Below are positions 1-64,000 of a stretch of DNA of 64,000 nt, in pieces (within the stretch, counting starts at the first letter, position 1; the number at the start of each line of letters is the position of its first letter). The notes beneath the pieces were generated by a model that saw nothing but the letters and a program-made list of their open reading frames with translations, was not told the origin of the DNA and searched no databases. The stretch lies in IMG/VR virus record IMGVR_UViG_3300033077_000655; one strand, given 5' to 3'. The position numbers were made by a program, and so were the translations under genes. The stretch comes from a virus. Its lineage: Duplodnaviria > Heunggongvirae > Uroviricota > Caudoviricetes.

Positions 1-33
1 GTCAAGAAGGATCTCACACAGTATCTGGACAAG

Positions 34-393
34 TTGGAACAAAAAGCCAAGCAAGAAATACAAGACAAGAATCCAGCCAAACCTGACAATCAAGATGACT
101 ACGAAGAAGCTGCACAAGAAGAGTCCCAAGAACCCATGCTGAGTGGTACTGCCATGATGACGCCTGTGAGTGTGGGTGAATGTGGCCCTGTGAAAATTAT
201 CACACTGGAAGATGGCACATGTTTAGAATGCTGGGGAGATCAACATCGTGGATTTGAGATACGCCATCAAGACCGTGTGTTGCCCAGCCGATTTGGTACA
301 TTAGATGAAGCCGAAATGGCAGTGGAGATGTTTAGAGCACATCGTCGTTCATTGCCGCAAGATCCCAGTGAAGATTACTTAGAAGAAGCATAA
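34..393 (+). CDS. hypothetical acidic protein
   Basis: Complete ORF; its stop overlaps the next start (TAATATG). No recognisable motifs. Confidence 0.4.
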   Translation: MEQKAKQEIQDKNPAKPDNQDDYEEAAQEESQEPMLSGTAMMTPVSVGECGPVKIITLEDGTCLECWGDQHRGFEIRHQDRVLPSRFGTLDEAEMAVEMFRAHRRSLPQDPSEDYLEEA

Positions 394-394
394 T

Positions 395-3100
395 ATGATC
401 ATAGACGATTTTTTCAAACCCAAACTCACAGTTGCCGAAGCATCTGCTGCCAATGATTATTTCACACGCCGCAAGAGTGAAGAAGATCGTATTGCTGGTG
501 TCAAGGCTCCGGCCAAGAACAAAAAGAATCCTGCCAACACTGACTACGCTAAAAAGCGTAAACAGCAAGATGTGACCGAAGCCGGGCATGATCACCGCAG
601 GCGTGCTGCTGCTTCGCACGATGATGAAGAATGTTCATCATGTGATGGAACTGGTGAAGGTCGGCATGAAGGACAAAGTTGCGGTGCTTGCGGAGGATCA
701 GGTGTGGCCCGCGGTCAATATGATCACGATGATTTTGATATTCCAGACAAAGACGATATGTATGAAGATGTTGCAAAAACTTTGCCAATGAGTGATGCTG
801 TAAAAGTATTGCGTCAGTATGGTGCAGATCATTTCAAAACAACCAGCAATGAATTGCATTTTTATAAGAACGGCCGACCATTCAGTGTTGACTTGATCTG
901 GAACGACGATGCAACTCGTAGTGTAAGTTTGAGCCAGCTGAATTCAGCCACTCGTCGATTAAAAGGGCAAGGTGTGGCGGAAGCAAAACAAGAGCAGACA
1001 TACAAAGTATACATTCAGGACACTGACGGTTCGGAAAGATTGGGTGGTACTTTTGTTGCCAAAAGCCCAGCACACACTAGAGAATTAGCCAAAAAACAAG
1101 GTGTAAAAAATATTACTAGCATTGAATTAAAGCAAGGTGTGAAGAAAGGTGTGGCGGAGGCGTTCCCTAATCCAGGCTCGGGTAACACTGGCAGCAGTAA
1201 AGAAGACAAGCGGATAGCAGCCGCTCTACGAAAAAAGCATATACCCACTACACCTAATGACAAGAAAGAGCAAGGTGTGGCGGAGGGCAAACCACAAAAA
1301 AAAGCAGACCGTTATCACATCAATAAAGATGGTAAGCCGGCGACACTAGCAAGTTACCCCGATAAAGACAGTGCTGTTAAAGACCGCGACAGCAAGTATC
1401 CTGACGCCAAAGTTCATCAAGTTGGACCAAGAGGTAAAGTCAAGGGTGAGTTTGAGGAAGGTGTGGCGGAAGGCAAGGATGAAAAGATTGCCCAACTAAA
1501 GAAAGATCACGACACCGCAGTACATTGGAGCAAGAATGAAACAAGCCCACAGAAGCGTGAGGCTGCTCGTCGAAAGGCTGAGAAGATTAAAAGTCACTTA
1601 GAGAAACAATACAAGCAAGGTGTGGCGGAAGGCAGAGTTGCCCAACTGCCAACTCACGGTGCAGATTACAGCAAGTATGACACCGACCATTTGAAAACAA
1701 TGTTGCGACCTGGTATCTTACATCGTGATGAAGCAAGATTCAAATCACTTATTCGCCAAGAATTAAAGAAGCGTGAACAGCAAAGTCAGCAAGGTGTGGC
1801 GGAGGCTGTTTGGGATCGTCCATCACAATCATATGTCCCACGTGATGGTAGAACATTTGGACAAACAAATCACCCTAGAGAAGAACATTGTGATTTCTGT
1901 GGTGCCGCAACAGGACACGCAGGTACTGGTGAAGATAGTATTGAAGATGACGAAGGTAATGTTTATTGCGATGATTGTTATGCCGATCAGCAAGGTGTGG
2001 CGGAAGGTGAGGAAGAAAATATTGATCAGTTTATTAGCGGAAATTCACCAAATTTTAATGGTGAGAGTAATAGAGTAAGTGCTGACACAGCCCAGTACAA
2101 TTTTATAAACTTTCTTGAAAAGAAAGGTTTCAATGTAGACTATATCAACGATCAAGCATATCCTGTACTTGTGGCAATATGTCAAGGCAAAATGTGTGCA
2201 TGGTATGATTTTAAAAATGCGCACGGGTATGTTTCCGAGCAAGGTGTGGCGGAAGGCTTATCCAAGCGTGATCAAAAGGATGTGGCTGCGATCAAGGCCG
2301 CGATTGAAAGATTAGAGTCACAACTTAAACAACCTAATGCTGATAAAGAATCTATTCAACAAAGTATTGCCCACGAGCGGAAGCGACTGGCATTGTATAA
2401 GCAAGGTGTGGCGGAATCCAACACACTGATGAAAAAACTGCATCAAGCCTTGTTAAAAGAAGGCCGTGTGAAAGAATTAGCCGATGATCTCAAAACTCTC
2501 AACGACACCGAGTTCATGAAGAAATACGGCAAGGCCAAAGCTGCTATCCGCAAGGACATGAAAAAATTACACGAGGCAGTATCAACATTATCTCCTGAAC
2601 AACTTGCATATAATCAACTTAGAGCACAAATAGATAGCGCAAACTTTTTGCGTGGTGGTAATACTGCAAATACAGTTGTGAATACCACTCCTGAAGTACA
2701 AGCGTCTCAGGCCAATATGAATAACAAATTAGCTCAAATGGCCGCTGCATTAAAAGCCAAAGGCATAGATGCAGCAGCTGAGTATGATGCGCCAGAACCA
2801 GGTGCTGCTCCTGCACAACCTGTTGATCTAAATCAAAAGTACAATAGCAAAAATAAAGTGCAACAACCAGTGATAGCACCAGCTCAACCAGGTGTGGCAG
2901 AAGCACGTATGAGTGCAGCACAACGATTGAGCACGGCCTGGGATCGACAACGTGCCAAGAGTGACGCCAGTTTGGCAAGAACTCCCGGCTCAATTCCCAA
3001 AAAGCAAGAACCTAAGAAAGCAGACACTAATACAAAGACCGTAAGCGAACATCGTGTGCAACGTCGGACACTAATGGCGCAGATGTTAAACGGCCATTGA
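395..3100 (+). CDS. 901-aa Lys/Glu-rich protein with at least 11 dispersed QGVAE[GAS] repeats and two Cys-rich zinc-ribbon-like segments
   Basis: Long ORF. The DNA motif caaggtgtggcggaag recurs about every 150-250 bp. The protein contains CSSCDG...CGACGG and CDFCG...CDDCY segments. Confidence 0.6.
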   Translation: MIIDDFFKPKLTVAEASAANDYFTRRKSEEDRIAGVKAPAKNKKNPANTDYAKKRKQQDVTEAGHDHRRRAAASHDDEECSSCDGTGEGRHEGQSCGACGGSGVARGQYDHDDFDIPDKDDMYEDVAKTLPMSDAVKVLRQYGADHFKTTSNELHFYKNGRPFSVDLIWNDDATRSVSLSQLNSATRRLKGQGVAEAKQEQTYKVYIQDTDGSERLGGTFVAKSPAHTRELAKKQGVKNITSIELKQGVKKGVAEAFPNPGSGNTGSSKEDKRIAAALRKKHIPTTPNDKKEQGVAEGKPQKKADRYHINKDGKPATLASYPDKDSAVKDRDSKYPDAKVHQVGPRGKVKGEFEEGVAEGKDEKIAQLKKDHDTAVHWSKNETSPQKREAARRKAEKIKSHLEKQYKQGVAEGRVAQLPTHGADYSKYDTDHLKTMLRPGILHRDEARFKSLIRQELKKREQQSQQGVAEAVWDRPSQSYVPRDGRTFGQTNHPREEHCDFCGAATGHAGTGEDSIEDDEGNVYCDDCYADQQGVAEGEEENIDQFISGNSPNFNGESNRVSADTAQYNFINFLEKKGFNVDYINDQAYPVLVAICQGKMCAWYDFKNAHGYVSEQGVAEGLSKRDQKDVAAIKAAIERLESQLKQPNADKESIQQSIAHERKRLALYKQGVAESNTLMKKLHQALLKEGRVKELADDLKTLNDTEFMKKYGKAKAAIRKDMKKLHEAVSTLSPEQLAYNQLRAQIDSANFLRGGNTANTVVNTTPEVQASQANMNNKLAQMAAALKAKGIDAAAEYDAPEPGAAPAQPVDLNQKYNSKNKVQQPVIAPAQPGVAEARMSAAQRLSTAWDRQRAKSDASLARTPGSIPKKQEPKKADTNTKTVSEHRVQRRTLMAQMLNGH

Positions 3101-3114
3101 GTTAACCAAACCAC

Positions 3115-3143
3115 TTGCATGTAGTCAACACAGTTGCTATAAT
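3115..3143 (+). promoter_or_regulatory. sigma70-like promoter TTGCAT-N17-TATAAT upstream of the 3165 ORF
   Basis: TTGCAT at 3115-3120, a 17-nt spacer, TATAAT at 3138-3143. Confidence 0.45.
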
Positions 3144-3164
3144 GTATTTTTACTGGAGAACTCT

Positions 3165-3428
3165 ATGGACAATCAAAAAACATTCAATGGCGATCAGAAA
3201 ATCAAGCTGATCCAAATCATCAACGAGGGCATGCAAGTCACCCAAGAAATTGAAACACTTACAGGCGGACTCAATGATACCATCAAGGCCATTGCTGAAG
3301 AATTGGAAATCAAACCCGGTGTGCTGAAACGAGCCATCAAGCTGGCACACAAAGCTGAATTTGGTCGAGCCAAACAAGATCACGAATTGCTAGAAACTAT
3401 CCTAGAAACTGTGGGCAAGACTCTTTGA
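3165..3428 (+). CDS. hypothetical protein
   Basis: ORF with an RBS-like sequence upstream; follows the promoter at 3115. Confidence 0.35.
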   Translation: MDNQKTFNGDQKIKLIQIINEGMQVTQEIETLTGGLNDTIKAIAEELEIKPGVLKRAIKLAHKAEFGRAKQDHELLETILETVGKTL

Positions 3429-3733
3429 CACAGACATTTGCCGATTGGCGCAGCAGCGTAGCACAATATGTGCAGGCAGATTTCCGAGCATACCCTCTTA
3501 GATTTTGCTTGGAACTGTTAGGATGGTTTATATCGTTAGGATGTAGTTTGACCTATGCTATTACTGTACCCAATGTTCCGTTTATACTGTTGTATTTTGC
3601 TTTTATCATTGGATGTTTGATCATGGCGTGGTGTGCATACACCCGTGGCAGCTTTGGCATCCTAGGCAACTACTTGATACTAAGTATAATTGACAGCGCA
3701 GGGCTGATAAAACTGTTGTTACAACACAGTTGA
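3425..3733 (+). CDS. hypothetical membrane protein
   Basis: Hydrophobic segments; start overlaps the upstream stop. Confidence 0.35.
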   Translation: MTQTFADWRSSVAQYVQADFRAYPLRFCLELLGWFISLGCSLTYAITVPNVPFILLYFAFIIGCLIMAWCAYTRGSFGILGNYLILSIIDSAGLIKLLLQHS

Positions 3734-3787
3734 GAATCGTTCACTACACGAACATGAAACACGGCCACCAGCCATAATTGGAGATAG

Positions 3788-6454
3788 ATGAGTTACATTG
3801 ATGCACTATATGATCGAGCACACGATCGAATTCACGTTGTAGAACGCCGAGATGGCCGACGGGTATATCAAGAATATCCAGCCAACTATGTGCTTTACTA
3901 TGACGACCCACGTGGCAAGTTTCGTAGCATCTACGACACGCCTGTAAGTAGATTTTCCTCACGCAACAACAAAGAATTCCGCAAGGAAGTGCGTATGCAC
4001 TCCAGTAAGAAAATCTACGAAAGTGATATCAATCCTATTTTTCGTTGTTTAGAGGACAACTACAAAGGCCAAGACGGACCAAAGTTACACACAGCATTTT
4101 ATGACATTGAAGTTGACTTTGATCCAGAACGTGGATTCTCACCGGTAACTGATCCATTCAACCCAATCACCGCTATTTCAGTATACATGGATTGGTTGGA
4201 TCAGATTGTGACCTTGGCAGTACCACCGCGACACATGAGTATGGCAACTGCTAAAGAAATTGCCGCAGAGTTCGACAACTGCTTTATGTTTGAAAAAGAA
4301 GCAGACATGTTGAACACATTTCTAGACTTGATTGAAGATGCGGATATTCTCACTGGATGGAATAGTGAAGGCTATGACATTCCTTACACTGTGAATCGTA
4401 TCACCAGAGTGCTCAGCAAAGATGACACTAGACGTATGTGTTTGTGGAATCAGTATCCCAAGCCACGTATATTTGAACGATTTGGTGCAGAGAACCAAAC
4501 TTACGATTTGGTAGGACGAGTGCATATGGACTATATGCAATTGTATCGCAAATACACTTATGAAGAACGTCACAGCTATGCACTAGATGCCATTGGTGAA
4601 TACGAAGAAATTGGCCGAAAGACTGCATTTGAAGGCACACTGGATCAGCTGTACAACCAGAACTTCAAAATCTTTATTGATTACAACCGCCAAGATACAA
4701 TGCTGATTGGCAAGCTGGACAAGAAACTGAAATTTCTTAGCTTGGCCAATACACTGGCACATGAAAATACCGTGCTGCTGCAAACCACAATGGGTGCAGT
4801 GGCTGTGACTGAGCAAGCAATTATTATTGAAGCTCACGAACGTGGTATGGTAGTTCCTAACCGTAAAGAAAGACTCTCAGATGAAGACACGCAAGCCGCA
4901 GGTGCCTATGTTGCTTATCCCAAAAAAGGAATCCACGACTGGATTGGTAGTATCGACATCAACTCGCTCTATCCCAGTGCTATTCGGGCCCTTAACATGG
5001 GTCCAGAAACCATTGTCGGCCAACTCCGTCCCATAATGACTGACCGGCTGATTCGAGACAACATGACCAAGGGAGATAGCTTTGCTGCTGCTTGGGAAGG
5101 ATTGTTTGCCAGCCTAGAATACACAGCCGTGATGGAACAACAACGCGGTACAGAAATCACAATAGATTGGCAAGATGGCAATGAAACTGTGCATTCTGCT
5201 GCTGAAATATGGAAGATGCTGTTTGATTCAAATCAACCTTGGGTACTCAGTGCTAATGGAACCATATTCACCTATGAGAAAGAAGGTATCATTCCCGGCT
5301 TGCTCAAACGTTGGTATGCTGAACGTAAAGACATGCAGAAAAAAGCCAAGGAATACGAAGGCAAAGATGATGTGCAATTTGAATACTGGGACAAGCGACA
5401 ACTGGTCAAGAAGATTAATCTAAACAGTTTGTATGGTGCTATTCTCAATGCAGGTTGTAGATTCTTTGACAAACGTATTGGACAATCAACCACCTTGGTA
5501 GGTCGCAGCATTGCTAAACATATGGATGCATACGTGAACGAATGTATCACTGGTGAATACGATCACACAGGTAAAAGCATTATCTATGGTGATACTGATT
5601 CATGTTATTTCACAGCATGGCCCATGGTCAAAACTGAAGTCGAGGACGGCAGGATGGATTGGTCTGCAGAGACTTGTATTGCACTGTACAACTCCATTGC
5701 TGATCAAGTGAATGATAGTTTTCCAGGATTCATGGAACAGGCATTCCATTGTCCACGAGAAATGGGATCAGTTATCCGTGGCGGGCGAGAAATTGTAGCA
5801 CGTACCGGACTGTTTATTACCAAGAAACGATATGCTGTATTGTACATTGACAAAGAAAACAAACGTGTGGATGTGAATGGCAAGCCAGGCAAGGTCAAGG
5901 CCATGGGGCTTGATCTCAAAAGGTCAGACACGCCTGTGGTTATTCAAGAGTTCCTTAGCGATCTTCTAAATAAGGTTCTAACAGGAACACAGAGAGAAGA
6001 TATAGTGGCACGAGTCAGAGAGTTCAAATACGTATTCACAGAGCGACCAGGGTGGGAAAAGGGTAGTCCCAAACGTGTGAATAATTTAACCAAATATGGC
6101 AAAGAAGAACAACGACTGGGCAAAGCCAACATGCCTGGGCATGTTCGTGCTGCATTAAACTGGAACAATCTGCGACGAATGAATTCTGACAATTACTCAA
6201 TGCAAATTGTTGATGGTATGAAGACCATTGTGTGCAAACTCAAAAGCAATGCACTTGGGTGGACATCAATTGGTTATCCTACCGATGAACAACATTTACC
6301 ACAGTGGTTCAAAGACTTGCCATTTGATCATGTTGAGATGGAAGCCACTGTGGTAGATCAAAAGATTGATAATCTCTTGGGTGTGTTGGGATGGGACTTA
6401 AAGTCCAGCACCAACACAGCAAATACATTTACCAGCTTGTTCTCATTTGAATGA
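3788..6454 (+). CDS. DNA polymerase, family B (T4 gp43-like)
   Basis: Motifs DINSLYPS (motif A) and YGDTDS (motif C). 888 aa, with an exonuclease-like N-terminal half. Confidence 0.9.
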   Translation: MSYIDALYDRAHDRIHVVERRDGRRVYQEYPANYVLYYDDPRGKFRSIYDTPVSRFSSRNNKEFRKEVRMHSSKKIYESDINPIFRCLEDNYKGQDGPKLHTAFYDIEVDFDPERGFSPVTDPFNPITAISVYMDWLDQIVTLAVPPRHMSMATAKEIAAEFDNCFMFEKEADMLNTFLDLIEDADILTGWNSEGYDIPYTVNRITRVLSKDDTRRMCLWNQYPKPRIFERFGAENQTYDLVGRVHMDYMQLYRKYTYEERHSYALDAIGEYEEIGRKTAFEGTLDQLYNQNFKIFIDYNRQDTMLIGKLDKKLKFLSLANTLAHENTVLLQTTMGAVAVTEQAIIIEAHERGMVVPNRKERLSDEDTQAAGAYVAYPKKGIHDWIGSIDINSLYPSAIRALNMGPETIVGQLRPIMTDRLIRDNMTKGDSFAAAWEGLFASLEYTAVMEQQRGTEITIDWQDGNETVHSAAEIWKMLFDSNQPWVLSANGTIFTYEKEGIIPGLLKRWYAERKDMQKKAKEYEGKDDVQFEYWDKRQLVKKINLNSLYGAILNAGCRFFDKRIGQSTTLVGRSIAKHMDAYVNECITGEYDHTGKSIIYGDTDSCYFTAWPMVKTEVEDGRMDWSAETCIALYNSIADQVNDSFPGFMEQAFHCPREMGSVIRGGREIVARTGLFITKKRYAVLYIDKENKRVDVNGKPGKVKAMGLDLKRSDTPVVIQEFLSDLLNKVLTGTQREDIVARVREFKYVFTERPGWEKGSPKRVNNLTKYGKEEQRLGKANMPGHVRAALNWNNLRRMNSDNYSMQIVDGMKTIVCKLKSNALGWTSIGYPTDEQHLPQWFKDLPFDHVEMEATVVDQKIDNLLGVLGWDLKSSTNTANTFTSLFSFE

Positions 6455-7617
6455 AACTCAGTAGCATAGTTGGATACCTAAATCACCTGGACAGTCTTGG
6501 GGTGGAGTCAGCTGTGACTCTGGGAGATTTAACCAACATCAGTCATGTTGTTCAAACTAGTCAGGTGCAGATCCCCGGCTTAACTGATGAATTGATTGCT
6601 GCACAAAGTCTTGTTGAACTATCTTTACAACAGTACCATCAGAAACTAAACAATATACGTCAAGCTGTGCAGAAATTGATTGAGCAGCACGAGCCAGAAT
6701 ATTTTGCCGCCAGTGAAGATCTTTATCAAAGTATGCAGACGGACACACCTGACTACATACGGAATCGAATCTTGCCCATTGATACTGATAAGAAATTGAT
6801 GTTGCTGAATAGATTGCAAGTGCATTCTAACTGGAAGTATCCTGGATTGATGATCAGACCGGCGCATGGTCTCTGGCTTGAAAATTTAGTGGCGCTGGAT
6901 CCTATGTATTTTGCAGACACACACTGGGAGTTGCTTGCTCCGGTCATTGATCAATATACTCCAGAATATCAACGTAGGATACGGCGACATGTGATTGAAG
7001 AATATACAGATCAACCAGTATTTAAAAATCTACCTCAACAGCAGTTTGGATTTGTGTATGCATTTGGTTATTTTAATTTCAAACCATTAACAATCATCAG
7101 GCAATATTTGCGTGAAGTTTTTGGATTGCTGCGCACCGGCGGCACATTTTTGTTTAGTTTCAACAATTGCGACCATCAACATGCAGTGGGACTAACTGAG
7201 CATCATTTCTGTTGCTATACTCCGGGTAGATTGGTATATGAATATGCTCTAGAGCTAGGCTATGAGATTGTGCATGAAGGATCAGTAGATGGTGCCAATA
7301 CCTGGGTAGAGTTAAAGAAGCCAGGTATCATGACCACGATTCGTGGTGGACAAGCACTGGCTGCAATTGTTAACAAACCAATACCAGTAACTGGTCCAGA
7401 AGTAGTTGACATTTCCATCAAACAAATTTATAATAGCTTAGACCTAGACAAGTTACTCGAACTGGCCAAAACACTGACCATTGACATTTCGGCTGCCACC
7501 AGCAAAGGTATGTACAGTATTAAAAAAGTTCGAACAACTATAGATAACTTTCTGGATGAACATAACTTTCCAGAAGAACAACTGCAACAATTATTTAACA
7601 AAAGGACCACAAAATGA
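6451..7617 (+). CDS. hypothetical protein
   Basis: ATGA overlap with the polymerase stop; 388 aa. Confidence 0.45.
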   Translation: MKLSSIVGYLNHLDSLGVESAVTLGDLTNISHVVQTSQVQIPGLTDELIAAQSLVELSLQQYHQKLNNIRQAVQKLIEQHEPEYFAASEDLYQSMQTDTPDYIRNRILPIDTDKKLMLLNRLQVHSNWKYPGLMIRPAHGLWLENLVALDPMYFADTHWELLAPVIDQYTPEYQRRIRRHVIEEYTDQPVFKNLPQQQFGFVYAFGYFNFKPLTIIRQYLREVFGLLRTGGTFLFSFNNCDHQHAVGLTEHHFCCYTPGRLVYEYALELGYEIVHEGSVDGANTWVELKKPGIMTTIRGGQALAAIVNKPIPVTGPEVVDISIKQIYNSLDLDKLLELAKTLTIDISAATSKGMYSIKKVRTTIDNFLDEHNFPEEQLQQLFNKRTTK

Positions 7618-8336
7618 AAGACCATCTCTTAGACCTAGTACAACACACATTTGATCTTGGATGTATTGACTTGATCAAAATCTCAGGCACCGATGCTGCC
7701 ACCGCAGTAAATGGTGTTGCTGCTGACAATTCAGTTATCTTGGAAGCACAATTTGCCAACCCTGTTGCTGAGTTTATTGGCACGTTTGGTATGCCCAATC
7801 TTGGTAAACTCAAGACCTTGCTTAACTTGCAAGAGTATCGTGAAGATGCCAAACTGGCCATCACACGCAGAACCACAGGTGAGCCTGATGGTATCAACTT
7901 TGAAAACAAAGATGGTGACTTCCGTAACAACTACAGATTCATGACCAGTGAAGTTGTGAATGACAAACTTAAAACTTTGAAATTCAAAGGTGTAAATTGG
8001 CACATCACTGTTGATCCCACAGTATCTGCTATTCAACGTTTGAAAATGCAGTTCCAGGCCAACTCCGAAGAAACAAACTTTCAAGTCAAAGTTGAAAACA
8101 AAAATCTAAAATTCTTCTTTGGAGATCATTCTACACACAGTGGTAATTTTGTGTTTCACCCTGACATTGTGGGAACACTTAAACGCACTTGGTCGTGGCC
8201 GGTGCAGCAAGTTATCAGCATATTGGGACTGGTTGGTGACAAGACCATGAAGATCAGTGATGACGGCTGTATGCAAATCACAGTGGATTCCGGCCTGGCC
8301 GTTTACAACTACATTTTACCTGCACAAACCAAGTGA
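7614..8336 (+). CDS. hypothetical protein
   Basis: ORF with overlapping start. Confidence 0.45.
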   Translation: MKDHLLDLVQHTFDLGCIDLIKISGTDAATAVNGVAADNSVILEAQFANPVAEFIGTFGMPNLGKLKTLLNLQEYREDAKLAITRRTTGEPDGINFENKDGDFRNNYRFMTSEVVNDKLKTLKFKGVNWHITVDPTVSAIQRLKMQFQANSEETNFQVKVENKNLKFFFGDHSTHSGNFVFHPDIVGTLKRTWSWPVQQVISILGLVGDKTMKISDDGCMQITVDSGLAVYNYILPAQTK

Positions 8337-9877
8337 TCAACCAAGACAATCTCACAGCCAAGCAACTGGACTATGCCGTTTTTCTTCCGGCCATCTCGGG
8401 ATTCTATGCCACGTTTGTGGGCAAGCAACGTAATGGACCTTATGTAGATCCTGCACGCATGCCAGCCGGACTGACTGACATGGAAATGATGAACTGGCTC
8501 AACAGTACCAAAGCATTGTTTCCGTACAAGTGGAGTTTGTATTCAGGTGGGCATGCCAATCTAGATCTTGCCAAGCAAGACTGGTCGGAAGACATGGTTC
8601 GCAATCGTGAACCTGGCACATTCATGCTAGGCGACTCGGGCGGATTCCAGATTGCCAAAGGCTTGTGGGAAGGTGATTGGAAAGCCAACTCAGGCTGTGC
8701 CAAAGCACAAAAGAAACGTGCTGCTGTGTTAACATGGCTGGACAGTGTGAGTGATTACGGAATGATCTTGGATATTCCTACCTGGGTTATTCATGACAAG
8801 AAAGCATCCAAGGCCTGTCAGATCACCACACTGCAAGAAGCAGTGGATGCTACCAAGTTCAACAATGAATACTTTATGGCCCATCGCCGGGGCAAAGAAA
8901 ACGGTGGTGCCAAGTTCTTGAATGTTTTGCAAGGTGACAATCATACTTCAGCAGAACAATGGTATCAGGAAATGAAAGACTTTTGCGATCCTATAAAGTA
9001 TCCCAACACACACTTTGATGGGTGGAGCATGGGTGGACAAAACATGTGCGATGTGCATCTGGTACTCAAACGACTGGTGGCTCTGCGACATGATAACTTA
9101 CTGCAACAGGGCAAGCACGATTGGATGCACTTCTTGGGCACATCAAAGCTGGAATGGGCAGTATTGCTTACGGTGATTCAGCGAGCCATTAGAAAATATG
9201 TTAACCCTGCCTTTACCATATCGTTTGATTGTGCCAGTCCATTTTTAGCCACTGCAAATGGACAAGTATATCATCACATTGATCTGGCACACAACGAAAA
9301 GTGGTGCTATAGAATGAGCCCTATTGCAGATGACAAGAAATACAGCACAGACACAAGACCTTATGGTACAGCAGTGGTAGCAGATGGCCTGGTCAATCAC
9401 TTTGATGAAAGCCCACTCAGTCGATTATTGACCATGAAGGATATATGCATCTACCGGCCCGGTGATCTAAACAAGATTGGTAAAGAAGGCAAAACAAGTT
9501 GGGATTCATTCTCGTATGCATTGTTGATGGGTCATAATGTTTGGATGCACCTGGAGGCAGTACAACGTGCCAATCGTACATTTGATTCTGGATCATGGCC
9601 TTACATGATGTGGGACGAAAAAGGTGATCACACTCACTTTGCAGACATTGTGGAGGCTATCTTTGCCACCGACGATCGTGCAGAGTCAGAAGCCATAATT
9701 GAATCCTACAACAGATACTGGATGGATATTATTGGTACTCGCGGATTCAAAGGCAAAAAGGCCATGAATGCCAATACACAGTTTTCGGCATTATTTGATG
9801 TGGTAGAGGTTGACTCAGACTCTGAAGATATGTTAAACTCTGAAGCATTACAACAACTTGAACAGGATCAAGTATGA
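8333..9877 (+). CDS. dpdA: tRNA-guanine transglycosylase-like protein, candidate DpdA-type 7-deazaguanine DNA transglycosylase
   Basis: Contains the LGDSGGFQIAKG motif matching the TGT-family catalytic DSGGFQ block. Lies in the same operon-like run as folE, queD and queE. Confidence 0.55.
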   Translation: MINQDNLTAKQLDYAVFLPAISGFYATFVGKQRNGPYVDPARMPAGLTDMEMMNWLNSTKALFPYKWSLYSGGHANLDLAKQDWSEDMVRNREPGTFMLGDSGGFQIAKGLWEGDWKANSGCAKAQKKRAAVLTWLDSVSDYGMILDIPTWVIHDKKASKACQITTLQEAVDATKFNNEYFMAHRRGKENGGAKFLNVLQGDNHTSAEQWYQEMKDFCDPIKYPNTHFDGWSMGGQNMCDVHLVLKRLVALRHDNLLQQGKHDWMHFLGTSKLEWAVLLTVIQRAIRKYVNPAFTISFDCASPFLATANGQVYHHIDLAHNEKWCYRMSPIADDKKYSTDTRPYGTAVVADGLVNHFDESPLSRLLTMKDICIYRPGDLNKIGKEGKTSWDSFSYALLMGHNVWMHLEAVQRANRTFDSGSWPYMMWDEKGDHTHFADIVEAIFATDDRAESEAIIESYNRYWMDIIGTRGFKGKKAMNANTQFSALFDVVEVDSDSEDMLNSEALQQLEQDQV

Positions 9878-10380
9878 TACGAGCAGGACACGACGATGTG
9901 GCATTCTTCACCGGCACAGAAGTAGAACACACACCCGCATTTGGTAAAAAGACATTGTTTGTAGTAGGCTTGCAGACAGCAGATGATATTGCTGCTCACA
10001 TGCAAGGTTGCGAACATATCTACTTTGGTGCCAATCACAGTTTTCCCAACATCAACACCGACGATTATGTCAAGTGGTCCCGATGGCAAGATATGATTTA
10101 TCCCTTGTTAGATCTTGGTTATCTATGTACATTGGATATCAATGTTGCTCAAGTGGAGGGAATGTTAGAAGGTTCATTCACCGAGTATCACAACTTCATC
10201 CCAATGATATCAGTCAAGCTACCATACATCAAACTGTTAGGCTATAACGCCACACTCAAGCTGGATGACAAGGATTTTGCTGCTACCAACCCAGGCGTTT
10301 GGTGTCACAGCATACATGAACTACAAAAACGAGACCACTTTACTGACTGGTCTAAATATACCAAGGATCAAGTATTATGA
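9874..10380 (+). CDS. hypothetical protein
   Basis: ORF with overlapping start, inside the deazaguanine module. Confidence 0.4.
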   Translation: MIRAGHDDVAFFTGTEVEHTPAFGKKTLFVVGLQTADDIAAHMQGCEHIYFGANHSFPNINTDDYVKWSRWQDMIYPLLDLGYLCTLDINVAQVEGMLEGSFTEYHNFIPMISVKLPYIKLLGYNATLKLDDKDFAATNPGVWCHSIHELQKRDHFTDWSKYTKDQVL

Positions 10381-10829
10381 ATGAACGCAATCAAGCCTTG
10401 GCTGACTCCCGCAAACAAATTAAAAATCATGCAACACGTACAATCTTTGTACGATTCCAAAAGGAAGGCATTCATTGCTATCCAGCAGCAGCTACAGATC
10501 CTGCACTGGCCACAGGTGATGAATACGATGTATCTTTCTTAGCAAGCCCACACCGTCACATATTTCACTTTGAAGTGACCATACAAGTATTCCACAACGA
10601 TCGTGATATTGAGTTTATTCAATTCAAACGCTGGTTAGAAAATCTCTATGCCGGTGGCACATTAGAACTCAACTACAAGAGTTGTGAAATGATCAGCGAT
10701 GATTTGTATGAACAAATTGCTGCTCGCTATCCGGAACGTGGCATCATTATCAGTGTAAGCGAAGATGGTGAAAACGGTGCAACAATCAGTTATAATCTAA
10801 CACAACCTTATCAATCAATCAAACTCTAA
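10377..10829 (+). CDS. hypothetical protein
   Basis: ORF with overlapping start. Confidence 0.4.
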   Translation: MNERNQALADSRKQIKNHATRTIFVRFQKEGIHCYPAAATDPALATGDEYDVSFLASPHRHIFHFEVTIQVFHNDRDIEFIQFKRWLENLYAGGTLELNYKSCEMISDDLYEQIAARYPERGIIISVSEDGENGATISYNLTQPYQSIKL

Positions 10830-10838
10830 GAGGAAACT

Positions 10839-11063
10839 ATGGCTAAAATTATTATCAAAAGCAATCCACGTACTGAACAAACCTGGGAGGAACTGGATCA
10901 ATATCGTGAGTTTTGCGTAGACTACGGATACAAGTTCAATGAGGCGGATCTGTATAACTTCCGCAGTTATGCATTCCAACAGTTCAACAAACATACTCAA
11001 GGCAAGCCTGCCAAGAACATGTGGGATGAAGACACTCGTCGACTGGCAGGATACCGCACATGA
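10839..11063 (+). CDS. hypothetical small protein
   Basis: RBS aggaaact precedes the ATG. Confidence 0.35.
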   Translation: MAKIIIKSNPRTEQTWEELDQYREFCVDYGYKFNEADLYNFRSYAFQQFNKHTQGKPAKNMWDEDTRRLAGYRT

Positions 11064-12229
11064 GAAAACTCTACTACATGGGACTAGAGCCCTATAAAGC
11101 ACGTTATACATTGCAATTGCAAGACTGGAATACTGCGGTGTTTGGTAAAAGAGGCATCAACTATGTTGTTGTGCCCGGTGAAACACTCAGCAACGACCAA
11201 GCAATTGTTACTGGGCAAGTGCTAGATGCCCACGGTCGAACATACTTTGGTATGAGTCAACTTATGAATCTAGTTAAGATGATGAAGGCCGGAGAACTCA
11301 ACAATGAAGATGTTATCTACTTTGAGGACATGTTTCAACCTGGCATTGAATCATTACCGTATATTCTTAAACAAATCGACCCAATTTTCAGGCCTAGGAT
11401 TTATGTTCGCTGTCTTGCTCAGTCCATTGATCCTGATGATTTTGTTCACGTTTGGGGTATGCAGCATTTTATGGCAGCATATGAGTACATGGTTGACTCG
11501 TTCGTAGATGGTATACTTGCTACCAATGAAGAAATGGTAATGCACATGAAGATTGCAGGGTGGGGTGCCCCAATCTATAATATCTCAGGATTGGCATTTG
11601 GCAAGAGTGAAGTACAAAGTCGTGTGGATAGTATCAAACCATTCAACGACCGTAAATTTCGTGTGGTATTTTCTGCACGTTGGGATCAAGAAAAGCAACC
11701 GGACTTTTACATGGATTTAGCAGAACGTGTGAAAGAAAAGAGTCCATTGATTGAGTTTTGTGTATGTAGTGGTAGTAAATTAAAATCCAATAATGATAGT
11801 TACATGGCACGTACTAGAGATTTGCAAGATCGAGGTATATTAACAATTTACGAAGATTTAGAAAAGAATGATTACTACAATATTGTTAATGACAGTCGTG
11901 TTGTGTTTAATTGTGCCCTTCAAGACTGGGTTTCAAACACGGTCTCGGAAGCAGATGCTCTTGGGTGTAATGTTCTATACCCTGCTTATCGTAGTTTCCC
12001 TGAGACTTTTAGTAATGATCATTCCAGACTTTATGTACCCTGGTCAATAGAAGACGCAGAAGCAAAATTGATTCCGTTATTGTATAATCCAAGTCCTAAC
12101 ATGGGCAAGATTAGTGACCGTAATGATAGCACTATAGACAGAATCTGTGATATACTTGAGGGCAAGGGCGAAGATATGCTGCGAATGGGCGTGGACTATC
12201 GCAAGCACACTCGAGAAAGCAAATACTAA
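11060..12229 (+). CDS. glycosyltransferase-like protein (GT-B C-terminal domain-like)
   Basis: C-terminal half has alternating beta-alpha character with acidic residues, typical of group-1 GTs. Weak. Confidence 0.4.
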   Translation: MRKLYYMGLEPYKARYTLQLQDWNTAVFGKRGINYVVVPGETLSNDQAIVTGQVLDAHGRTYFGMSQLMNLVKMMKAGELNNEDVIYFEDMFQPGIESLPYILKQIDPIFRPRIYVRCLAQSIDPDDFVHVWGMQHFMAAYEYMVDSFVDGILATNEEMVMHMKIAGWGAPIYNISGLAFGKSEVQSRVDSIKPFNDRKFRVVFSARWDQEKQPDFYMDLAERVKEKSPLIEFCVCSGSKLKSNNDSYMARTRDLQDRGILTIYEDLEKNDYYNIVNDSRVVFNCALQDWVSNTVSEADALGCNVLYPAYRSFPETFSNDHSRLYVPWSIEDAEAKLIPLLYNPSPNMGKISDRNDSTIDRICDILEGKGEDMLRMGVDYRKHTRESKY

Positions 12230-12230
12230 A

Positions 12231-13184
12231 ATGACTGTGGTAGTAACTGGTGCAGCAGGATATATTGGTGGGCAAATAGCATTGGCCTTGAAGGATTCTG
12301 GTCATGAGGTCATTGGCATTGATCGTCGACCGTGCCCCAAACACCTCGACGAAGCGTTTATTAAGTTTATTCAAGCTGACTTTGACAGTGATCAAGCCAA
12401 AACAAAAATGTTGCAAGTTGGTCCTGCCACAATCATCCACTGTGCCGGCACTAGTTTGGTAGGCCCTAGCGTTAAATATCCCGGTGACTACTATCACAAC
12501 AATGTGATTAAAACCATCCACTTGTTGGATTTTGTGGTCAATGCCTTGCCCAAGACCAGAATTATCTTTAGTTCAAGTGCATCTGTGTATGGCGAACCTA
12601 TCATGACTCCGTGTGCAGAAGTAGATCCGTGTGCGCCTATGAGTCCTTACGGTGAAAGCAAACACATGATTGAACAAGTGTTAGCTAGCTATCATCGTGC
12701 ATACCGTCTTGACTATGTGGCATTTCGTTACTTCAATGCTTGCGGTGCCGATCGACTGGGCCGACATGGACAGGAACCTGGTGCCACTCATGTGATTGCT
12801 AGAATCTTAGAAGCCACACGTGATAACAAACAGTTTTCCTTGTATGGTGATGATTACGAGACCCACGACGGAACTTGTATACGTGATTATGTGCATGTGG
12901 AAGATATTGCGCATGCTCATGTGTGTGCATTGGACGCTGCTGTGCCCTCTGGCGTTTACAATCTAGGCACAAACAATGGTACCAGTGTGAAAGAAATCTT
13001 GGCATGCGCTGCTGCAATTGCAGGCAAGGTGCCAGTATTGCTAGAGCCTCGACGTGAGGGTGATCCTGCTGTGCTTACTGCTAGTGCAGCAAAGTTTGGT
13101 ATGCTGATGCCAAATTGGCGTCAGTACACACTGGACGATATAATTCAACACGCATGGGCTTGGTATGTTCGAAAAAATCCTTGA
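12231..13184 (+). CDS. NAD-dependent epimerase, UDP-glucose 4-epimerase (GalE)-like
   Basis: Begins MTVVVTGAAGYIGG (Rossmann GxxGxxG); YFNACGA motif. Start moved to the ATG at 12231, directly after the upstream stop. Confidence 0.75.
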   Translation: MTVVVTGAAGYIGGQIALALKDSGHEVIGIDRRPCPKHLDEAFIKFIQADFDSDQAKTKMLQVGPATIIHCAGTSLVGPSVKYPGDYYHNNVIKTIHLLDFVVNALPKTRIIFSSSASVYGEPIMTPCAEVDPCAPMSPYGESKHMIEQVLASYHRAYRLDYVAFRYFNACGADRLGRHGQEPGATHVIARILEATRDNKQFSLYGDDYETHDGTCIRDYVHVEDIAHAHVCALDAAVPSGVYNLGTNNGTSVKEILACAAAIAGKVPVLLEPRREGDPAVLTASAAKFGMLMPNWRQYTLDDIIQHAWAWYVRKNP

Positions 13185-13761
13185 ATTTGAACGGGCACTA
13201 GCCCGGTTCACTGGTGCTCCTGCTGCAATCATGACCGATTGCTGCACACATGCCATTGAGATGTGTCTGCGATATGAGCAAGTGAAGGGTCTCAAGATGA
13301 CTCCTTACACTTACTTGAGTGTGCCTATGACCATGCACAAGTTAGGCATTGATTATGTGTATCTGGATGAACCTGAACAAACATGGTCGGGCGAATACAA
13401 TTTCATATACACTAGAGTTTGGGATAGTGCTAGAAGATTGGAACCTGACATGTATCGTACAGGACAGATGCAATGCTTGAGTTTTGGACATTCTAAGCCT
13501 TTACAAATAGGGCATGGTGGTGCTATACTGTTAGATAACAAGCAGGCCTACAACATGATAATAAAACAACGATATGATGGTCGTGACCTAAATATCTCAC
13601 CCTGGAACAAACAAAAAACATTCCAGGTGGGATATCACTACAAACCCTCAATCGAAGATGCTGAACGTGGACTAGAGTTACTTGAGCAGTACAAGTCTGC
13701 ACCTGAACACCCCAAGTTTGTACAGTATCCAGATTTGCGAAACATAACCATTAAGGAATAA
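13165..13761 (+). CDS. DegT/DnrJ/EryC1-like aminotransferase fragment (short)
   Basis: N-terminus FERALARFTGAPAAIMTDCCTHAIEMCL resembles sugar aminotransferases. Only 198 aa, so truncated or divergent. Confidence 0.4.
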   Translation: MFEKILEFERALARFTGAPAAIMTDCCTHAIEMCLRYEQVKGLKMTPYTYLSVPMTMHKLGIDYVYLDEPEQTWSGEYNFIYTRVWDSARRLEPDMYRTGQMQCLSFGHSKPLQIGHGGAILLDNKQAYNMIIKQRYDGRDLNISPWNKQKTFQVGYHYKPSIEDAERGLELLEQYKSAPEHPKFVQYPDLRNITIKE

Positions 13762-13762
13762 C

Positions 13763-14551
13763 ATGCCAGAATTTAAACTAGATCCAATCATACATCCAAG
13801 CACTGACGAGTTTGTTCCGCTAGAAGGACAAAACTTATATGTAAAGAAAACAGACACAGCACAAGGCCGGTATCTAAGCACAGCAATTCGCGAACGTATG
13901 CAAGCAGATGGCAAGAGATTCTGGGCCGGAGACAACATCAGCGACTACTTAACTAAATCTGATCGAGAACATTTGATCAATGAAGCTACTGTGGCATTTG
14001 AAGGTGTGTTGGACACATTGCTGATAGATAGACAAAACGATCCCAACTCAAAAGGCACAGCCAAACGATTGGCCAAAATGTATTTTACTGAAATCATGGA
14101 AGGTCGATATGAACCAGCACCGGACGCAACAGCTTTTCCAAATGATTCACAAGACCGGTATGAAGGCATGCTTGTGGTTAGAAGTGAACTACGTTCAATG
14201 TGTTCGCACCATCATCAACCTGTTAGCGGTGTTGCTTATATTGGTATTATTGCCGCCAACAAACTTATTGGTTTGTCTAAGTATACTCGTATTGCTCAAT
14301 GGTGTGCGCGACGCGGTACGCTACAAGAAGAACTGTGCAACGACATTGCAAGAGAGATTAGCAAAGCCACTGACAGTGAGAATGTTGGTGTGTACATTGA
14401 AATGACACACGGATGCGTAGAAAATAGAGGAGTAATGGCTCATAATAGTCTAACACAAACCACTGTGCTCAAAGGTGCTTTCTTAAAAGACCCAGGAACA
14501 AAGAAAGAGTTCTTTGACAATATTAAACTACAAGCAAGGAATGGCAACTAA
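13763..14551 (+). CDS. folE: GTP cyclohydrolase I (FolE)
   Basis: Motifs CSHHHQPVSGVAYIGI and IGLSKYTRI match the FolE active site. Confidence 0.85.
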   Translation: MPEFKLDPIIHPSTDEFVPLEGQNLYVKKTDTAQGRYLSTAIRERMQADGKRFWAGDNISDYLTKSDREHLINEATVAFEGVLDTLLIDRQNDPNSKGTAKRLAKMYFTEIMEGRYEPAPDATAFPNDSQDRYEGMLVVRSELRSMCSHHHQPVSGVAYIGIIAANKLIGLSKYTRIAQWCARRGTLQEELCNDIAREISKATDSENVGVYIEMTHGCVENRGVMAHNSLTQTTVLKGAFLKDPGTKKEFFDNIKLQARNGN

Positions 14552-14627
14552 CTCAAATTATGATAAAACTTAAAATTGGCTGCTGTAAAAACAGTGGTAT
14601 CAAACTACAACAAGAGTTTGCACCGCG

Positions 14628-15032
14628 ATGATCAATTACGAAACACTAGATGAAGCCCAAGCTGCCGGTGTGGCACCGTGGGACCAACAGGTACAAGAAC
14701 TGAGTGATTTTCATATCACTGTGTTTGAAGATCGCTATCCTGTCACACGTGGTCATTTGTTGTTTGTGCCCAACTACAATACTGATGCAGTGATTATTGA
14801 CTGCATGGAATCTGCCATGTTGTATGGTCGCCGCTTGGTAGAACAAGGCAACTGTGAAGGATTTAACATTGGTATCAACATGGGCACTGCTGCTGGACAA
14901 ACAGTTATGTATCCACATGTGCATTTGATTCCACGCCGGCTGGGTGACACTGCCAATCCTGTTGGCGGGGTGCGTGGAGTTATATTTGGACAAGCTGACT
15001 ATAAAGCCACAGGTTATCAACCACCGATATAA
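14628..15032 (+). CDS. HIT-like nucleotide hydrolase/transferase
   Basis: YPHVHLIPR histidine-triad-like motif. Confidence 0.4.
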   Translation: MINYETLDEAQAAGVAPWDQQVQELSDFHITVFEDRYPVTRGHLLFVPNYNTDAVIIDCMESAMLYGRRLVEQGNCEGFNIGINMGTAAGQTVMYPHVHLIPRRLGDTANPVGGVRGVIFGQADYKATGYQPPI

Positions 15033-15086
15033 ATACTCATACACCGGCCTTTGGCGTTCATCCCGGTATACAAACTCTGCTGCCTA

Positions 15087-15095
15087 TGCTATAAT
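15087..15095 (+). promoter_or_regulatory. extended -10 element TGcTATAAT upstream of queD
   Basis: TGCTATAAT at 15087-15095, about 20 nt before the queD start. Confidence 0.35.
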
Positions 15096-15112
15096 CAACA
15101 TAGGAGAAAATC

Positions 15113-15586
15113 ATGGCAAAATACATTTCCACAAAAACATACAAACAAATAGGTCCAGTGGCCTATCGTCAATGGCGGGCCGATAGTCATTGCAGACTGA
15201 TACACGGATATGCACTTTCATTCCATCTGGAGTTTGAATGTAATACACTGGATGCTCGAAATTGGTGCATGGACTTTGGAGGACTTAAACCTCTCAAAGG
15301 ATTATTGGAAGATTGGTTTGATCACACATTGCTAGTGGCACAAGATGACCCAATGCGTGAACATCTGTTAGAACTTGGTAGATTGAAACTGGCCAAGATT
15401 ACAGAAGTGGAACGCACAGGTTGCGAGGGTATTGCTGACTTTTTGTATGAATACATCAACACTATTTTTTTGCCAAACTGCGGAGAAAAAGAACGTGTTT
15501 GGTGCAGTAGGGTAGAAGTTCGAGAAACTGATGCCAATATGGCCATGCGTGTGGGGCACAGAGAAGATAACGAATTCCAAAACTAA
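15113..15586 (+). CDS. queD: 6-carboxytetrahydropterin synthase (QueD/PTPS-like)
   Basis: CRLIHGY motif of the Cx3HGH type; PTPS size; adjacent to folE and queE. Confidence 0.7.
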   Translation: MAKYISTKTYKQIGPVAYRQWRADSHCRLIHGYALSFHLEFECNTLDARNWCMDFGGLKPLKGLLEDWFDHTLLVAQDDPMREHLLELGRLKLAKITEVERTGCEGIADFLYEYINTIFLPNCGEKERVWCSRVEVRETDANMAMRVGHREDNEFQN

Positions 15587-16416
15587 TGGACATTAGTATT
15601 TTATTGCCCACCCGGGCTCGGTCTGATGCTCTCATGAGCAGCATTGAAAGTCTTTACAATCTTGCTGACAATCCAAATACCATTGAATTTTTGTTTGGTA
15701 TAGACAATGATGATGTAGCAGGCATGGAAAATATGCTGCATAATGTGATTCCCTGGATTGAAAAATACTCAGTAAATCACAAGATAGTCGTATCTGAACG
15801 ATTTGGGTATGTTAAACTACACAAGTATTTCAATGGCCTAGCAGAGCATAGTCAAGGATCTTGGTTGTTTATCTGGAATGATGATGCTGTGATGAAAACC
15901 AAATCATGGGATACCAAGATCCTTGAAAAGTCTGGACAGTTTAAACTACTAAGTGTGCATTCACACAATGACCATCCTTATAGCATATTCCCTATCATAC
16001 CAAGAGCATGGTTTGAGGTGTTAGGGCATCTAAGTCAACACAGTTTGAATGATGCTTATGTGAGTAACATTGCATATTATCTAGACATATTTGAACGTAT
16101 TGATGTACATTGTGATCACGATCGATTTGATATAACAGGTGCCAACAATGATGATACATACAATCAACGTGAAATCATGGAGGGCTATCCGGATCGGGCT
16201 GGAGACTTTAATCATCCTGATATGGTGCAACTACGTCTCAACGATTTAATAACCTTGGCAAATTGGATGCAAACTCAAGGCATGGATACTGAATTTTTCA
16301 CTGATTGTTGTAACAACACCCAGGATCCATGGGTTAAATTACGTGCCAATGATACAAACAATCAAGTCTCTATCTTTCAGGTTGGGCGGGGTCAAAACAA
16401 ATCAATCACTGAGTAA
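15586..16416 (+). CDS. GT-A-like glycosyltransferase candidate (paralog A)
   Basis: LLPTRAR...GIDNDD pattern resembles GT2 IPTYNR...DxD. Paralogous to 18471..19316. Confidence 0.4.
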   Translation: MDISILLPTRARSDALMSSIESLYNLADNPNTIEFLFGIDNDDVAGMENMLHNVIPWIEKYSVNHKIVVSERFGYVKLHKYFNGLAEHSQGSWLFIWNDDAVMKTKSWDTKILEKSGQFKLLSVHSHNDHPYSIFPIIPRAWFEVLGHLSQHSLNDAYVSNIAYYLDIFERIDVHCDHDRFDITGANNDDTYNQREIMEGYPDRAGDFNHPDMVQLRLNDLITLANWMQTQGMDTEFFTDCCNNTQDPWVKLRANDTNNQVSIFQVGRGQNKSITE

Positions 16417-16458
16417 TTAGTTTTATATAATTCAGAATCCAGATACAATAAGTATATA

Positions 16459-18465
16459 ATGAAGAACAAAATTGCCTGGGTTCAACCCAATTTCCAACAA
16501 GGGCCTGCAGAGTTTAATGCATATTACTTGCCCTACTCAGCCGGTGTGGTATGGAGTTACAGTCTAGCTGATCCTTGGATTCGAGAACGGTTTGAAGCCA
16601 CTGATTGGGTATGGCGTAGAGACGCTGTAGAACCATTGGCACAAAAACTGGCACAAAACGACATTGTGACTTTTAGTACCTATGTGTGGAATCATCGTTA
16701 CAATTATGCTGTGGCCAAACGCATCAAGGAAATCAATCCTGCTGTATTGACTGTATTTGGTGGCCCTGAAGTTGCTATAACCGACCCTGACCTGTTTGTT
16801 AAAGAATCTTTTATGGATCTTGTGATTTGCTACGAAGGCGAAATAACTTTCAAACGTGTGCTACAGCACTTTGAAACTAAAGATTGGGAAAATGTACCTG
16901 GACTGTTGATCAACAGAAATGGCCGCGCAATACAAACACAGGATTCTAAACGTATTGAGTCATTAGAGGAAGTGCCCAGCCCGTACTTGGCAGGCATCTT
17001 TGACCAGATGATTGCCGATCATCCTGACATAACATGGCAAGGCACATTAGAAACCAATCGTGGTTGTCCGTTTGCTTGTACATTCTGTGACTGGGGTAGT
17101 TTGACCTACAACAAAGTTAAAAAGTTTGAACTTGAACGTGTGTTTGAAGAACTAGAATGGATGGCCAAACGCAACTTTGATTGGATCTCAATTACCGATG
17201 CTAACTTTGGTATGTTCCCCGAACGTGATGGTATGATTGCTGACAAGATAATTGAGTGCCAAGAAAAATACGGTTCTCCACGCACGTTTAGTGTGGCCTG
17301 GGCTAAAAATCAAAAGAAAGAAGTGATCGACATTGTAAAGAAACTGTTGGATGCTCGTGGCTTCAATCAAGGATTAACACTCAGTGTACAAAGCCTTGAC
17401 CAGGATGTGTTGGAAAATATTCGCCGCAAAAATATGGAAATGAACAAACTGGAGGAAGTGTTTGAATTATGTGATCAGCGTAATATTCCTGCATACACAG
17501 AACTCATACTTGGGTTGCCTGGTGAGACATTGACCACCTGGAAGAAAAACTTTTATGCATTGTACGAGTTAAATCAGCACACTGGCATTACTGTGTTTCA
17601 AGCGCAGTTGTTGGAAAATGCCGAAATGAACTTGTTGCAAAAGAAACTGTTCAAGATCACCAGCCAACCTGTTACAGATTACTTTGCTGGCAGTTACAGC
17701 GTGGAACACATTGAAGAAAGCATTGACGTTATCACCGGCACCAAAGACATGCCCACACCAGTGATGTTGGATGCACAGATCTTTTCCTGGTTCCAGACCA
17801 CATTCCACATAAATGGATTTGCCACATTGATTGCTAGATTTATCAACAAATACACAGGTATAAGTTACAATGATTACTATGAAGAGTTGTTTGCATATTT
17901 TATGACCAATGAGTGGTTGAAGAAAGAACAAAACGAAGCAAGACAATACTTTTCTAATTGGATGACCACTGGCCGAATCAACCATCCCAAGATTGGTGTG
18001 GAAATACACGGGTGGAACATCATACACAGAACCAGCATGAACATGCATCAAGAAGATCGGGTAGATGAGTTGTATGATTTCTTGGAAATATTTTTGCAAC
18101 GATACAATCTACCCGAAGATTTATCAACCAGTCTGATGAAACTACAAAGAAGTTACTACATCAAGTACAATGATAGAAATCAATATCCTATGAATCTTAA
18201 GTTAGATTATAATATTTGGGATTACTTGAGTTTTAATCAACCCTTGACAAAGACTTCTACAACATATCGATTGGACTTTCCAGAGGATAAAACTATGAGT
18301 CTTAATCGATTCTTAGAACTGTTTTATTTTGCAAGACGCAGAAACTTTGGTAAAGCCACTGTGGATCTTGTGGGAGTCGAAAATGCCAATGGAACACAAC
18401 GTGGTGCTGGGAGTGCCAAAGCACAAGGCAGTTTTTCTGTGAAGAAAAAATTATTAACCATATAA
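16459..18465 (+). CDS. B12-binding-domain radical SAM protein
   Basis: NRGCPFACTFCDW (Cx3Cx2C) follows an N-terminal Rossmann-like B12-binding-like domain. Confidence 0.7.
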   Translation: MKNKIAWVQPNFQQGPAEFNAYYLPYSAGVVWSYSLADPWIRERFEATDWVWRRDAVEPLAQKLAQNDIVTFSTYVWNHRYNYAVAKRIKEINPAVLTVFGGPEVAITDPDLFVKESFMDLVICYEGEITFKRVLQHFETKDWENVPGLLINRNGRAIQTQDSKRIESLEEVPSPYLAGIFDQMIADHPDITWQGTLETNRGCPFACTFCDWGSLTYNKVKKFELERVFEELEWMAKRNFDWISITDANFGMFPERDGMIADKIIECQEKYGSPRTFSVAWAKNQKKEVIDIVKKLLDARGFNQGLTLSVQSLDQDVLENIRRKNMEMNKLEEVFELCDQRNIPAYTELILGLPGETLTTWKKNFYALYELNQHTGITVFQAQLLENAEMNLLQKKLFKITSQPVTDYFAGSYSVEHIEESIDVITGTKDMPTPVMLDAQIFSWFQTTFHINGFATLIARFINKYTGISYNDYYEELFAYFMTNEWLKKEQNEARQYFSNWMTTGRINHPKIGVEIHGWNIIHRTSMNMHQEDRVDELYDFLEIFLQRYNLPEDLSTSLMKLQRSYYIKYNDRNQYPMNLKLDYNIWDYLSFNQPLTKTSTTYRLDFPEDKTMSLNRFLELFYFARRRNFGKATVDLVGVENANGTQRGAGSAKAQGSFSVKKKLLTI

Positions 18466-18470
18466 AATAA

Positions 18471-19316
18471 TTGTTAAAAATTATGGATTTTAATTTCGAG
18501 TATGATATCGGGGTGTTGTTGCCTACCCGAGGAAGAACCACCGCACTAATGACCAGTGTGAAATCACTGTATGATCATGCAGCTGATCCCAAGTCAATGA
18601 GATTACTATTGGCATTTGATCAAGACGATTCAGTTGGACTGGAATATTTTAACACTGATTTAAAACCATGGTTAGATTTGATCGGTGCAGAATATTTGGC
18701 TTTGAATTTTGTTCCGTTAGGCTATATACGCCTGAATGAATATGTGAATTTCTTGGCAAAACACGTTGATGCTCGATGGTATCTAGTCTGGAACGATGAT
18801 GCAGTAATGACCACTCCCCATTGGGATAACGTGATTCGACAATACAACGATCAATTTGCATTGCTGCGAGCAGAAACCAATCATGATCATCCATATGCTA
18901 TTTTTCCTATCCTGCCAAAAAAATGGTTAGAACTTACCGGACACATATCACCACATCAACTCAATGATGCGTGGACCAGCCAGGTTGCATGGATGTTGGA
19001 CGTTGTGATTACTATACCTGTGATGATCGAACACCAACGATTTGATCTCACCGGCAAGAATGGTGACGATGTGTTTATGAATCGTCCTATGCTAGAAGGT
19101 AATCCTACACATACTAGAGATTTTAATCATATTTCATGGCGTATGCGCCGACAGGATGATGCTGCAAAGATTGCACATTATTTGGAAAAATTAGGATATG
19201 ACCTGACACATTTTAAATTGGGTATAGAAAACAAAATTGACATCTGGCATAAGATGTTGAAATTAGACACCAAGGGGCTAATGAAATCATGGAGCAGCAC
19301 TGATCTTGAAAAATGA
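18471..19316 (+). CDS. GT-A-like glycosyltransferase candidate (paralog B)
   Basis: VLLPTRGR...AFDQDD; clear paralog of 15586..16416, including shared HNDHPY, IFPI and HQRFD blocks. Confidence 0.4.
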   Translation: MLKIMDFNFEYDIGVLLPTRGRTTALMTSVKSLYDHAADPKSMRLLLAFDQDDSVGLEYFNTDLKPWLDLIGAEYLALNFVPLGYIRLNEYVNFLAKHVDARWYLVWNDDAVMTTPHWDNVIRQYNDQFALLRAETNHDHPYAIFPILPKKWLELTGHISPHQLNDAWTSQVAWMLDVVITIPVMIEHQRFDLTGKNGDDVFMNRPMLEGNPTHTRDFNHISWRMRRQDDAAKIAHYLEKLGYDLTHFKLGIENKIDIWHKMLKLDTKGLMKSWSSTDLEK

Positions 19317-20085
19317 ACTTGTAGACCGAATTAAACAGTATTGGAATACTCAGCCTTGCAACGTCAAGCACAGTCTTAGTGTTCCGGGCACAGAACAGTA
19401 TTGGAATGAAGTTTCCAAACGTAGATTCTTTGTAGAACCCCATCAATTTGACTTTGCTAGCTTTAATCTTTGGCACGGTAAACGTGTTTTAGAAATAGGA
19501 TCCGGAATCGGAACCCATGCTGTGGAGTTTGCACGTCACGGTGCTGACTATGTGGGGATCGATCTTTCAGCAGAGTCGGTGGCCATGAGTCAACAACGAT
19601 TTGAACTGTTTGGATTAACTGGCAAATTCCATGTGATGGATGGCGCCGACTCTGCTGCGGTTGCTGGTCTAGGAAAATTTGATCTAGTATACAGTTGCGG
19701 GGTATTGCACCACTATCCGGACATGACCGCTTGTTTGAATAACATCCATGCTGCATTAGTACCCAACGGAGAGTTCCGTATGTTGGTATACGCAAAGAAC
19801 TCATGGAAGTACGCCATGATCCAAAAAGGTCTAGATCAATTTGAAGCACAAGCAGATTGCCCGTATGCCAAGGCCTATAGCAAAGAAGAAATTTATGATC
19901 TCTTAAAAGGACAATTTGAGGTACAAAGCATTAGACAAGATCATTGTTTCATGTATAATGTAGTTAAGTATCGCACTGGCGAGTACGAATTGGAGCCTTG
20001 GTTTGCTGCCATGCCCGAAGACATGCGAGCAGCAGTTAAAGAATATCTAGGTTGGCATTTGTTAATTAAAGCACAAAAAATATGA
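19306..20085 (+). CDS. class I SAM-dependent methyltransferase
   Basis: VLEIGSGIGTHAVEF motif I and DLVYSCGVLHH. Confidence 0.65.
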   Translation: MKNELVDRIKQYWNTQPCNVKHSLSVPGTEQYWNEVSKRRFFVEPHQFDFASFNLWHGKRVLEIGSGIGTHAVEFARHGADYVGIDLSAESVAMSQQRFELFGLTGKFHVMDGADSAAVAGLGKFDLVYSCGVLHHYPDMTACLNNIHAALVPNGEFRMLVYAKNSWKYAMIQKGLDQFEAQADCPYAKAYSKEEIYDLLKGQFEVQSIRQDHCFMYNVVKYRTGEYELEPWFAAMPEDMRAAVKEYLGWHLLIKAQKI

Positions 20086-20945
20086 GCAAACTAAAAGTAG
20101 CAGAATTGTTTTACTCAATTCAAGGGGAAGGTAGATATATGGGGGTACCCAGCGTCTTCTTGAGAACTTTTGGCTGCAATTTTTCTTGCAAGGGCTTCGG
20201 CATGCCACGTGGCGAACTCAGCAAGGAAGCTGATGAAGTAGCAGTAATGAATGCCATGCATCGATTTGAGAAATATGAAGAACTTCCACTTGTTAGCACA
20301 GGATGTGACAGCTATGCTAGTTGGCATCCTGACTTCAAGAATCTAAGTCCCATGCTGACCAGTGATGCTATCGTAGATCGCATTATGGATATTATTCCGT
20401 ACAAAGAATGGCGTGACGAGCATCTTGTGATCACAGGTGGCGAGCCATTGCTAGGCTGGCAACGTGCATATCCTAGTTTATTAGACAATCCCAAGATGGC
20501 AAGTCTTAAAGAAATTACGTTTGAAACCAATGGTACTCAAGAACTCAGCACTGAGTTTAGAAAGTATTTGTTAAATTGGACACTAGGTAACAAGGCACGT
20601 GGCCGAGAAGCATTGACATTTAGTGTGAGTGCTAAACTGCCTTGTTCAGGTGAGAAGTGGTCGGATGCTATTTGTCCTGAGATTGTGTGTCAATATCAAG
20701 ATGTTGGGCACACATACTTGAAACTGGTAATTTCTACCAATGAAGATTTTGCAGATGCTCAACGTGCAGTGGCAGAATATCGTGCAGCTGGATTCAAGGG
20801 TCATGTGTATTTGATGCCTGTTGGTGGAGTTGAAAGTGTATATGCGTTGAACAATAAGAATGTAGCTATTTTGGCCATGAATCATGGTTGGCGTTACAGT
20901 GATCGACTTCAAGTACCATTGTTCAAGAACGAATGGGGCACCTGA
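20082..20945 (+). CDS. queE: 7-carboxy-7-deazaguanine synthase (QueE)-like radical SAM
   Basis: N-terminus AELFYSIQGEGRYMGVPSVFLRTFGCNFSC resembles QueE. Confidence 0.65.
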   Translation: MSKLKVAELFYSIQGEGRYMGVPSVFLRTFGCNFSCKGFGMPRGELSKEADEVAVMNAMHRFEKYEELPLVSTGCDSYASWHPDFKNLSPMLTSDAIVDRIMDIIPYKEWRDEHLVITGGEPLLGWQRAYPSLLDNPKMASLKEITFETNGTQELSTEFRKYLLNWTLGNKARGREALTFSVSAKLPCSGEKWSDAICPEIVCQYQDVGHTYLKLVISTNEDFADAQRAVAEYRAAGFKGHVYLMPVGGVESVYALNNKNVAILAMNHGWRYSDRLQVPLFKNEWGT

Positions 20946-21162
20946 TGCCCATGGATAGTTTTGCACCCGAACCTCGATCGAAAGATTATGGATTGAATAG
21001 AACACAGAGATGGGATTTGAAACTTTGTTGGCTTCCAAATAAATGTTTTATCAGCGGAAAATCATTATGGGGCAAGCGGGCCTATCATGGTATTAGATGG
21101 ATACATGGCCCCGGAGAGCCAGTTGAGCAAACTTATTGGGTTGATAAACATGAGTTTTTGAT

Positions 21163-21645
21163 TTGGCAATTGAAACGATGACTAAAAATTCAGCAAACGG
21201 TGTCAGCAGTTTTGACAGTGAATCAACTGGTACCCTAGTGCATTTCCTCAACAGAAATGTAACACCTTATGCTACATCCACGCTGGGTCCTAAGTTTGAT
21301 CTGGTGCCTGTTGAAAAGCAGAAGGACATCATGATCAATGTTGCCAGAATGCATTCTCAACAAGAATACAATCGCATCATGGATCTAGTTCGAGTGTTAG
21401 AATCACAAGCACAAGATATCAAACGACGACTGGAAATAACAGATGCAGTACATGCTGCCGAGTATCAGTTTCAAACACATCATGGGCAGACTTATTGGTT
21501 GGTTTTTGATAAAGACAAAAAGAAAACCATCTTGGCAAGATCGGGCCCCAATGACTGGAGCAGTAGTGCTCCTGAGCATTATGAATATATTGCCCAAGTC
21601 AAGTGGCTGGGTGATTATACCTGGATAGAAGTAAAAGAGGATTAA
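21163..21645 (+). CDS. hypothetical protein
   Basis: ORF. Confidence 0.35.
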   Translation: MAIETMTKNSANGVSSFDSESTGTLVHFLNRNVTPYATSTLGPKFDLVPVEKQKDIMINVARMHSQQEYNRIMDLVRVLESQAQDIKRRLEITDAVHAAEYQFQTHHGQTYWLVFDKDKKKTILARSGPNDWSSSAPEHYEYIAQVKWLGDYTWIEVKED

Positions 21646-21646
21646 C

Positions 21647-22069
21647 ATGGCATTTTTTGATTGGTTTCGAAAGAACCCCACACCTGTAGGACAAAAGTTA
21701 CCCGAACCCAAAGTAGCACCACCTGTGCCACGATCCAAGACTCCCAAAGAAGAATCCAAAACAGCCAAGCAATTGGCCACCGAGAACAATGCACCGTATG
21801 TGAATATTCTCAGTATGGATGTGGATTTGGACAACTTGCATCAAGGTGCATTTGAATTAGACTGGAATGAGATCTTTGTAGCACGACTGGTCAAAGCTGG
21901 CTACATGATCAAGAAAGACGATACTGATTCTGAAATAGTGGATCGTTGGTTCCAAAATGTATGCCGCCATGTTGTGATGGAAACTTGGGAACAAGAAGAA
22001 GCCATCAGCAAGAGTGGTGTATGGGTACGTAGCACAGATATTGGTGGCGGCCGTACTGAAGTATCGTGA
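21647..22069 (+). CDS. hypothetical protein
   Basis: ORF. Confidence 0.35.
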   Translation: MAFFDWFRKNPTPVGQKLPEPKVAPPVPRSKTPKEESKTAKQLATENNAPYVNILSMDVDLDNLHQGAFELDWNEIFVARLVKAGYMIKKDDTDSEIVDRWFQNVCRHVVMETWEQEEAISKSGVWVRSTDIGGGRTEVS

Positions 22070-22797
22070 GGCTGTACGTCAACGGCGATAGCCATACAGC
22101 AGGTGCAGAAGCAGTATCACCGGCAGCATTTGCCGAGGATGATGGCCATCCTGAACTGGGGCGCCGACCACATCCTGCTAATCTAGCAGTAAGCTGGGGA
22201 CAACAACTGGCTGACAAATTAGGCATTGAATTGGTATGTGATGCTGAATCTGCTGCATCTAACTACAGAATTCTTCGTACCACACGAAACTGGATGAATA
22301 GTTTACAGCCCTGGGAATCGGCGGTGGCAATCATACAGTGGAGCACTTGGGAGCGCGAAGAGTGGTTGCACAATGGTGAATACTTGCAAGTAGGCAGTTC
22401 GGGTCTGGATTTGGTTCCTGACGAACTAGCGGATCAGTACAAGCGATTTGTAGTTGGTGTAGATTGGACTTGGTGCCAACAATACTGGCACGATGAGATT
22501 TGGCAACTGCATCAGGACCTGGATGCAGCAAAGATCCCGCATGTGTTCTTTAACGGCAACAATTCATTTGATCGAATCCGTAATGGTGCCTGGCACCAAG
22601 TTGATTGGAACAACGCATACATCGCACCATATTCAGAATACACTTACGATCATATACTACGTGAAGCCAATTTTGTCACGGTGAATCCTGAGTCCTGGCA
22701 TTTCGGTAAAGATGCCCATTGCTTTTGGGCTGAATTTGTGTTACAATACTGTATAGAAAACAATATATTGGATCCCCATGCGATATCTCTTGATTGA
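22066..22797 (+). CDS. SGNH/GDSL-like hydrolase candidate
   Basis: N-terminus LYVNGDSHTAG resembles SGNH block I. Paralogous to the interrupted gene at 45596-46245. Confidence 0.45.
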   Translation: MRLYVNGDSHTAGAEAVSPAAFAEDDGHPELGRRPHPANLAVSWGQQLADKLGIELVCDAESAASNYRILRTTRNWMNSLQPWESAVAIIQWSTWEREEWLHNGEYLQVGSSGLDLVPDELADQYKRFVVGVDWTWCQQYWHDEIWQLHQDLDAAKIPHVFFNGNNSFDRIRNGAWHQVDWNNAYIAPYSEYTYDHILREANFVTVNPESWHFGKDAHCFWAEFVLQYCIENNILDPHAISLD

Positions 22798-23800
22798 TAC
22801 AGCTAACACTTTTTTCCGTGCTCGCCACTCTGTTTTCCGTGCTGCTGATGCTTGGGAAAAAGTAGGATATGCTTTACACATTGTGATGAGTAGTGTGAAC
22901 AAAGTACACAAACAGTTTCAAGCAGATCACGTGATTTTCGCACTAGAAGGGCGATCATGGCGCAAGGACTTTTATGGTCCCTACAAGAAAAACCGCGCTG
23001 TGGCTCGTGCTGCATTATCGGATACAGAACAAGAAGAGGATAAATTGTTTTGGGAAACCTATGATAGCCTCACTAAATACTTGGCTGAAGGTACTAACTG
23101 TAGCGTTATCCGACATCCTGAAGCCGAAGCAGACGACGTGATTGCTCGCTGGATAGCCTTGCATCCGCAGGACGAGCACTACGTGATTTCATCAGACACA
23201 GATTTTGTGCAATTACTAGCACCCAATGTTAGCCAATATAATGGCATTACCGATGAACTTCACACGGTAACAGGCATATTTGATGCCAAGGGCAAGCGTG
23301 TGAAAGACAAAAAGACCAAGACAGACAAAGTGATTCCTGATCCAGAATGGCTGTTGTTTGAAAAATGCATGCGTGGTGATACGTCTGATAACGTATTTTC
23401 GGCGTATCCTGGTGTGCGAACCAAAGGCACCAAAAACAAAGTTGGCTTGCAAGAAGCATTTGAAGACCGCAATAACAAAGGCTTCAATTGGAACAATCTC
23501 ATGTTACAACGTTGGTCTGACCACAATGGTGACGAACATCGTGTGAAAGACGACTACGAACGCAATCGTGTACTGATTGATCTCACTGCACAACCCAAAG
23601 AGATCAAAGACAAAGTGGATGGTGCGATACGTGAACAGATCAGCCACAAAGACATTGGCCAAGTTGGCGTGCGATTCATGAAGTTCTGCGGCAAGTACGA
23701 ACTCAACAAAATATCTGAGTCAGCGGAGCAGTATGCTCGCTGGCTTAACGAAACCTATAAAGGAACACTAGATGAGCATCATAGCCAAGCCCATAGTTAA
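22778..23800 (+). CDS. 5'-3' exonuclease / flap endonuclease (T4 RNase H-like)
   Basis: N-terminus MRYLLIDTANTFFRA (PIN-like); acidic clusters throughout. Confidence 0.6.
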   Translation: MRYLLIDTANTFFRARHSVFRAADAWEKVGYALHIVMSSVNKVHKQFQADHVIFALEGRSWRKDFYGPYKKNRAVARAALSDTEQEEDKLFWETYDSLTKYLAEGTNCSVIRHPEAEADDVIARWIALHPQDEHYVISSDTDFVQLLAPNVSQYNGITDELHTVTGIFDAKGKRVKDKKTKTDKVIPDPEWLLFEKCMRGDTSDNVFSAYPGVRTKGTKNKVGLQEAFEDRNNKGFNWNNLMLQRWSDHNGDEHRVKDDYERNRVLIDLTAQPKEIKDKVDGAIREQISHKDIGQVGVRFMKFCGKYELNKISESAEQYARWLNETYKGTLDEHHSQAHS

Positions 23801-24230
23801 AGATCAGTTTTACATCCTTACACAGGATGATAAAAAGGTCGGCAACATCGAAGCCACAGGAGATGGCTTTGCAGTCAGGATCAACAATCGGGTCATGCCA
23901 TTCAAGACCATTGCAATGATCCGCAAACAAGTTGATATTGAATTTCCAGCAGTGGGTAACAAACCCAATCGAGAACCTGCTAGTTTTCAAGTACAAGGTT
24001 ATCCATCAGGATCTCGAGTATACAATCCCATTTGGGATGTGCAACACAAACTGCCATTGTATACTAAGAATCGCAAGTCACGTTCGTGGTTTGCAGCCGG
24101 ATGGTATCAGGTCAAACAACGACGAACCTGGACTATTGTACAAAGCCCTAAACTCATTACCTTGGAACGTTATCAGTATCAAGGTCCATTTTATACCCGA
24201 GAAGAAGCCAATGTTAAATCCCTTCCGTGA
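23772..24230 (+). CDS. hypothetical protein
   Basis: ORF whose 3' end overlaps the MazG start. Confidence 0.35.
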   Translation: MSIIAKPIVKDQFYILTQDDKKVGNIEATGDGFAVRINNRVMPFKTIAMIRKQVDIEFPAVGNKPNREPASFQVQGYPSGSRVYNPIWDVQHKLPLYTKNRKSRSWFAAGWYQVKQRRTWTIVQSPKLITLERYQYQGPFYTREEANVKSLP

Positions 24231-24603
24231 TCAAGAAAAATTTATGCGAGCCTGTGACCAAAGTGTTGACGGGTTTGACGAAAAACAATTCGCGATGTAT
24301 GTTAATCTAATCAGTGAAGAATATCAAGAATTGTTAGAAGCAACACTATCAGATGATCAAGTTGAAACATTAGATGCGTTAATTGATATTCTAGTTGTGA
24401 CCATTGGCGCTATACATAGTGCAGGATGGGATGCAGAAGGCGCCTGGAAAGAAGTTATGGCCACAAACTTTGCTAAAATTGACAGTGACACTGGTAAAGT
24501 TCGCAAGCGTGAAGATGGCAAGGTACTTAAACCACAAGGTTGGGAACCGCCAAACTTGAAACCATTCTTGAAAAAGAAGGGTGCGTTTAATAAGTTCTCC
24601 TGA
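24211..24603 (+). CDS. mazG: MazG-like NTP pyrophosphohydrolase
   Basis: EEYQELLEA and DALIDIL motifs. Start set at the internal Met so the protein is 131 aa. Confidence 0.65.
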   Translation: MLNPFRDQEKFMRACDQSVDGFDEKQFAMYVNLISEEYQELLEATLSDDQVETLDALIDILVVTIGAIHSAGWDAEGAWKEVMATNFAKIDSDTGKVRKREDGKVLKPQGWEPPNLKPFLKKKGAFNKFS

Positions 24604-24854
24604 TGAGTATCCATATCAATCGATTTGTTGATTCAGTAAAGGCACATGAAGCACGTGGACAACGTGACTTCATAATGTCAATGAAGGATGCCAAAGACCT
24701 ACATGCTGACATAACCAAGATACTGTTGGCCATGATTGACATGCAAAATACCTTGCTACAGGTACAGAAAGAACAAGTTATTACGGTGGAACTGGACGGC
24801 AAAGACTTCTAAAACTACATATATTTCTGCTAAATAAATGTAGGAGTATAATGA

Positions 24855-25151
24855 ATGAGTCGTCCAAAACCGTCGGTATTAATTGAAAACACCAACAAGC
24901 AGACCTACAAAACTGAGCAAGTATTAGCCAGTGAAGGTATCTGGGCAGTGTTTTTTGATGGTCGGCCAATCAATCTCAAGACTTCTAACTTGCTCACACA
25001 GTATCCAGGTCCCAAGTATAAAAAGGTTTCGTTCTCAAACAGCGGACACGCAATCAATTTGGCACGTAAACTAAATGTTCAATTTAGAACTGACAAGTTT
25101 TCTGTAGTATTACTCAAGCAAGGGGATAAGATATATCCCAATGCGAAATAA
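24855..25151 (+). CDS. hypothetical protein
   Basis: ORF preceded by the RBS ggagtat. Confidence 0.35.
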   Translation: MSRPKPSVLIENTNKQTYKTEQVLASEGIWAVFFDGRPINLKTSNLLTQYPGPKYKKVSFSNSGHAINLARKLNVQFRTDKFSVVLLKQGDKIYPNAK

Positions 25152-25503
25152 GCAGGCCATTACTGAAGCACTGATCAGGCAGTATCCTGAATTGCAGCGC
25201 CCTGGATTAGATTGGGCCATGCAAACTTGGTGGCGTAATTCTCGTCAAGGTGCGGGCATGCGACTTAGTCCCCATGGTTATATTGTGATGCAACGAATGA
25301 ATATCGAGCATTATAATTTTGATATTCAACTGGAACAAATACGTCCTAAATTATTGATTATGTTGGATCAAAGATTACAAGATCCATATTATCTCAATCT
25401 AGATAGAAAGAATCCCAATATTAAATTCTACGGATCTAAGGAAGCATTTTTAGCAAATCTGTATGGGGATTTAGATCGTTTTCTTGAGCACTATACCCAG
25501 TAA
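25141..25503 (+). CDS. hypothetical protein
   Basis: ORF. Confidence 0.35.
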   Translation: MRNKQAITEALIRQYPELQRPGLDWAMQTWWRNSRQGAGMRLSPHGYIVMQRMNIEHYNFDIQLEQIRPKLLIMLDQRLQDPYYLNLDRKNPNIKFYGSKEAFLANLYGDLDRFLEHYTQ

Positions 25504-25533
25504 AAGTGTTGTAAAAAAGCCACAATATTTTGG

Positions 25534-25562
25534 TTGACCGGATTTGCTAGATCGGCTATAAT
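25534..25562 (+). promoter_or_regulatory. consensus-like sigma70 promoter TTGACC-N17-TATAAT
   Basis: TTGACC at 25534-25539 and TATAAT at 25557-25562, immediately upstream of the GIY-YIG gene. Confidence 0.55.
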
Positions 25563-25913
25563 ATGTGTATGGAAGCAACAAAAGCCACTCGTAAAAAGCG
25601 TGTTGATCGCACTCATATTGTGTATGCTCTGCACATTGGTACAGAGTTTTACATTGGTATCACTGCAAAGACTCAGCGCACAATCCCCATGAGCCTGCGT
25701 AGCCGTGTTAACAAACACATCTATCGTTCGCGTACTGAGGACAAATCTTGGTGCCTGTACGAAGCAATTCGCATCGCAGGTGCTGACAGCATCACTGCTG
25801 TGATTGTAGACATTGTGCGTGGCAAAGCTGCTGCACATAAACTCGAACGCGAGCTGATTGCTCAGTACACACCTGCACTGAACACTGATGTGCGTGTGAA
25901 GCAGAACGGTTGA
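25563..25913 (+). CDS. GIY-YIG domain nuclease
   Basis: [15 protein letters not shown] matches the GIY...YIG motif. Confidence 0.55.
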
Positions 25914-25938
25914 CCAGAAATTACCGTTCTGCTATAAT
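25910..25938 (+). promoter_or_regulatory. promoter TTGACC-N17-TATAAT with its -35 inside a 9-bp inverted repeat
   Basis: GCAGAACGG-ttgaccagaaatta-CCGTTCTGC followed by TATAAT at 25933-25938. Overlaps the upstream stop codon. Confidence 0.55.
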
Positions 25939-25958
25939 ACACTTATTGCAACAAGGAG

Positions 25959-26324
25959 TTGATTATGGCACGTAAGACAAAAGCAGAACTCACAGCTGAG
26001 AACGAAGCATTTATGGCTCAGCGTGAAGCAGAAGAAGTTGCTTCCTTTTTCGGCCTGTTGATGGCACAGTTGGAACGAGCAACAAATAGTCCTAACTTCT
26101 TTAGTCTCACAGTGCGTGACGCTAAGTTCCTTCTGGTTGAAGGTCGTGACACTTGGACATTGTCTCCGGTACACTCTATGCAGGCTCAAATAGACTTGGA
26201 AGGCCTAATGTGGGACCTGGATCAGCTGGATGAAGAACGGCGTGTGGTAGCGGAGCGCGAAGCAGCCAAGAAGGAAGCATTAGCCAAGTTGACTGCCTTT
26301 GAACGCGAACTGTTGGGACTGTAA
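25959..26324 (+). CDS. hypothetical protein
   Basis: ORF with the RBS aaggagt. Confidence 0.35.
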   Translation: MIMARKTKAELTAENEAFMAQREAEEVASFFGLLMAQLERATNSPNFFSLTVRDAKFLLVEGRDTWTLSPVHSMQAQIDLEGLMWDLDQLDEERRVVAEREAAKKEALAKLTAFERELLGL

Positions 26325-26704
26325 GGAATCACTATGACCAAACTAGAACAAATCCAAGCACTACTACCTACTGAGCTCTACAAAGACTCAAAGGACTGGC
26401 GTGAAGGCAGTGTAGTAGAACGTGTGGAGTGGTTGCTCTCCATGTACCAAAGTAGCCACGAGGATGTGCTACGCCTGGAACAAGATGTGGATGACCTGAA
26501 GATGGGTCGCTACTATCCAGCAGAAGAGTTTGACAAATGATCCGTAAAAAATTAATCACTGGGCATTACATCATCAAAGCCTCGGCCTACTACGGTAGAA
26601 AGAGCCCCGGATGGATTGCGGTACTGCATGGCTATCCTTGGCACCACACCGGACCCACGGGCAAGAGAGATGCCCAAACCGCAGCTGATCAAGCCAATAA
26701 AACG

Positions 26705-26734
26705 GTTGACCAGAATTGACAAATCGATTATAAT
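26705..26734 (+). promoter_or_regulatory. promoter TTGACC-N18-TATAAT
   Basis: ggTTGACCagaattgac...gatTATAAT; same family as the promoters at 25910 and 39235. Confidence 0.5.
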
Positions 26735-26960
26735 ACGCACATACACAGCAACACGCAGGAGAACGTTATGAAATTCTTTTGGAACAAAGCAAAAGGGCTC
26801 AATGCAGACGTTGAGCGCCACCGTGCAAAGGAACAAGAGTTAGAAGCAAAGATTGCCGAACTTGAAGGCAAGACAGATCCCATGAGCATTGCCTCATTGC
26901 GAGTATACCGTAGATTCCTGTACCAACTGCACTTGAGCAAGGCTAACGTAGTATCAAAGA

Positions 26961-27311
26961 TTGGAAAGAAGTAATATGACCTTGGATAGGTTGATTGCTG
27001 GTCAAGGTAACAAGTGTCATTATTGCAATTGCGAAATGAATCGTGAGAAGAAGTCACCACAATTGGCAACTGTTGAGCATCTTGTGGATAAGTGGTCGAG
27101 TCCAAAACACAGGAAAATCGAAGTTGCTTCCAATTTGGTGGCGGCTTGTTTTCAATGTAACAATAGTCGCGGTTCAACACGAAATCGTATTGCCCGCAAC
27201 TATTATAAAATAGTAGTGGCCAAGCGAGGAATCAAACTTGCGGTTGCTTCAACATCAAGTAAGGTTTTATATTCGATGTTTGGTCCAGTGCCACAACATC
27301 TCTTAACGTAA
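26961..27311 (+). CDS. HNH endonuclease
   Basis: CHYCNCEM...VEHLVDKW...CFQCNNSRG (CxxC...H...N...CxxCN). Confidence 0.55.
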   Translation: MERSNMTLDRLIAGQGNKCHYCNCEMNREKKSPQLATVEHLVDKWSSPKHRKIEVASNLVAACFQCNNSRGSTRNRIARNYYKIVVAKRGIKLAVASTSSKVLYSMFGPVPQHLLT

Positions 27312-27323
27312 AGGAAATTAAAA

Positions 27324-28337
27324 ATGCGTAAGATGGCAACTATTCGACAAATTGATGCACTGAATCCTATTGAGGGTGCAGATGCTATTGAGTGCGCTAC
27401 CATTGGTGGATGGAAGGTAGTGGTAAAGAAGGGTGAGTTTGCGGTAGGCGACCGTGCAGTGTATTGCGAGATTGACTCTTGGATTCCCACCGAGATTGCA
27501 TCATTCCTAAGCAAGGGCAAGGAGCCTCGCGAGTTTGAAGGTATCCGCGGCGAACGTCTGCGTACTGTAAAGCTACGAGGCCAACTGAGCCAAGGTCTGC
27601 TGCTGAATCTTGATGATGTTATTCCACAAACCAATTCATTCGTCGAAGGTGATGATGTATCAGAACTGCTGAACATTGTGAAGTGGGAAATGCCCATGAA
27701 TGCACAACTAGCCGGAATGGCCAAGGGTAATTTTCCTTCTGAGATTCCCAAGACTGACCAAGAACGTGCGCAGAATCTTGTTGGAGAAATCCAGGCTGCT
27801 GCCGAAACAGGCACTGAGTTCGAAGTGACTGAAAAGCTAGAAGGCTCTTCAATGACTGTGTACTTGATTGATGGCGAGTTTGGTGTTTGCTCTCGCAACC
27901 TGGACCTTAAGGAAACTGAAGGCAATACATTTTGGCAAGTGGCACGGCGTGATGACATTGAGGCAAAGATGCGTTCAGTTGTTGGTACTGATTTTGCAAT
28001 TCAAGGCGAATTGATTGGCCCTGGAATTCAAGGCAATATCTACAAACTACGTGAACCAGAGTTCCGTGTGTTTGATATTTACAGCATTACTACAGGTGCT
28101 TATCTGTCTCCTCAAAAGCGCAGAGAACTAATTCGAAATCTTGGTCTACTCCATGTTCCTTTTATCTCTGTTGACAAAGACCTTGGTGTTGGCTCTATTG
28201 ACGAAATTCTTCAATGGGCAGAGGACATATCAATTTTAAATCCTACTGTACAGCGTGAAGGCATCGTGTTCAAGGAAGTGAATGGCGGCATGAGCTTCAA
28301 GGCAATCTCTAACAAGTACCTGCTGGGAGAAAAGTAA
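27324..28337 (+). CDS. ATP-dependent RNA ligase, second type (Rnl2/DraRnl-like)
   Basis: N-terminal OB-like IRQIDALNPIEGADAIECATIGGWKVVVKKGEF; nucleotidyltransferase motif I-like KLEGSS; 337 aa. Confidence 0.5.
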   Translation: MRKMATIRQIDALNPIEGADAIECATIGGWKVVVKKGEFAVGDRAVYCEIDSWIPTEIASFLSKGKEPREFEGIRGERLRTVKLRGQLSQGLLLNLDDVIPQTNSFVEGDDVSELLNIVKWEMPMNAQLAGMAKGNFPSEIPKTDQERAQNLVGEIQAAAETGTEFEVTEKLEGSSMTVYLIDGEFGVCSRNLDLKETEGNTFWQVARRDDIEAKMRSVVGTDFAIQGELIGPGIQGNIYKLREPEFRVFDIYSITTGAYLSPQKRRELIRNLGLLHVPFISVDKDLGVGSIDEILQWAEDISILNPTVQREGIVFKEVNGGMSFKAISNKYLLGEK

Positions 28338-28609
28338 TGTCATTCTACATAAAAGATCTTGACAAGTGGATATCTTATTATCAATGGTTGATATTATTGA
28401 ATGTTGTAACTGTGGCACTGTTTGCTATAGCTGTGGCCTTGATCATTGATAGTGTATTCAATGGCAATTTAAATCAGAGTTTCAAACAACTAACTGATAC
28501 AATCGCACAGGCAATTCACAAAACTGGATCGCATGCTGAACTGATTGACACAGCTGGGTTTGTGGCTGTTTTTGCTTTGAGTGTGTATTGTTTATTTCAA
28601 ATTAAGTAA
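28337..28609 (+). CDS. small transmembrane protein
   Basis: Hydrophobic segment LILLNVVTVALFAIAVALII; ATGA overlap with the upstream stop. Confidence 0.35.
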   Translation: MSFYIKDLDKWISYYQWLILLNVVTVALFAIAVALIIDSVFNGNLNQSFKQLTDTIAQAIHKTGSHAELIDTAGFVAVFALSVYCLFQIK

Positions 28610-28614
28610 TAATT

Positions 28615-28956
28615 ATGTTAAAAAATCTTGTGTTATCTATTACAATATGTTTGGTTGCAAGCACTGCGAATGCACAGTGGAATTTTAATAATTCTGGTAG
28701 TCGTGTATTTGATATGAAAAAAAATAGCACCAACAAAACAACAGTAGAGATACAGTATGTCAAAGCGTCCGAAATTCAAGCAGCCTGTGATGCTCAAAGT
28801 CACAATTTTGGATTGGGGGGGTTTCCTAAAGGTGCATTGGCTTGTACTTGGCAATGGCCAGATCGATGCTTGATAATTTTGCCCGAAAAAGTAGATATGC
28901 GTACAGTAGGGCATGAATTTTTGCATTGTTTGCAAGGCAATTGGCATGCCGAATAA
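28615..28956 (+). CDS. secreted small HExxH zinc-metalloprotease-like protein
   Basis: Signal peptide MLKNLVLSITICLVASTANA; VGHEFLHCLQG (HExxH). Confidence 0.4.
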   Translation: MLKNLVLSITICLVASTANAQWNFNNSGSRVFDMKKNSTNKTTVEIQYVKASEIQAACDAQSHNFGLGGFPKGALACTWQWPDRCLIILPEKVDMRTVGHEFLHCLQGNWHAE

Positions 28957-30294
28957 TGGCAGGAGCAAGATTGAAACAACATTTTGGAGTTGAAGAATGA
29001 TTGAAGATGAAGATCCACAACGAGAAAAGATATTTGAACTTGAACAAGAGATTGTTCGGTTGCGTGGACAGATCACATATCTTCAAGAAGAACTGTCAAG
29101 CTCAGAGGATGAAGTGGCTCGAGTTACAAACCGTTTTGAATATCAAATTGACCGCTTGGAACAAGAACTAGGTGATGCATTGTATAGATCGGAATCCAAA
29201 TGACCGAAGAAGAATACCGAGCCAATATTAAACGACAGGCAGACAACTGCCGAGAGCAAATAGAAACATCAGAACGTTTTCGTGACGAAGCGTTTGGGTT
29301 GTTAGCATTAGCACATTTAAATTTGATGCAACACCTCAAGTATGGATTCAATCCTAAGACTGCACACAGCACCTTGATCAGTGTGGGGCAGCAGTATCCC
29401 TTGCTAAAAGCAAAGATGGACAAATTAGAATCGGAGTTGAACTATGAAACCGACATCAGCTGATGGTGTGGAAGGTGTGTTGATCCAGATAGGCGCTGGT
29501 GTTTACAAGTTCCGAGTGTATGATTCTGAACACAACTTTGTGGATTATGACTTGCATCATAGCGATTTGTGTGTTACAATAACGGATCCAGACGCATTCT
29601 TTTATTGTGAAGATGGTGTCGATCGACTGGATCACAGCCCTCAAACATTAGGACACGAAGAATGAACGAACGAATTCGAGAACTTGCTGAACAGGCTACC
29701 ACTATTGTAGAAATGGTAGGTCCACAAGGTTATGCCAGCAGTTATGCTAACTTTGATAGAGAAAAGTTCGCCGAGCTGATTGTGAAAGAATGTGCTGATA
29801 TTGCCACAAACAGATATCAGAGGCTCATGGATGGCGGAAAAGCAATCAAAGAACATTTTGAAGTTGAAGAATGAACGAACTTACTAGACCAATGCCACCA
29901 AGGGCAAGACTAAGATGTGACGCATGTGGCACTATCGGCGAGGATGGAAAGCACAATAGTATAATTTGCAGGTTCCTACATTGGGTCGACAAACATTTTG
30001 GAGTTGAAGAATGAAAAGCAACCTGGTTCACTCTTACATCACAGGATTTAAGTTTAAAAACATCTACGGTGGTGAGACTGATGACTATTCACGCAGTATC
30101 ATGCAGATAAAATATTTGGATCCTGTGACAGCACAGAAGTTTCCGATGATTAAAAATAAATGGAAACTAAGTGATCATGCTCGATCATACGGATACTTTG
30201 ACACGCTTGAAGAAGCAAAGACAGAAGCACAACGTATTTGGACAGGATGTGGATTTAAGACACCAGAAGAGTGTAGAACAGAAGAGGTTGAAGA

Positions 30295-30633
30295 ATGATT
30301 ACCTTACAACTACTTGAAAAAGATGATACTGTCCAGCCTGAAGATTGGTGTCGGCCATTGAGCATTGTATCAATGAGTGGTGGTCAATCTGACTACTACA
30401 GTTTTTCGAGCCAATACACAGGTGCTCCCGAGAACAATGTTAAATGGGTTAAAGTTAAGTATATTCTAGGCAGGCCATGGCACGGATGCACAGTTAAAGC
30501 AATTGACGACGGCCTTGGAAAGTATGTCAAATACGAGTTCGTTCGAGGGGATATTCCACAGCGTAGTAAGTTAAGTCTCAAGGACTATAAAATTACTGAC
30601 CATACTAAGAAGTTTGTAGGAGTTGAACTATGA
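30295..30633 (+). CDS. hypothetical protein
   Basis: One of a run of small ORFs at 28997-30633 that share start contexts. Confidence 0.35.
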   Translation: MITLQLLEKDDTVQPEDWCRPLSIVSMSGGQSDYYSFSSQYTGAPENNVKWVKVKYILGRPWHGCTVKAIDDGLGKYVKYEFVRGDIPQRSKLSLKDYKITDHTKKFVGVEL

Positions 30634-30742
30634 CATATATTACTAACCGTTACGAATCAGTCAAACTGCCTTGGGAGCCAGGGTTAGTCGAATGGCTGCA
30701 ACAACGTTATCCAATGAGCCTATATCGAATTGTAGAGAAATA

Positions 30743-31207
30743 ATGCCAAAAGTTTATGTATTAGTGGGAGTGCCAGGTTCAGGCAAAAGCACCTGGATAC
30801 GGGATCAAGACTGGGCCCTGGGGCTGACTATAGTTAGTACAGATGCGTTTGTGGAAGACTATGCTAGAGCACAAGGCAAAACTTACAATCAAGTGTTCAA
30901 GGAGTATATGCCTACGGCTGTCAACTTGATGACTGAACAAGTTGTATTTGCACGTGAGCACAATCACAGTATAATTTGGGATCAAACATCAACCACAATC
31001 AAAAGTCGTCTAAAGAAGTTCCGCATGTTGCCCGACTATGAACATGTTGCTGTGGTGTTTCGCACCCCCGAGGCTGAAGAATTGGCTCGTCGATTGTCCG
31101 GCCGAGCAGGAAAGAACATTCCTGATCATGTCATGCATAGCATGATTGCAGGTTGGGAAGAACCTACCGAACAAGAAGGATATGCGGAGATTTGGAATGC
31201 CAGCTGA
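30743..31207 (+). CDS. P-loop kinase (polynucleotide/nucleotide kinase-like)
   Basis: Walker A VLVGVPGSGKST directly after the Met at 30743. The longer upstream ORF start was rejected. Confidence 0.5.
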   Translation: MPKVYVLVGVPGSGKSTWIRDQDWALGLTIVSTDAFVEDYARAQGKTYNQVFKEYMPTAVNLMTEQVVFAREHNHSIIWDQTSTTIKSRLKKFRMLPDYEHVAVVFRTPEAEELARRLSGRAGKNIPDHVMHSMIAGWEEPTEQEGYAEIWNAS

Positions 31208-31610
31208 AATCATGTGGTTTTTAAAACAAAAGGAATAATATGAGCAAACTAAAACAACTAATTGAAGAGATCAGATCTCTACTTGAAGAAGGTTACCGAC
31301 CAGTGACCATTTCTGGTATGTTGGATGTGTCGGTGGACCTGGTGTATCAAGTGGCCGAGTTAACAGAAGTTGACAGCTATTCGTAATAGTGTTATAGTGT
31401 AATTTTTAACAAAGGGGTATTATGATTAAACTTTGGTTTGCGTTTGCTATCCTTGCTGTGTTAATACACGTTGGTATTAGTACATGGAGGAAAATGGACG
31501 GCAAGGAACAATTGGCCTTGACAAAAAGCATAGGTTATAGTATACTTGTATCACTGGCAGCAGTGATGTTGATGACAGTGCTTGTAATTTTATTTTAAGG
31601 AAACACGGAA

Positions 31611-32405
31611 ATGAAACGTATTTTGACTCTCTCTATTTTGGCTGCTGCTGTGTTGGCTGCAGGCTGTACTCGTATTGAAACTGGTGAAGTTGGTGTACGA
31701 GTTGGATTTGATAAACAAGTCCAATCAGGTGAACTGCTTCCCGGTTCTTTTAATCAATCACTAATTGGCGAGGTACTGACGTTCCCAATTAAAGATGTTA
31801 ATGTTCAGTTAAGTGATATGACCCCGGTTGCCAAAGACAACTCGACCATGAAGGACTTTGATGCTGTGGTTGTTTATAATATCAACCCACAACAAGTGTC
31901 TGAGCTGTACTCCACTAAGAACAAGAGTTTCCATGCCGAGTTCAAAGGCGACACATACGTGATGTACAACTACATTGTTCAAAATGCTCGTAATGCTATC
32001 TACAAAGCTGCTCGTAAGCACGAGGCTCTGGATATGGCAGACGCTCGTAGCGACATGGAAAACTTCATCAAGGAAGAAATTGTTCGCAATCTTGCCGAGG
32101 AAAAGCTGGACGGCAGCATCACTATTAGTCAAGTGTTGATTCGTAATATTGTTCCTGCAGATTCAGTTGTGGCCAGTGCCAATGAATTGGTCAAATCCAA
32201 GAACGAACTAAAGCAGAAGGAAATTGAAGTCAAAACTGCTGAAGCTGAAAGCCGTCGTATGGCAGCCCTGGCCAACAACAGCGGCAGCTCAATTGCATTT
32301 ATGCAAGCTCAGGCCATGTTGAATATCTCGGAAGGTATTAAGACAGGCAAGGTTCAGACCATTGTTGTTCCAAGTAACTTCAACGCACTAATGATGTCTA
32401 AGTAA
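31611..32405 (+). CDS. SPFH/band-7 domain lipoprotein
   Basis: Lipobox signal MKRILTLSILAAAVLAAGC; central prohibitin/stomatin-like region; coiled-coil C-terminus. Confidence 0.55.
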   Translation: MKRILTLSILAAAVLAAGCTRIETGEVGVRVGFDKQVQSGELLPGSFNQSLIGEVLTFPIKDVNVQLSDMTPVAKDNSTMKDFDAVVVYNINPQQVSELYSTKNKSFHAEFKGDTYVMYNYIVQNARNAIYKAARKHEALDMADARSDMENFIKEEIVRNLAEEKLDGSITISQVLIRNIVPADSVVASANELVKSKNELKQKEIEVKTAEAESRRMAALANNSGSSIAFMQAQAMLNISEGIKTGKVQTIVVPSNFNALMMSK

Positions 32406-32423
32406 TTACAATAGGAGTCGGAT

Positions 32424-32696
32424 ATGTTTGGATGGCGTAAACGGCAAATTGCCGACCGTGTTGATCGAGACAGCAATAATGCTGCACCATTGCCAGTTGA
32501 TGAAATCCCGGCAGTATCGACTCCTGTTGTTGAGAACAAAGATGCTTTGTACACGGTTGGAGTGAATGAAGTAGGTAACACACAGTTAGTGTTAAAGATC
32601 AATTACGGCACAACTACATTGACTATGGACCCGGGCTCGGTACGTCGATTGATTCGACAGCTGGAAGCTACGTTGGAAAAAGAAGAACAGCGGTAA
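32424..32696 (+). CDS. hypothetical protein
   Basis: ORF with the RBS aggagt. Confidence 0.35.
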   Translation: MFGWRKRQIADRVDRDSNNAAPLPVDEIPAVSTPVVENKDALYTVGVNEVGNTQLVLKINYGTTTLTMDPGSVRRLIRQLEATLEKEEQR

Positions 32697-32919
32697 CTGA
32701 TAAGTAAAAGTATGAAAGTTGACAGCGTCCACACACACAATAACGAAGTTTACAGGCTTCAAGAGATTCGCCGTGTGGATCGCCGTCACCTTGAACGTGT
32801 ACAGGATGAGGCCCGGATCAAACATCAACATGAAATTGACGAGGCTAAACATATAGAAATGAACAGGCGCATGAATCGCAATGGCCAAAACGTAGATCGT
32901 TTGGCGTAACAAATAACCA

Positions 32920-32994
32920 GGGACCTTAGCTCATGTTGGTTAGAGCAGCAGACTCATAATCTGTTGGTGCTGTGTTCGACTCACAGAGGTCCCA
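32920..32994 (+). tRNA. tRNA-Met (anticodon CAT)
   Basis: Perfect acceptor GGGACCT/AGGTCCC; D arm GCTC...GAGC; anticodon loop CTCATAA; T arm CTGTG-TTCGACT-CACAG; CCA encoded. Confidence 0.8.
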
Positions 32995-33216
32995 CCATTT
33001 TTCACAAGGATACATTATGAAAGTACAATTTGCACCTGGAGCATTTGATGATTTTGATGGCACTCAGGAAGAACTGGATGCCTTGATAGCAGAACTTGAA
33101 GAAATGTTCAAATCCATGACTTCCGAAGAACTTGCTGCACAAAGCACGGAAGTTGATTTTGCGGATCTTCCAGATCGTGTGCAAGCCGATCTCCAGGATG
33201 AACCACGTACTTTGCA

Positions 33217-33582
33217 ATGAGAGACGATCCGGACAATAATCTTGAAGAAGATATTGTTGCATGTGAATGGATGGTGAAGAAAGTAATTGACAGCGACACA
33301 TACGCCCAGAACCTCTATGCGTCCATGTGCAATAATACATTCCAAAAAAACGATGTTTGGCCCAGACTTGCAGATCTAACATGGTCATGCAGTTGGCGCT
33401 ATGCTGGTGGGATCATCGCCAATATACGCAAGCAAGGTGACTACATGGACTGGTACTGTAGCGGTATTGGTGGCGCTGTAGGCGCTTATGTGAACGAGAG
33501 TGTGGTCACAGATGAAATCCGTCAAGATTTGTTTTCTATCGGGTGGACAGTAGAACCCTATGATGAGGATATAGAATTTTAG
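33217..33582 (+). CDS. hypothetical protein
   Basis: ORF. Confidence 0.35.
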   Translation: MRDDPDNNLEEDIVACEWMVKKVIDSDTYAQNLYASMCNNTFQKNDVWPRLADLTWSCSWRYAGGIIANIRKQGDYMDWYCSGIGGAVGAYVNESVVTDEIRQDLFSIGWTVEPYDEDIEF

Positions 33583-33617
33583 AAGAATACCAAGAGCTGG
33601 CTGTGTAAGGCGTAAAT

Positions 33618-34289
33618 ATGGGTACGATGCCCATATCATCAAAACCTTTAATTGCCTTGTTCTCTCACCATCCAGAATGCAGCAATCAAAGCTGTAATGG
33701 GGTGGAGCAGAGCCTGGGCAGTCACTATCGTGTACAGAGATTCAACGAAAAAACCCTAAATTCAGACTTGTTGGCACAATCAGCAATGGTTGTGTTTCCG
33801 GGTGGGATTGGTGAGGCTGATCGCTACTACGATTTCTTCCTGCGCAAACGAGCCAACATGATAGCTGATTTTGTAGAATCGGGCGGCAGGTACTTGGGTA
33901 TTTGCATGGGAGCATACTGGGCCGGACATTGGTTTTTTGATATTCTGCAGGACGTAAAGTGCGAACAATACATCAAACGCCCAGGTGCCGATGTACGTAG
34001 AAGTTATGGCACTGTTACTCCAATCAACTGGCAAGGACAACAGCATAACATGTTCTTTTGGGACGGATGTGCCTTGATTGGTGATGAGACCAAATTTACC
34101 ACTGTGGGTCGCTATGCAAATGGTGACCCAATGGCCATAATCCAAAACAGAGTCGGAGTGATTGGTTGCCACTTGGAAAGTACCCGATTATGGTATCAAA
34201 AACCTTGGCAATATCTAGCACCACACTGGCATCACGGGCTGCATCATCAACTGTTGTTGCAATTTACCCACACACTGATGTCAACATAG
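33618..34289 (+). CDS. class-I glutamine amidotransferase-like fold protein (weak)
   Basis: VFPGGIGEAD...LGICMGAYWAG resembles the GATase1 nucleophile-elbow context. Confidence 0.3.
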   Translation: MGTMPISSKPLIALFSHHPECSNQSCNGVEQSLGSHYRVQRFNEKTLNSDLLAQSAMVVFPGGIGEADRYYDFFLRKRANMIADFVESGGRYLGICMGAYWAGHWFFDILQDVKCEQYIKRPGADVRRSYGTVTPINWQGQQHNMFFWDGCALIGDETKFTTVGRYANGDPMAIIQNRVGVIGCHLESTRLWYQKPWQYLAPHWHHGLHHQLLLQFTHTLMST

Positions 34290-34290
34290 C

Positions 34291-34319
34291 TTGACTATAA
34301 TAGTCCTATGCTATATAAT
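34291..34319 (+). promoter_or_regulatory. promoter TTGACT-N17-TATAAT
   Basis: TTGACT at 34291-34296 and TATAAT at 34314-34319, upstream of the 34308 ORF. Confidence 0.45.
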
Positions 34320-34554
34320 AGGGATATGTTTAAAATCTACTATACAGATCCGGTAACCAATTGGTCACACGCACGTGATGCTGACACATTGAACGAAGCA
34401 TTGAAGTATACCGAGGCCTTTCGCAAGTTAGGTATGATCTTTGTCACCGTGGTATCAGAAGATCCTAATCACGTGGGCAAGCCAGGTGTGGATGCAGTGG
34501 TAGATGGCCGGACTCCTGATGGAGTAGCATACACCTGGAACAAGGCCAGTCGTA

Positions 34555-35124
34555 TTGGCCAAACAAAACGGAAATAATATGAAAACTTGGGTAACATCAG
34601 ACTTACACTTTGGGCACAAAAATATCATGAGTTTTTGTCCTAACACCCGTGCGCGGTTTCGCAACGACGTTGCATACATGAACGAACAAATGGTGATCGA
34701 ATGGAATGCCATGATTGCTCCTGAAGATACTGTTTACATCCTAGGCGATGTGGCATTCTTGCCAGCGGCCAAAGCAGCAGAATACATGATGCGTTGCAAT
34801 GGCAACAAGATCCTGATTGAAGGCAATCACGATCGCAAGACCTTGCAGGATAATGGATTCCGTGCATGTTTTCGAGAAGTCCACAAGTATCTGGATGTGC
34901 AGTTCAACGAAATCAAAGTTGTGATGTTTCACTATCCTATTGCAGAATGGGATCAAATGCATCGCGGTGCTGTTCACTTGCACGGTCATTTGCACGGTGG
35001 TGTAAGTGGATTGGAGCGATATCGCGCTGTGGATGTGGGTATGGATTCCACTGGTGCAATTGCCATCTCCATGGACGAAGCAATTCGACTTGGCCTAAAG
35101 GGTGCAATCAAAGGACATCATTAA
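34555..35124 (+). CDS. calcineurin-like metallophosphoesterase
   Basis: DLHFGH, ILGDVAF and GNHD motifs. Confidence 0.7.
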   Translation: MAKQNGNNMKTWVTSDLHFGHKNIMSFCPNTRARFRNDVAYMNEQMVIEWNAMIAPEDTVYILGDVAFLPAAKAAEYMMRCNGNKILIEGNHDRKTLQDNGFRACFREVHKYLDVQFNEIKVVMFHYPIAEWDQMHRGAVHLHGHLHGGVSGLERYRAVDVGMDSTGAIAISMDEAIRLGLKGAIKGHH

Positions 35125-35971
35125 CATGATCACTGATATCATCGGCCGTGAAATTCAAGTGGATAACTTGACCGTATCAGCCTTGTCTTTTTATCAGACA
35201 CAATATGCTAATATAAAAACAGTGCGAGATTATTTTTCTTGGATGGACAACTATGAAAATCTCATAGACATTCTAGGTCCCGATGTATATAAAATTTCTA
35301 AGTTAGCAACCAGCATCACCATTAGAGAATACAAAATAGAGCATGTTGCCACAGTCACATCCCCAACTCTAATAGATCTAGCTAATAAAATCTCCAAAGA
35401 CAACAAGCATATTACTGCTTCAAATAGTTCTTTTGATACCAACTATCTAGGTGGTGAGCATGCTATGCAAAAAGCCGCAGGATTCAATTCGATAACACAC
35501 AGTATAATCAATCCTGTAGCGTATCCTGAATTATTAACCATAGCACAAGCATTTGATCTAGAGCATTGTGCCGTAGCAATACAATATCAACCAACTGCTT
35601 GTATTTTTCCAGCACATGTGGATACTATGTTGACCATGTGGCGGAACATAGCTGCTAGCGATCCTACAGTATTAGATTTGCCATTTGATGTGTCCACAAA
35701 GTCAATAAAAGGAATGACATCTATTAGGTTGTTGTTGGCACTGACTGATTATGTACCCGGGCATGTGTTAGGAGTAGATGATCAATATTGGACCAATTGG
35801 AAAATTGGAGATGCAGTGGTATTTGATAATTGTAATCGAATGCACTACACAGCAAATACTGCATGGGTTCCTAGGGTGTTTTTAAGAATCAGTGGCATGA
35901 TCAATAACTCATCAGACCATTGGATCATCAATAACATCAACCAACACTTGGTCAAGCAGATACAATTATAA
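35102..35971 (+). CDS. hypothetical protein, possible 2OG-Fe(II) oxygenase-like
   Basis: PAHVDT (HxD) and a later His. Weak. Confidence 0.3.
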   Translation: MQSKDIINMITDIIGREIQVDNLTVSALSFYQTQYANIKTVRDYFSWMDNYENLIDILGPDVYKISKLATSITIREYKIEHVATVTSPTLIDLANKISKDNKHITASNSSFDTNYLGGEHAMQKAAGFNSITHSIINPVAYPELLTIAQAFDLEHCAVAIQYQPTACIFPAHVDTMLTMWRNIAASDPTVLDLPFDVSTKSIKGMTSIRLLLALTDYVPGHVLGVDDQYWTNWKIGDAVVFDNCNRMHYTANTAWVPRVFLRISGMINNSSDHWIINNINQHLVKQIQL

Positions 35972-35977
35972 ATTGTC

Positions 35978-37282
35978 ATGGAATTTTTTATAATATTTCT
36001 TGCAATTCCAATAGGACTCTTGGTAGGAATGTTGCCAGCAATAGGAGACAGCGTGATGATGATCATGCTATATCCATTTGTAGCACATTTAGAATTCAAC
36101 ACTTTGATTGCATTTTATGCTACTATGATCACGTGTGGGCAGTTTAGCTCAAGTGTAGTTGGGCTGTGGCTTGGCCTTGCTGGTGATGTCACAGCCATTC
36201 CAGTTCTTAAAGAACGACGAGAAATCATCAACTCCAACTTGTTATGGACTGCATTGTATAGGACCGGGCAGGCTAGTGCTATTGCCACGTTAGCATCTGT
36301 AGCAATGCTGAGCTTGTTAATTCAGTTTGGTACTGAATTTCGATATTTTCTTCGCACAGATGTATTTTTTGTCATTATAGTTATGGTAGCAGTTTCTGCA
36401 CTGGCTTGGTCTGGAAATAAATTCAAAACAAATTTACTATTGTGCTTGATTGGTCTAGTAGGTAGCTTGATTGGATACAATCAGTTTTTAGGTAAATCTA
36501 TCCTGACCATGGGGGTAGAATTTTTGGTCAATGGCTTGCCTTTCCTTCCTATACTGTTAGGCATGTATGCCATCCCTATGTTGTTTGCTGCCATGGCAGA
36601 TATGTCCAATGCAAGTCCAGTGGATCACACCAAAATTGATACTAGTCAACCTATACAATTAGTACCTGCAGCAGTGATGGCCCGAGGTACTATCATTGGA
36701 TTTTTAACAGGGCTATTGCCGTTGATTGGAGTAACAGTAAGTGCTGCTACTGCACATTTTGTTGAATCCAAAATCAAATCTAGCACAGCACTGACAAGAA
36801 TAAGTTCAGCAGAAGCAGCTGACAATGCGGCTGTGATATCTGTGCTGTTTCCATTATTGGTATTTGGTGTGGCAATACAACCAAGTGAGGCCATAGTGGT
36901 CAATTTGCTGACTGATCGCGGATGGTCAATTAACCAACTCAAAGCAGACACTTATTTGAAAATGGGCGTGGGTATATCAGTTGGAGTGGTGGCATGTCTT
37001 GCATTTTGTGTGCATTATATTGTTCAGATGATCAACTGGTTTACCAGATATTACCAATATGTATTTTATTTTATTTTTGCATTGATAGCATGTGATGTTT
37101 GGTATTTGGGCATGGACTCAGACCGATCAGTCTTTTACATGATTGTTTTTGCAATTTCCACGGTGGTGGGATATTTTTTGTACAAGAAAAAAATTGATCC
37201 AGTTCCAATGATTTTTGTATGGATGCTGGGTCCGTATTTTTGGCCGACTGCATATAGACTTTTACAGCTATATGTTTTATAA
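35978..37282 (+). CDS. polytopic membrane protein, TctA-family-like transporter subunit
   Basis: At least 10 hydrophobic segments; N-terminal GLLVGMLPAIGDS resembles the TctA GxLPGxG signature. Confidence 0.5.
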   Translation: MEFFIIFLAIPIGLLVGMLPAIGDSVMMIMLYPFVAHLEFNTLIAFYATMITCGQFSSSVVGLWLGLAGDVTAIPVLKERREIINSNLLWTALYRTGQASAIATLASVAMLSLLIQFGTEFRYFLRTDVFFVIIVMVAVSALAWSGNKFKTNLLLCLIGLVGSLIGYNQFLGKSILTMGVEFLVNGLPFLPILLGMYAIPMLFAAMADMSNASPVDHTKIDTSQPIQLVPAAVMARGTIIGFLTGLLPLIGVTVSAATAHFVESKIKSSTALTRISSAEAADNAAVISVLFPLLVFGVAIQPSEAIVVNLLTDRGWSINQLKADTYLKMGVGISVGVVACLAFCVHYIVQMINWFTRYYQYVFYFIFALIACDVWYLGMDSDRSVFYMIVFAISTVVGYFLYKKKIDPVPMIFVWMLGPYFWPTAYRLLQLYVL

Positions 37283-37302
37283 TTAACTAGAAAGGATACT
37301 CT

Positions 37303-38166
37303 ATGATTAAAAAACTATTAACCGTCGTGACTGCAATGGTTATCGCTGCCGGTGCGTCCGCAGCTGACAAAACATTTACATTTTTAATTCCTTGGGGTGG
37401 CGGTTCAAATGATCAAAATATTGCCGAACTACTAACCCCCGGCCTTAAACAACTGGGATGGGATACATCGATTGTTTTGTACAATGGCAATTGTGCAGCT
37501 ATGGCACAGGATCTTAAAAATACCAAAAAACCAACAATAGCAGTGTGGTCTAATAGAGACCATTTGTTGCCTCTTGATCACGAATGCTATCTTGTGCCAC
37601 CTACTGCACAAAATATGATATCAATTTGGTATTATGCACCCGATTATCTTTGTGCTGTTGGTAAGACTGCACCTGATGCTATTTTTACCACGCCCGGTAC
37701 ATATCGTATTAGTGTACAGTCATTCCCGAGCACTTTGAATTGGGTCACTGATGCTATCAAATCTGTCAGCCCCGGCACAGTCAAAACTGTAATCTACAGC
37801 GGTAGTGGAGCGCAGATCCGTGCCGCTGCTGCACAAGAAACTGAGTATGTGTTAGGAACGTCAGGCAAGGTCATTGAACGCAATGGTCAAGCTGTATGTA
37901 CTCACAATACCGGCCCGACTGAGTCACTGGGCACACGCCCACTGGGAGAGATCAACCAAAGTGTAATGAATTATTACATGATGGTTTATGCTTCTTCCAA
38001 AAATATTCCTGCTAATCTTCAAACTGAACTACGTTCTGATATGGCTCGTTTGTTGCAAACCCAACTGCTACAAGATTATTTTAAGACCAGACAGTTTATA
38101 ACAAAAATGTCTACAGCATCAACCGACGAACAAGTTAACTTTTTGGTGAAATCAATTAAAAAATAA
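37303..38166 (+). CDS. periplasmic solute-binding protein, TctC/Bug-family-like
   Basis: Signal peptide MIKKLLTVVTAMVIAAGASA; FLIPWGGGSNDQNIAELLTPGLKQLG resembles the TctC PxxGGxxD...LG motif. Confidence 0.5.
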   Translation: MIKKLLTVVTAMVIAAGASAADKTFTFLIPWGGGSNDQNIAELLTPGLKQLGWDTSIVLYNGNCAAMAQDLKNTKKPTIAVWSNRDHLLPLDHECYLVPPTAQNMISIWYYAPDYLCAVGKTAPDAIFTTPGTYRISVQSFPSTLNWVTDAIKSVSPGTVKTVIYSGSGAQIRAAAAQETEYVLGTSGKVIERNGQAVCTHNTGPTESLGTRPLGEINQSVMNYYMMVYASSKNIPANLQTELRSDMARLLQTQLLQDYFKTRQFITKMSTASTDEQVNFLVKSIKK

Positions 38167-39218
38167 TGCACTACGTCAATGATACAAAAATTGTATATTC
38201 TCAATGGGATATCAACTACACTACTGATTATAAGTTTGTGTTAGGCAACGGGTTTGACAATTACAAATTCTCAATCAATCGGGCTATTAGTTTTGAACAT
38301 GCAGTTAGAGATCATCTGATTCAACTGAGAGATCAACATTCGTATTTGCGTTTTTGGTTTTCGGGTGGACCAGACTCGCGTATAGTTCTTGATACTGCCT
38401 ACAAATACAATATTGCGTTTGACGAAATTGTAATGATTCGATATACCCCGACTGATCCACTGGTTGTGTTTTGTAATTTGGCCGAAGTTGATCGATGTGC
38501 TATTCCAATTGCACACAACTACAAAGAAAAATTTGTGTCAACTAAGTTAACAGTAATCAATTGCGACAACAATTATTTTAATTGGTTTTACACTGCCCCT
38601 GAGTGGCACAAGAAGTTCATGCATTTTTGCTATGTAGAGCCGGGTATGATGAAAGGCATCTATGAATACAATCGATGTTATCCCATACTGGATGATGTAA
38701 ATCCGTTTGATTTATTTGGATTTCAACAGCCTACCATATGGTTTGACACAGATCAACAATGTTGGAAATTTTTATACATTGATAGAACATTTAATCAAAT
38801 CATGGATACTCCAGAATCAATTTGCACTGGTTCAGGATCTGCTGTTCTAAATGCATATCTGTCAGAACTTATACCAAAGTTTGAGTCACTGGGATACTTT
38901 CCAAAAAAATTCAAAGAGACTATCACTGGTAGAGAACAAAAAAATATGTTGTCTTTGTTTCAAAATTTAACATATCCTGCCGGGGCAATTCTTATGCCCA
39001 AGAAATCCCATCAACTACAAAAAACATATCCCACTGCTGATAAATTTTGGTATGCAACCGGTGATTTTTCTGACGAACTACACACATTGATATTTTATGG
39101 ACTAGATCAACGTCCAAGTTCTTTTGAAAACTGGGCGTTTAAATCCAACTGGGATGAAATTTTAATCAATCTCCGCAGAGGTGGAATTTTATCTCAAGAG
39201 TTTATATTTCAAACTTGA
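38166..39218 (+). CDS. PP-loop ATP pyrophosphatase-like protein (QueC/asparagine-synthase-like?)
   Basis: LRFWFSGGPDSRIVLD (SGGxDS PP-loop). Confidence 0.4.
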   Translation: MHYVNDTKIVYSQWDINYTTDYKFVLGNGFDNYKFSINRAISFEHAVRDHLIQLRDQHSYLRFWFSGGPDSRIVLDTAYKYNIAFDEIVMIRYTPTDPLVVFCNLAEVDRCAIPIAHNYKEKFVSTKLTVINCDNNYFNWFYTAPEWHKKFMHFCYVEPGMMKGIYEYNRCYPILDDVNPFDLFGFQQPTIWFDTDQQCWKFLYIDRTFNQIMDTPESICTGSGSAVLNAYLSELIPKFESLGYFPKKFKETITGREQKNMLSLFQNLTYPAGAILMPKKSHQLQKTYPTADKFWYATGDFSDELHTLIFYGLDQRPSSFENWAFKSNWDEILINLRRGGILSQEFIFQT

Positions 39219-39234
39219 TTGTAATGCAGCCCGG

Positions 39235-39263
39235 TTGACCAGAATTGCCCGTTCTGCTATAAT
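39235..39263 (+). promoter_or_regulatory. promoter TTGACC-N17-TATAAT (GTTGACCAGAATTGCCCGTTCTGCTATAAT family)
   Basis: TTGACC at 39235-39240 and TATAAT at 39258-39263. Confidence 0.55.
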
Positions 39264-39482
39264 ATACACATAAACAGAGATAGGAGCATATGATGACTGA
39301 AGACGACATCCGCAAAGTTTCCGCAGAACACGGGCTAACATCCAAGAGTTCAGCTGATGAAATCCGTCAAGTGTTTCCCAACCTGCCCGAACACGGTGCA
39401 TTTCCGGAGTTTCGTATCCTGCGATTGATCGACGGTATTCCTGGATTCCGGTTGGATCATTCGTTTCGTTAAGGAGTCAATT

Positions 39483-39986
39483 ATGACCATGGTAGAAAGA
39501 GCCCGAGTATTTGCCACCGCTGCCCACGCTGCGGTTGGACAAGTGCGTAAGTATACATTTGAGCCGTACATTATGCATCCTGCCGAAGTTGCAGGCATTG
39601 TTGCAACTGTGCCACATACAGATGTGATGTTGGCTGCTGCTTGGTTGCACGACACAGTGGAAGACACTGGTGTTAGCATTGTGGATATCCAAAAAGAATT
39701 TGGCAATGAGGTTGCATCCTTAGTCAGCTGGTTGACTGATGTCAGTGAGCCAGAACAAGGCAACAGGGCTGTTCGCAAAGCCATAGACCGTGAGCATACT
39801 GCAATGGCACCTGCCGCTGCACAAACTGTGAAGTTGGCTGACTTGATCGCCAACAGTCGCAGCATCTTGGCACACGACCCTGCATTTGCAAAAGTGTATT
39901 TGGAAGAAAAGCGCATGTTGTTGGAAGTATTAACCCGCGGTGACGCCACATTGATGGTTCAAGCCCGACAGATTGTAGGAGCATAA
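39483..39986 (+). CDS. HD-domain phosphohydrolase, SpoT/Mesh1-like (p)ppGpp hydrolase candidate
   Basis: RKYTFEPYIMHPAEVAGIV...AAWLHDTVEDT matches the SpoT N-terminal HD motif. Confidence 0.65.
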   Translation: MTMVERARVFATAAHAAVGQVRKYTFEPYIMHPAEVAGIVATVPHTDVMLAAAWLHDTVEDTGVSIVDIQKEFGNEVASLVSWLTDVSEPEQGNRAVRKAIDREHTAMAPAAAQTVKLADLIANSRSILAHDPAFAKVYLEEKRMLLEVLTRGDATLMVQARQIVGA

Positions 39987-40365
39987 AATGTCCGACAAAG
40001 AATTGTCTGTTCTGGAAAAAGCCCAGCGTGAGGTAGAGTTGTTGGAGTGGTCCATGAGCTCTGTCAAAATCGCTGGGCAGGCACACCAACGCATGTACCA
40101 CACTGCTCACATTCCGCTAAATTATCGATCTGCCATTGATGCACTAGAGACACAACTGTGCGGAGCACAGGCCTTGCTGAAACGAATTGAAACTTTAGTA
40201 CGCTAACATGAAACCTGAAAAGTTTGCTGAGTTGTTAGACGAGATTGAAGAATTCATTGGTGAACACAATCTCAGCAATCCACACTATTTATTTGATGAA
40301 GAAATTATCAAATATTTCTCACATTACAAAAAGAAGCATGTTAAACGAGCATTAGAGGAATTAAG

Positions 40366-41256
40366 ATGAACAAAGAACTATTGAAAGAGTTTGTGCTAGC
40401 CAACCCACGGTTGGTTAGTATGAAGCCTGCTGGCGATGGTATCTTTGTGCTCAAGTACAAGAAGGCTGTGTTCTACGACAACTTGTGGAATGACTTTTTG
40501 GAAGAATGTCGCGGTACAATTGTTGACATTGACTTTAATGTGGTGTCACGTCCATTCACAAAGATCTACAACTACGGTGTAGAAGCCAAGGCTCCTGTGC
40601 TGAGTGAAGATACTGTGGTAGAATGCTTTCGTAAGGTCAATGGCTTTATGGTTGCAGTGACTTGGCACGACGGTCGACTGCTGGTATCCACAACTGGATC
40701 CACATCTGGTGACTTTGTAGACATGGCCAACTCCTTCATTGACCGGCGTCGCGGCACCTTTGAACGGTATGTGAGTGGCTTCCCTGACTTGACTTTTATG
40801 TTTGAATGTGTGCATGCAAATGATCCACACATCATTGTAGAAAAGCCAGGACTGTACTTGCTGGGCTATCGTAAAAAGACTTGGGAAAGCCGTAGCGAAA
40901 ACGATGGACTCAGCCTGTATCACCAATATGCATTGTCAGACCACGTGGTAGAATGGAAGCGTTGTACTCTGGGCGAACTAGTACAGGAAGTGAAAACTGT
41001 TCGGCATGAAGGTTTTGTAGTATATGCTAACGACTATACTACATCCTTCAAGATCAAAAGCCCATACTACCTAACTGCAAAGTGGGTGGCACGTAACCCT
41101 CGCACCGACAAACTGATGACACAAGAATTCCGAGAACAATTGGATGAAGAGTATTACCCGCTGCTGGAGCACATCCGTGCTAACATAGAGGCTTATACTG
41201 TTATGGATGAACAAGCACGCCTGGCCTGGGTGCGTGAATATTTGGAGATGGTATGA
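40366..41256 (+). CDS. rnlA: RNA ligase 1 (T4 RnlA-like)
   Basis: LEECRGTIV...SRPFTKIYN aligns with T4 RnlA ALECRGIMF...SRPMEKFFN; KVNGFM matches motif I KxDG; EGFVVY matches motif IV. Confidence 0.7.
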   Translation: MNKELLKEFVLANPRLVSMKPAGDGIFVLKYKKAVFYDNLWNDFLEECRGTIVDIDFNVVSRPFTKIYNYGVEAKAPVLSEDTVVECFRKVNGFMVAVTWHDGRLLVSTTGSTSGDFVDMANSFIDRRRGTFERYVSGFPDLTFMFECVHANDPHIIVEKPGLYLLGYRKKTWESRSENDGLSLYHQYALSDHVVEWKRCTLGELVQEVKTVRHEGFVVYANDYTTSFKIKSPYYLTAKWVARNPRTDKLMTQEFREQLDEEYYPLLEHIRANIEAYTVMDEQARLAWVREYLEMV

Positions 41257-41468
41257 ACGAAGAATTTGACCGATTTGAAGAACACATGGCCAAGGACGAA
41301 AGTCACTTGCCCGTGAGTGAACAAAGTTTGATCTTTCGTTTGCGCAAGCGAGCAGAGATCCGTCGGCAGATCACTTCACGTAAAAGTGTGCAAGAAGGTG
41401 CGCCTGACCGTATTGCTGACCTCTTGGAAGAAGCTGCTGCTGCACTAGAAGCAGCCGAATCAAGATAA
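41253..41468 (+). CDS. hypothetical small protein
   Basis: ORF with overlapping start. Confidence 0.3.
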   Translation: MNEEFDRFEEHMAKDESHLPVSEQSLIFRLRKRAEIRRQITSRKSVQEGAPDRIADLLEEAAAALEAAESR

Positions 41469-41712
41469 AAATATCTTTAACTTTTTTGCCAAAATACTGT
41501 AAAAAAATCAATCTTAGAGGTTGACAAGGTATAAATAAACATATACAATACATGCTATGAGACACTCGATACATCATTTAACACTCAAATCACTGACACC
41601 AAGTCAGGGCACCTGCCCCGCCTTGTGGTTTGCGATTGAGATGAATTATGATCGCGGGGCCTGGGTCCAAGGAGACCGAGTATAACAAAATAGCATACTC
41701 AACTTCCAAGGA

Positions 41713-41747
41713 CCCTAGGACTAAAAACCCTGGGGTTTTTTGTTTTG
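41713..41747 (+). terminator. intrinsic terminator
   Basis: CCCTAGG-actaaaaac-CCTGGGG stem followed by TTTTTTGTTTTG. Confidence 0.6.
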
Positions 41748-41984
41748 TAGAGTAGGAAAATAGTGTGAAGTATCCCAGTAACGAGGACTGGGCCCTGCAC
41801 TTTAAACATGGGGCAAACGGGCGGTGACGAGGATGGCTTATCTTCTTGTAGATAAAAAAATTCGTCATATTTAAATACATTCATTGTCTTTCATGGTAGA
41901 ACATGTTTAACTTTGGGCTTTGCCGCCCGAGGGGATAGTAAATGTGTTTTAATATACGCATTCTAAAGAGTGCGTAAATAATCA

Positions 41985-42743
41985 ATGTCCGTATTCTTAG
42001 ACTCAGTGATAGAGTTCTACATCACCAATCAATGCAACCTAGCCTGCACCAACTGCAATAGGTTCAATGATCACGATTTCCGTGGTCACTACTATTGGGA
42101 GGATTCTGCACCTGCTGTCACAGCATGGAGTCAACGTATCAATGCATCAATGATAGTGATCATTGGCGGTGAACCCAGCTTGCATCCTGGGTTAGAAACT
42201 TGGGTGATGAATCTTCGCAGATTATGGCCGGACACCACAATCATGATTCAGAGTAATGGCACTAATGCAAAAATAGCAAAAGATCTCGACTCTTACAGCA
42301 AGTACCATGTGGGATGGGGTATAAGTGTACATCGTCCTGAGATGCGACCTGCATTAGAACGACAATGGGGCAACCTTATTGACAACACAGAATTTACCCC
42401 GGCTGCAATTATTCCGCAAGGTGATGCATTTGTTGTTCATCAGAGCAATCCGATAACTGCATTCAAAGCCTGCACCATGCGGCATAGTCACACTGTATTC
42501 AAAGGAAAACTGTACAAGTGTCCTGTGATGGCTGTGCTGCCAGAGTTCCGCACACAGCAATCAGTAATCATGGATACCAGGCAAGAACAGTTGTTGGCTC
42601 AGTATCAACCATTGAGTGCGGACTGTACTGAGCAACAGTTGACGGACTTTGTAGACACAAGAAATCAACCCATTGATCAATGTGAATTTTGCCCTGGTGA
42701 ATTTGATTTCCAGCCAGTGGTATTTCACAAAAGAAAAAAATAA
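41985..42743 (+). CDS. radical SAM protein (single Cx3Cx2C cluster)
   Basis: FYITNQCNLACTNCNRF...IIGGEPSLHPGL. Confidence 0.5.
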   Translation: MSVFLDSVIEFYITNQCNLACTNCNRFNDHDFRGHYYWEDSAPAVTAWSQRINASMIVIIGGEPSLHPGLETWVMNLRRLWPDTTIMIQSNGTNAKIAKDLDSYSKYHVGWGISVHRPEMRPALERQWGNLIDNTEFTPAAIIPQGDAFVVHQSNPITAFKACTMRHSHTVFKGKLYKCPVMAVLPEFRTQQSVIMDTRQEQLLAQYQPLSADCTEQQLTDFVDTRNQPIDQCEFCPGEFDFQPVVFHKRKK

Positions 42744-42744
42744 C

Positions 42745-42819
42745 GCCCTTGTGGACAAATTGGCAAAGTCGCTTCTCTCAAAAGGAAGAGTTCTCTCGGT
42801 TCGAGTCCGAGCAAGGGTA
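42745..42819 (+). tRNA. tRNA, anticodon CAA (Leu by anticodon) but without a long variable arm
   Basis: Acceptor GCCCTTG/CAAGGGT; anticodon arm CTTCT-CTCAAAA-GGAAG; T arm CTCGG-TTCGAGT-CCGAG; CCA encoded. Confidence 0.5.
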
Positions 42820-42830
42820 CCAAAATTTAT

Positions 42831-42901
42831 AGGCGTGTGGTGTAATGGTAACACAACAGACTTTGACTCTGTCGTTCTAGGTTCGAGCCCTGGCACGTCT
42901 G
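42831..42901 (+). tRNA. tRNA-Gln (TTG)
   Basis: Acceptor AGGCGTG/CACGTCT; anticodon arm ACAGA-CTTTGAC-TCTGT; T arm CTAGG-TTCGAGC-CCTGG. Confidence 0.7.
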
Positions 42902-42930
42902 CCATGTAACAAAGACCCTTCAAACAGGAA

Positions 42931-43090
42931 GGGCTTTACAAAACAAGTTGACCAGTATCGCACATGGTGTTATACTAGAGACTAGTTAGAAAGCAACAAG
43001 ATTTGCAAAGTCCTTCCAAGTTGTAGGGCTTTACAAAACAAGTTGACCAGTATCGCACATGGTGTTATACTAGAGACTAGTTAGAAAGCA
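42931..43090 (+). repeat. two copies of a 65-bp direct repeat, each carrying a TTGACC-N17-TATACT promoter
   Basis: Copy 1 at 42931-42995 and copy 2 at 43026-43090 are identical over 65 bp. Promoter hexamers at 42948-42953/42971-42976 and 43043-43048/43066-43071. Confidence 0.7.
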
Positions 43091-43406
43091 GCACAGTGCA
43101 TCGACACTGTGCAGCAAGGTTCATTAAAAATTCAATTTTGTATAGTGTACCCAGATTCAGTTCTGGGCACTATATGTAAACATATTAGGTTACCTACACC
43201 GTTAGGTAGTTTAAGAAAGGAGCAACAGGGGCACCTGACGCAATCTTAGACCACATGAAATAGGGTACTCTTGCGTAGCTGAGAGACCACCCGGAAAAGC
43301 GACGGACTATGTAGGAAGTAATGACCGCAACAGCCTGTGAGAGATGCGCTTACAAGTGGACATAGAGTTGCAATGGTTCCTTAATGTGTTTTCATATAGT
43401 GATTTT

Positions 43407-43478
43407 GCTGCATTCGTCTATCGGTTAGGACAGCGGGTTTTCAGTCCGCTAAGAGGAGTTCGACTCTCCTATGCAGTA
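43407..43478 (+). tRNA. tRNA-Glu (TTC)
   Basis: Acceptor GCTGCAT/ATGCAGT; anticodon arm GCGGG-TTTTCAG-TCCGC; T arm AGGAG-TTCGACT-CTCCT; CCA encoded. Confidence 0.7.
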
Positions 43479-43487
43479 CCAAATTTA

Positions 43488-43559
43488 GGTGCGTTCATAT
43501 AACGGTCATTATCCTGGATTGTCTATCCAGAGACGGGAGTTCGACTCTCCCACGCATCG
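43488..43559 (+). tRNA. tRNA-Asp (GTC)
   Basis: Acceptor GGTGCGT/ACGCATC; anticodon arm CTGGA-TTGTCTA-TCCAG; T arm GGGAG-TTCGACT-CTCCC. Confidence 0.7.
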
Positions 43560-43658
43560 CCAAGTTAATGGAGAAGCGGGTGCTGCGGCATCTGTTATCC
43601 ACCATACATTAACGTCCGCTTTCCTGGCGAGTGTTATAAATACTTGTAGGAGAACACT

Positions 43659-44060
43659 ATGAGTATATCGAATGAAAAGGGAGAAATAGGAGAAGCGGCA
43701 TTTGTGCTTGCTTCTGCTAAACAAGGATACTGGACTGGTAAAATGCCACAAGGGTGTCCTTATGATTATGTGTTAGATAGACATGATGGAAAACTTTTAA
43801 GAGTTCAAGTCAAATTTAGATCGTTAGAAAGTAACGGAGTAGTTACTATTAAGCTAACGCAAAACACATTCACAAACAGAGTTTCTTACAACAAAAGCAA
43901 CATTGATTATATAGCAGTTTATGTAAATGAATTAGATAAAGTATATCTTATACCTATTACAGAAATATGTGATGTGAAAGAAGTTAAACTTCGTTGTATA
44001 GAATCTATAAAAAGAAAAGATAATAACTCTCGTATAATAACAGAATACGCAGAGTGGTAA
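43659..44060 (+). CDS. small PD-(D/E)XK-like nuclease candidate
   Basis: GEIGE...PYDYVLD...LRVQVK resembles an E...PD...(E/Q)xK arrangement. Weak. Confidence 0.3.
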   Translation: MSISNEKGEIGEAAFVLASAKQGYWTGKMPQGCPYDYVLDRHDGKLLRVQVKFRSLESNGVVTIKLTQNTFTNRVSYNKSNIDYIAVYVNELDKVYLIPITEICDVKEVKLRCIESIKRKDNNSRIITEYAEW

Positions 44061-44063
44061 TTT

Positions 44064-44135
44064 GGCCGTGTAACTCAGAGGCAGAGTAATCCCTTGATAA
44101 GGGATAAGTCGACATTTCGAAATTGTCCATGGCTA
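44064..44135 (+). tRNA. tRNA-Ile (GAT)
   Basis: Anticodon arm ATCCC-TTGATAA-GGGAT; atypical T arm GACA-TTTCGAAAT-TGTC (9-nt loop, or a T·T closing pair). Confidence 0.6.
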
Positions 44136-44148
44136 CCAATTAAATAAT

Positions 44149-44232
44149 GGAGTAGACGCCTGAGAGGAAGGGCACCCGGCTGTAACCCGGAGGTCAGCAA
44201 GTTCTGTAGAGGTTCGAACCCTCTCTGCTCCA
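44149..44232 (+). tRNA. class-II tRNA, anticodon GTA (Tyr-like)
   Basis: Acceptor GGAGTAG/CTGCTCC; anticodon loop CTGTAAC on a CCGG/CCGG stem; variable-arm hairpin CAGcaagttCTG; T arm AGAGG-TTCGAAC-CCTCT. Confidence 0.6.
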
Positions 44233-44244
44233 CCAATATAATAC

Positions 44245-44315
44245 ATCCTCCTAGTGTAATGGCAGCACTACAGTCTCCAAAACTGTCAGTCAAGGTTCGA
44301 GTCCTTGGGTCGATG
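44245..44315 (+). tRNA. tRNA-Trp (CCA)-like with two acceptor-stem mismatches
   Basis: Anticodon arm ACAGT-CTCCAAA-ACTGT; T arm CAAGG-TTCGAGT-CCTTG; acceptor ATCCTCC/GGTCGAT has C·C and T·T mismatches. A better copy lies at 52169. Confidence 0.4.
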
Positions 44316-44326
44316 CCAAACAATAT

Positions 44327-44398
44327 GGGGGCAGCAGAGGGCTGCGGAGTTGCCTTGCAAGCATCTTGTCTAGAGGGGTTCGATACCCCCGGCCTCCA
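44327..44398 (+). tRNA. tRNA-Ala (TGC)
   Basis: G3·U70 wobble in the acceptor GGGGGCA/GGCCTCC; anticodon loop CTTGCAA; T loop TTCGATA. Confidence 0.65.
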
Positions 44399-44516
44399 CC
44401 AATTTTCGGAGACTGAAACTTGCTACTTGCATCCTCTTAGATCAGGGCAAAGGCAAGCGGATAAAGTGGACGGCACATGGGGCATGCCTGTGTGTAGGCT
44501 GTCTCCATCTTTTTAT

Positions 44517-44587
44517 GCGGGGTTCGTATAGTGGTAATACCTTAGCCTTCCAAGCTAAAGCGAGGAGTTCGATTCTCCTACCCCGCT
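44517..44587 (+). tRNA. tRNA-Gly (TCC)
   Basis: Perfect acceptor GCGGGGT/ACCCCGC; anticodon arm TTAGC-CTTCCAA-GCTAA; T arm GAGGAG-TTCGATT-CTCCT. Confidence 0.85.
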
Positions 44588-44598
44588 CCAAGTTTAAT

Positions 44599-44672
44599 CT
44601 GTGTTTAGCTCAGTCTGGTAGAGTTCTTGGCCTGGAACCAAGGGGTCGTAGGTTCGAATCCTACAGCGCAGA
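44599..44672 (+). tRNA. tRNA-Pro (TGG)-like
   Basis: Anticodon arm CTTGG-CCTGGAA-CCAAG (C at position 33 is unusual); T arm GTAGG-TTCGAAT-CCTAC. Confidence 0.6.
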
Positions 44673-44680
44673 CCAATTAA

Positions 44681-44767
44681 GGAACGGTCCCATAATGGCA
44701 TTGGAGAAGATTGCTAATCTTTCGATCGTAGTAATACGGTTTCTGAGTTCGAGTCTCAGTCGTTCCG
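44681..44767 (+). tRNA. tRNA-Ser (GCT), class II
   Basis: Acceptor GGAACGG/TCGTTCC; anticodon arm GAAGA-TTGCTAA-TCTTT; variable-arm hairpin CGTAgtaaTACG; T arm CTGAG-TTCGAGT-CTCAG. Confidence 0.8.
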
Positions 44768-44777
44768 CCAATACAAT

Positions 44778-44850
44778 GCCGCGGTAGCTCATCAGGTAGA
44801 GCAGCAGACTGAAAATCTGTGTGTGGCTGGTTCGAGTCCAGCTCGTGGTA
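44778..44850 (+). tRNA. tRNA-Phe (GAA)
   Basis: D arm GCTC-ATCAGGTA-GAGC; anticodon arm GCAGA-CTGAAAA-TCTGT; T arm GCTGG-TTCGAGT-CCAGC. Confidence 0.7.
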
Positions 44851-45325
44851 CCAAGTTTATCCCTGCGTGGTGTACAAGTAGCACGACGCCGTATACACGT
44901 AAGCAGTAAGCGCAATTCTTACTCGCAGGGGCCAAGTTTATGTGTGAGAGCCGGATTAGTGACGGTGCCGATGTAGTTCGGTGAAAGGGTGAGCGAACCC
45001 ACCCCCACACACCAAGTTTTGCACCTGGCGTAATGGAAGCGTTACAGGTTAGTATCGAAAGATATACCCGAGAGGCGATGCGGGGGGTGCAGGGTTCGAT
45101 TCCCTGCGGTGCATTCAAGTTTTGTAAGTGTCAGCAAGAGAAAGACTCGCTGGGAAGATTCTTCGAAGGTCAACCCAGTGTAAAAGTAGATCCGGTTCAA
45201 ATCCGGCTAGGCTACGGAGCGTCTATGTCAGAGTATCCCAAGTGACGGACCACCTACCGTCCGGACTAGTGCATTCGGTTAAAAGGTTGCGATAACAGTG
45301 GCGCAACTACTTGCAAATTCAATCT

Positions 45326-45406
45326 GGAGATGTGGCAGAGTGGCCGATTGCGACAGACTGTAAATCTGTTCTTAACAGCGCGGTGGTTCGAATCCATCCG
45401 TCTCCA
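45326..45406 (+). tRNA. tRNA-Tyr (GTA), class II
   Basis: Acceptor GGAGATG/CGTCTCC; anticodon arm ACAGA-CTGTAAA-TCTGT; 12-nt variable region; T arm GGTGG-TTCGAAT-CCATC. Confidence 0.7.
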
Positions 45407-45433
45407 CCACACAAGAGATATATAAAGTATTAT

Positions 45434-45506
45434 TCCGACGAAGCAAACACGGTGTGGGCAGAGGACTGTTAATCCTTGAAGGCTGGTTCGATTCCAGCGG
45501 TCGGAG
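45434..45506 (+). tRNA. tRNA-Asn (GTT)-like with a weak D arm and a 7:66 mismatch
   Basis: Anticodon arm GAGGA-CTGTTAA-TCCTT; T arm GCTGG-TTCGATT-CCAGC. Confidence 0.45.
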
Positions 45507-45516
45507 CCAAATTCAA

Positions 45517-45587
45517 GCCCTATTAGTATAATGGCATTATCACGGTTTTGTAATCCGTTGACGGGAGTTCGATTCTCTCATGGGGCA
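45517..45587 (+). tRNA. tRNA-Thr (TGT)
   Basis: Acceptor GCCCTAT/ATGGGGC; anticodon loop TTTGTAA; T arm GGGAG-TTCGATT-CTCTC. Confidence 0.65.
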
Positions 45588-45595
45588 CCATACAT

Positions 45596-46245
45596 ATGAA
45601 AAAAGCATTGATATTAGGATGTAGTCATTCAGTAGGAGAGGAGATGAGTAAAGAACCAGGATTGGTTTTTAATGATTTGGCTCAGGCCACAGACTACGAG
45701 ATAACCCACTGTTATCCTGCACAAATTGCCCGAAAGCTGGGATATACCGCGTCAATCGAGGTATATCCGGAGGCAGTAACGATGCCATGTTTAGATTGTT
45801 TTTAAATGGGACATTAACACCCAACGACATAGTAATTGCTTGTTGGTCCGGAGTAGATCGAAGTGAAGTCTATGATAAAACATGGTTGCAATTATGCCCG
45901 GGTGCTCCAATACCAAAAGAAATTACTTCCGACTACTTTAAACAATGGTTGTTGTATTCAGCTAATACCGAAGTAGGTATGTTAAATAAAACAAAAAACA
46001 TACTAGCACTTAATGCATTGGCTCACGCACAAGGCATACGAGTCATAAACATAGATAGTTTTTGGCCTGTTAATTTTTGGCCTATAGTAAATTACGTCTG
46101 GCCCAACACAGTAAAATGGGCTGTGGACATTGATTTTATGTCGTGGTGCCAACGACACAACTTTCCTCATACAGAAAGAGTTCATTTTTTTAAACCAGCA
46201 CATGATTCGTTTGCCGAACATGTGCTAGAGAATATCGCGGAGTAG
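45596..46245 (+). pseudogene. SGNH-like hydrolase gene split by a frameshift in a T5 run (ORFs 45596-45805 and 45787-46245)
   Basis: ILGCSHSVGEE N-terminus parallels NGDSHTAGAE of the 22066 ORF. The two frames abut at gtttttaaa (about 45798-45803). Confidence 0.4.
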
Positions 46246-46311
46246 GGGAGTCTAGCCGTCCCCGCCAGTCTCATAAGCTGGAGATCGCAGGTGCGAATCC
46301 TGCCTCCGCAA
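46236..46311 (+). tRNA. tRNA-Met (CAT) with a C1·A72 mismatch, initiator-like
   Basis: CGCGGAG...CTCCGCA-A acceptor with unpaired C1/A72; D stem GGGG/CCCC; anticodon loop CTCATAA; T arm GCAGG-TGCGAAT-CCTGC; CCA encoded. Confidence 0.65.
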
Positions 46312-46387
46312 CCAAGTCAAGTCCATGCGTCACTCACTTTGACTGAGTGTTTGTTCCGTTATTGGAGAGTCTCTGGACTGTTTTTTT

Positions 46388-46461
46388 ACCGCCTTGGCTC
46401 AATTGGATAGAGCACTGGATTACGAATCCGGGGGTTGGGAGTTCGAATCTCTCAGGTGGTA
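46388..46461 (+). tRNA. tRNA-Arg (ACG)
   Basis: D arm GCTC-AATTGGATA-GAGC; anticodon arm CTGGA-TTACGAA-TCCGG; T arm GGGAG-TTCGAAT-CTCTC. Preceded by a T7 run. Confidence 0.75.
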
Positions 46462-46474
46462 CCAAAAATAACGG

Positions 46475-46503
46475 TTGACAACTACCGCAAAAGGTTGTAT
46501 AAT
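46475..46503 (+). promoter_or_regulatory. perfect-consensus sigma70 promoter TTGACA-N17-TATAAT
   Basis: TTGACA at 46475-46480 and TATAAT at 46498-46503. Confidence 0.6.
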
Positions 46504-46617
46504 TAACACATAAACAAAAAGGAACTATATGAAGCCAACAGCTAAACTATAGTGTCAATCATAGATCCCGTATATGGTCTTGGGTTGGCACATTAAAGAC
46601 AATTTGATATGCACAAC

Positions 46618-46689
46618 CCATGCTAAACTTTAGTGGTGAAGTAACCGGCTCTTAACCGGAGGAACAGAGTTCGAGTCTCTGAGCATGGA
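46618..46689 (+). tRNA. tRNA-Lys (CTT)
   Basis: Acceptor CCATGCT/AGCATGG; anticodon loop CTCTTAA; T arm CAGAG-TTCGAGT-CTCTG. Confidence 0.65.
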
Positions 46690-46696
46690 CCATATA

Positions 46697-46768
46697 CGGG
46701 GTATAATTCAATGGTTAGAATAGCCGGCTTTTAACCGGTCTATCACGGTTCGAGTCCGTGTGCCCCGA
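46697..46768 (+). tRNA. tRNA-Lys (TTT)
   Basis: Acceptor CGGGGTA/TGCCCCG; anticodon arm GCCGG-CTTTTAA-CCGGT; T arm CACGG-TTCGAGT-CCGTG. Confidence 0.75.
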
Positions 46769-46927
46769 CCATATAAAAACATACTGTGAGGCGCTAGTTG
46801 CATGGCGAATTTAAACAGAATGCAACCCGTCATGTAATAAGTGTACATAAAGATGATGAGCAGTGTGTTTTTATATGGTAAAACAGGAGTAATTACCCTG
46901 CACCATAATCGGGAGTCATGACCCGAT

Positions 46928-47027
46928 GAACTCGTAGTGATGGAATGGTCAAACATAGGCCTCTTATCGGGCCGGTGGAGTTAAATGCCCACTTGCAGGT
47001 TTCGAAATCCTGCCTACAATGAGTTCG
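46928..47027 (+). ncRNA. 100-nt tRNA-like RNA of unclear identity
   Basis: GAACTCG...TGAGTTC-G-CCA acceptor-like pairing; T-arm-like GCAGG-TTTCGAAAT-CCTGC; internal hairpins; no canonical anticodon arm found. Confidence 0.35.
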
Positions 47028-47110
47028 CCATATAAAAACACATTTTTAACTAGGCATGCCCCTGCAAGGGTTTAACAGCAGTTTTGAGTGTGTTTCTATA
47101 TGGTTTTATG

Positions 47111-47181
47111 TTGGCCATGGTGTAATGGAAGCACCCGACTCTGTGAAAGTCGTAGCATGGGATCGTTACCCATTGGTCAAC
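47111..47181 (+). tRNA. tRNA-His (GTG)
   Basis: G-1 at 47110 and discriminator C; anticodon arm CGACT-CTGTGAA-AGTCG; T arm ATGGG-ATCGTTA-CCCAT (A at position 54). Confidence 0.7.
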
Positions 47182-47364
47182 CCAAATTAAAGATTGTTTA
47201 TAAAACGCAAAGCTAGATTCACGTTGGTAAAATAACGCAACTGAGCTTCGGCCGTAAACACATCATACACGATGATGCAGCAAACACCGATATCGCTTAG
47301 GCTTAGATGAAAATTCAAGCCCTGTGGTGTTAGGTTTTGATAGCGTCTCACACAAGTATTTATT

Positions 47365-47436
47365 GGTCATGTGGCGTAGATGGATGCGCACCGCCCTCAT
47401 AAGGCGAGGAGGTTGGATCGATACCAACCATGACCA
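47365..47436 (+). tRNA. tRNA-Met/Ile2 (CAT)
   Basis: Perfect acceptor GGTCATG/CATGACC; anticodon loop CTCATAA; T arm GTTGG-ATCGATA-CCAAC. Confidence 0.7.
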
Positions 47437-47440
47437 CCAT

Positions 47441-47513
47441 GCCCTGGTGACGGAATGGCATACGTACTGGTCTTAGAAACCAGGTTCTGTGGGTTCGAGT
47501 CCCACCTAGGGCA
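47441..47513 (+). tRNA. tRNA with anticodon TAG (Leu by anticodon) but class-I length
   Basis: Acceptor GCCCTGG/CTAGGGC; perfect anticodon arm CTGGT-CTTAGAA-ACCAG; T arm GTGGG-TTCGAGT-CCCAC. Confidence 0.6.
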
Positions 47514-47526
47514 CCATGATTAGTTT

Positions 47527-47598
47527 GGGGGATTGATATAGTTGGAAACATACTGTCATGGCATGGCAGCATCAGCAGTTCGAATCTGCTATCCTCCA
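47527..47598 (+). tRNA. tRNA-Ala (GGC)
   Basis: G3·U70 in the acceptor GGGGGAT/ATCCTCC; anticodon arm CTGTC-ATGGCAT-GGCAG; T arm AGCAG-TTCGAAT-CTGCT. Confidence 0.7.
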
Positions 47599-47668
47599 CC
47601 AACGCAGACTCTTGGTTCAATGGTAGAACGGTATTACTATAAATAGTATTCTACCATTGGAGAATAAG

Positions 47669-48055
47669 ATGCCAAAACCAAAAATCCATCCTCGCATATA
47701 TAATTGTATTCATTGTGGAACAGAGAATGAATGGACCACAAAAAAGAATAATAAGTTTTGTAACCATTCTTGTCAGCAAAATTATAGATGGATAAATGAA
47801 ACAAAACCATTGATAGAATCTGGGAAAAAAAATACAAACAATTTTAGAGCCTTACTAAAATATGTCAAAGAACGAGATGGCTATAAATGTAAAATTTGTG
47901 ATTTAACCAATTGGCAAGGAAACCCTATATCATTGGATTTAGATCACATAGATGGAAATAATAAAAACAATTTTCCAAGTAACCTACGATTGTTATGTCC
48001 TAACTGTCATAGGCAAACTCCTACTTGGGGTAATAAAACTCGTTCTGGTCTATAG
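47669..48055 (+). CDS. HNH homing endonuclease
   Basis: LDLDHIDGNNKNN...LRLLCPNCH. Start set at the ATG at 47669, which has a GGAG RBS. Confidence 0.7.
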   Translation: MPKPKIHPRIYNCIHCGTENEWTTKKNNKFCNHSCQQNYRWINETKPLIESGKKNTNNFRALLKYVKERDGYKCKICDLTNWQGNPISLDLDHIDGNNKNNFPSNLRLLCPNCHRQTPTWGNKTRSGL

Positions 48056-48117
48056 ATTAGCGGTAAATCGTTACGTTGACATCGTAAAGATCACTGGTTC
48101 GATTCCAGTTAGACCAA
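48046..48117 (+). tRNA. tRNA-Val (GAC)
   Basis: Perfect acceptor TGGTCTA/TAGACCA; anticodon arm TTACG-TTGACAT-CGTAA; T arm ACTGG-TTCGATT-CCAGT. Overlaps the HNH stop. Confidence 0.75.
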
Positions 48118-48121
48118 CCAG

Positions 48122-48150
48122 TTGACAAGTATCACAAGTGATGCTATAAT
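48122..48150 (+). promoter_or_regulatory. consensus promoter TTGACA-N17-TATAAT
   Basis: TTGACA at 48122-48127 and TATAAT at 48145-48150; the spacer contains the palindrome ATCACAAGTGAT. Confidence 0.55.
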
Positions 48151-48358
48151 TGCAGCATGTTAAGAAATTAACATACGCTCATTAAAAATTTATTGATATA
48201 AAGACTGGAAACAGTCCAAGTCTTTATATCCACATGCACAAATGCCTTGCGCAGGCAGATGTAGCGGATTACAGCTCTGGTCAATCCGGGGTAGGCAGGT
48301 TCAATTCCTGCAAGTGTATGTGGATATAGAGATTTTGATAATTCAAAATAAAAAATTT

Positions 48359-48431
48359 GCCTGGTTGCGTAGAGAGGTTATACGTCTCCTTTACACGGAG
48401 AGCGATGACAGTTCGAGTCTGTCACCAGGTA
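48359..48431 (+). tRNA. tRNA-Val (TAC)
   Basis: Acceptor GCCTGGT/ACCAGGT; anticodon arm TCTCC-TTTACAC-GGAGA; T arm GACAG-TTCGAGT-CTGTC. Confidence 0.75.
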
Positions 48432-48438
48432 CCAATAT

Positions 48439-48513
48439 GCAACGGTGGCAGAGCGGCCCAATGCAAGGGATTGCAAATCCCTAAAACCGGGGGTTCAAAT
48501 CCCTCCCGTTGCT
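48439..48513 (+). tRNA. tRNA-Cys (GCA)
   Basis: Perfect acceptor GCAACGG/CCGTTGC; anticodon arm AGGGA-TTGCAAA-TCCCT; T loop TTCAAAT. Confidence 0.8.
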
Positions 48514-48523
48514 CCACATAATC

Positions 48524-48594
48524 CTCGGTATAGTGAAATGGTATCACCCGTGCTTTGGGAGCATGAAGCGGAAGTTCGATTCTTCCTACCGAGA
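48524..48594 (+). tRNA. tRNA-Pro (TGG) with G37
   Basis: Perfect acceptor CTCGGTA/TACCGAG; anticodon arm CGTGC-TTTGGGA-GCATG; T arm GGAAG-TTCGATT-CTTCC. Confidence 0.7.
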
Positions 48595-48601
48595 CCAACA
48601 A

Positions 48602-48688
48602 GCGACTGTAGCCGAATTGGTCTAGGCATCAGATTTAAAATCTGACGATTCCGAAAGGGTCTTGTGGGTTCGAGTCCCACCAGTCGCA
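48602..48688 (+). tRNA. tRNA-Leu (TAA), class II
   Basis: Perfect acceptor GCGACTG/CAGTCGC; anticodon arm TCAGA-TTTAAAA-TCTGA; long variable arm; T arm GTGGG-TTCGAGT-CCCAC. Confidence 0.85.
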
Positions 48689-48692
48689 CCAG

Positions 48693-48767
48693 CTGGCGTT
48701 AGTATAATGGATAATACAGGGGATTTCTACTCCCTAAATGGCAGTTCGATTCCGGCCAGTTGCACCA
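48693..48767 (+). pseudogene. degenerate copy of tRNA-Arg (TCT): 5' two-thirds intact, 3' acceptor does not pair
   Basis: Identical to the 50320 tRNA through the anticodon arm (GGGGA-TTTCTAC-TCCCT), then diverges (AATGGCAGTTCGATTCCGGCCAGTTGCACCA). Confidence 0.5.
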
Positions 48768-48783
48768 CTCATAAATAAATTAC

Positions 48784-50310
48784 ATGTACAATGCTATACT
48801 TTTTACAGATCGAACCGACAACATATTTGGATCGGTCACTATTGGGGCATTTAAATGTGCTCATGTTTTAAGAAAACACGGATACTCGTGTTTGGTAGTC
48901 AATCATTATTCAGAATATACACATGAGGATCTGGTTGAACTTGTTGATTTAGCAGTGTCAGATCAAACTATCCTGATTGGGTTTAGTTCTACATATTTAA
49001 AAAATACTCAAATACAAAAACAAGTAGGAGAACCCACACCACCATATCCTGACATTGTTGATGACTCGGTATTCCCGCAAGGCAAAGATTTTGAAAATAA
49101 ATTTTTTGAATATTTGCATAAAACAAATAGCAAACTAAAAATCATAGTAGGTGGTACAAGGGTAACACAACAATATTCTAACAGGAATATTGACTATGCA
49201 TTTATTGGATATAGTGAAATATCTATAGTTAATCTAGCCAATCATCTGACCACCGGCGAACGCTTAGATAAAAGCAGTAAAAATATATACGGTGTGGTCA
49301 TCGTTGATGATCGATTTGCTCCTGCATATAATTTTAATAGTGAAGATATGAGTTGGGAAGCCACAGATATAGTGAATCATCACAGTCTTCCTATAGAAAT
49401 AGGTCGTGGATGTATTTTTAAATGCAAGTTTTGTGCCTTTCCGATGAATGGAAAACAAAATTTAGATTTTGTTAAAACTGCTGATATACTGGAAGCTGAG
49501 TTAAAAAACAACTACGATAGGTATGGTGTTCGACATTATCACATTGTGGATGATACCTTCAATGACCATATTGAAAAATTAGAATCTATACGTCGTGTGG
49601 TTGATCGTTTGAATTTTCAACCGGTATTTTGGGGGTATCACAGATTAGATCTACTGTGTACTAGACCAGAAACAGTAAAAATATTGCACGATATTGGTGT
49701 TAGATCAATGTATTTTGGCATTGAGACTTTGAATGAAAAAGCAGGAAAAATAATTGGTAAAGGATACAACAAATCACGTCAGATTGACATGATTCAAACC
49801 ATTCGCAATCAATATTCTGACATCTCAATGCACGGAAGTTTTATTCTAGGATTGCCCGAGGAGAGTATTGACAGCGTGTGGGAAACTCATAATAGTTTAA
49901 TAAGTCAACAGATTCCATTGCATAGTTGGATGTCAAATGGATTGCACATGTATAACAACGATAAATCTACATACGTCAGTGAGTTTGAAAAAAACTTTAC
50001 CAAATATGGGTATGTTGATATTGGCACTGATAATGAATCTAATTCAAGAAATTGGAAGAACAATTTTACTAACAGTGAAGAAGTCAGAGTATTGGCTGCA
50101 AAATTTACCAACGAATCTCGACGGTTACCAAATTTTATGCTGCCCGGGCATGATGCATTGGCTTTGTCAACATATGGCGTTGATTTTGATATATCACGAT
50201 TTACCCCATATCATCAATTTGATTTCCATGCTGTAGAGCACACTGTTAAACCAAATTTTGATAAAGAATATAAAAAACAATTGTTGAATCTTATTCAACA
50301 TTCTAAATAA
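48784..50310 (+). CDS. B12-binding-domain radical SAM protein (paralog 1)
   Basis: GRGCIFKCKFCAF (Cx3Cx2C); N-terminal Rossmann-like domain; paralog of 50508..52154. Confidence 0.7.
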   Translation: MYNAILFTDRTDNIFGSVTIGAFKCAHVLRKHGYSCLVVNHYSEYTHEDLVELVDLAVSDQTILIGFSSTYLKNTQIQKQVGEPTPPYPDIVDDSVFPQGKDFENKFFEYLHKTNSKLKIIVGGTRVTQQYSNRNIDYAFIGYSEISIVNLANHLTTGERLDKSSKNIYGVVIVDDRFAPAYNFNSEDMSWEATDIVNHHSLPIEIGRGCIFKCKFCAFPMNGKQNLDFVKTADILEAELKNNYDRYGVRHYHIVDDTFNDHIEKLESIRRVVDRLNFQPVFWGYHRLDLLCTRPETVKILHDIGVRSMYFGIETLNEKAGKIIGKGYNKSRQIDMIQTIRNQYSDISMHGSFILGLPEESIDSVWETHNSLISQQIPLHSWMSNGLHMYNNDKSTYVSEFEKNFTKYGYVDIGTDNESNSRNWKNNFTNSEEVRVLAAKFTNESRRLPNFMLPGHDALALSTYGVDFDISRFTPYHQFDFHAVEHTVKPNFDKEYKKQLLNLIQHSK

Positions 50311-50319
50311 CCCAAACAT

Positions 50320-50391
50320 CTGGCGTTAGTATAATGGATAATACAGGGGATTTCTACTCCCTAGATAGCAGTTCGATTCTGTTACGCCGGA
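50320..50391 (+). tRNA. tRNA-Arg (TCT)
   Basis: Acceptor CTGGCGT/ACGCCGG; D arm GTAT-AATGGAT-AATAC; anticodon arm GGGGA-TTTCTAC-TCCCT; T arm AGCAG-TTCGATT-CTGTT. Confidence 0.65.
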
Positions 50392-50401
50392 CCAGCCAAA
50401 T

Positions 50402-50490
50402 GCCAGCGAGACTTGGAAGTCAGAGAGGTCTTATACGCCTTTTAGCCCCAGATTAGGGTTCTTGAGAGAGTTCGATCCTCTCCGCTGGTA
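50402..50490 (+). tRNA. class-II-length tRNA of uncertain identity (possible anticodon TAT)
   Basis: Acceptor GCCAGCG/CGCTGGT; T arm GAGAG-TTCGATC-CTCTC; variable-arm hairpin AGCCCcagattaGGGTT; best anticodon arm GAGGT-CTTATAC-GCCTT (two G·U pairs). Confidence 0.45.
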
Positions 50491-50507
50491 CCACACATAA
50501 GTAATGA

Positions 50508-52154
50508 ATGTTTAATAATAAAAAACCTAATGTTATTTTAATTACAGATTCTACTGATATAATTTCTTTAAACATTCTACTTGGGCCATTTAAAGTAGCA
50601 CATGTTCTTAAAGAGCATGGAATAGAAGTTGCAATGATACATCATGCATCAGCATTGTCATTTAAAGAAATAACTACTATTCTCAAAGAGATAATATCTG
50701 ATCAAACTTTGTTGGTGGGTATAAACAATTTCTATTATTCTTCCATTGAACTTAATAAAGATAATGGCAGTGATGGCATGACATTAAAAGAAATTGACCC
50801 AGGTAGTTTTTTACCTCATGGAAAAAGCAAAAATATTGAGTTAAAAACACTGATTAAATCATTGAATCCCAAAACCAAAATAGTGCTTGGCGGTGTGACT
50901 GCATTAGATACCAAGTACAACAAAGATTTTGATTATCTTGTGTTAGGATACGCCGAAACTGCAATATTGGATCTGGTGGATCATCTTAGGTCATCGTCTC
51001 CTATAGAAAAAAGTTATAAAAGTATCTATGGGCCAATAGTGCTGACAGACAAGGTAGCGTCTAGATATGATTTTTCATCATCCCATATGCGGTATGATCC
51101 AGACTGGTCAATACTGCCTGGATCAACATTTCATCTAGAATTAGGTCGTGGATGCATTTTTAAATGTGCATTTTGCGCTTATCCTTTCAATGGAAAAAAG
51201 AAAACTGATTATATTAGATCAAAAGAATCTATTCAGGCTGAGATGATAGACAATTACAACAGATTTGGTGTCACACGTTATTTGATGGGTGACGATACGT
51301 TTAACGACAACGTTGATAAATGCCGAATGATTTATGAAATATCCCAAGAACTTCCATTTAAATTAGAGTACTGGGCGTATTTGAGATTAGACCTGCTGAC
51401 GGCACATCCTGAAACAATAGATTATTTGTTTGACAGCGGCTTAAAAGCGGCGTTTTTTGGTATTGAAACTCTGAACCCCAAGACTGCATCTATAATAGGC
51501 AAAGGTGGCAATCGAGATAAAATGTTTAAAACTATAGCTGATATTAAATCTAAGTGGGGTGATTTAGTTTCGTTAGCCGCTGGGTTTATTTATGGATTAC
51601 CCGAAGAAGATTTAGATAGCCTACAACGCACAACTGATTTTTTGATCAGTGACCAAAACAAACTAGATCAGTGGCTAGTTGAAGCTTTAAACATACGCCC
51701 TACCGTTGATTATGATAATAGCTTTATCAGCGATATAGAAAAAAATTATGAAAAATATGGTTATAGTAAAATAGACAACCACACTCGTCCAGGTGGGTCC
51801 AATATAGGCACTGATCGCCGACGACATGCTATAGTCTGGAAGAATAAACACACAGACTATTACTCTGTTTTAAACATTACCGAAGCACTGAATGCTAGAA
51901 TAAAACCACACTTGAAAATTCCCGGCGATGCGGCTCTCCTGTTGAGTGGGCTAGGCATAGATTTAGACCAACTATTAAACAAACAACATGACCAAGTGCC
52001 GTGGAATAAACTAGATCAACTACATTTAAAAAAAGTTTTTGAGTATAAAAAACTCTTAGCTAAGAATTTAAATTTTGATATTAATCTCATTGACATGAAA
52101 ATTTTGCATCACAAAACGTACGGTAATTATCTCAAAGCAATGTTTGAAAAATAA
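50508..52154 (+). CDS. B12-binding-domain radical SAM protein (paralog 2)
   Basis: GRGCIFKCAFCAY; domain order as in 48784..50310. Confidence 0.7.
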   Translation: MFNNKKPNVILITDSTDIISLNILLGPFKVAHVLKEHGIEVAMIHHASALSFKEITTILKEIISDQTLLVGINNFYYSSIELNKDNGSDGMTLKEIDPGSFLPHGKSKNIELKTLIKSLNPKTKIVLGGVTALDTKYNKDFDYLVLGYAETAILDLVDHLRSSSPIEKSYKSIYGPIVLTDKVASRYDFSSSHMRYDPDWSILPGSTFHLELGRGCIFKCAFCAYPFNGKKKTDYIRSKESIQAEMIDNYNRFGVTRYLMGDDTFNDNVDKCRMIYEISQELPFKLEYWAYLRLDLLTAHPETIDYLFDSGLKAAFFGIETLNPKTASIIGKGGNRDKMFKTIADIKSKWGDLVSLAAGFIYGLPEEDLDSLQRTTDFLISDQNKLDQWLVEALNIRPTVDYDNSFISDIEKNYEKYGYSKIDNHTRPGGSNIGTDRRRHAIVWKNKHTDYYSVLNITEALNARIKPHLKIPGDAALLLSGLGIDLDQLLNKQHDQVPWNKLDQLHLKKVFEYKKLLAKNLNFDINLIDMKILHHKTYGNYLKAMFEK

Positions 52155-52168
52155 CATTTTCCAAAAAT

Positions 52169-52239
52169 GTATCCATAGTGTAATGGCAGCATCGCGGTCT
52201 CCAAAACCGTCAGTCTAGGTTCGAGTCCTAGTGGGTACG
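52169..52239 (+). tRNA. tRNA-Trp (CCA)
   Basis: Acceptor GTATCCA/TGGGTAC; anticodon arm GCGGT-CTCCAAA-ACCGT; T arm CTAGG-TTCGAGT-CCTAG. Confidence 0.7.
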
Positions 52240-52259
52240 CCAATCAAAGAAAGTAAATT

Positions 52260-52742
52260 ATGAAAAAAATGGACATGACTCAGGTTAAAGAATACATTAC
52301 TGCTCAAAGTCCAGAAACTGCGGTATATCTGGGCTGCGACAGCGAACGAGTAAAGATCAATGGCGTATGGTACGCAGACTATGCTCTGGCTGTGGTTGTA
52401 CACATTGATAGCTGCCATGGTTGCAAAATCTTTGGTGAGGTACAACGTGAACGTGACTGGGATCAACGCAGCGACAAACCTGCCATGAGACTGATGAACG
52501 AAGTATACAAGGTTTCCGAACTGTTCCAAAAGATGAGTGATGTGCTGGAAGATCGTCTTGTGGAAGTACACTTGGACATCAACCCTGATCAGATGCACAA
52601 GAGCTCAGTGGTAGTAAATCAAGCCATTGGTTACATCAAAGGCACTTGCAACGTGATACCGATGGTCAAGCCTCGAGCCTTTGCTGCCAGCTATGCTGCT
52701 GACAGACTGGATTGGGTGTTGAGCAATCGCCGAGCAGCTTAA
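52260..52742 (+). CDS. hypothetical protein
   Basis: ORF with an RBS; 160 aa; no clear motif. Confidence 0.4.
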   Translation: MKKMDMTQVKEYITAQSPETAVYLGCDSERVKINGVWYADYALAVVVHIDSCHGCKIFGEVQRERDWDQRSDKPAMRLMNEVYKVSELFQKMSDVLEDRLVEVHLDINPDQMHKSSVVVNQAIGYIKGTCNVIPMVKPRAFAASYAADRLDWVLSNRRAA

Positions 52743-53048
52743 CCAAAACAGTTGATCTCTATTGCTGTTTTGCATATAATTAGTTTTTGTCAGCGAAAGC
52801 TGGCAGGCAAGAATCAAGTAGATTAGAACAGACAATAGTTGGATTATTCCGACTCAGCCTTAACAGCTGAAACTTAAAATGGCCTCCGGGGAAACCTGGA
52901 TCGTGCTTGTGTGACCCGGTCCTATTATAGACATCTGCACTTTGATAACCGGACATACGCAGGCCACTGTGGTTTGTATTTTGCATGTTGCATATTGCAC
53001 CTTGCTCAGTCTGCGACTTGACTTGGGTCTTGCCACCCTTATTGTTTA

Positions 53049-53633
53049 ATGAAAGAAATTATGAAAATTAATCTACGTAAAGCCAACGCATTGCAACTGA
53101 GTGTTCAGGAAGCAATCAAAGGTATCAAATTTGATACCGAAGTCAAGATCAACGAATTTCAAGTGGCAGAAGATGTGATTGCCAAGGCACGTGAAGACTT
53201 TGCCGTGAAGCAAGAACGGCACCGTGGGCTGCTAAACAGCCTGTACGATATCCGCAAGGCAGTGAGCCAGGCTAATAGTGCCCAAGGTGTAGATGTCAAG
53301 CTGGCCGATGTGGCCTTGATGGACAAGAAGATCCAGTACCTGGCTGATCTAGCCGGCAAAAGTACACGTGACAGCGCAGAGGTTGTGGCCGGTAAGATGG
53401 AAAAATTGCGTAATCGCAAGGAAAGCAACAGCTCTTTGTACTACGGGCACGATGCCACTGTGGACACTTCTATCTTTACTCAAGAAGATATCACAGGATT
53501 CCGTACAGCAGTGAGCCTGGGCAAGAAAGCCAAACAGAAGTTGCAAGACGAATTGTTGGAGATCAATGTTCGTACCGAGATTGAGCTTGGTGCTGATGCG
53601 GTTACTGTGTTGACTACAGAAGGTCTTCTATAG
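53049..53633 (+). CDS. hypothetical protein
   Basis: ORF; predicted helical. Confidence 0.4.
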   Translation: MKEIMKINLRKANALQLSVQEAIKGIKFDTEVKINEFQVAEDVIAKAREDFAVKQERHRGLLNSLYDIRKAVSQANSAQGVDVKLADVALMDKKIQYLADLAGKSTRDSAEVVAGKMEKLRNRKESNSSLYYGHDATVDTSIFTQEDITGFRTAVSLGKKAKQKLQDELLEINVRTEIELGADAVTVLTTEGLL

Positions 53634-53898
53634 GCCCAAGCCTGTGAAGAATGTTTGTTGCTCGAGTTCTAAGTCTCATTGAGAATTCGGCCTCGGTCAA
53701 CACACCTTTTGCTAGATTACACTTACGGCAAGTCACTTGTAGATTGTGGTAAGTGGTTGAGCCACCTTTTGATTCAGGAACCACATGATCCATATGGATC
53801 TCAGAATCAGACAGGTCCTCGTCACAGTACACACAACGCAAGCCATCGCGTTCAATGATTCTGCGACGAAGATTCAATGGGATACGTTGTTTTAGCAT
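53614..53898 (-). CDS. HNH endonuclease (McrA-like)
   Basis: CVYCDEDL...HMDHVVPESKGG...NLQVTCRKCNLAKG. Confidence 0.6.
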   Translation of the reverse strand: MLKQRIPLNLRRRIIERDGLRCVYCDEDLSDSEIHMDHVVPESKGGSTTYHNLQVTCRKCNLAKGVLTEAEFSMRLRTRATNILHRLGPIEDLL

Positions 53899-53951
53899 GA
53901 CAACTATTTATTAGTCAACAGATTACGTATTTGAATATATAGTAGCATAAG

Positions 53952-54023
53952 CGGGCATGGTGCTAGTGGTAACACATATCCTTGCCAAGGATAAGTTGCG
54001 GGTTCGATTCCCGCTGCCCGCTC
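53952..54023 (+). tRNA. tRNA-Gly (GCC)
   Basis: Perfect acceptor GCGGGCA/TGCCCGC; anticodon arm TATCC-TTGCCAA-GGATA; T arm GCGGG-TTCGATT-CCCGC. Confidence 0.85.
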
Positions 54024-54171
54024 CAAAGCAGCGGCGAAGTCTCATTCGCCAGTATGAGTCACTAAGGTAGTCAACTAATCCTTAGGGCAAGCAATAGTAC
54101 ACGAATGCAATGAGATAGGCGGTAGTGATCTACTCACCGGGACGGGCCTCAAAACCGCATCCCACTAATTT

Positions 54172-54260
54172 GGAGAGTAATGCAGCGGGGATGGTCCTGC
54201 GACTGGCCTTGAAAACCAGGTTCTCAGAAATGGGATGGGGTTCGACTCCTCTGCTCTCCG
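54172..54260 (+). tRNA. tRNA-Ser (TGA), class II
   Basis: Acceptor GGAGAGT/GCTCTCC; D stem GCAG/CTGC; anticodon loop CTTGAAA; long variable arm; T loop TTCGACT. Confidence 0.7.
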
Positions 54261-54334
54261 CCAGACAACACGGCCCTGCCCTCTGTGTAACTGCCACTCC
54301 CAGAAGTTGTTGCATACGGTAGGGTTTTTCTTTA

Positions 54335-54406
54335 GGGCTCTTAGTTCAACGGATAGAATACGAGTCTTCGAAACTCAAGATGCAAGTTCGATTCTTGCAG
54401 AGCCCA
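54335..54406 (+). tRNA. tRNA-Arg (TCG)
   Basis: Perfect acceptor GGGCTCT/AGAGCCC; anticodon loop CTTCGAA; T arm GCAAG-TTCGATT-CTTGC. Confidence 0.65.
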
Positions 54407-54409
54407 CCA

Positions 54410-55273
54410 TCAATGTTGATTCATAATGTACCACAGTGGAAGATCGGATCCGTATAACTTCCATAGTGTTGAATAATACTCGTAAGATTTCAAGTGACAA
54501 TATATCTCTTGCGGAACGTCTAAGGTTGAAGAAAAAGGTTTTTCCACCAATAACGGAATATTATAAACTGAATCAGTTAGTCTAGAGAATAGTACATTTT
54601 CAACTGTTGCAAATCTAAAAAGTTTAGGACTGGCTGGGTTGTCGTCTGGATTATCAAGTATTTCAAAATTAAAATTTAAAGAATCTATCCAGTGTCGATC
54701 TAGTATTTTTTTAACGTAGCCACGTTTAAATAATCCAGCACCACCAAAATCATCCCATCGTCTTTTTCGCAATTGCAGAGTTGGTATTTCAAATTTGCTT
54801 GGATCATGAGCCAATACAGAATTGTTGGTCAATCCTGCTGACCAATTGTTAATACGTACCAGTTGTATACATTCCCACTCTTGAGGTAAATTATCTAGTA
54901 ATTCTTGCCAGGTAAAACTCCAGTGATCAATGCTTTCAAAACTCATGTCGTCATCGCAAAATATTGCATATTCTTCATTGGTGTTGTCATACCAATGGCG
55001 CATTGCAGTCAAGTAACTGATAACTGTGCCCGGATGGCTGAATCCTTGAAACATAGCAGCATGCTGGTGTGTAATGTCAGGCCATGTAATATTAACGTTA
55101 TGTGCAAACACAGTGTACCTGTTATTCAACCATATCATGTAATATATACCATATCTAGTCAACTGCTCATTCATGAACTCCATTCGAGCCACGTTTTCGT
55201 AAAGAGTGATATAATTTACAGCAGGGAAGTTAGTTAGCTTGGTCATAATGTAAGCATATTTATTTCCGTGCAT
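54410..55273 (-). CDS. hypothetical protein (possible GT-A-like, CDDD motif)
   Basis: 287-aa ORF on the minus strand, between tRNA genes. Confidence 0.4.
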   Translation of the reverse strand: MHGNKYAYIMTKLTNFPAVNYITLYENVARMEFMNEQLTRYGIYYMIWLNNRYTVFAHNVNITWPDITHQHAAMFQGFSHPGTVISYLTAMRHWYDNTNEEYAIFCDDDMSFESIDHWSFTWQELLDNLPQEWECIQLVRINNWSAGLTNNSVLAHDPSKFEIPTLQLRKRRWDDFGGAGLFKRGYVKKILDRHWIDSLNFNFEILDNPDDNPASPKLFRFATVENVLFSRLTDSVYNIPLLVEKPFSSTLDVPQEIYCHLKSYEYYSTLWKLYGSDLPLWYIMNQH

Positions 55274-55293
55274 ATTTGATGTTTAAAATATAT

Positions 55294-55365
55294 CTCTGCA
55301 TAGTTCAATGGATAGAACAAGTCTTTCCTAAAGACAAAATATCAGTTCAATTCTGGTTGCAGAGA
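55294..55365 (+). tRNA. tRNA-Arg (CCT)
   Basis: Perfect acceptor CTCTGCA/TGCAGAG; D arm GTTC-AATGGATA-GAAC; anticodon loop TTCCTAA; T loop TTCAATT. Confidence 0.65.
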
Positions 55366-55370
55366 CCACA

Positions 55371-55441
55371 GCTCTTATAGTATAATGGCAATACACGTCC
55401 TTGGTAAGGACGAGTTACAAGTTCGATTCTTGTTAGGAGCA
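55371..55441 (+). tRNA. tRNA-Thr (GGT)
   Basis: Acceptor GCTCTTA/TAGGAGC; anticodon arm CGTCC-TTGGTAA-GGACG; T arm ACAAG-TTCGATT-CTTGT. Confidence 0.8.
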
Positions 55442-55480
55442 CCAGTGCACCACTAAGTACACACAATCAAGGAGATAGTT

Positions 55481-55585
55481 ATGCCAAGTCCACGTAGAGC
55501 AAGTCAAATCCTCAAAGGTAAAAAACCACCAAAACCCAAGACCATGAAAGCCATGGCCAAACGTGTGGTACGAAAGAAAAAGTAA
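55481..55585 (+). CDS. small basic protein (34 aa)
   Basis: RBS aaggagatagtt-ATG; sequence MPSPRRASQILKGKKPPKPKTMKAMAKRVVRKKK; its stop overlaps the next start (TAATG). Confidence 0.3.
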   Translation: MPSPRRASQILKGKKPPKPKTMKAMAKRVVRKKK

Positions 55586-56814
55586 TGAGCAAACTCCTAT
55601 TAGAAATGGGTGATCACTGCGTAAGTGATTTTATCAAGAATGATAGTGAAGGCCTAGGCCGTAAAAAATACAGTCTAGACCTATACCAAGATGATCGGTT
55701 TGGCGCTGTTCGTCTTCACGGTGTTGCACCAGCAGATACCATGTGGGGTCAATATTGGTATCGCAGCGGTATCAACGCCAGCATGACTAAAGAATTGCAA
55801 GGCATTGTTGCAGAAGTAACTTCAAGGGTAAAGACCAAAGCCGGTGATATTTGGCTGGACATTGCATGCAATGACGGTACACTATTAAAAAGTGTGCCCG
55901 ATAACATGATCAAAATTGGTATTGATCCAGCCGACGACAGCTTCCGTAGTGAAAGCACCCGGGTTGCGCATGAAGTTGTTCAAGAATATTTCAGCTATGA
56001 TGCCTGGCAGAAAACAGGGTATGGGCATGCCAAAGCCAAGATCATTACTTGCATTGCAATGTTCTATGACTTAGATGATCCAGTTCCATTCATACAGGAT
56101 TTGTACCGTGTGCTGGATGACAATGGAACGTTGGTATTACAGATGAGCCATACCCCATTGATGGTGAAGCAGCTGGCATTTGACAATATCTGCCACGAAC
56201 ACGTTTACTACTATGATCTCAAGAGTATCACTAGACTATTTGCTGAAAATGGATTCAGGGTAGTTGATTGCAGTCTCAATGACACCAACGGTGGCAGCTT
56301 CAGAGTATATCTTCAGAAGGATGTGGCAGAAGTTTCTAGCTTTGCCACAGCACCCTTGCGTGATGTATGCAACTTTAGAGTCAATAGCATTCTTGCATAT
56401 GAAAGAGTAGAGAACGATATCACTGATCCCAAAACATGGAAATTGTTCGGCGATCGACTTGTTGTGCTAAAGGAACAAGTTGTTTCTTTTGTTCATCAGG
56501 CTGTGAAACAAGGAAAAACAGTTTATGGTTATGGAGCAAGCACCAAGGGCAATACACTGCTGCAATACTTTGGGCTGGACCATAATTATATCACTGCTAT
56601 TGCAGAACGCAGCCCTTACAAATTTGGCATGAAGACCATTGGTACCAACATTCCAATCATCAGTGAAGAAGAAATGCGTGTGGCCAAGCCAGACTACATG
56701 TTGGTATTGCCTTGGCACTTTATCAACGAATTTGAACAGCGTGAACAAGATTACTTGAAATCTGGTGGTACATTCATTGTTCCTTGTCCTGCATTTAGAT
56801 TGGTCACTGCATAG
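55585..56814 (+). CDS. SAM-dependent C-methyltransferase (NDP-hexose C-methyltransferase, TylCIII-like)
   Basis: WLDIACNDGTLL (motif I), IAMFYDLDDP, and a C-terminal YGYGASTKGNTLLQYF block typical of the C-methyltransferase C-terminal domain. Confidence 0.6.
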   Translation: MSKLLLEMGDHCVSDFIKNDSEGLGRKKYSLDLYQDDRFGAVRLHGVAPADTMWGQYWYRSGINASMTKELQGIVAEVTSRVKTKAGDIWLDIACNDGTLLKSVPDNMIKIGIDPADDSFRSESTRVAHEVVQEYFSYDAWQKTGYGHAKAKIITCIAMFYDLDDPVPFIQDLYRVLDDNGTLVLQMSHTPLMVKQLAFDNICHEHVYYYDLKSITRLFAENGFRVVDCSLNDTNGGSFRVYLQKDVAEVSSFATAPLRDVCNFRVNSILAYERVENDITDPKTWKLFGDRLVVLKEQVVSFVHQAVKQGKTVYGYGASTKGNTLLQYFGLDHNYITAIAERSPYKFGMKTIGTNIPIISEEEMRVAKPDYMLVLPWHFINEFEQREQDYLKSGGTFIVPCPAFRLVTA

Positions 56815-56817
56815 TCT

Positions 56818-57771
56818 ATGAACAAGATAGTTTTTTTCAATTTCTTCCATAATGGCGATTGTTTTGTCACTAAAGAATATGTGAGAGATATAATTTCAAA
56901 GTTGCCTGAGATTGAATTTGAATATGCACACAACAATCATGACAACATAATATGTGATTTAGATTGCAAACATGTGCCAATAACCAGTATGCCAGATCGA
57001 TTTGATCTAACATATTATGGCATGCCTGATCAATCAGCGCCTATTCCGTATCACATGCCCATGTTGGTTGATACATTGACTGACACAGTTTACATCAATA
57101 CATGGGTTGGGAGTTTTCAGGATCTTCCCAAATGGGGCAGGCACGCCAATTTTACAACTTTTCCACATATGTGGAAGGAAATATATGACTACTTGAAAAT
57201 TCCAATGGTTGGTGACTATACCTGCTATCAGCCTGAGATACGATTTGACCAATGTAATATATCACATGCTCAAAAATATCTCTCGAACATAGGTCATGCA
57301 CCATTAGTTGTGTTCTGTAATAATAATGTTTTGAGCAGACAGAGTGATATGGGTGATATGGAGAAGATCATTGACAATATCTCTTCACAGTTTCCCGATC
57401 ACCAATTTTTGGTCACAGACAGAGTCAATGTACACAAATCAAATGTGAAATATTCTGAAGATGTGCTCAACGGGATTGTGGGAAACTTAAATCAAATTTC
57501 ATACATAACACATGCTGCCAAACTGATTGTTGGAAAGAACAGCGGACCATTCTCATATGCTCACACTAGATCAAATATGACCGATCCACACAAGACCTTC
57601 ATGTGTTTTAGCAAACAGATAGCTGAGTGTTTGATGGGCGGTGGCGAATACTTGGCAAATAGTTATTTTAGCAACAGTACAGATGATACAGTAGCCAGCG
57701 ATATTATCTCAAAATTAATCTCAAATCCAATCCGTAATCCTGTAGCCAAACCTACGCAATACATATCATGA
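56818..57771 (+). CDS. hypothetical protein
   Basis: ORF within the sugar-modification gene run. Confidence 0.4.
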   Translation: MNKIVFFNFFHNGDCFVTKEYVRDIISKLPEIEFEYAHNNHDNIICDLDCKHVPITSMPDRFDLTYYGMPDQSAPIPYHMPMLVDTLTDTVYINTWVGSFQDLPKWGRHANFTTFPHMWKEIYDYLKIPMVGDYTCYQPEIRFDQCNISHAQKYLSNIGHAPLVVFCNNNVLSRQSDMGDMEKIIDNISSQFPDHQFLVTDRVNVHKSNVKYSEDVLNGIVGNLNQISYITHAAKLIVGKNSGPFSYAHTRSNMTDPHKTFMCFSKQIAECLMGGGEYLANSYFSNSTDDTVASDIISKLISNPIRNPVAKPTQYIS

Positions 57772-58430
57772 AAATTATTTTGCAAAATTGTTATGCAGAC
57801 AATTATCTTTCTCTAGGAAATTTAACTTGGCACAAAAATAAAGTTGCATATGCAGCTAAACATGGATACGACACTAGATTAAACATCTACCAGAATGAAG
57901 CTGATACCCCACATCCACTATCATTTTATGGATTTAAAAAGATATATCATCTACAGAAAATTTTCATTGAGGACAATCCCGATTGGGTTTGGGTAACAGG
58001 TTGTGATTCTTTAATCACAAACTTTAATATAAAATTAGAATCAATCATTGATGAAAATTTTCATTTCATTATTGCAAAAGATGTGAATGGAATTAACATG
58101 GATAGTTTTCTAGTTAAAAATTCTCATGAGGGTAGATCTTTCATAGACCTCATTGCGTCAAGCTATGAAAAATATAAAGATCATTCTTTAGCCGAGCAAG
58201 GATGTGTGATTGATAATCTAAAAGAATTTAACAATATTATAAAAATAGTTCATCAAAAAACTTTTAATTCATATAATTATGAAATTATGTATAATCAAGG
58301 AATTATTCACCATCCTCCTCCATGGGAAGGGATGTGGGAACATGGGGATTTATTAATTCATTGGCCTGCAATGCAATTGTATAGAAGATTGCAATTGGCT
58401 GAAGAATATTCTCAACACGTCATATTATGA
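57768..58430 (+). CDS. hypothetical protein
   Basis: ORF with ATGA overlap. Confidence 0.4.
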   Translation: MKIILQNCYADNYLSLGNLTWHKNKVAYAAKHGYDTRLNIYQNEADTPHPLSFYGFKKIYHLQKIFIEDNPDWVWVTGCDSLITNFNIKLESIIDENFHFIIAKDVNGINMDSFLVKNSHEGRSFIDLIASSYEKYKDHSLAEQGCVIDNLKEFNNIIKIVHQKTFNSYNYEIMYNQGIIHHPPPWEGMWEHGDLLIHWPAMQLYRRLQLAEEYSQHVIL

Positions 58431-59251
58431 AAATCTTTATCACAGGATCAACTGGATTTATAGGCCTAAACTTAATTAGATTCTACAAAAAAACAAACAA
58501 TATCACTGAGTACAAACGTGGCGAATGTCTTTCGACTGCATTAAATAATTGTTGTCCAGATTTAATTTTTCATTGTGCAGGTGAGATTTATAAAGATGAT
58601 CTTATGATATCAACTAACGTCCTTATGACTAAAGATATTCTTGAGTACGTTAAATTAAATCCAAAAACTAAACTGATATACACAGGGTCAAGCAGTGAAT
58701 ATGGCAAAGTTCCTAGAGCAAGTGTAGAAACTGATAGGATAAATCCTGTAGATATGTATCAAGCAACCAAAGGCGCTGCTACACTATTGTGTCAAGGTTA
58801 TGCCAGACATTATGAGTTAGACATAAAGATTGCAAGACCATATAGTGTATACGGAAGATTTGAAAGAAATCACAGGCTATTTCCTACTATGTGGAGATCA
58901 TTTTTTAAAGATGAGCCGATGACACTTTGGCAAGGATATCATGATTTTATTTACATAGATGACTTTATTCGCGGCTTAGATATTATTGCTACCTCTGGAA
59001 AGAATCCTGGTGATATCATTAATTTAGGTTCAGGAATACAATCACCCAACTTTGGCGAAAACGGTGTCTATGATATCTTTAAAGAGTTGACCAATCGTCG
59101 AGGCAATGTTAAAATAATACACCATCTAAGTAAGAATTTTGAATCGGAAGTATGGCAATGCGATACTGCATATTCCAAAAGTGCATATGCGTTTGAAGCA
59201 GAATACACATTGAGAGATGGCATCAAAGAATTTTTAGAATACACAAAATAA
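58427..59251 (+). CDS. NAD-dependent epimerase/dehydratase (SDR family)
   Basis: MKIFITGSTGFIGLNL (GxxGxxG) and YQATK (YxxxK). Confidence 0.7.
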   Translation: MKIFITGSTGFIGLNLIRFYKKTNNITEYKRGECLSTALNNCCPDLIFHCAGEIYKDDLMISTNVLMTKDILEYVKLNPKTKLIYTGSSSEYGKVPRASVETDRINPVDMYQATKGAATLLCQGYARHYELDIKIARPYSVYGRFERNHRLFPTMWRSFFKDEPMTLWQGYHDFIYIDDFIRGLDIIATSGKNPGDIINLGSGIQSPNFGENGVYDIFKELTNRRGNVKIIHHLSKNFESEVWQCDTAYSKSAYAFEAEYTLRDGIKEFLEYTK

Positions 59252-59261
59252 GGAAAATAAC

Positions 59262-59834
59262 ATGACAAAATTTGGACAAAACGAAGCAGTGAAAATTGAT
59301 TGGGCACATGCAGGCCTCTTAGAGGGACTGGTATCATCTAGTAAACCTAAAAAAATTCTAGAACTCGGAGTTGGCGGTGGACGTAGTTTAGAAAGTATTC
59401 TGAAAGGGATAGAATACAATAGTCAACCTTATGAATATACATTAGTTGATAATTGGGGAGACTGGGGAGGTGTTATGCCGCCCGAGGTAACAGAGTTATA
59501 TCAAGAGAAAGTCCATAATATAATTACAAGCGACGAAAAAGATTTTGTGTTTTCTTGTCAAGAAAAATTTGATTTTATTATGAGCGATGCTGATCACTAT
59601 CGAGCAGATCAGTGGTTTGAATACGTATACAATAACTTATTAAACGATAATGGTATATTGATTTATCACGACGTGAATATGGATGACCATTGGCATGCTG
59701 GTAATTTCTTCAATTTAAGAAATATATACAAAGCTGTTAAAACTAAAAAAATTAGTCATCGGTTGTTTAATGTAAGCTCTTTACCAGAAGAACAATGCGA
59801 ACGCGGACTGTTAGTTATTTTTAAGAATAGCTGA
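59262..59834 (+). CDS. class I SAM methyltransferase (O-methyltransferase-like)
   Basis: ILELGVGGGRSL motif I; DADH. Confidence 0.5.
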   Translation: MTKFGQNEAVKIDWAHAGLLEGLVSSSKPKKILELGVGGGRSLESILKGIEYNSQPYEYTLVDNWGDWGGVMPPEVTELYQEKVHNIITSDEKDFVFSCQEKFDFIMSDADHYRADQWFEYVYNNLLNDNGILIYHDVNMDDHWHAGNFFNLRNIYKAVKTKKISHRLFNVSSLPEEQCERGLLVIFKNS

Positions 59835-59875
59835 TATGAGAAAAGTTTGTTCTTTAATGAAACAATAATGAAAGA

Positions 59876-60490
59876 TTGATCATGCATCAAATTGAAAAAA
59901 GAATCGTAGATATTACATATCAAGAGAAGTTATGTCATCTAAGTAGTTGTCTTAGTGCCTGGCCTATAATTCATGAAATTTACAATATCAAAAAAGACGA
60001 TGAAGTATTCATCCTTAGCAATGGTCATGCTGGTCTAGCACTATATTGTGAACTTGAATTTAGATATGGAATTGATCCTGTTATGCTTCTTCATAAGCAT
60101 GGAATTCACCCAGGAAAAGATTTAGAGAACAAACTATATTGCTCTACAGGAAGTTTAGGGTCCGGCCTTCCAATTGCGGTAGGCCATGCATTGGCTAATA
60201 AAGATAAATCCGTTTACTGTATAATTAGTGATGGCGAATGCGCCGAAGGCAGTATTTGGGAATCTCTTGCATTTATTAACAAACAAAAACTTAATAATAT
60301 TCATGTTTATGCAAATATCAATGGTATGGGTGCATATGAGTACATTGACGTTGAGAATCTGTCAGATAGACTTCGAGCGTTCTTGCCCACAATTACTTTA
60401 AGAATAAGTGTGCCAATTGATTTGGGATTCACAAAAGGTCTTGAATCTCATTACCACATAATTAAACCTGAAGAGTACAATACATTATGA
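59876..60490 (+). CDS. transketolase N-terminal (TPP-binding) subunit
   Basis: LSNGHAGLALY, GSLGSGLPIAVGHALA and ISDGECAEGS motifs. Confidence 0.7.
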   Translation: MIMHQIEKRIVDITYQEKLCHLSSCLSAWPIIHEIYNIKKDDEVFILSNGHAGLALYCELEFRYGIDPVMLLHKHGIHPGKDLENKLYCSTGSLGSGLPIAVGHALANKDKSVYCIISDGECAEGSIWESLAFINKQKLNNIHVYANINGMGAYEYIDVENLSDRLRAFLPTITLRISVPIDLGFTKGLESHYHIIKPEEYNTL

Positions 60491-60972
60491 GAAAAACATG
60501 CATGAATCTTCTGTCGCAAAAGATGACAGAAAACAAAGATGTGATTTTGCTTACCGCAGATTTAGGTTTTGGATTGCTAGACGTAGTGCGTGATGCACAT
60601 CCAGACAGATTCTATAATGTTGGTGCAGCAGAACAATTACTAATTGGTGCTGGTGTAGGACTTGCCGAACAAGGCAAGATTCCTGTTTGTTATAGCATGA
60701 GTAGTTTTGTTTTATATCGTCCATTTGAATTCTTACGCAACTATCTTAATGCAGAAAACATTCCAGTTAAACTTATTGGAAGTGGAAGAGATAAAGATTA
60801 CTCGCATGATGGACTATCACATTGGGCACATGATGCAGATGAAGTTCTGGCATGTTTACCAAACATTAAAATATACAAGCCACAATCTTTAGTAGAGTTA
60901 ACAGATCAATTTGACGACTTTATAAACAATAAAAGTCCATCGTTTCTAAGCCTAACTAGAAAAGTTTTTTAA
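60487..60972 (+). CDS. transketolase C-terminal (pyrimidine-binding) subunit
   Basis: GAGVGLAEQGKIPV...HDGLSHWAHDADEVLACLPNIKIYKP. Confidence 0.65.
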   Translation: MRKTCMNLLSQKMTENKDVILLTADLGFGLLDVVRDAHPDRFYNVGAAEQLLIGAGVGLAEQGKIPVCYSMSSFVLYRPFEFLRNYLNAENIPVKLIGSGRDKDYSHDGLSHWAHDADEVLACLPNIKIYKPQSLVELTDQFDDFINNKSPSFLSLTRKVF

Positions 60973-60978
60973 GAATCC

Positions 60979-61368
60979 ATGGAAAAACTATCAATTAAAA
61001 TTCCAGTCTCTCTTGGTGAACTTGTCGATAAAATCACTATTCTCAGAATCAAGCAAGCGTGTATGACCGACGCAGAAAAACTTTTCAATGTAACGCATGA
61101 GTATAATATGCTTGTTGCTATTCCAGAATACGTAGCAGTCAAAGACACAATCGCAGAACATGAAGAAGCTTTGCATAAAGTAAATCAGCGTCTTTGGTTT
61201 TACGAAGACGACATTCGAGACTTTGATAAGATGCAAAGCCCAAACACCACTTCATACATGCAAGTCGCAAGAGGCATTCATATCACAAATGATGAACGAA
61301 GCAGAATCAAAAAAGCAATCAACATTATGTGTAATTCAGAACTGGTTGAAGAAAAATCTTATGAGTAA
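60979..61368 (+). CDS. hypothetical protein
   Basis: ORF. Confidence 0.35.
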   Translation: MEKLSIKIPVSLGELVDKITILRIKQACMTDAEKLFNVTHEYNMLVAIPEYVAVKDTIAEHEEALHKVNQRLWFYEDDIRDFDKMQSPNTTSYMQVARGIHITNDERSRIKKAINIMCNSELVEEKSYE

Positions 61369-61418
61369 TGTCGACATATTATAAATATATGTAACATAAA
61401 TTAATACAAGGATTTAAA

Positions 61419-61988
61419 ATGACTTCACCCATACTTTTTACTGATCATATATTGGCATTTTTTAAAAATAATTTGCTCAATCTCAATTCAAACTATTTAG
61501 AGATTGGAGTTTACTTTGGCATAAGCATATCAGAATTGGCTAATGAATTCCCAAACAAGAAAATTTTTGCCATTGATCCTTTCATTGAAGATGGAAATAC
61601 ATCTTGGCACAGCGGGATCACACATACTGAACAATTGAACACACAACGTACACATGCCCTTAAATTAGCCGAATCTAAAACTAATCTTAAACTTTTTGAG
61701 ATGACCAGCCAAGAATTTTATAATACCTTGACTGAAGAACAAATTCAACTGATGAATGTAGGCGCTGTCTTTATTGACGGAGACCATCATTATGAACATG
61801 CTACCATTGATTACAAATTGGCTTTGGCATTAATTGGTAAAAAGCAAGGTCTTATTGTATTTGATGATGATAACATAGATTCCGTTAGAAGAGCTATGGA
61901 TGAGTTTGAACTAGCAGCTCGAGATATAATTACAGAAAAGATTCCCCTTCCTAGAACTTCTACTGCTTATAGATTAAACTCACTCTAA
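61419..61988 (+). CDS. class I SAM methyltransferase-like (CmcI/O-MT family 3-like)
   Basis: LEIGVYFGISI...IFAIDPF...FIDGDHHYEH. Confidence 0.5.
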   Translation: MTSPILFTDHILAFFKNNLLNLNSNYLEIGVYFGISISELANEFPNKKIFAIDPFIEDGNTSWHSGITHTEQLNTQRTHALKLAESKTNLKLFEMTSQEFYNTLTEEQIQLMNVGAVFIDGDHHYEHATIDYKLALALIGKKQGLIVFDDDNIDSVRRAMDEFELAARDIITEKIPLPRTSTAYRLNSL

Positions 61989-62085
61989 ACTTCCTATCTA
62001 TGGTGTGTGTTCAGATTATATAGAAACTATATTGTCTAAATAAATATATGAATAGTCGTAATCCCTTCAAAACAAAGGAATCCAA

Positions 62086-62366
62086 GACTCGGGGGCAGTG
62101 CCCGAATGGTCCACCAGAAGCATAATCGATTGGCTCAGAGCCAGTTGAGACATAAGAAACATGATTGTGCTTTTGATGGGCCATACACAGGATCGATTGG
62201 GTTAGATAGTGGCGACGGCGACTCGGTAGGCGATGACCGTTAATCAAGCGAAACCTATAAATGCCAACGACAGCGTTTATTCCTTAGCTGCCTAAACTCA
62301 GCTTAGGGTAGTTATACCTCGTAACAGAAAATAACAGAAGCCCGCTTCGGCGGGCTTTCTTTTGAC
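62086..62366 (+). ncRNA. ssrA: candidate tmRNA (ssrA)-like RNA with tag reading frame ANDSVYSLAA-stop; architecture unresolved
   Basis: Sits in a 380-bp non-coding gap. GCC AAC GAC AGC GTT TAT TCC TTA GCT GCC TAA at 62263-62295, preceded by CTATAAAT. Upstream ...GGTCCACCA at 62112-62120. Ends in a strong terminator. Confidence 0.5.
62338..62364 (+). terminator. intrinsic terminator
   Basis: AAGCCCGC-TTCG-GCGGGCTT followed by TCTTTTG. Confidence 0.8.
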
Positions 62367-62393
62367 TGTTATTTTTGATCACTATATACTAGC

Positions 62394-62636
62394 ATGGGTA
62401 AGCAAACTGAATACTTTGAACGCATTGGATATCAACCCAAATACTGGATTGGTGATCGAGTGTTCGGACACTGGAACAAGATACCATTTGTTGGCACTGT
62501 GGGCAACGACACAGTGATTGACAACACCGGGCCCAGGATCTCAATACACTTGGATCTTCCAATCAAACATGAAAACAAAATACACAACATCATCATAGTC
62601 AAGCATAAGGATATTACCAAATTGAAAGAGTTTTGA
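62394..62636 (+). CDS. hypothetical protein
   Basis: ORF after the terminator. Confidence 0.35.
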   Translation: MGKQTEYFERIGYQPKYWIGDRVFGHWNKIPFVGTVGNDTVIDNTGPRISIHLDLPIKHENKIHNIIIVKHKDITKLKEF

Positions 62637-62694
62637 CTTGACTTTGACCACATGATGCTGTATACTGTATAAATCATCAACACCGGAGAATAAC

Positions 62695-62928
62695 ATGGCA
62701 AGAATCACTAGTCAAGACGCAGCAGCAATGATTGGCAACCGTTACGAATTGGTGCTAATTGCATCACGTCGTGCTCGAGAACTATCCCGCGGGGACATGC
62801 CAAAAGTAACCAAAGTTTCTGGACATTTGGTCACTGCTTTGCGTGAAATTGAACAGGGCTTTGTGGATCGTAGTTGGCTGTACAAACCACAAGATGTGGT
62901 GTCAAAAAGCCATCACAGGAAATATTGA
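62695..62928 (+). CDS. rpoZ: RNA polymerase omega subunit (RpoZ) homologue
   Basis: MARITSQDAAAMIGNRYELVLIASRRARELS aligns with E. coli omega [31 protein letters not shown]; RBS ggagaataac-ATG. Confidence 0.7.
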   Translation: MARITSQDAAAMIGNRYELVLIASRRARELSRGDMPKVTKVSGHLVTALREIEQGFVDRSWLYKPQDVVSKSHHRKY

Positions 62929-62964
62929 TAAAGCGTGTGCTCATGAAAAAGGATAAATATCTGC

Positions 62965-64000
62965 ATGAGCACTAATCAATTCCGCCGGTACCTTGACCTC
63001 TTGAATGAGGCAGATCTAGTACCACCCAACACCAATGTGGCACTCCCGAGTTCGGGCACATTCAGCAATGATGATGCCATTGCCAACTTGAATCAGCAAA
63101 TGTCCGGAGGCACAGTGCCGCGCTGTGCAGTTTGTGGCACACCACAAAGTAAACATCAGCAGTTAAAACACCAGTTTGTGGCCGGTGGTGCAGCAGATCG
63201 ACCTGATCCAGTGCCGCAACCACAAACAGCAGGTGGTAGCGACGTTGGTCGTATCCGACAACTACAAGCAGAGCTCAAAGCTGCTGGTGCAAATTTAGGT
63301 GCAACAGGGCCAAATCATGATGGTATAGATGGTGACATAGGTCCGTTGACCCGTGCTGCCATGACTCAGTATCCAAACATTTCTGCCAAATATAAAGATC
63401 TTGGTGTTGAGCAAGGAGCCGCACCCGCAGGGACAACTGGTAATATTGCACAATTAAATACTGCACTTACTGCCATTGAAGGCATACTGGCCAAGTACAA
63501 AGTCAAACTCAGTGAAGGCCGCGAATACTCAACTCCTGCAAGTCAGATGAAACAGTGGAGTTTACTGTTGGAGGCAGGGCCAACTGCCCAACAACGTCAA
63601 GAGTATCTGGATGCTATACAACGTAATCAACTTCCAGATCCTGTAACACCCGCAGCTCAGCCAACAGCACAAAGGACAATGCCACGCTTGTCAGGAGCCA
63701 ATCCGACACCAGCGCAGCAAGCAGTACAAAGAGCAGGAATAGGGATGCCAAGGTTGGCAGGGGCTGGGCCTTATGCCGGACCGGCTGCTGCTGCTGCCAA
63801 AACAGGTGCATCAAAAGTTGCAGCTGGTGTAGCAGGTAAAACCCTAGGCAGACTAGTACCCGGAGTTGGACTGGCGTTAAGTGGGTATGATGCCATTGAT
63901 CGAACTAAACAAGGCGACTATGTAGGTGCTGGTATTTCTGGACTAGCTGGTATAGCTTCTTTGTTTCCAGGTCTGGGCACATGGATTTCAGCAGGCCTGT
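62965..64000 (+). CDS. peptidoglycan-binding-domain protein (structural or lysis-associated), partial at window end
   Basis: DGDIGPLTRAAM (PG_binding_1-like); Ala/Gly/Pro-rich C-terminal region. The ORF runs off the window. Confidence 0.5.
   Translation, partial: MSTNQFRRYLDLLNEADLVPPNTNVALPSSGTFSNDDAIANLNQQMSGGTVPRCAVCGTPQSKHQQLKHQFVAGGAADRPDPVPQPQTAGGSDVGRIRQLQAELKAAGANLGATGPNHDGIDGDIGPLTRAAMTQYPNISAKYKDLGVEQGAAPAGTTGNIAQLNTALTAIEGILAKYKVKLSEGREYSTPASQMKQWSLLLEAGPTAQQRQEYLDAIQRNQLPDPVTPAAQPTAQRTMPRLSGANPTPAQQAVQRAGIGMPRLAGAGPYAGPAAAAAKTGASKVAAGVAGKTLGRLVPGVGLALSGYDAIDRTKQGDYVGAGISGLAGIASLFPGLGTWISAGL

Follow-up and report, generated by a model that had tools for sequence, protein, structure and literature searches.

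In the window, meaning the whole 64,000-nucleotide stretch of phage DNA analysed, one gene probably (we would put it at roughly 70%) encodes an active, PaSpo-like small alarmone hydrolase (SAH) that cancels host responses of the RelA/SpoT family and serves as one tool of a translation-keeping kit, the last part being read so because of the gene's retention within an island for tRNA supply and repair. Judging from homology, H32, H56, D57 and D120 would hold Mn2+, which together with the E60-D61 dyad would hydrolyse a pyrophosphate that is ester-linked to the 3'-OH of a ribose; probable substrates are (p)ppGpp, (p)ppApp and tRNA whose 3'-CCA end carries a pyrophosphate. Expressed under a host-type promoter, and probably soon after infection begins, the enzyme would cancel the stringent response and, above all, the toxic alarmone synthetases (toxSAS) of abortive infection that are of the CapRel, PhRel, FaRel2 and FaRel kind. 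Its gene lies in an island where a metallophosphoesterase and a Pnk-like kinase are joined by two RNA ligases and, in the window, 36 tRNA genes.

Phage SAHs are already well known and have been noted in jumbo phages before; they are thought to disarm RelA/SpoT-type synthetase defences. The present gene adds a very abundant and strongly conserved environmental example with an intact active site and, usually, its own predicted host-type promoter. It is otherwise fairly ordinary, and its one new aspect is a fixed place among tRNA-repair genes. Taken together, its abundance and conservation, active site, promoter and persistent position make it a testable case for the idea that SAHs keep tRNA usable and do not only lower (p)ppGpp. 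If the enzyme does no more than hydrolyse (p)ppGpp and (p)ppApp in the usual way, the annotation would be routine.

A single-domain hydrolase with an intact active site

The SAH gene and its ribosome-binding site are placed in Table 1; a GGAG stands at the Shine-Dalgarno position in most related SAH loci as well. The translation carries RKYTFEPYIMHPAEVAGIV and AAWLHDTVEDT (ORF list of the window), and both the motif and the 167-residue length on which the sequence-only reading had based a stand-alone SpoT/Mesh1-like HD hydrolase are exact in this frame. The family placement is fully supported. Pfam HD_4 (PF13328) matches residues 7-131 at 57.5 bits against a gathering cut-off of 27.2 (E 1.7e-15), the only other Pfam matches, HD and DUF305, both lying below cut-off; the TIGR00691 spoT_relA N-terminal region matches at E 1e-21 and PHROG 990 at E 5.6e-41. 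In the PDB, the protein matches the Rel_Seq hydrolase domain (1vj7, E 2.1e-15) and Mesh1 (3nqw/3nr1, E 7e-12 to 4e-11), and the best-scoring structures are HD domains of long RelA/SpoT-homologue (RSH) enzymes (Rel_Seq 1vj7, M. tuberculosis Rel 5xnx, B. subtilis Rel 6yxa and SpoT 7qpr; E 2e-15 to 1e-9). That the protein stands alone is borne out too, as it aligns to positions 3-122 only of the 687-position long-RSH model, and the Pfam and TIGR00691 searches found no synthetase, TGS or ACT domain in its 167 residues; unlike the long RSH enzymes, it would therefore lack ribosome- or synthetase-coupled regulation. As judged from these matches, the protein is a single-domain RSH hydrolase, that is, a small alarmone hydrolase, and its fold family is already settled by sequence evidence. 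An AlphaFold2 model from a shallow alignment (33 sequences, 78-100% identity) is all-helical at low confidence (pLDDT 67, pTM 0.51), and its top 21 Foldseek matches in the PDB are all RSH hydrolases, at weak scores (at best E 4e-3 and TM about 0.4).

Alignment with Rel_Seq, human MESH1 and PaSpo leaves R22, K23, Y29, H32, P33, H56 and D57 invariant, and likewise E60, D61, T62, K117, D120 and N124. The correspondence with Rel_Seq is residue for residue but for a one-residue insertion after K23: the Mn2+ ligands H53, H77, D78 and D144 of Rel_Seq are H32, H56, D57 and D120 here, its catalytic dyad E81 D82 is E60 D61, its R44 K45 is R22 K23 and its N148 is N124. The four metal-ligand positions are also invariant in 33 environmental variants. 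The pattern H...HD...ED...D...N is thus retained throughout on alignment to the Rel and Mesh1 HD domains, and loss of the HD...ED residues is not seen.

The gene is under purifying selection, with a dN/dS of 0.08-0.22. Across the 33 environmental variants the alignment keeps 76 columns invariant, over 120 protein clusters share 79-100% identity with the SAH, and in the related loci its conservation exceeds that of the neighbouring genes. These values, together with intact catalytic residues and E-values down to 1e-41, speak against a catalytically dead remnant or a chance ORF, a reading for which no support was found and which the sequence data effectively refute. A 199-residue antisense ORF that overlaps the gene was rejected as a real gene because homology and purifying selection both belong to the plus frame.

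Table 1. Positions of the SAH gene, its signals and key codons, and of neighbouring features in the window
Feature	Position	Strand	Details
Second RNA ligase	27324..28337	+	PF09414 and PHA02142 OB domain; upstream edge of neighbourhood
Pnk-like P-loop kinase (AAA_33)	30671..31207	+	AAA_33 E 4e-18
Lone tRNA-Met	32920..32997		Outside the array; ARAGORN
Calcineurin-like metallophosphoesterase	34555..35124	+	189 aa; Pfam Metallophos 27.2 bits, cut-off 21.5
Cassette of about 4.3 kb	35102..39472	+	Between metallophosphoesterase and SAH genes in the window, L011 and L012
Sigma-70-type promoter-like site	39235..39263	+	TTGACC-17-TATAAT; 11/12 consensus, TG extension
Antisense ORF	39350..39949	-	199 aa; overlaps SAH gene
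Shine-Dalgarno AAGGAG	39471..39476	+	6 nt 5' of SAH ATG; read from sequence
SAH gene	39483..39986	+	ATG-started ORF; 167 aa; single RSH-type HD domain
SAH codons R22-K23	39546-39551		
SAH codon H32	39576-39578		
SAH codons H56-D57	39648-39653		
SAH codons E60-D61	39660-39665		
SAH codon D120	39840-39842		
SAH codon N124	39852-39854		
T4 Rnl1-type RNA ligase	40366..41256	+	296 aa; lysine motif K-V-N-G; phrog_562 E 1.1e-50
tRNA gene array	42745..55444	+	Downstream of SAH-ligase block; 35/36 window tRNAs (ARAGORN; Rfam tRNA matches)

Phage relatives and candidate substrates

Among characterised proteins, the one most similar is PaSpo of Salmonella phage SSU5 (SSU5_099; 45% identity, 154 aa, 123 bits), with any solved RSH at 61 bits or less and the P. 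aeruginosa SAH 6yvc at 22.8; the term PaSpo-like denotes the nearest characterised relative by sequence and not a formal subfamily assignment. Both proteins are stand-alone and phage-encoded, consist of an RSH HD domain with the full catalytic set, and share the motifs GQ.RKYT, P(E/A).GNR and DP.F..(V/I)YL.EK, which Rel and Mesh1 lack. They differ in length, PaSpo-SSU5 having 213 residues and a C-terminal extra segment that is absent here, and in setting, SSU5 being a 103-kb phage with no RNA-repair gene annotated near its SAH gene, whereas the present gene lies in the RNA-repair/tRNA island of a jumbo phage. The family, PHROG 990, has homologues in 237 phage records.

What is known of these relatives bears directly on function. 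PaSpo-SSU5 neutralises all five toxSAS families tested, namely CapRel, PhRel, PhRel2, FaRel2 and FaRel (PMC7229694); those neutralised include tRNA-pyrophosphorylating ones (PMC7229694, PMC11559606), and the tRNA modification installed by FaRel2 is stated to be removed by PaSpo-SSU5 (PMC11559606). Other SAHs dephosphorylate pyrophosphorylated tRNA CCA ends and so restore aminoacylation, an action that its authors likened to the 3'-phosphatase activity of T4 Pnk. The SAH might also have been the type IV antitoxin of a toxSAS operon (ATfaRel type). That candidate was rejected because no synthetase gene adjoins it: Pfam and PHROG searches found no RelA_SpoT synthetase domain in the ORFs at 38166, 39290, 39988, 40208 and 40366, and the domain is likewise absent from the called genes of related loci.

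As to nucleotide preference, the guanine-contacting residues R43, R44, N150 and T153 of TtRel correspond to R22, K23, N124 and S127, so that the predicted contact positions match those of (p)ppGpp hydrolases. This weighs against an enzyme of the Aph1 or SAH-Mex kind, specific for (p)ppApp and protective only against toxins that synthesise (p)ppApp. Aph1 is likewise encoded by a phage and falls in the same superfamily; its structure (7smg, E 0.007) is nevertheless the weakest PDB match of the SAH. Enzymes of the Aph1 type are described as having signature residues such as D24 and as lacking two helices. The Asp stands at the TtRel R43 position, where the present protein has R22 as (p)ppGpp hydrolases do, and no (p)ppApp synthetase gene is adjacent. 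The (p)ppApp-only reading is consequently very improbable, and the Aph1 type was rejected on the signature residue.

Human MESH1 (HDDC3; 3nr1, 5vxa) offers another comparison, being single-domain, 179 residues long and equipped with the same catalytic residues. In the alignment with Rel_Seq and PaSpo, however, the SAH is only 31% identical to it, and Mesh1 lacks the motifs of the phage clade. Mesh1 hydrolyses (p)ppGpp and (p)ppApp and is able to de-pyrophosphorylate tRNA, and its proposed physiological substrate is NADPH. The idea that the SAH acts on NADPH as a phosphatase, as Mesh1 would, and so alters the phage's NADP(H)/NAD(H) supply would draw on that identity, on a PDB match of about 1e-10, on MESH1 being reported as an NADPH phosphatase, and on a Mesh1-NADPH complex as the top Foldseek match, at weak scores. 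We consider it highly unlikely, the match of the SAH to PaSpo (123 bits) being far stronger than that to Mesh1 (about 47 bits) and its conserved neighbourhood containing no NAD-metabolism genes.

The RNA-repair and tRNA neighbourhood

A 5'-kinase, a phosphoesterase and ATP-dependent RNA ligases all co-occur around the SAH gene. The metallophosphoesterase matches PDB 1xm7 (E 2.6e-8) and the phosphoesterase family phrog_547 (E 2.9e-52). The kinase has T4 polynucleotide kinase (1ly1) and Pnkp1 (4xrp) as its best PDB matches (E about 4e-4), and matches the polynucleotide kinase family phrog_505 (E 2e-11) and the N-terminal part of the kinase-ligase family phrog_8238. The Rnl1-type ligase aligns to T4 RNA ligase 1 (2c5u, E 2.2e-5) with the KxxG lysine in register, and its orthologue in locus L004 matches PF09511; it starts 380 nt 3' of the SAH gene in the window and 4-8 nt from it in many relatives. 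The second ligase (phrog_968 E 6e-89; Pfam 1.9e-29 and 2.8e-29) is syntenic in L001, L004, L011-L016, L019, L034, L035 and L038. Downstream lies the tRNA array, with the CCA end encoded in 35/36 of the window's tRNA genes, and a tmRNA gene is also present in the window (Rfam). In the window the metallophosphoesterase and SAH genes are separated by the 4.3-kb cassette, which holds a 289-residue ORF, a TctA-family transporter (35978..37282, 1.5e-39), a 287-residue ORF, a 350-residue ORF with an SGGPDS motif and a 60-residue ORF, the last of these not detected in L011 or L012. In L001, L004, L013-L039 and L043 the two genes occur without the cassette, which is not part of SAH function.

The linkage is a conserved feature of this lineage. 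The metallophosphoesterase gene lies just upstream of the SAH gene in all 31 related IMG/VR loci with an SAH identity of at least 69% and in L001 and L004, with the exception of the loci where the cassette is inserted and of L039, where a kinase gene lies between. The Pnk-like kinase is always within about 5 kb of the SAH gene in relatives, on either side, and although at least eight different gene orders occur among related loci, which are not independent samples, the metallophosphoesterase and SAH genes stay paired in them, the kinase and Rnl1-type ligase genes remaining nearby. The tRNA array follows the SAH block in the window, L012 and L013. The more distant loci L040-L048 (38-62% identity) lack tRNA genes within 10 kb, a scan of flanking genes in L040-L042 found no RNA ligase, and in phages D6, SSU5, pVa-21 and V1VFA-S the annotation shows no RNA-repair gene beside the SAH gene, whose neighbours are mostly hypothetical. 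The linkage is thus lineage-specific, being absent at the distant loci and cultured phages scanned. In the literature searched, no earlier report of an SAH gene inside an RNA-repair gene cluster was found.

From this arrangement we infer a functional association of the SAH with the metallophosphoesterase, the kinase and the Rnl1-type ligase, and its position suggests participation in RNA repair. Genes of similar expression class cluster in jumbo phages anyway, which counts against linkage as functional evidence. The neighbourhood offers, as separate genes, the same activities (kinase, metallophosphoesterase, ligase) as T4 Pnk plus Rnl1 or bacterial repair of the Pnkp/Hen1 type, although we know of no RSH-type hydrolase described as a component of either pathway. 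A survey of jumbo phages (PMC7824862) met such a protein in phages of a comparable kind, read it as a counter-measure to alarmone-based host signalling and filed it under counter-nucleotide systems without reporting the RNA-repair linkage that is conserved here. The metallophosphoesterase and SAH genes could equally form a 'counter-nucleotide-signal' pair, as proposed there (PMC7824862).

The neighbourhood also raises the possibility of a dedicated tRNA 3'-end healing enzyme, one that removes the 3'-pyrophosphate, and possibly a 3'-phosphate, within a kinase/phosphoesterase/ligase pathway and for which alarmone hydrolysis is a side activity. Tight and persistent linkage to the three repair genes, with the ligase starting so close past the SAH stop in many relatives, is what such a role would predict, and the removal of tRNA marks by PaSpo-SSU5 and other SAHs, like the encoded CCA ends of the phage tRNAs, fits it as well. 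Yet the protein is acidic (pI 5.6) and shows no sign of an additional RNA-binding domain, the linkage does not extend beyond this lineage, and removal of a CCA 3'-pyrophosphate needs neither kinase nor ligase, so that the pathway logic does not require the enzymes to co-operate. As the dedicated function, end healing seems doubtful to us.

The same tRNA genes are accommodated by a plain (p)ppGpp reading. A pure stringent-response blocker would have host (p)ppGpp as its in-vivo substrate, and its removal would keep host transcription and translation running, including the ppGpp-sensitive stable-RNA promoters that would drive the phage tRNA and tmRNA genes; ppGpp inhibits stable-RNA promoters in Proteobacteria. 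The conserved guanine-contact residues and the absence of the Aph1 ppApp-only signature are in keeping with this, as are the protein's strongest homology, which is to long Rel enzymes in the domains that hydrolyse (p)ppGpp, a predicted host-type promoter, and the tRNA array (36 tRNA genes in the window) with the tmRNA gene downstream. On the other hand, the host has its own SpoT, which leaves the added value of the SAH unclear; the invariant neighbours are RNA-end-processing enzymes and not transcription factors; what has been characterised in known phage SAHs is toxSAS neutralisation; and a rise of ppGpp on infection is described as not universal (PMC7229694). Blocking the stringent response and nothing else is thus only a tentative option. 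The suggestion of the sequence-only reading, that the protein could keep the host out of the stringent response during infection, is compatible with the sequence and plausible but unproven, and it is one of at least two live possibilities because PaSpo is known as a toxSAS neutraliser and the neighbours are RNA-end-healing genes. We consider it no more likely than a function in countering toxic synthetases and healing tRNA ends.

A further reading is conceivable, though we advance it with low confidence: beyond scavenging alarmones on its own, the SAH may be a working member of a tRNA protection island, stripping the 3'-pyrophosphate put on CCA ends by defence toxins of the CapRel/PhRel/FaRel2 type. 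The metallophosphoesterase, the Pnk-like kinase and the Rnl1- and Rnl2-type ligases would then mend nuclease-cut tRNAs, and a full set of replacement tRNA genes and the tmRNA gene would stand downstream in the window. If true, this would be the first RSH hydrolase recruited into an RNA-repair gene cluster, and the island would provide natural-context evidence for modified tRNA as a target of phage SAHs.

Promoter signals and phage lineage

The promoter-like site in the window lies 219 nt 5' of the SAH ATG, with a 60-codon ORF (39290..39472) in between. In 13 of 20 related loci a promoter of the same kind ends no more than 40 nt from the SAH start codon, with consensus scores of 10-12 of 12 (11-12 in all but one), while the total of promoter-like sites in the scanned region of the window is not above that of shuffled controls. 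In this lineage, consensus matching thus predicts that the SAH gene usually has its own near-consensus sigma-70-type promoter. At gathering thresholds, Rfam reports only tRNAs and the tmRNA near the SAH gene and no ppGpp or PRPP riboswitch.

A megablast of positions 37000-43000 against 50,697 phage records gave no match, and placement of the phage accordingly rests on protein similarity. The SAH-bearing virus is of a betaproteobacterial-type jumbo-phage lineage. Its DNA polymerase shares 46-49% identity with the polymerases of Phosso and Atu_ph07, the latter phage being placed in group 2.2 (PMC7824862).

Identity and active site of the hydrolase

The gene under study encodes a small alarmone hydrolase (SAH), a single-domain member of the RelA/SpoT homologue (RSH) superfamily, an assignment supported by the following sequence matches. 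Pfam HD_4 (PF13328) scores 57.5 bits (gathering score 27.2; E 1.7e-15), PHROG 990, 'metal-dependent phosphohydrolase', matches at E 5.6e-41, and the match to NCBIfam TIGR00691 spoT_relA (E 1e-21) is confined to the hydrolase part of the model (positions 3-122 of 687). Of the solved structures, Rel_Seq (1vj7, E 2.1e-15), M. tuberculosis Rel (5xnx) and B. subtilis Rel match best, each through its hydrolase domain; next come Lmo0812, Drosophila and human Mesh1 (E 7e-12 to 4e-10), SpoT and a number of bacterial SAHs. An all-helical AlphaFold2 model of low confidence (pLDDT 67, from a shallow alignment of 33 environmental variants) finds RSH hydrolases in Foldseek, with weak scores only.

The sequence-only reading had proposed a SpoT/Mesh1-like HD hydrolase, and both strings that it quoted, RKYTFEPYIMHPAEVAGIV and AAWLHDTVEDT, occur in the translation. 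The proposal hinged on the HD...ED residues, which are kept on alignment with Rel_Seq and MESH1, and so it stands. Pairwise alignment equates R22 K23, H32, H56 D57, E60 D61, D120 and N124 with R44 K45, H53, H77 D78, E81 D82, D144 and N148 of Rel_Seq; all of these, together with Y29, P33, T62 and K117, are invariant across seven sequences that include Rel_Seq, human MESH1 (identical to PDB 3nr1) and three phage homologues. Purifying selection acts on the gene (dN/dS 0.08-0.22 against eight orthologues with unsaturated dS), and 76 columns are invariant in the alignment of 33 environmental variants; the plus frame, not the overlapping antisense ORF, holds all homology and selection signal. These comparisons show a stand-alone RSH hydrolase gene that is conserved and under selection, with its active site intact.

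The window protein belongs to the known phage SAHs and is not a new type of system. Its nearest characterised relative is PaSpo-SSU5, the SAH of Salmonella phage SSU5 (45% identity over 154 aa; 123 bits, roughly double what any solved RSH scores), with which it has in common clade-specific motifs absent from Rel and Mesh1. Phages and prophages that carry SAHs are numerous (Jimmy et al. 2020, PMC7229694). Homologues were found in 237 phage records, and the protein is very common in metagenomes, with more than 120 clusters at 79-100% identity on contigs of up to 338 kb.

Gene context across related loci

Features of the window and of related locus L001
Feature	Coordinates	Strand	Remarks
SAH gene	39483..39986	+	ATG-started ORF, 167 aa
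Shine-Dalgarno AAGGAG	39471-39476	+	6 nt ahead of SAH ATG
Antisense ORF	39350..39949	-	199 aa; overlaps SAH gene
Sigma-70-type site TTGACC-17-TATAAT	39235..39263	+	11/12 consensus match, with TG; intergenic, just upstream of 60-aa ORF + SAH
Sigma-70-type match	34291..34319		11/12; intergenic, just upstream of 89-aa ORF + phosphoesterase
Sigma-70-type match	41521..41549		11/12; in gap ahead of radical-SAM gene + tRNA array, ~460 nt upstream of radical-SAM gene
RNA ligase	27324..28337		PF09414 + PHA02142 domains
Pnk-like P-loop kinase	30671..31207		AAA_33 4e-18; phrog_505 polynucleotide kinase 2e-11
Biotin-protein-ligase N-terminal (class I glutamine amidotransferase-like) domain	33618..34289		between kinase and phosphoesterase genes
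Calcineurin-like metallophosphoesterase	34555..35124		Pfam above cut-off; 1xm7 2.6e-8; phrog_547 2.9e-52
4.3-kb cassette	35102..39472		
T4 Rnl1-type RNA ligase	40366..41256		phrog_562 ~1e-50; T4 Rnl1 2c5u 2e-5, catalytic lysine aligned
Small paralogous ORFs	29662..29874, 39988..40206; L001 7125..8337		several tandem copies in L001
tRNA genes	32920..55444		ARAGORN
ARAGORN call 'Cys-aca'	48234..48320		without CCA; unconfirmed by Rfam
tRNA added by Rfam	48692..48764		
RNaseH_like (PF04308) protein	52260..52742		within tRNA array
tmRNA	62007..62386		betaproteobacterial two-piece type (RF01850, 125 bits), tag ANDSVYSLAA
B12-binding radical-SAM proteins	16459..18465, 48784..50310, 50508..52154		large; 668, 508, 548 aa
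Smaller radical-SAM-like ORFs (n=2)	41985..42743, 20082..20945		
GTP cyclohydrolase I homologue	13763..14551		E 5e-38
Sugar-modification gene set	55585..59251, 11060..13184		

The SAH shares its surroundings with genes for RNA end healing and sealing. In the window, the kinase has T4 polynucleotide kinase and Pnkp1 as its top PDB matches, and the Rnl1-type ligase is followed by a radical-SAM gene and then the tRNA array. Thirty-eight IMG/VR loci with SAH relatives and six metagenome loci were fetched, and window proteins were searched against the former and the related loci L001 and L004. Wherever the SAH of an IMG/VR locus is at least 69% identical to that of the window (31 loci), and in L001 and L004 as well, a metallophosphoesterase gene sits a short way upstream of it; it directly adjoins the SAH in nearly all of them, the exceptions being the window, L011 and L012, where the cassette intervenes, and L039, where a kinase gene does. 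The Pnk-like kinase lies within about 5 kb, on the upstream or the downstream side depending on the locus, in all but L018 (truncated on its upstream side), and an Rnl1-type ligase often begins 4-8 nt past the SAH stop, as in L011, L012, L017, L018, L020, L029, L036 and L037. At least eight distinct gene orders all keep SAH, phosphoesterase, kinase and ligase together, and among the linked genes the SAH tends to be the most strongly conserved (79% identity in L020, with phosphoesterase at 73%, kinase at 63% and ligase at 57%). tRNA genes lie near the SAH in the window and several relatives.

This linkage is lineage-wide and does not reach beyond the lineage. Loci with SAHs at 38-62% identity contain no tRNA genes, the flanking genes scanned in loci L040-L042 yielded no ligase, and no RNA-repair genes, ligase included, are annotated by the SAH in phages D6, SSU5, pVa-21 and V1VFA-S, where the neighbours are mostly hypothetical proteins. 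A literature search found no report of an SAH within an RNA-repair cluster.

The cassette, which separates metallophosphoesterase from SAH in the window, L011 and L012 and in no other relative, encodes a 289-aa ORF, a TctA-family tricarboxylate transporter membrane protein (434 aa, E 1.5e-39; a family unusual for phage), a 287-aa ORF with an apparent signal peptide, a 350-aa ORF without family match carrying an SGGPDS (PP-loop-like) motif, and a final 60-aa ORF that was not detected in L011 or L012. Small paralogous ORFs (about 70-85 aa, without family match) recur close to the SAH both in the window and in related loci, one of them beginning 1 nt past the window's SAH stop codon.

Predicted expression, substrates and role

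The sigma-70-type site ahead of the SAH, from which a 60-codon ORF has come to separate it in the window, suggests transcription by unmodified host RNA polymerase and hence early expression, the candidate promoter being a consensus match only; in 13 of 20 related loci a near-consensus site of the same kind ends at most 40 nt from the SAH start codon. The three 11/12 matches together suggest host-polymerase transcription units across this region.

The enzyme would catalyse Mn2+-dependent hydrolysis of a 3'-pyrophosphate ester on ribose, with (p)ppGpp, (p)ppApp and pyrophosphorylated tRNA (tRNA-pp) as presumptive substrates. Hydrolysis of (p)ppGpp is expected, since the guanine-contact residues R43, R44, N150 and T153 of T. 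thermophilus Rel correspond to R22, K23, N124 and S127, and the Asp that gives Aph1 its (p)ppApp specificity is replaced by Arg. Kinship with PaSpo makes activity on (p)ppApp and tRNA-pp likely. Two stand-alone phage SAHs, PbcSpo of PVP-SE1 and PaSpo of SSU5, each neutralise every one of the five families of toxic small alarmone synthetase (toxSAS) tested, and phage SAHs have been proposed as a bypass of alarmone-based defence (Jimmy et al. 2020, PMC7229694). Four of these five families pyrophosphorylate the tRNA 3'-CCA end, which the SAHs MESH1 and ATfaRel reverse (Kurata et al.), and CapRel is a genuine anti-phage defence (PMC9712102). The window SAH is probably a promiscuous, PaSpo-like enzyme, used to cancel host responses built on RSH synthetases.

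Whether its main role is tRNA healing and the countering of toxSAS or the lowering of (p)ppGpp is not separable by sequence. The gene context favours the former, and we put the probability that the SAH is a working part of a tRNA-repair kit at about 0.3. Even as a main role, a tRNA-centred function is tentative: de-pyrophosphorylation requires neither kinase nor ligase, the related loci are non-independent samples, and phosphoesterase and SAH could instead form an anti-signal pair. Lowering of (p)ppGpp, by which, on the sequence-only reading, the host could be kept out of the stringent response, is plausible, and a phage with 36 tRNA genes would also have cause to hold ppGpp down, although as the main role it too is doubtful. 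The added value of this SAH is modest, namely its conserved place in a tRNA repair-and-supply island, a predicted host-type promoter of its own and the high abundance of its lineage in the environment, which make it a good test case for the natural function of phage SAHs.

The phage and its other genes

The window comes from a jumbo phage and has almost all of its long ORFs on the plus strand. Its T4-type DNA polymerase shares 46-49% identity with the enzymes of Sinorhizobium phage Phosso and Agrobacterium phage Atu_ph07; megablast of 37000-43000 against 50,697 phage records gave no DNA similarity. ARAGORN predicts 36 tRNA genes, which together serve all 20 amino acids and of which 35 have an encoded CCA end, and a tmRNA whose type suggests that the host is betaproteobacterial.

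Two of the five radical-SAM genes are interleaved with the tRNA array, and the radical-SAM proteins may modify RNA, DNA or metabolites. The product of 41985..42743 has a faint QueE-like PHROG match and, with the GTP cyclohydrolase I homologue, hints at a 7-deazaguanine or pterin-type pathway. The sugar-modification set, possibly used to glycosylate DNA or virions, comprises a C-methyltransferase (PF08484), two glycosyltransferases (one GMA12/MNN10-like, one of group 1), an NAD-dependent epimerase/dehydratase and a nucleotide-sugar epimerase (phrog_540).

Follow-up and report, generated by a model that had tools for sequence, protein, structure and literature searches.

A tRNA island with non-canonical tRNAs and tRNA-shaped RNAs in a probable jumbo phage genome

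The window analysed here, a 64,000-nt stretch of IMGVR_UViG_3300033077_000655 (Caudoviricetes), contains a tRNA array of ~12.7 kb (42745–55444). ARAGORN at default settings called 35 tRNAs in the array, all on the plus strand, compared with none in 30 dinucleotide-preserving shuffles of the region, and 33 of the 35 were independently backed by Rfam RF00005 at the gathering threshold. A lower ARAGORN threshold (-ps90; 0.13 calls per shuffle) added tRNA-Ala(UGC), an (8/4) tRNA-Ser(UGA), a degenerate Arg-UCU gene and a weak tRNA-like call (46931–47021). Since one default call ("Cys-ACA") had no Rfam support and its proposed anticodon arm is not conserved among homologues, the array holds 36 credible tRNA genes, not 37, with 32 different anticodons and all 20 amino acids represented. 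One chimeric pseudo-tRNA, one tRNA 5' remnant and two tRNA-shaped RNAs accompany them. An earlier note made from the sequence alone had counted 37 tRNA-like genes plus a degenerate copy; the array is real and the automated finder accepted most of its genes, but the 37 include one tRNA-shaped RNA that does not decode. The note's coverage of all 20 amino acids holds, and its multiplicities were all correct (two genes each for Lys, Val, Ala, Gly, Thr and Ser and four for Arg in the array, and three with CAU in the window). It had omitted the two genes each for Tyr, Trp, Pro and Ile and the three for Leu.

Most of the genes are of ordinary form (ARAGORN calls on the plus strand, given with coordinates and Rfam scores in bits). 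The array opens with tRNA-Leu(CAA) (42745–42822, 54.0), which is 78 nt long with intact stems, A73 and CCA and is without a long variable arm, followed by Gln(UUG) (42831–42904, 62.2), Glu(UUC) (43407–43481, 49.5), Asp(GUC) (43488–43562, 50.5), Ile(GAU) (44064–44138, 51.9) and a class II Tyr(GUA) (44149–44235, 38.2). The first Trp(CCA) copy (44245–44318, 49.8) has two acceptor-stem mismatches and is possibly in decay. Beyond it lie Gly(UCC) (44517–44590, 59.5), the first Pro(UGG) (44599–44675, 59.3), class II Ser(GCU) (44681–44770, 43.8), Phe(GAA) (44778–44853, 59.1), the second Tyr(GUA) (45326–45409, 58.1), Asn(GUU) (45434–45509) and Thr(UGU) (45517–45590, 56.0). A tRNA(CAU) at 46236–46314 (50.5) has the C1xA72 mismatch that is an initiator hallmark, yet is without the three G:C pairs of the anticodon stem. 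It precedes Arg(ACG) (46388–46464, 61.0), Lys(CUU) (46618–46692), Lys(UUU) (46697–46771, 65.2) and His(GUG) (47110–47184, 46.3); Asn(GUU) and Lys(CUU) are both low-scoring, at 33.3 bits.

The second tRNA(CAU) of the array (47365–47439, 50.3) is either elongator Met or Ile2, and is followed by Leu(UAG) (47441–47516, 60.0; 76 nt, also without a long variable arm), Ala(GGC) (47527–47601, 43.7) and Val(GAC) (48046–48120, 69.0), which overlaps the end of an HNH ORF by 10 nt. Next come Val(UAC) (48359–48434, 46.8), Cys(GCA) (48439–48516, 58.9), the second Pro(UGG) (48524–48597, 62.6), class II Leu(UAA) (48602–48691, 64.4), an intact Arg(UCU) (50320–50394, 58.1), an intact second Trp(CCA) (52169–52242, 57.1), Gly(GCC) (53951–54025, 59.9), Arg(UCG) (54335–54409, 65.6), Arg(CCU) (55294–55368, 58.1) and Thr(GGU) (55371–55444, 67.0). 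An isolated tRNA(CAU), labelled Met-CAU by ARAGORN, lies 9.7 kb upstream of the array (32920–32997, 59.0).

CCA is encoded in every array tRNA and the spacers are often 0–10 nt, in line with the head-to-tail packing described earlier. Stems are perfect or near-perfect in 35 of the 36 genes, and acceptor and T stems are intact in all but one. Discriminators match bacterial identity rules, with U73 in Gly and Cys, G73 in Ser, Gln, Asp, Asn and Trp, and an encoded G-1 opposite C73 in His; both Ala tRNAs carry G3:U70.

The strong promoters claimed for the array were recovered by a promoter scan as two perfect sigma-70 consensus sequences (TTGACA-N17-TATAAT), one upstream of the Lys tRNAs (46475–46503) and one with an extended TG (48122–48150), both on the plus strand. 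The relative L160 has a near-identical promoter sequence at the place matching the latter. The whole window has three perfect matches versus 0.09 expected by chance, and the excess is limited to these, as overall counts of promoter-like and terminator-like sequences were not above chance. A direct repeat of ~65 nt is present in two copies (42934–43092, plus strand), each with a promoter-like TTGACC-N17-TATACT and an extended TG (hexamers at 42948–42976 and 43043–43071).

Three tRNAs on the plus strand have a non-canonical shape. The tRNA-Ala(UGC) (44327–44401; called at 44326–44400 with -ps90), skipped by default ARAGORN and without an Rfam match, has a 3-bp D stem with a 4-nt loop, a 6-bp anticodon stem and a 4-bp T stem (8/4-like). 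Across 16 distinct homologues 98.4% of cells are paired and 13 of 19 pairs show both-side changes, and G3:U70 is present in 16/16 sequences from related viral contigs. The tRNA-Ser(UGA) (54172–54263; -ps90 call, with an Rfam tRNA-Sec match of 34.9 bits, below the gathering score) has an 8-bp acceptor stem, a 4-bp T stem, a long variable arm and G73. Among 85 distinct sequences from related viral contigs, 69 have A-U and 16 have G-C as the eighth acceptor pair, and PHB09 has a homologue of this tRNA. The 92-nt tRNA(UAU) (50402–50493), called by ARAGORN and with a Phosso homologue, matched no Rfam family; it combines a long variable arm with a 7/5 branch, a 4-bp D stem and 4-nt loop, a 7-bp anticodon stem, A73 and CCA. 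In related viral contigs it is 99.4% paired, with both-side changes in 18 of 26 pairs. Compensatory changes in related contigs thus confirm, at the level of sequence, all three as genuine non-canonical tRNAs, and tRNA(UAU) is most likely a tRNA-Ile for AUA. In total, at least five decoders have shapes unusual for their class, which are conserved in many phage contigs.

Other tRNA-like elements, also on the plus strand, are of different kinds. The "Cys-ACA" call (48234–48320) lies within a conserved tRNA-shaped RNA with homologues (48226–48327) that is closed by a 14-bp stem and has four hairpins, one of them a canonical T arm. It is without CCA and matches no Rfam family; it was rejected as a tRNA and is not a decoder. 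The weak -ps90 call belongs to an irregular tRNA-like RNA (46925–47030) with a 10-bp closing stem containing a 3-nt bulge, a D-like arm, a variable arm and a T arm; it has no Rfam family, and its "anticodon" loop differs in the homologue in L009. The degenerate copy (48692–48767; RF00005 at 48692–48764, 31.8 bits; -ps90 call) is indeed a defective tRNA-like gene, with three acceptor and two T-stem mismatches, but it is not a simply decayed duplicate. About 60 nt of Arg-UCU at its 5' end are joined at the T loop to a Leu-UAA 3' end of the type found in relatives, which makes it a recombination chimera. Finally, a 29-nt Val-GAC 5' remnant (47605–47633), spanning the acceptor strand, the D arm and the start of the anticodon stem, lies upstream of the HNH segment; the allele is intact in L160 and L137.

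The HNH, PD-(D/E)XK and three radical-SAM genes reported among the tRNAs were all confirmed (plus strand). The PD-(D/E)XK endonuclease ORF (43659–44060, 133 aa; Pfam PF11645, 1.5e-18) forms one insertion with Ile-GAU (about 43577–44146), which is missing in the close relative L160 and carries a ~10-nt repeat at its junction. The HNH ORF (47657–48055, 132 aa; PHROG 10822, 2.7e-25, and weak Pfam HNH) sits in a segment (47634–48061) missing in L160 and L137, and the adjoining Val-GAC allele (48046) differs from that of these HNH-less relatives. Two B12-binding radical-SAM ORFs (Pfam and NCBIfam), 35% identical to each other, lie between Leu-UAA and Arg-UCU (48784–50310, 508 aa) and between tRNA(UAU) and Trp (50508–52154, 548 aa). 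L009, L132 and L023 have a contiguous Cys-Pro-Leu-Arg-Ile(UAU)-Trp order without either ORF, the first is also missing in L137, and L129 has a radical-SAM homologue in another tRNA spacer. Judged against these close relatives, which are without them, all four genes are insertions. A third, small radical-SAM ORF (41985–42743, 252 aa; Pfam and NCBIfam) stops 1 nt short of the first tRNA. An RNase H-like ORF (52260–52742; Pfam PF04308, PHROG 11311) has homologues by tblastn inside tRNA arrays at 42 fetched loci, and a glucosyltransferase-like ORF of 287 aa (54410–55273; PHROG 2835, 2e-21) is on the minus strand.

The window also encodes a family-B DNA polymerase (3788–6454) that shares 48.6% identity with the enzyme of Sinorhizobium phage Phosso, 46.4% with that of Agrobacterium phage Atu_ph07 and ~42% with those of Rak2-like jumbo phages. 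Parts of the array recur in more than 130 IMG/VR viral contigs, and syntenic arrays occur in close relatives; together with the polymerase kinship, these support a phage origin. A two-piece (permuted) tmRNA with the tag ANDSVYSLAA lies at 62007–62386 on the plus strand (ARAGORN 62024–62386; Rfam beta_tmRNA 125 and tmRNA_permuted 120.8 bits), followed by a terminator hairpin. Two scans of genome collections gave no host signal.

In the 69 ORFs of the window GC3 is 0.38, and the usually rare A-ending codons AUA, AGA, UUA and CUA are common (16.6, 9.8, 17.0 and 12.1 per thousand, respectively); a U34 anticodon exists for each. The array set spans every codon box rather than rare codons only, and with ordinary wobble its 32 anticodons could suffice for all 61 sense codons.

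Based on the gene content, structures, conservation and insertion polymorphisms observed, we consider it likely (probability about 0.85) that an uncultivated jumbo phage, kin to Phosso and Atu_ph07, carries this region as its tRNA island, with a decoding set of its own and mobile cargo between the tRNAs. From the sequences we infer how the island tRNAs may be transcribed, processed and charged, and what selective benefit they might confer. Host-type sigma-70 promoters would drive several polycistronic tRNA precursors, host RNase P would cut each 5' end, 3' exonucleases would trim to the encoded CCA, and host aminoacyl-tRNA synthetases would charge the products. The island would thereby give the phage a decoding capacity of its own that suits its AT-rich genes and keeps translation going when host tRNAs are a poor match, run short or are cleaved. 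The interspersed homing-type HNH, PD-(D/E)XK and B12-radical-SAM genes would be mobile cargo outside this function, entering tRNA spacers or tRNA genes themselves, usually as a unit of an ORF plus its downstream tRNA, and leaving 5' tRNA fragments behind; the degenerate Arg copy at 48692 may be one such scar.

It is possible, although we hold it only tentatively, that the island serves mainly in counter-defence, replacing host tRNAs cut by anticodon nucleases or depleted in infection, with the odd shapes (8/4 Ser and Ala, long-arm Ile, short-arm Leu) letting the phage copies escape. Coverage of all codon boxes is better explained by insurance against general loss than by simple codon compensation, the unusual shapes of at least five decoders are conserved, and it has been argued that changes in the anticodon loop let phage tRNAs escape tRNA-targeting defences (PMC10264068). 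However, the odd tRNAs have ordinary-looking anticodon loops (CUUGAAA in Ser-UGA), and this explanation overlaps the main one rather than excluding it. An array that is largely selfish or decaying, in which homing endonucleases and T-loop recombination carry and duplicate tRNAs of which few matter for translation, is unlikely. Cassettes of an endonuclease or other ORF do travel together with the neighbouring tRNA, leaving fragments behind; Tyr, Trp and Pro genes occur in duplicate, with one Trp acceptor stem damaged, and gene order varies widely among relatives. Against this, 35 of the 36 tRNAs combine sound stems with correct identity elements, stems have changed in a compensatory manner while anticodons stayed fixed, and distant relatives carry the same set of anticodons.

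Charging of the long-arm tRNA(UAU) with a class-II amino acid (Ser or Leu), which would take AUA outside the standard code, seems very improbable. A long variable arm is the chief mark of bacterial Ser, Leu and Tyr tRNAs, A73 is compatible with Leu, and allo-tRNAs that combine a UAU anticodon with Ser-like features are on record (PMC5389517). Yet the discriminator is A73 rather than G73 and the branch 7/5 rather than 8/4, and the residues of relatives that align with 124 AUA sites (I 0.28, L 0.19, V 0.17, S 0.03) follow the I/V/L pattern of ATT and ATC sites, unlike Leu or Ser codons; AUA thus appears to be read by the standard code. We give almost no credence to a bacterial segment, from a chromosomal or plasmid tRNA array. 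Some bacteria do have such arrays, and 13 contigs of the genome collection, mostly from metagenome bins, contain a 19-mer of the 8/4 Ser tRNA, but these are scattered over unrelated phyla, a pattern that binned phage contigs would give. Moreover, the polymerase is of jumbo-phage type, and although the phage isolate collection had no close DNA match to the window, many IMG/VR viral contigs did.

The island of this probable jumbo phage is therefore of an already known type, as such phages have been documented with 33–67 tRNA genes. Huge phages have up to 67 tRNAs, plus tmRNAs (PMC7162821), XacN1 has 56 covering all 20 amino acids (PMC5852040) and AP-J-162 has 66 with a tmRNA (PMC11242549); the very large, near-complete complement noted earlier stands, yet is not exceptional beside these. 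Of particular interest beyond that are its non-canonical tRNAs and tRNA-like RNAs.

ARAGORN with default settings reported 37 genes in the entire window, 35 of which are tRNAs between 42745 and 55444, every one on the + strand; a tRNA(CAU) at 32920 was called outside this array. The earlier note had described, by eye, 37 tRNA-like genes plus one degenerate copy at 42745-55441, and the 35 calls indicate that its folds were not mis-pairings. Against the Rfam tRNA model RF00005, a covariance model independent of ARAGORN with a curated gathering score of 29 bits, 33 of the 35 array tRNAs scored 33-69 bits, and a weak additional match was obtained at 48692-48764 (31.8 bits). ARAGORN made no default call in 30 dinucleotide-preserving shuffles of 42745-55444, and 0.13 calls per shuffle at a lowered threshold (-ps90) in the same set. 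The array is not due to chance or hand mis-pairing.

At -ps90, four calls were gained, i.e., Ala(UGC) at 44326-44400, a degenerate Arg(UCU) at 48696-48767, and two to which no isotype was assigned (46931-47021 and 54172-54263). The -ps90 tRNA-Gln(CUG) on the minus strand (22591-22668) sits inside an ORF and was discarded as a false positive. We count 36 credible tRNAs with 32 distinct anticodons, representing 20 of the 20 amino acids. Thus, the large array is upheld by ARAGORN, Rfam and the shuffles, and so is the coverage of all amino acids, but the number seen by eye is not, with 36 tRNAs remaining and ARAGORN's 'Cys-ACA' call (48234-48320) failing. Three credible tRNAs (Ala-UGC, tRNA(UAU) and Ser-UGA) missed the RF00005 gathering score.

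The 36 genes are predicted to produce mature aminoacylated tRNAs. CCA is encoded at the 3' end in 36/36 and the genes are closely packed, both of which had been noticed by eye for many of them, with spacers of 0-10 nt within tRNA clusters. Acceptor and T stems are clean or nearly so in 35, the sole exception being Trp copy 1 (44245), with two acceptor mismatches. Discriminator bases obey bacterial identity rules across the array tRNAs, with U73 in the Gly and Cys tRNAs, G73 in those for Ser, Gln, Asp, Asn and Trp, C73 opposite an encoded G-1 in tRNA-His, and A73 in the two Ala genes, which both also have G3:U70. At 46236, the tRNA(CAU) shows the initiator-type C1xA72 mismatch, without the three G:C pairs; its T loop reads TGCGAAT. 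The first T-loop position is A, not T, in tRNA-His (47111-47184; ATCGTTA) and in the tRNA(CAU) at 47365-47439 (ATCGATA).

Several decoders depart from the canonical shape. The stretch at 54172-54263 is, as predicted from its fold, an (8/4) tRNA-Ser(UGA), because it has an eighth acceptor pair, a CUUGAAA anticodon loop and a long variable arm. The 8-bp acceptor and the 4-bp T stem (GGGG/CCUC) form a 12-bp branch, and the variable arm is a long hairpin with compensatory changes. In 85 distinct homologues, the eighth position is always paired (69 A-U, 16 G-C), and G73 is found in 79 of the 85; further compensations occur among homologues in the acceptor and anticodon stems. An unannotated stretch in the tRNA array of Pseudomonas phage PHB09 is 87% identical, with three pairs changed on both sides, and the D-arm core is present in >119 IMG/VR contigs. 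A 19-mer of this tRNA was detected in 13 contigs of the genome collection, spread over unrelated phyla. The (8/4) tRNA-Ser class was reported in phages and proteobacteria by Mukai et al. 2017 (PMC5389517), and its 8-bp acceptor, 4-bp T stem, long variable arm and G73 are shared here; unlike the tRNAs of that study, it has a D loop of 11 nt in place of a long stem and tetraloop.

The true frame of Ala-UGC is 44327-44401. Among 16 distinct homologues, 98.4% of cells were paired and 13 of 19 pairs were changed on both sides, while G3:U70 and the UGC anticodon were invariant. Its shape is odd: the D stem has 3 bp and a 4-nt loop, the anticodon stem has 6 bp and the T stem 4 bp. Some allo-tRNAs (PMC5389517) have the same T-stem and anticodon-stem lengths, together with a tetraloop D arm and G3:U70.

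The third tRNA missed by Rfam, tRNA(UAU), is a 92-nt gene (50402-50493) that ARAGORN assigned to Ile(UAU) and whose homologue in Sinorhizobium phage Phosso is annotated as tRNA-Ile(tat). Its variable-arm core was found in 17 IMG/VR contigs. Across 12 distinct sequences, 99.4% of cells were paired, 18 of 26 pairs were changed on both sides, and UAU, A37, A73 and CCA were invariant. The fold has a 7/5 branch, with 4 bp in the D stem, 4-5 nt in the D loop and 7 bp in the anticodon stem, and its variable arm is long; all seven acceptor and five T-stem pairs covary, and position 8 stands unpaired opposite C. An allo-tRNA-UAU (Mukai et al. 2017, PMC5389517) was considered and rejected, given that the branch is 7/5 rather than 8/4 or 9/3 and that the discriminator is A73. 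The invariant UAU anticodon and the isoleucine-like behavior of AUA codons are further differences from it.

This behavior was assessed by aligning all window ORFs to fetched relatives and tabulating the residues opposite each codon, with subject ATA codons omitted. At 124 AUA sites, the opposing residues were I (0.28), L (0.19), V (0.17), T (0.13) and S (0.03). The corresponding values opposite ATT were I 0.53, V 0.17 and L 0.12, whereas Leu codons faced L at 0.51-0.67 and V at about 0.05, and Ser codons faced S at 0.37-0.54. Since the AUA profile is similar to those of ATT and ATC, AUA acts as an isoleucine codon. The residue profile excludes serine (S 0.03) and makes leucine unlikely, and a reassignment of AUA was rejected. 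Together with the conserved anticodon, the Ile-like AUA positions point to tRNA(UAU) as a predicted tRNA-Ile reading AUA.

A long variable arm is a normal feature of bacterial Leu tRNAs. Two of the three Leu tRNAs in the array, Leu(CAA) (42745-42822; 78 nt) and Leu(UAG) (47441-47516; 76 nt), lack one, whereas the AUA reader has gained one. Leu genes with the same CAA/UAG anticodons and similarly short lengths were also called in L160, one of the loci fetched from related IMG/VR viral contigs (designated by L and a number).

In 69 non-overlapping window ORFs (16,673 codons), GC3 was 0.38, and A-ending codons were in free use, with AUA, AGA, UUA, CUA and CAA at 16.6, 9.8, 17.0, 12.1 and 30.1 per thousand, respectively. 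The 32 anticodons cover every codon box, with four-way reading by U34 needed only for CUC, UCC and CCC. Two related loci carry tRNAs with a CUA anticodon (amber suppressor, labeled 'Pyl' by ARAGORN; L009 2627-2703 and L114 3711-3803). No such tRNA was found in the window, where TAG is the stop of 6 of the 69 ORFs.

The description of the array as interleaved with HNH, PD-(D/E)XK and three radical-SAM genes was confirmed by PHROG and Pfam domain matches. The HNH ORF (47657-48055) matches PHROG 10822 at 2.7e-25, with weak Pfam HNH matches, and the PD-(D/E)XK ORF (43659-44060) matches Pfam PF11645 at 1.5e-18. The radical-SAM genes encode a small protein (41985-42743) and two B12-binding proteins (48784-50310 and 50508-52154) that reached no curated NCBIfam family cut-off. 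With a KedN5-like gene at 16459-18465 (NCBIfam 2.3e-77, below cut-off), the window has four radical-SAM genes, three of them B12-binding.

Comparison with close relatives revealed how these genes are placed. The segment containing the HNH ORF (47634-48061) is missing from L160 and L137, whose flanks are 94-97% identical to the window and in which 3-4 nt separate Ala-GGC from an intact Val-GAC downstream. The window retains only the first ~29 nt of this type of Val-GAC (47605-47633), followed by the HNH ORF and then by another allele of Val-GAC, which overlaps the end of the ORF. Likewise, 43577-44146, with the PD-(D/E)XK gene and Ile-GAU, is missing from L160, where Asp is directly followed by Tyr; in the window, its junctions have a common ~10-nt repeat that includes the first Tyr bases. 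Given their nuclease domains and their presence/absence polymorphism, with sharp junctions, between close relatives, both are predicted to be free-standing homing endonucleases in a phage tRNA cluster.

The B12-radical-SAM genes follow a related pattern. The order Cys-Pro-Leu(UAA)-Arg(UCU)-Ile(UAU)-Trp is contiguous in three relatives (L009, L132 and L023); in the window, one of these genes splits Leu from Arg and the other splits Ile(UAU) from Trp, with flanks of ≤16 nt each. In L129, a 43%-identical radical-SAM gene occupies another spacer, the one separating the (8/4) Ser from Arg-UCG. Over its first ~60 nt, the degenerate Arg copy (48692-48767) matches the intact Arg-UCU almost perfectly; its last 16 nt, CCGGCCAGTTGCACCA, are unrelated to that gene and equal the 3' end of the relatives' Leu-UAA within 1-2 mismatches. 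Because it joins an Arg-UCU 5' part to a Leu-UAA-type 3' end, the copy is an Arg/Leu chimera, with the joint inside shared T-loop sequence. The defective tRNA copy seen by eye thus stands, but as a chimera.

Two other origins of this copy were weighed. A plain tandem duplicate of Arg-UCU would fit the first ~60 nt, but the 3' end matches the relatives' Leu-UAA, and this origin was rejected. An integrase att site was also rejected, with no integrase present. The two radical-SAM proteins are only 35% identical, which was counted against both plain duplication and an att-site origin. We interpret the Arg/Leu chimera as a scar that recombination left when a 'radical-SAM plus Arg-UCU' unit entered. 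The same layout, a tRNA 5' fragment followed by an ORF and then an intact tRNA, is repeated in the HNH, PD-(D/E)XK and first radical-SAM cases, and the interspersed protein genes appear, from these sequence comparisons, to be mobile cargo. An RNase H-like protein (52260-52742; Pfam PF04308, PHROG 11311) has tblastn homologues in 42 fetched tRNA-array loci, and its gene adjoins Trp in close relatives; a connection with the processing of tRNA or other RNA is possible.

Free-standing homing endonuclease genes lie between tRNA genes in phages T4 (SegB, a GIY-YIG type) and T5 (HNH enzymes), and the T4 tRNA cluster includes a tRNA-Ile reading AUA and small stable RNAs of unknown function. As in these phages, endonucleases lie between the tRNAs here and are present or absent among close relatives, with flanking tRNA alleles that differ accordingly. 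In contrast to T4 SegB, the putative homing enzymes are of HNH and PD-(D/E)XK type. The insertions also differ from those of T4 and T5 in that they leave tRNAs partly duplicated and that radical-SAM genes, which encode no nuclease, occupy sites of the same kind.

The claim of strong promoters in the array was borne out by perfect consensus matches. Promoter-like sites in total were at chance level (42 observed vs 39.9 expected), but the array contains two perfect TTGACA-N17-TATAAT sites (46475 and 48122). Across the window there are three perfect matches vs 0.09 expected, a number reached by no shuffle. The site at 48122 is conserved in L160 and lies ~75 nt upstream of a tRNA-shaped RNA (48226-48327). 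Two more promoter-like sites, with extended -10, occur in a ~65-nt direct repeat (42934-42998 and 43028-43092), after which comes a 300-nt non-coding stretch (43100-43400) with strong hairpins, part of it ~90% identical to L114, that may be a leader or another RNA. Because bacterial and T4 tRNA operons are processed in this way, the array tRNAs would be transcribed as polycistronic precursors, cleaved by RNase P and then trimmed at the 3' end to the encoded CCA.

The true span of the 'Cys-ACA' element is 48226-48327, with a 14-bp closing stem (14-18 bp across homologues) and no CCA. We rejected it as a tRNA because it lacks an NCCA end, its closing stem is not 7 bp and the anticodon arm is not kept in homologues; RF00005 gave no match to 48234-48320. 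Its 17-nt core was found in 33 IMG/VR contigs, with two of the matching stretches not being homologues; L009, L132 and L136-L166 are among the loci with a homologue. For 19 distinct homologues, RNAalifold predicted a long closing stem and four hairpins including a canonical T arm, with 15 of 29 pairs changed on both sides. The hairpins are a 5-bp one, UGUA-GCGGAU-UACA, whose invariance is partly owed to its use as a search pattern, a 7-bp one with a variable loop of 4-13 nt, and the T arm. A tRNA call lies on the same strand within ~800 nt of the homologue in 27 of 28 loci checked, and for 26 the distance is at most 350 nt. Calls made 33-35 nt from the core, variously named Gln, Lys or Leu by ARAGORN, probably overlap the element itself. 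No credible Rfam family was obtained for 48226-48327 at permissive thresholds, and blastn of 48225-48330 against deposited phage isolates gave no match.

The element resembles the Y RNAs YrlA and Yrn1 (PMC4201824) in its long closing helix and its D-like and T arms. Yrn1 has its closing helix where a tRNA has the acceptor stem, and also a short hairpin with a 6-nt loop (PMC4201824); both are features of 48226-48327. A YrlA-type Y RNA was rejected, however, as there was no YrlA match at E ≤ 10 and the GNCGAA motif is absent; no TROVE/Ro gene was detected among the window ORFs scanned with Pfam. Unlike bacterial Y RNAs, the element lies inside or next to tRNA arrays.

An irregular second tRNA-shaped RNA occupies 46925-47030. 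It is closed by a 10-bp stem carrying a 3-nt bulge, and it too has a D-like and a T arm, plus a variable arm. It was found only in close relatives; its 'anticodon' loop differs in L009, and the bases 3' of it are GCCA in the window and GCTA in L009. It also had no credible Rfam family at permissive thresholds. Both RNAs would keep the tRNA elbow and swap the acceptor end for a long helix, and could serve as decoys or scaffolds for tRNA-binding proteins such as defence nucleases, RNase P or a Y-RNA-like partner. Decoders of altered shape, i.e., the (8/4) Ser and the Ala, the long-arm Ile and the short-arm Leu tRNAs, may join the same arms race over tRNA recognition. We consider it rather unlikely, though worth stating, that these are one or more new families of non-decoding tRNA-shaped RNAs acting as mimics in that race, 48226-48327 being the clearest case, and elbow mimicry by 48226-48327 and 46925-47030 is put forward as a hypothesis only.

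At near-identity, the region 42000-56000 gave only short tRNA-sized matches and no relative among 50,697 deposited phage records. Pieces of the array are common to many IMG/VR contigs (75-97% identity), and the stretches fetched from these relatives have 15-36 tRNAs. The family-B DNA polymerase (3788-6454), compared along 100% of its length, shares 48.6% identity with its counterpart in Sinorhizobium phage Phosso (469 kb) and 46.4% with the one in Agrobacterium phage Atu_ph07 (490 kb); identity to the Rak2-like jumbo phage enzymes is ~42%. This protein in the 64-kb window suggests a phage near the Atu_ph07/Phosso jumbo group. A 901-aa ORF (395-3100) had no match among phages.

The window also encodes a two-piece (permuted) tmRNA (62007-62386; ARAGORN call at 62024-62386) of the betaproteobacterial Rfam type, with the tag ANDSVYSLAA, whose end is ALAA-like, scoring 125 bits for beta_tmRNA (gathering 84) and 120.8 bits for tmRNA_permuted (gathering 47), and a terminator hairpin (62341-62364) at its 3' end. 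The tag in L114 is ANDELFALAA, and no SmpB gene was detected among the window ORFs scanned. The encoded G-1:C73 of tRNA-His and the beta-type tmRNA are weak hints of the host. On both sides of the array (11060-13184 and 55585-61988) are sugar-modification clusters with glycosyltransferases, NAD-dependent epimerases/dehydratases, a C-methyltransferase, split transketolase-like subunits and further methyltransferases, which may modify DNA or surface glycans. A TctA-family tricarboxylate transporter subunit (35978-37282; Pfam 1.5e-39) had no close relative in the genome collection. Neither this protein nor the Ser-UGA 19-mer gave a host signal in that collection.

Large phage tRNA sets are already documented. 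Huge phages have up to 67 tRNAs, with tmRNAs (PMC7162821), Xanthomonas phage XacN1 has 56 (PMC5852040), and Sinorhizobium phage AP-J-162 and Atu_ph07 have 66 plus a tmRNA and 33, respectively (PMC11242549). The very large complement noticed by eye is confirmed at 36 tRNAs, against the 33-67 carried by published phages. Like the jumbo and huge-phage islands, the array has dozens of co-oriented tRNAs for all or nearly all amino acids, often with a tmRNA, and it shares the long-arm tRNA(UAU) with Phosso. Its tRNAs are packed more densely than in the examined part of Phosso, whose tRNA genes are spread out between ORFs, and the array differs from known islands in holding B12-radical-SAM insertions and in having no deposited relative at the nucleotide level. 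Candidate selective reasons for such sets are codon matching, insurance against host tRNA loss, and evasion of tRNA-targeting defences (PMC10264068).

The window is one more example of the near-complete decoding sets carried by very large phages. Four features go beyond the ordinary: a tRNA-Ile(UAU) whose long arm is conserved, Leu tRNAs with short arms, the T-loop chimera and other insertion scars, and the tRNA-shaped RNAs absent from Rfam. Because default tRNA finders overlook real, conserved non-canonical phage tRNAs (Ala-UGC and Ser-UGA) and call a non-tRNA RNA tRNA-Cys, phage tRNA counts and claims of 'missing' amino acids can err. The tRNA-shaped RNAs are candidates for a new phage RNA class. 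Against close relatives, the rebuilding of the island is visible, with endonuclease and radical-SAM cassettes inserted at tRNA genes and tRNAs left chimeric or truncated by their entry, one junction falling in the conserved T loop.

Follow-up and report, generated by a model that had tools for sequence, protein, structure and literature searches.

Candidate non-decoding, tRNA-shaped small RNA genes within the tRNA array of a jumbo phage known from metagenomes

The tRNA array of the window, by which is meant the whole 64,000-nucleotide stretch of phage DNA that was analysed, contains 36 tRNAs (ARAGORN, default settings), and inside it stand three tRNA-like units (E1, E2, and E3), arranged head to tail on the plus strand in the same orientation as the array, which raise the question of whether they are decayed tRNAs, unusual tRNAs, or genes of another kind. 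The source is a jumbo phage known from metagenomes alone. An earlier note on this DNA had recognized three units, which are borne out on the plus strand, but their positions have been corrected from 44859-44933 to 44861-44934 for E1, from 44942-45017 to 44942-45014 for E2, and from 45033-45125 to 45020-45117 for E3, where the old start lay ∼13 nt too late. That each of them ends like a tRNA is true of E1 and E2, which terminate in CCA, and not of E3, which ends in UCA. E1-E3 match nothing in Rfam, and nothing in the 50,697 deposited phage genomes searched, and no account of elements like these turned up in searches of the literature. The explanation considered probable is that E1-E3 are separate genes for small, stable, non-decoding tRNA-shaped RNAs, which are co-transcribed with the tRNAs and excised by tRNA-processing enzymes. 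Since they are retained in related uncultivated phages, where their base pairs have been preserved, E1-E3 are most likely working small RNAs rather than dead copies of tRNAs.

E1, a 74-nt tRNA-shaped RNA gene (44861-44934, plus strand) delineated from its sequence, its homologues, and covariance model R1, has the 7-bp acceptor stem (CCCUGCG/CGCAGGG, 44861-44867/44924-44930), the discriminator (G73, 44931), and the 3' CCA (44932-44934) of the tRNA acceptor rule. The D-like arm (44870-44884, plus strand) carries the loop ACAAGUA, without GG, and the T-like arm (44905-44923, plus strand) consists of a 6-bp stem and the loop CGCAAUU. The homologues of E1 comprise six distinct, near-invariant sequences (mean identity 96%) in differing neighbourhoods. 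In the alignment of six sequences the cells of the cloverleaf are 100% paired, and internal variation is limited to ∼9 columns, 6 of which make up 3 compensatory pairs; model R1 gives 105-110 bits on E1 copies. The 3' ends of the family vary (GCCA, GCCCA, and CCCUA), so that an encoded CCA is not constant, and for the single E1 sequence the minimum-free-energy fold (-22.7 kcal/mol) is a structure other than the cloverleaf (-18.9 kcal/mol).

In the place of the anticodon arm, E1 has a head (44886-44900, plus strand, from the sequence and the head alignment) formed by a 3-bp stem, ACG/CGU (44886-44888/44898-44900), and a 9-nt loop, CC-GUAUAC-A (44889-44897), which contains a self-complementary hexamer (44891-44896). 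Within the E1 family this hexamer is GUAUAC, GCAUGC (contig L005), or GCGCGC (L150), a palindrome in every case, and in L005 a G-C pair of the head stem is changed to A-U. The identical loop is also found on the stems GGU/ACC (L089) and GGG/CCC (L052) of two other, unrelated tRNA-like scaffolds. Five of the six pairs covary in the head alignment, which is 100% paired, and its score is reached by 0 of 500 shuffles, although such tests overstate significance for both E1 and E2 because the alignments are small (6 and 8 sequences) and their members are related by descent. Within the hexamer, 2 of the 3 pairs covary.

The E1 head is laid out like the HIV-1 dimerisation loop, and for this reason two copies of E1 probably pair head to head. 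This dimerisation may proceed through a kissing loop, for which the computed loop-loop duplex energies range from -7 to -13.9 kcal/mol. RNAalifold prefers an alternative in which the hexamer pairs with GUGUAC (44870-44875) of the D-arm region; 3 of the 4 variable hexamer columns are compatible with that helix via wobble pairs, but the fourth breaks the pairing (A.C) in both variant sequences. All changes in the hexamer are transitions, and under a transitions-only model the probability that the palindrome is kept by chance is ∼0.07 by hand count, which is not very unlikely. The surroundings of E1 were examined for another copy of each palindrome, at a conserved position, that could act as a pairing partner, and none was found. 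A strict scan for palindromic loops in tRNA-like contexts recovered the known family alone, and a loose scan was abandoned, its 893 matches being mostly spurious. Two more palindromic loops of the 2+6+1 form occur in a unit at 46.88-47.03 kb of the window.

E2 is a 73-nt cloverleaf RNA gene (44942-45014, plus strand), delineated from its sequence, a family of 8 members, and model R3. Its acceptor, GUGUG(AG)/(CC)CACAC (44942-44946(48)/45006(04)-45010), can be read as 5 bp plus an A.C mismatch or as 7 bp including the mismatch, and is followed by A (45011) and CCA (45012-45014). The D arm (44950-44966) has a 9-nt loop, GAUUAGUGA, without GG, and the T arm (44987-45004) has an 8-nt loop, AGCGAACC; both loops are non-canonical yet conserved. 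The "anticodon" arm (44967-44982) consists of a 5-bp stem and a 6-nt loop, UGUAGU (44972-44977), and this loop is variable, with UAAAUU or inserts of 20-30 nt in relatives. The family comprises 8 distinct sequences from independent contigs, in which 7 pairs, distributed across the acceptor, D, anticodon, and T stems, show double compensatory changes, with a covariation score reached by 0 of 500 shuffles, subject to the caveat given for E1. Overall, 89% of the cloverleaf is paired, rising to 100% in the three closest copies, as against only 28-56% in slid controls of the alignment, and RNAalifold, unaided, arrives at the same fold. Model R3 yields 82-101 bits on E2 members and <27 bits on ordinary tRNAs. 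The UGUA in the loop had suggested a decoy of tRNA-Tyr or of the queuine enzyme, an idea rejected on the grounds that relatives have UAAAUU or long inserts instead. Searches with an 18-mer of the E2 T arm returned terminator hairpins as the majority of their matches, and 12 of the 13 matches in genome_contigs were due to chance.

E3, a class-II-tRNA-like RNA gene of 95-98 nt (45020-45117, plus strand) delineated from its sequence and minimum-free-energy fold, has a 6-bp acceptor with a U7.C mismatch, UGCACC(U)/(C)GGUGCA (45020-45025/45108-45113), a canonical D arm with the loop UAAUGGAAG (45028-45042), and a canonical T arm, CAGGG-UUCGAUU-CCCUG (45090-45106). A central bulged hairpin (45047-45068) with a GAAA cap (45057-45060) takes the position of the anticodon arm and is followed by a long variable region (45069-45089), and the tail U-UCA (45114-45117) replaces N-CCA. 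Judged from this single predicted structure, E3 looks like a class-II-like body bearing a GAAA hairpin. Only four copies were found, that of the window and those of contigs L001, L002, and L003, which are 99-100% identical and differ solely in the discriminator (U versus A); the gene order in the latter three is Glu-E3-Tyr-Asp-Leu, unlike that of the window. Searches for further relatives with two sequence anchors and a covariance model gave only the same three near-identical copies, and model R2 assigns 127 bits to the four copies, the next matches being ordinary tRNAs at 25-29 bits. Membership of E3 in the L040-type family, which is tRNA-like, lacks CCA, and carries a 35-nt insert (AAGUCCGAGACACGNAAGUGGAGUAGGCA..), was considered and rejected because the inserts align unconvincingly and R2 gives that family scores no better than those of ordinary tRNAs. 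The two resemble each other in their D and T arms, in having no CCA, and in possessing a GNRA hairpin, a likeness of design only.

Both E1 and E2 recur in other phage contigs with differing neighbours, and E1 and E2-type units are found together in three arrangements, namely those of the window, of L004, L152, and L154, and of L150. Folding-energy z scores of -1.2, -2.3, and -2.2 for E1, E2, and E3, respectively, are weak evidence taken alone, and it is the conservation and covariation in other contigs, not the folding energy, that place E1-E3 above chance.

The sequences around the units provide possible signals for their expression. A U stands immediately 5' of the first base of E1, and RNase P prefers a U before the first base of a tRNA. 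The units are set apart by spacers of 5-7 nt with the common signal CCAAGUUU: AGUUUAU (44854-44860) between the CCA of tRNA-Phe and E1, AGUUUAU (44935-44941) between E1 and E2, and AGUUU (45015-45019) between E2 and E3, all on the plus strand, with CCAAGTT occurring at 44588, 44851, 44932, and 45012. AG|UUU is a core motif of RNase E, the consensus of which is "RN|WUU" (PMC5222698), and RNase E would be expected to cleave at the AGUUU spacers. The nearest upstream promoter candidate, a sigma-70-like site of the form TTGACC-17-TATACT with TG (43043-43071, plus strand), is the likely start of the E1-E3 transcript; like its twin at 42948-42976 on the same strand, it is a consensus match only, with 10 of 12 consensus positions matched. 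On the plus strand there is no terminator-like site before 46331, and none within E1-E3.

In the proposed mechanism, E1-E3 keep those parts of a tRNA that are read during maturation, namely an acceptor stacked on a T arm, together with the further processing cues of a 5' U, an encoded N-CCA (E1 and E2) or A/U-rich tail (E3), and the AG|UUU spacer, and since these parts are kept, the units would be cut out and stabilized like tRNAs. The anticodon arm has been swapped in each unit for a module unable to present an anticodon: in E1 a 3-bp stem and 9-nt loop with a covarying 6-nt palindrome, which probably pairs head to head; in E2 a stem of 5 bp and a variable loop of 6 nt (longer inserts in relatives); and in E3 a GAAA-capped bulged hairpin with a long variable arm, on a class-II body without CCA. 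Transcription and processing of E1-E3 and dimerisation of E1 are predicted from sequence, and we infer that the RNAs act as tRNA mimics or as tRNA-scaffolded modules for the binding of a protein or RNA. A role as "mimic or decoy" is conjecture, in which one possible class of partner would be a factor in tRNA conflict, the window carrying an RNA ligase gene, a tmRNA (62024-62386, ARAGORN), and the 36 tRNAs. The tmRNA tags ANDSVYSLAA and ANDELFALAA point to a proteobacterial host, whereas one copy of E2 lies in a cyanobacterial MAG bin.

Directly downstream of E3 lies X4, a structured RNA of ∼195 nt (45122-45316, plus strand) which is closed by a stem (45122-45130/45307-45316) and contains a T-arm-like hairpin. 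X4 has no Rfam match, is carried by >100 IMG/VR loci at 68-84% identity, and is a separate, far more widespread family, which stands in one series of non-tRNA units with E1-E3. It is always preceded by a tRNA-like unit ending CCAAGUUUU, E1-E3 lie directly upstream of it, and their tRNA-like ends are their best-kept tRNA features; the units could accordingly be read as inert processing punctuation, i.e., handles for the RNase P or RNase E cuts that release neighbours such as X4, with no function of their own. This reading is unlikely. The unit that precedes X4 at most of the ∼100 related loci is an ordinary tRNA, so a special unit is not needed there, and E1, E2, and E3 are also found away from X4. 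Moreover, the loops and head of E1 are near-invariant and the head occurs on three scaffolds, a degree of constraint that exceeds what punctuation needs.

The earlier note had offered tRNA pseudogenes from duplications or tRNA-derived regulatory RNAs as explanations, of which the first is not supported for E1 and E2, and the idea of small RNAs finds support in the form of tRNA-shaped ones. Decay of tRNAs duplicated within the array would fit the position of E1-E3 inside it, and a genuine decayed duplicate, a truncated copy of tRNA-Arg(tct) with 97% identity, does exist in the same window (48692-48756). E3, with its canonical D and T loops, resembles a class-II tRNA whose anticodon arm has been damaged, and its copies are near-identical, so they offer no covariation to argue against decay. 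E1 and E2, however, are kept in independent contigs, with compensatory substitutions in every stem and little else altered, and CCA, spacers, and loops would not stay intact in pseudogenes. The units also have no close parent in the array: in the alignment that the earlier note had called for, E1-E3 proved no closer to the array tRNAs than unrelated tRNAs are to one another, with a best identity of 0.64-0.67 to any of the 36 for E1 and E2, compared with an all-pairs median of 0.61 and a median best non-self match of 0.71 among tRNAs. By sequence comparison, none of E1-E3 is a recent duplicate of an array tRNA. E3 is 99% identical between contigs whose adjoining tRNAs have diverged by 17-22% (78-83% identity for tRNA-Glu, Tyr, and Leu), although tRNA-Asp is 100% identical between the same contigs, and recent exchange could therefore explain the identity of E3. 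Taken together, an origin of E1-E3 as decaying pseudogenes appears very unlikely.

Just as doubtful is the view that E1-E3 decode in an unorthodox manner, as frameshift, quadruplet, or stop suppressors with anticodon loops of 9, 6, and 8 nt. E1 and E2 do possess an acceptor stem, discriminator, and CCA, and ARAGORN in relaxed mode reads E3 as a 4-base "tRNA-?(tatc)", in which the anticodon stem is broken and the loop has 8 nt, and E1, at the 60% threshold only, as tat; E2 is never called. In a relative, a neighbouring unit (L025, 2096-2188) is called as a tRNA with a CUA anticodon, which indicates that odd tRNAs do occur in such arrays. The claim that none of the three has a canonical anticodon arm nevertheless withstood both ARAGORN and Rfam cmscan, and the relaxed run, which the earlier note had proposed as a check, gave no standard tRNA at E1-E3. 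ARAGORN at default settings calls its 36 tRNAs in the window and 0 at E1-E3, and cmscan (E≤10), also when run with lax filters on just the 481 nt, returned no match to tRNA (RF00005) or any other family, only 17-nt T-arm fragments. The tmRNA models gave one such 17-nt fragment at 11 bits in the region and nothing more. None of the units combines the 5-bp stem with the 7-nt loop (U33, anticodon, purine 37) of a canonical anticodon arm, and the elbow signature (T loop UUCRANY and D-loop G18-G19) is present in E3 alone, E1 and E2 being without the GG and UUC loops that form the tRNA elbow. Members of the families modelled by R1-R3 score >50 bits above ordinary tRNAs. In addition, the E1 arm is only 3 bp long and its loop varies as a palindrome and not as an anticodon, the 6-nt loop of E2 is replaced by inserts of 20-30 nt in close relatives, the loop of E3 is a closed GAAA hairpin, and the long ORFs of the window read normally in code 11.

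A DNA-level or coding role is highly improbable: GTATAC, GCATGC, and GCGCGC are palindromic DNA hexamers that could mark a protein-binding, restriction, or recombination site, and E2 reads ATG...TGA over 14 codons in a frame open in all variants, but in a sequence-specific site GTATAC would not give way to GCGCGC with only the symmetry retained, the remaining variation tracks RNA stems, and the E2 micro-ORF was rejected because its "ATG" consists of the AU of the shared spacer and G1, there is no ribosome-binding site, its codon changes are mostly non-synonymous, and an open frame of 14 codons arises by chance about half the time. ORFs spanning the region on either strand cannot be conserved since E1, E2, and E3 occur separately elsewhere.

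The preferred explanation, that E1-E3 are non-decoding tRNA-shaped RNAs, can be extended to a joint reading that is put forward only tentatively, in which E1 is a dimerising tRNA-shaped RNA as well as a member of a hidden repertoire of structured effector RNAs made from mixed operons. E1 may in this case be built to dimerise, with a DIS-like head that has been kept palindromic and transplanted onto at least three tRNA-like bodies. The hidden repertoire may include E1, E2, E3, X4, the L040-type family, and the unit at 46.88-47.03 kb, and the "tRNA arrays" of this clade of jumbo phages may be mixed operons that yield structured effector RNAs via tRNA maturation, perhaps as decoys or assemblies directed against host factors that target or handle tRNA.

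Annotation of phage tRNA arrays usually relies on tRNA finders, and what lies in the gaps is disregarded. The gaps of this array hold several conserved structured RNA families, none of them in Rfam or in the deposited phage genomes searched. If E1-E3 are made and processed as predicted, the 50-year-old puzzle of RNA C and RNA D of phage T4 would be one case of a wider phenomenon, tRNA scaffolding would gain new natural examples, and E1 would represent a compact, testable RNA dimerisation module. RNA-based counter-defence, in the conflict over tRNAs that phages and bacteria wage, is a further role for which E1-E3 are candidates.

The closest precedent for E1-E3 is RNA C and RNA D of T4 (species 1 and 2 RNAs, encoded by rnaC and rnaD), small RNAs from the tRNA cluster of that phage with unknown roles (PMC3014915). 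The likeness is one of kind: the T4 RNAs, too, are embedded in a phage tRNA cluster, share the orientation of the tRNAs, and lie a few bases from them, rnaC has a tRNA-like T arm and an acceptor-like end as in E1-E3, and the Gly-Pro-Ser tRNA order of T4 is also found just upstream of E1-E3 in the window. RNA C and RNA D are 119-139 nt in length and are not cloverleaves, in contrast to the four-way junctions of 73-98 nt of E1-E3, and homology was rejected for lack of sequence similarity: when the window and all related loci were searched by nhmmer, with rnaC and rnaD as queries, only the queries themselves were returned.

Some jumbo phages encode a Ro/TROVE protein that partners a tRNA-like RNA (PMC7824862). 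YrlA, a non-coding Y RNA-like partner of Ro/Rsr, resembles E1-E3 in mimicking the D and T arms of tRNA, but E1-E3 are without its long Ro-binding stem. The Rfam YrlA model (RF02553) gave no match on E1-E3 or X4 and weak sub-threshold matches on ordinary tRNAs, and no TROVE protein was found among the scanned ORFs of the 64-kb window. The vtRNAs (TMERs) of murid gammaherpesvirus 68 and mascRNA are likewise tRNA-shaped and non-decoding, are processed by tRNA enzymes, and receive an added CCA; they are products of eukaryotic RNA polymerase III or nuclear RNAs, and partly serve to release linked miRNAs or the 3' end of MALAT1. They have no sequence relation to E1-E3, the mascRNA model matching only the 17-nt T arm of E3, at 15 bits.

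The loop of the HIV-1 subtype-B dimerisation initiation site (DIS) is AAGCGCGCA, and the E1 head variant ACGCGCGCA is one base off this loop. The DIS kissing-loop layout (PMC2099213) shares with the E1 head a 9-nt loop with a 6-nt self-complementary core, two bases 5' and one conserved A 3' of it, and a palindrome that changes between lineages and remains a palindrome. The E1 head differs from the DIS in its 3-bp stem, its mostly pyrimidine 5' flanks, and its location where the anticodon of a tRNA would be in a tRNA-shaped RNA, and the likeness is an analogy only, not homology. In engineered "tRNA scaffold" RNAs, a cargo replaces the anticodon arm and the tRNA body gives processing and stability in the laboratory. 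E3 and the L040-type family follow the same design, with a normal body and a structured insert at the anticodon stem-loop, which in the scaffold RNAs is artificial and in these phage units is natural.

The three tRNA-like units lie on the plus strand at 44861-44934 (E1), 44942-45014 (E2) and 45020-45113 (E3), E1 and E2 ending in N-CCA and E3, which lacks CCA, continuing as a U-UCA tail to 45117. An earlier note had reported three tRNA-like elements here; the units are real, and its coordinates needed adjusting to these (45020-45117 for E3 with its tail). Its failure to find an anticodon arm was borne out, as neither ARAGORN at default settings nor Rfam cmscan calls a tRNA at E1, E2 or E3. With cmscan (E<=10) across the 14-kb array, no tRNA or other family was matched on the units, and likewise with laxer filters on 44850-45330 alone, the sole matches being 17-nt T-arm fragments of E3. 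Relaxed ARAGORN, the check proposed in that note, never calls E2, picks up E1 only with the threshold at 60%, and reads E3 as a low-quality 'tRNA-?(tatc)'. Single-sequence folding gives four-way junctions with modest z-scores (-1.2, -2.3 and -2.2 for E1, E2 and E3), and thermodynamics alone is insufficient to establish the units.

The window derives from a large phage genome and encodes a family-B DNA polymerase at 3788-6454 whose nearest relatives (42-49% amino acid identity) are in jumbo phages including Sinorhizobium phage Phosso and Agrobacterium phage Atu_ph07, a range that also takes in Yersinia, Erwinia and Pectobacterium giants. ARAGORN finds 36 tRNA genes, all on the plus strand and mostly at 42.7-55.4 kb, and a tmRNA at 62024-62386. 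Good sigma-70-like promoters are present at two sites, 42948-42976 and 43043-43071, and no terminator-like site was found downstream of them on the plus strand before 46331; E1-E3 therefore likely fall within one transcription unit, with tRNAs on either side. Protein genes of the window include an RNA ligase with an OB fold (27324-28337, 15 kb upstream of the array), several radical-SAM/B12 enzymes and GTP cyclohydrolase I. Those interleaved with the array (41985-42743, 43659-44060, 48784-50310 and 50508-52154) encode three radical-SAM enzymes, two with B12-binding domains, and a PD-(D/E)XK endonuclease, whose position within the array can be compared with that of SegB within the T4 tRNA cluster. 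Overlapping open reading frames in different frames after tRNA-Thr (45596-45805 and 45787-46245) may be a frameshifted or split gene; the first starts like the one following the array in a related contig, L025 (M..LGCS..). Hints on the host contrast: one E2 copy (L168, CAISPN010000008.1) is on a 3-kb contig binned in a cyanobacterial MAG, whereas the tmRNA tags ANDSVYSLAA (window) and ANDELFALAA (L022) resemble those of proteobacteria.

That the units are tRNA pseudogenes is unlikely in the case of E3, and for E1 and E2 the suggestion is rejected. When the units were aligned globally with all 36 tRNAs of the array, no close parent emerged, the best identities being 0.64-0.67 against a median of 0.61 for unrelated pairs in the array and a median of 0.71 for best non-self matches. 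For contrast, a truncated duplicate at 48692-48756 is 97% identical to tRNA-Arg(tct) at 50320-50379 and is still detected by the tRNA model, at positions 8-63 only, as a genuine tRNA remnant. The other proposal, that these are small RNAs of another kind, is supported by conservation and compensatory changes among relatives of E1 and E2.

IMG/VR and GTDB genomes were scanned with patterns for relatives of E2 and the hits inspected, which gave eight distinct sequences: four 73-nt forms (window, L022/L025, L082/L158 and L159), two whose 'anticodon' arm is larger (L156 and L155) and a 92-nt subtype (L146/L157/L160 and L161). L168 is a ninth copy. Outside the loop, the three closest copies differ only by compensatory substitutions, which affect a single pair in each of the D, anticodon and T stems. 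Across the eight sequences, double compensatory changes occur in 7 of 20 pairs and 89% of cells are paired, a covariation score reached by none of 500 shuffles; sliding the partners lowers pairing to 28-56%, and RNAalifold returns the same cloverleaf from the alignment alone. The E2 covariance model scores members at 82-101 bits, ordinary tRNAs below 27 bits and a distant 'E2c' subtype (L004, L152, L154 and L150) at 40 bits. The acceptor, the D arm (9-nt loop without GG), a GAAA/GAUA linker and the T arm (8-nt loop containing GCGA) are conserved, and the variable part is the 'anticodon' arm, which carries 6-nt loops (UGUAGU, UGUAUG, UGUAUU or UAAAUU) or 20-30-nt inserts; as read from these alignments, the pattern is the opposite of that in a decoding tRNA.

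Scans of IMG/VR and metagenomes for E1 relatives gave six distinct sequences in differing neighbourhoods, the upstream unit being tRNA-Phe, tRNA-Pro, E2c or another. The 74 nt are nearly invariant, loops included (96% mean column identity), and six of the few variable columns form three compensatory pairs, one in the 3-bp stem at the anticodon-stem position (G-C to A-U in L005) and two within the 9-nt loop that it closes. At the centre of this loop is a hexamer that forms a perfect palindrome in every case: GUAUAC (four sequences), GCAUGC (L005) or GCGCGC (L150). The same loop, CCGUAUACA, occurs on a GGU/ACC stem in a unit of L089 (45 bits with the E1 covariance model, uncalled by ARAGORN, with canonical D and T loops) and, by motif scan, on a GGG/CCC stem in a third body (L052); all three bodies have a C-C start, G-G end, discriminator G and CCA. 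In the alignment of heads only, five of six pairs covary, all cells (100%) pair and none of 500 shuffles matches. That E1 is a conserved structured RNA with a hairpin head is thereby well supported.

No hairpin within the loop can account for the covariation of hexamer positions 3 and 4, which fits an antiparallel duplex of two copies; computed loop-loop energies are -7.0, -11.0 and -13.9 kcal/mol. A 9-nt loop in which two bases precede a self-complementary 6-nt core and a single A follows it is also how the HIV-1 dimerisation initiation site is built (PMC2099213). Chance palindromy is not vanishingly rare, at about 1 in 15 by our count, because all hexamer changes are transitions. The single-sequence minimum free energy fold of E1 also differs from the cloverleaf, and RNAalifold favours a helix between the hexamer and GUGUAC (44870-44875). 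Of the four hexamer columns that vary, three remain compatible with that helix by wobble pairing, but the other disrupts it (A.C) in both variants, and no compensatory change supports the helix. Given these alternative folds, the transitions-only changes and a 3-bp stem kept across three scaffolds, the hairpin head is the firmer claim, and a kissing dimer of E1 is a reasonable reading, though somewhat less likely than not. Two further hairpins with 9-nt loops in the same 2+6+1 palindromic layout, cAGG[AG-UAAUUA-C]CCUg and AUCGGG[AG-UCAUGA-C]CCGAU, lie at 46880-47031 before a tRNA-like 3' domain ending GCCA, a unit kept in three related loci (L005, L007 and L129).

The body of E3 is that of a class-II tRNA: both the D arm (3-bp stem, UAAUGGAAG) and the T arm (UUCGAUU) are canonical, the variable region is long and the acceptor has 6 bp. 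At the anticodon-arm position a closed hairpin, GGU-UA-GUAUC-GAAA-GAUAU-ACC, is predicted; alternatively, a short GUAUC/GAUAU hairpin would stand beside an ACCC/GGGU variable arm. Copies 99% identical to E3 occur in three IMG/VR contigs whose gene order differs (Glu-E3-Tyr-Asp-Leu); only the discriminator distinguishes them from the window copy, and neither a second anchor nor a covariance model recovered intermediate relatives. The identity of the E3 copies may reflect strong constraint or else recent exchange, since in the same comparison tRNA-Glu, Tyr and Leu have diverged (78-83% identity) but tRNA-Asp is 100% identical. The design of a tRNA body with a structured insert for the anticodon arm and no CCA is recurrent in related arrays; for example, a seven-member family (L040 522-616, L046 and L162-L166) carries an invariant 35-nt insert, AAGUCCGAGACACGNAAGUGGAGUAGGCANNCAAAUG, in place of the anticodon loop. 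This insert contains a GNRA hairpin flanked by GAGA/GAGUA internal-loop strands, and around it the acceptor, D and T stems covary. Small alignments and the near-identity of the E3 copies are the main weaknesses of the analysis.

Directly after E3 lies X4 (45122-45325), a structured RNA of about 200 nt. Compensatory changes are seen among relatives in its closing stem, UUGUAAGUG/CUACUUGCAA; X4 also has an internal hairpin resembling a T arm, UCCGGUUCAAAUCCGG, and the conserved sequence UUCUUCGAAGG. It occurs on more than 100 IMG/VR contigs, always directly after a unit ending CCAAGUUUU, with just 68-84% identity among relatives, by contrast with E1, and has no match in Rfam or in 50,697 deposited phage genomes. 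A 93-nt unit between an E2 copy and X4 in L025 (2096-2188; the same in L022 and L168), called tRNA-Pyl(cta) by ARAGORN, ends in GCCCA and combines a CUA anticodon with a long variable arm; it is possibly an amber-suppressor-like tRNA. Elsewhere in the window are a tRNA-Ala(UGC)-like gene at 44325-44403 (relaxed ARAGORN only; many homologues at 77-92% identity), a 113-nt conserved RNA at 44404-44516 (GGAGACUGAAACUU...AAGCGGAUAAAGUGGACG...GUCUCC; uncalled by default ARAGORN, with homologues in L070, L087, L122, L129 and L146) and a tRNA-Sec-like element at 54172-54259 (uncalled by ARAGORN; 34.9 bits versus a gathering score of 47 for Rfam tRNA-Sec; 94-100% identical in L005, L007, L022 and L025). 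Repeated cassettes at 46770-46880 and 47030-47108, and at many loci, are bounded by inverted repeats, AUAUAAAAACAC...GUGUUUYUAUAUGG, which form long hairpins immediately 3' of tRNA CCA and are common across related arrays.

The features retained in the units are those read by tRNA maturation enzymes, namely an acceptor stem stacked on the T arm, U at position -1 and N-CCA. Gaps of 5-7 nt that contain neither promoter nor terminator separate the units from their neighbours, and the spacer after the CCA of E1 and E2 (AGUUUAU or AGUUU) is that following the upstream tRNA-Gly and tRNA-Phe, with UCA-AGUUUU at the 3' end of E3. Read as CCA-AG|UUU, this spacer fits the RNase E core motif RN|WUU (PMC5222698). 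In the simplest mechanism, E1-E3 would be co-transcribed with the tRNAs and excised by RNase P and RNase E plus exonucleases, yielding stable tRNA-shaped RNAs with a different functional module at the anticodon end. On the favoured reading these would serve as non-decoding tRNA mimics or as tRNA-scaffolded modules binding a protein or RNA partner, E1 perhaps as a dimer, in a phage that devotes much to supplying tRNAs and repairing RNA. The co-occurrence of E1 with E2-type units, seen in three different arrangements, hints at a shared role.

No similar elements were found in the 50,697 deposited phage genomes, and models of YrlA/Y RNAs, the tRNA-like domain of tmRNA and mascRNA do not match E1-E3. 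Among known systems, those most alike in type are RNA C and RNA D, small RNAs made from the tRNA cluster of T4; homology with them was rejected, since no counterpart of either was found in the window or in any related locus. As a broad class, small tRNA-like RNAs of viral tRNA clusters are therefore known. These families are new members of that class, and one feature, a palindromic, covarying loop where an anticodon would stand, appears to be new.
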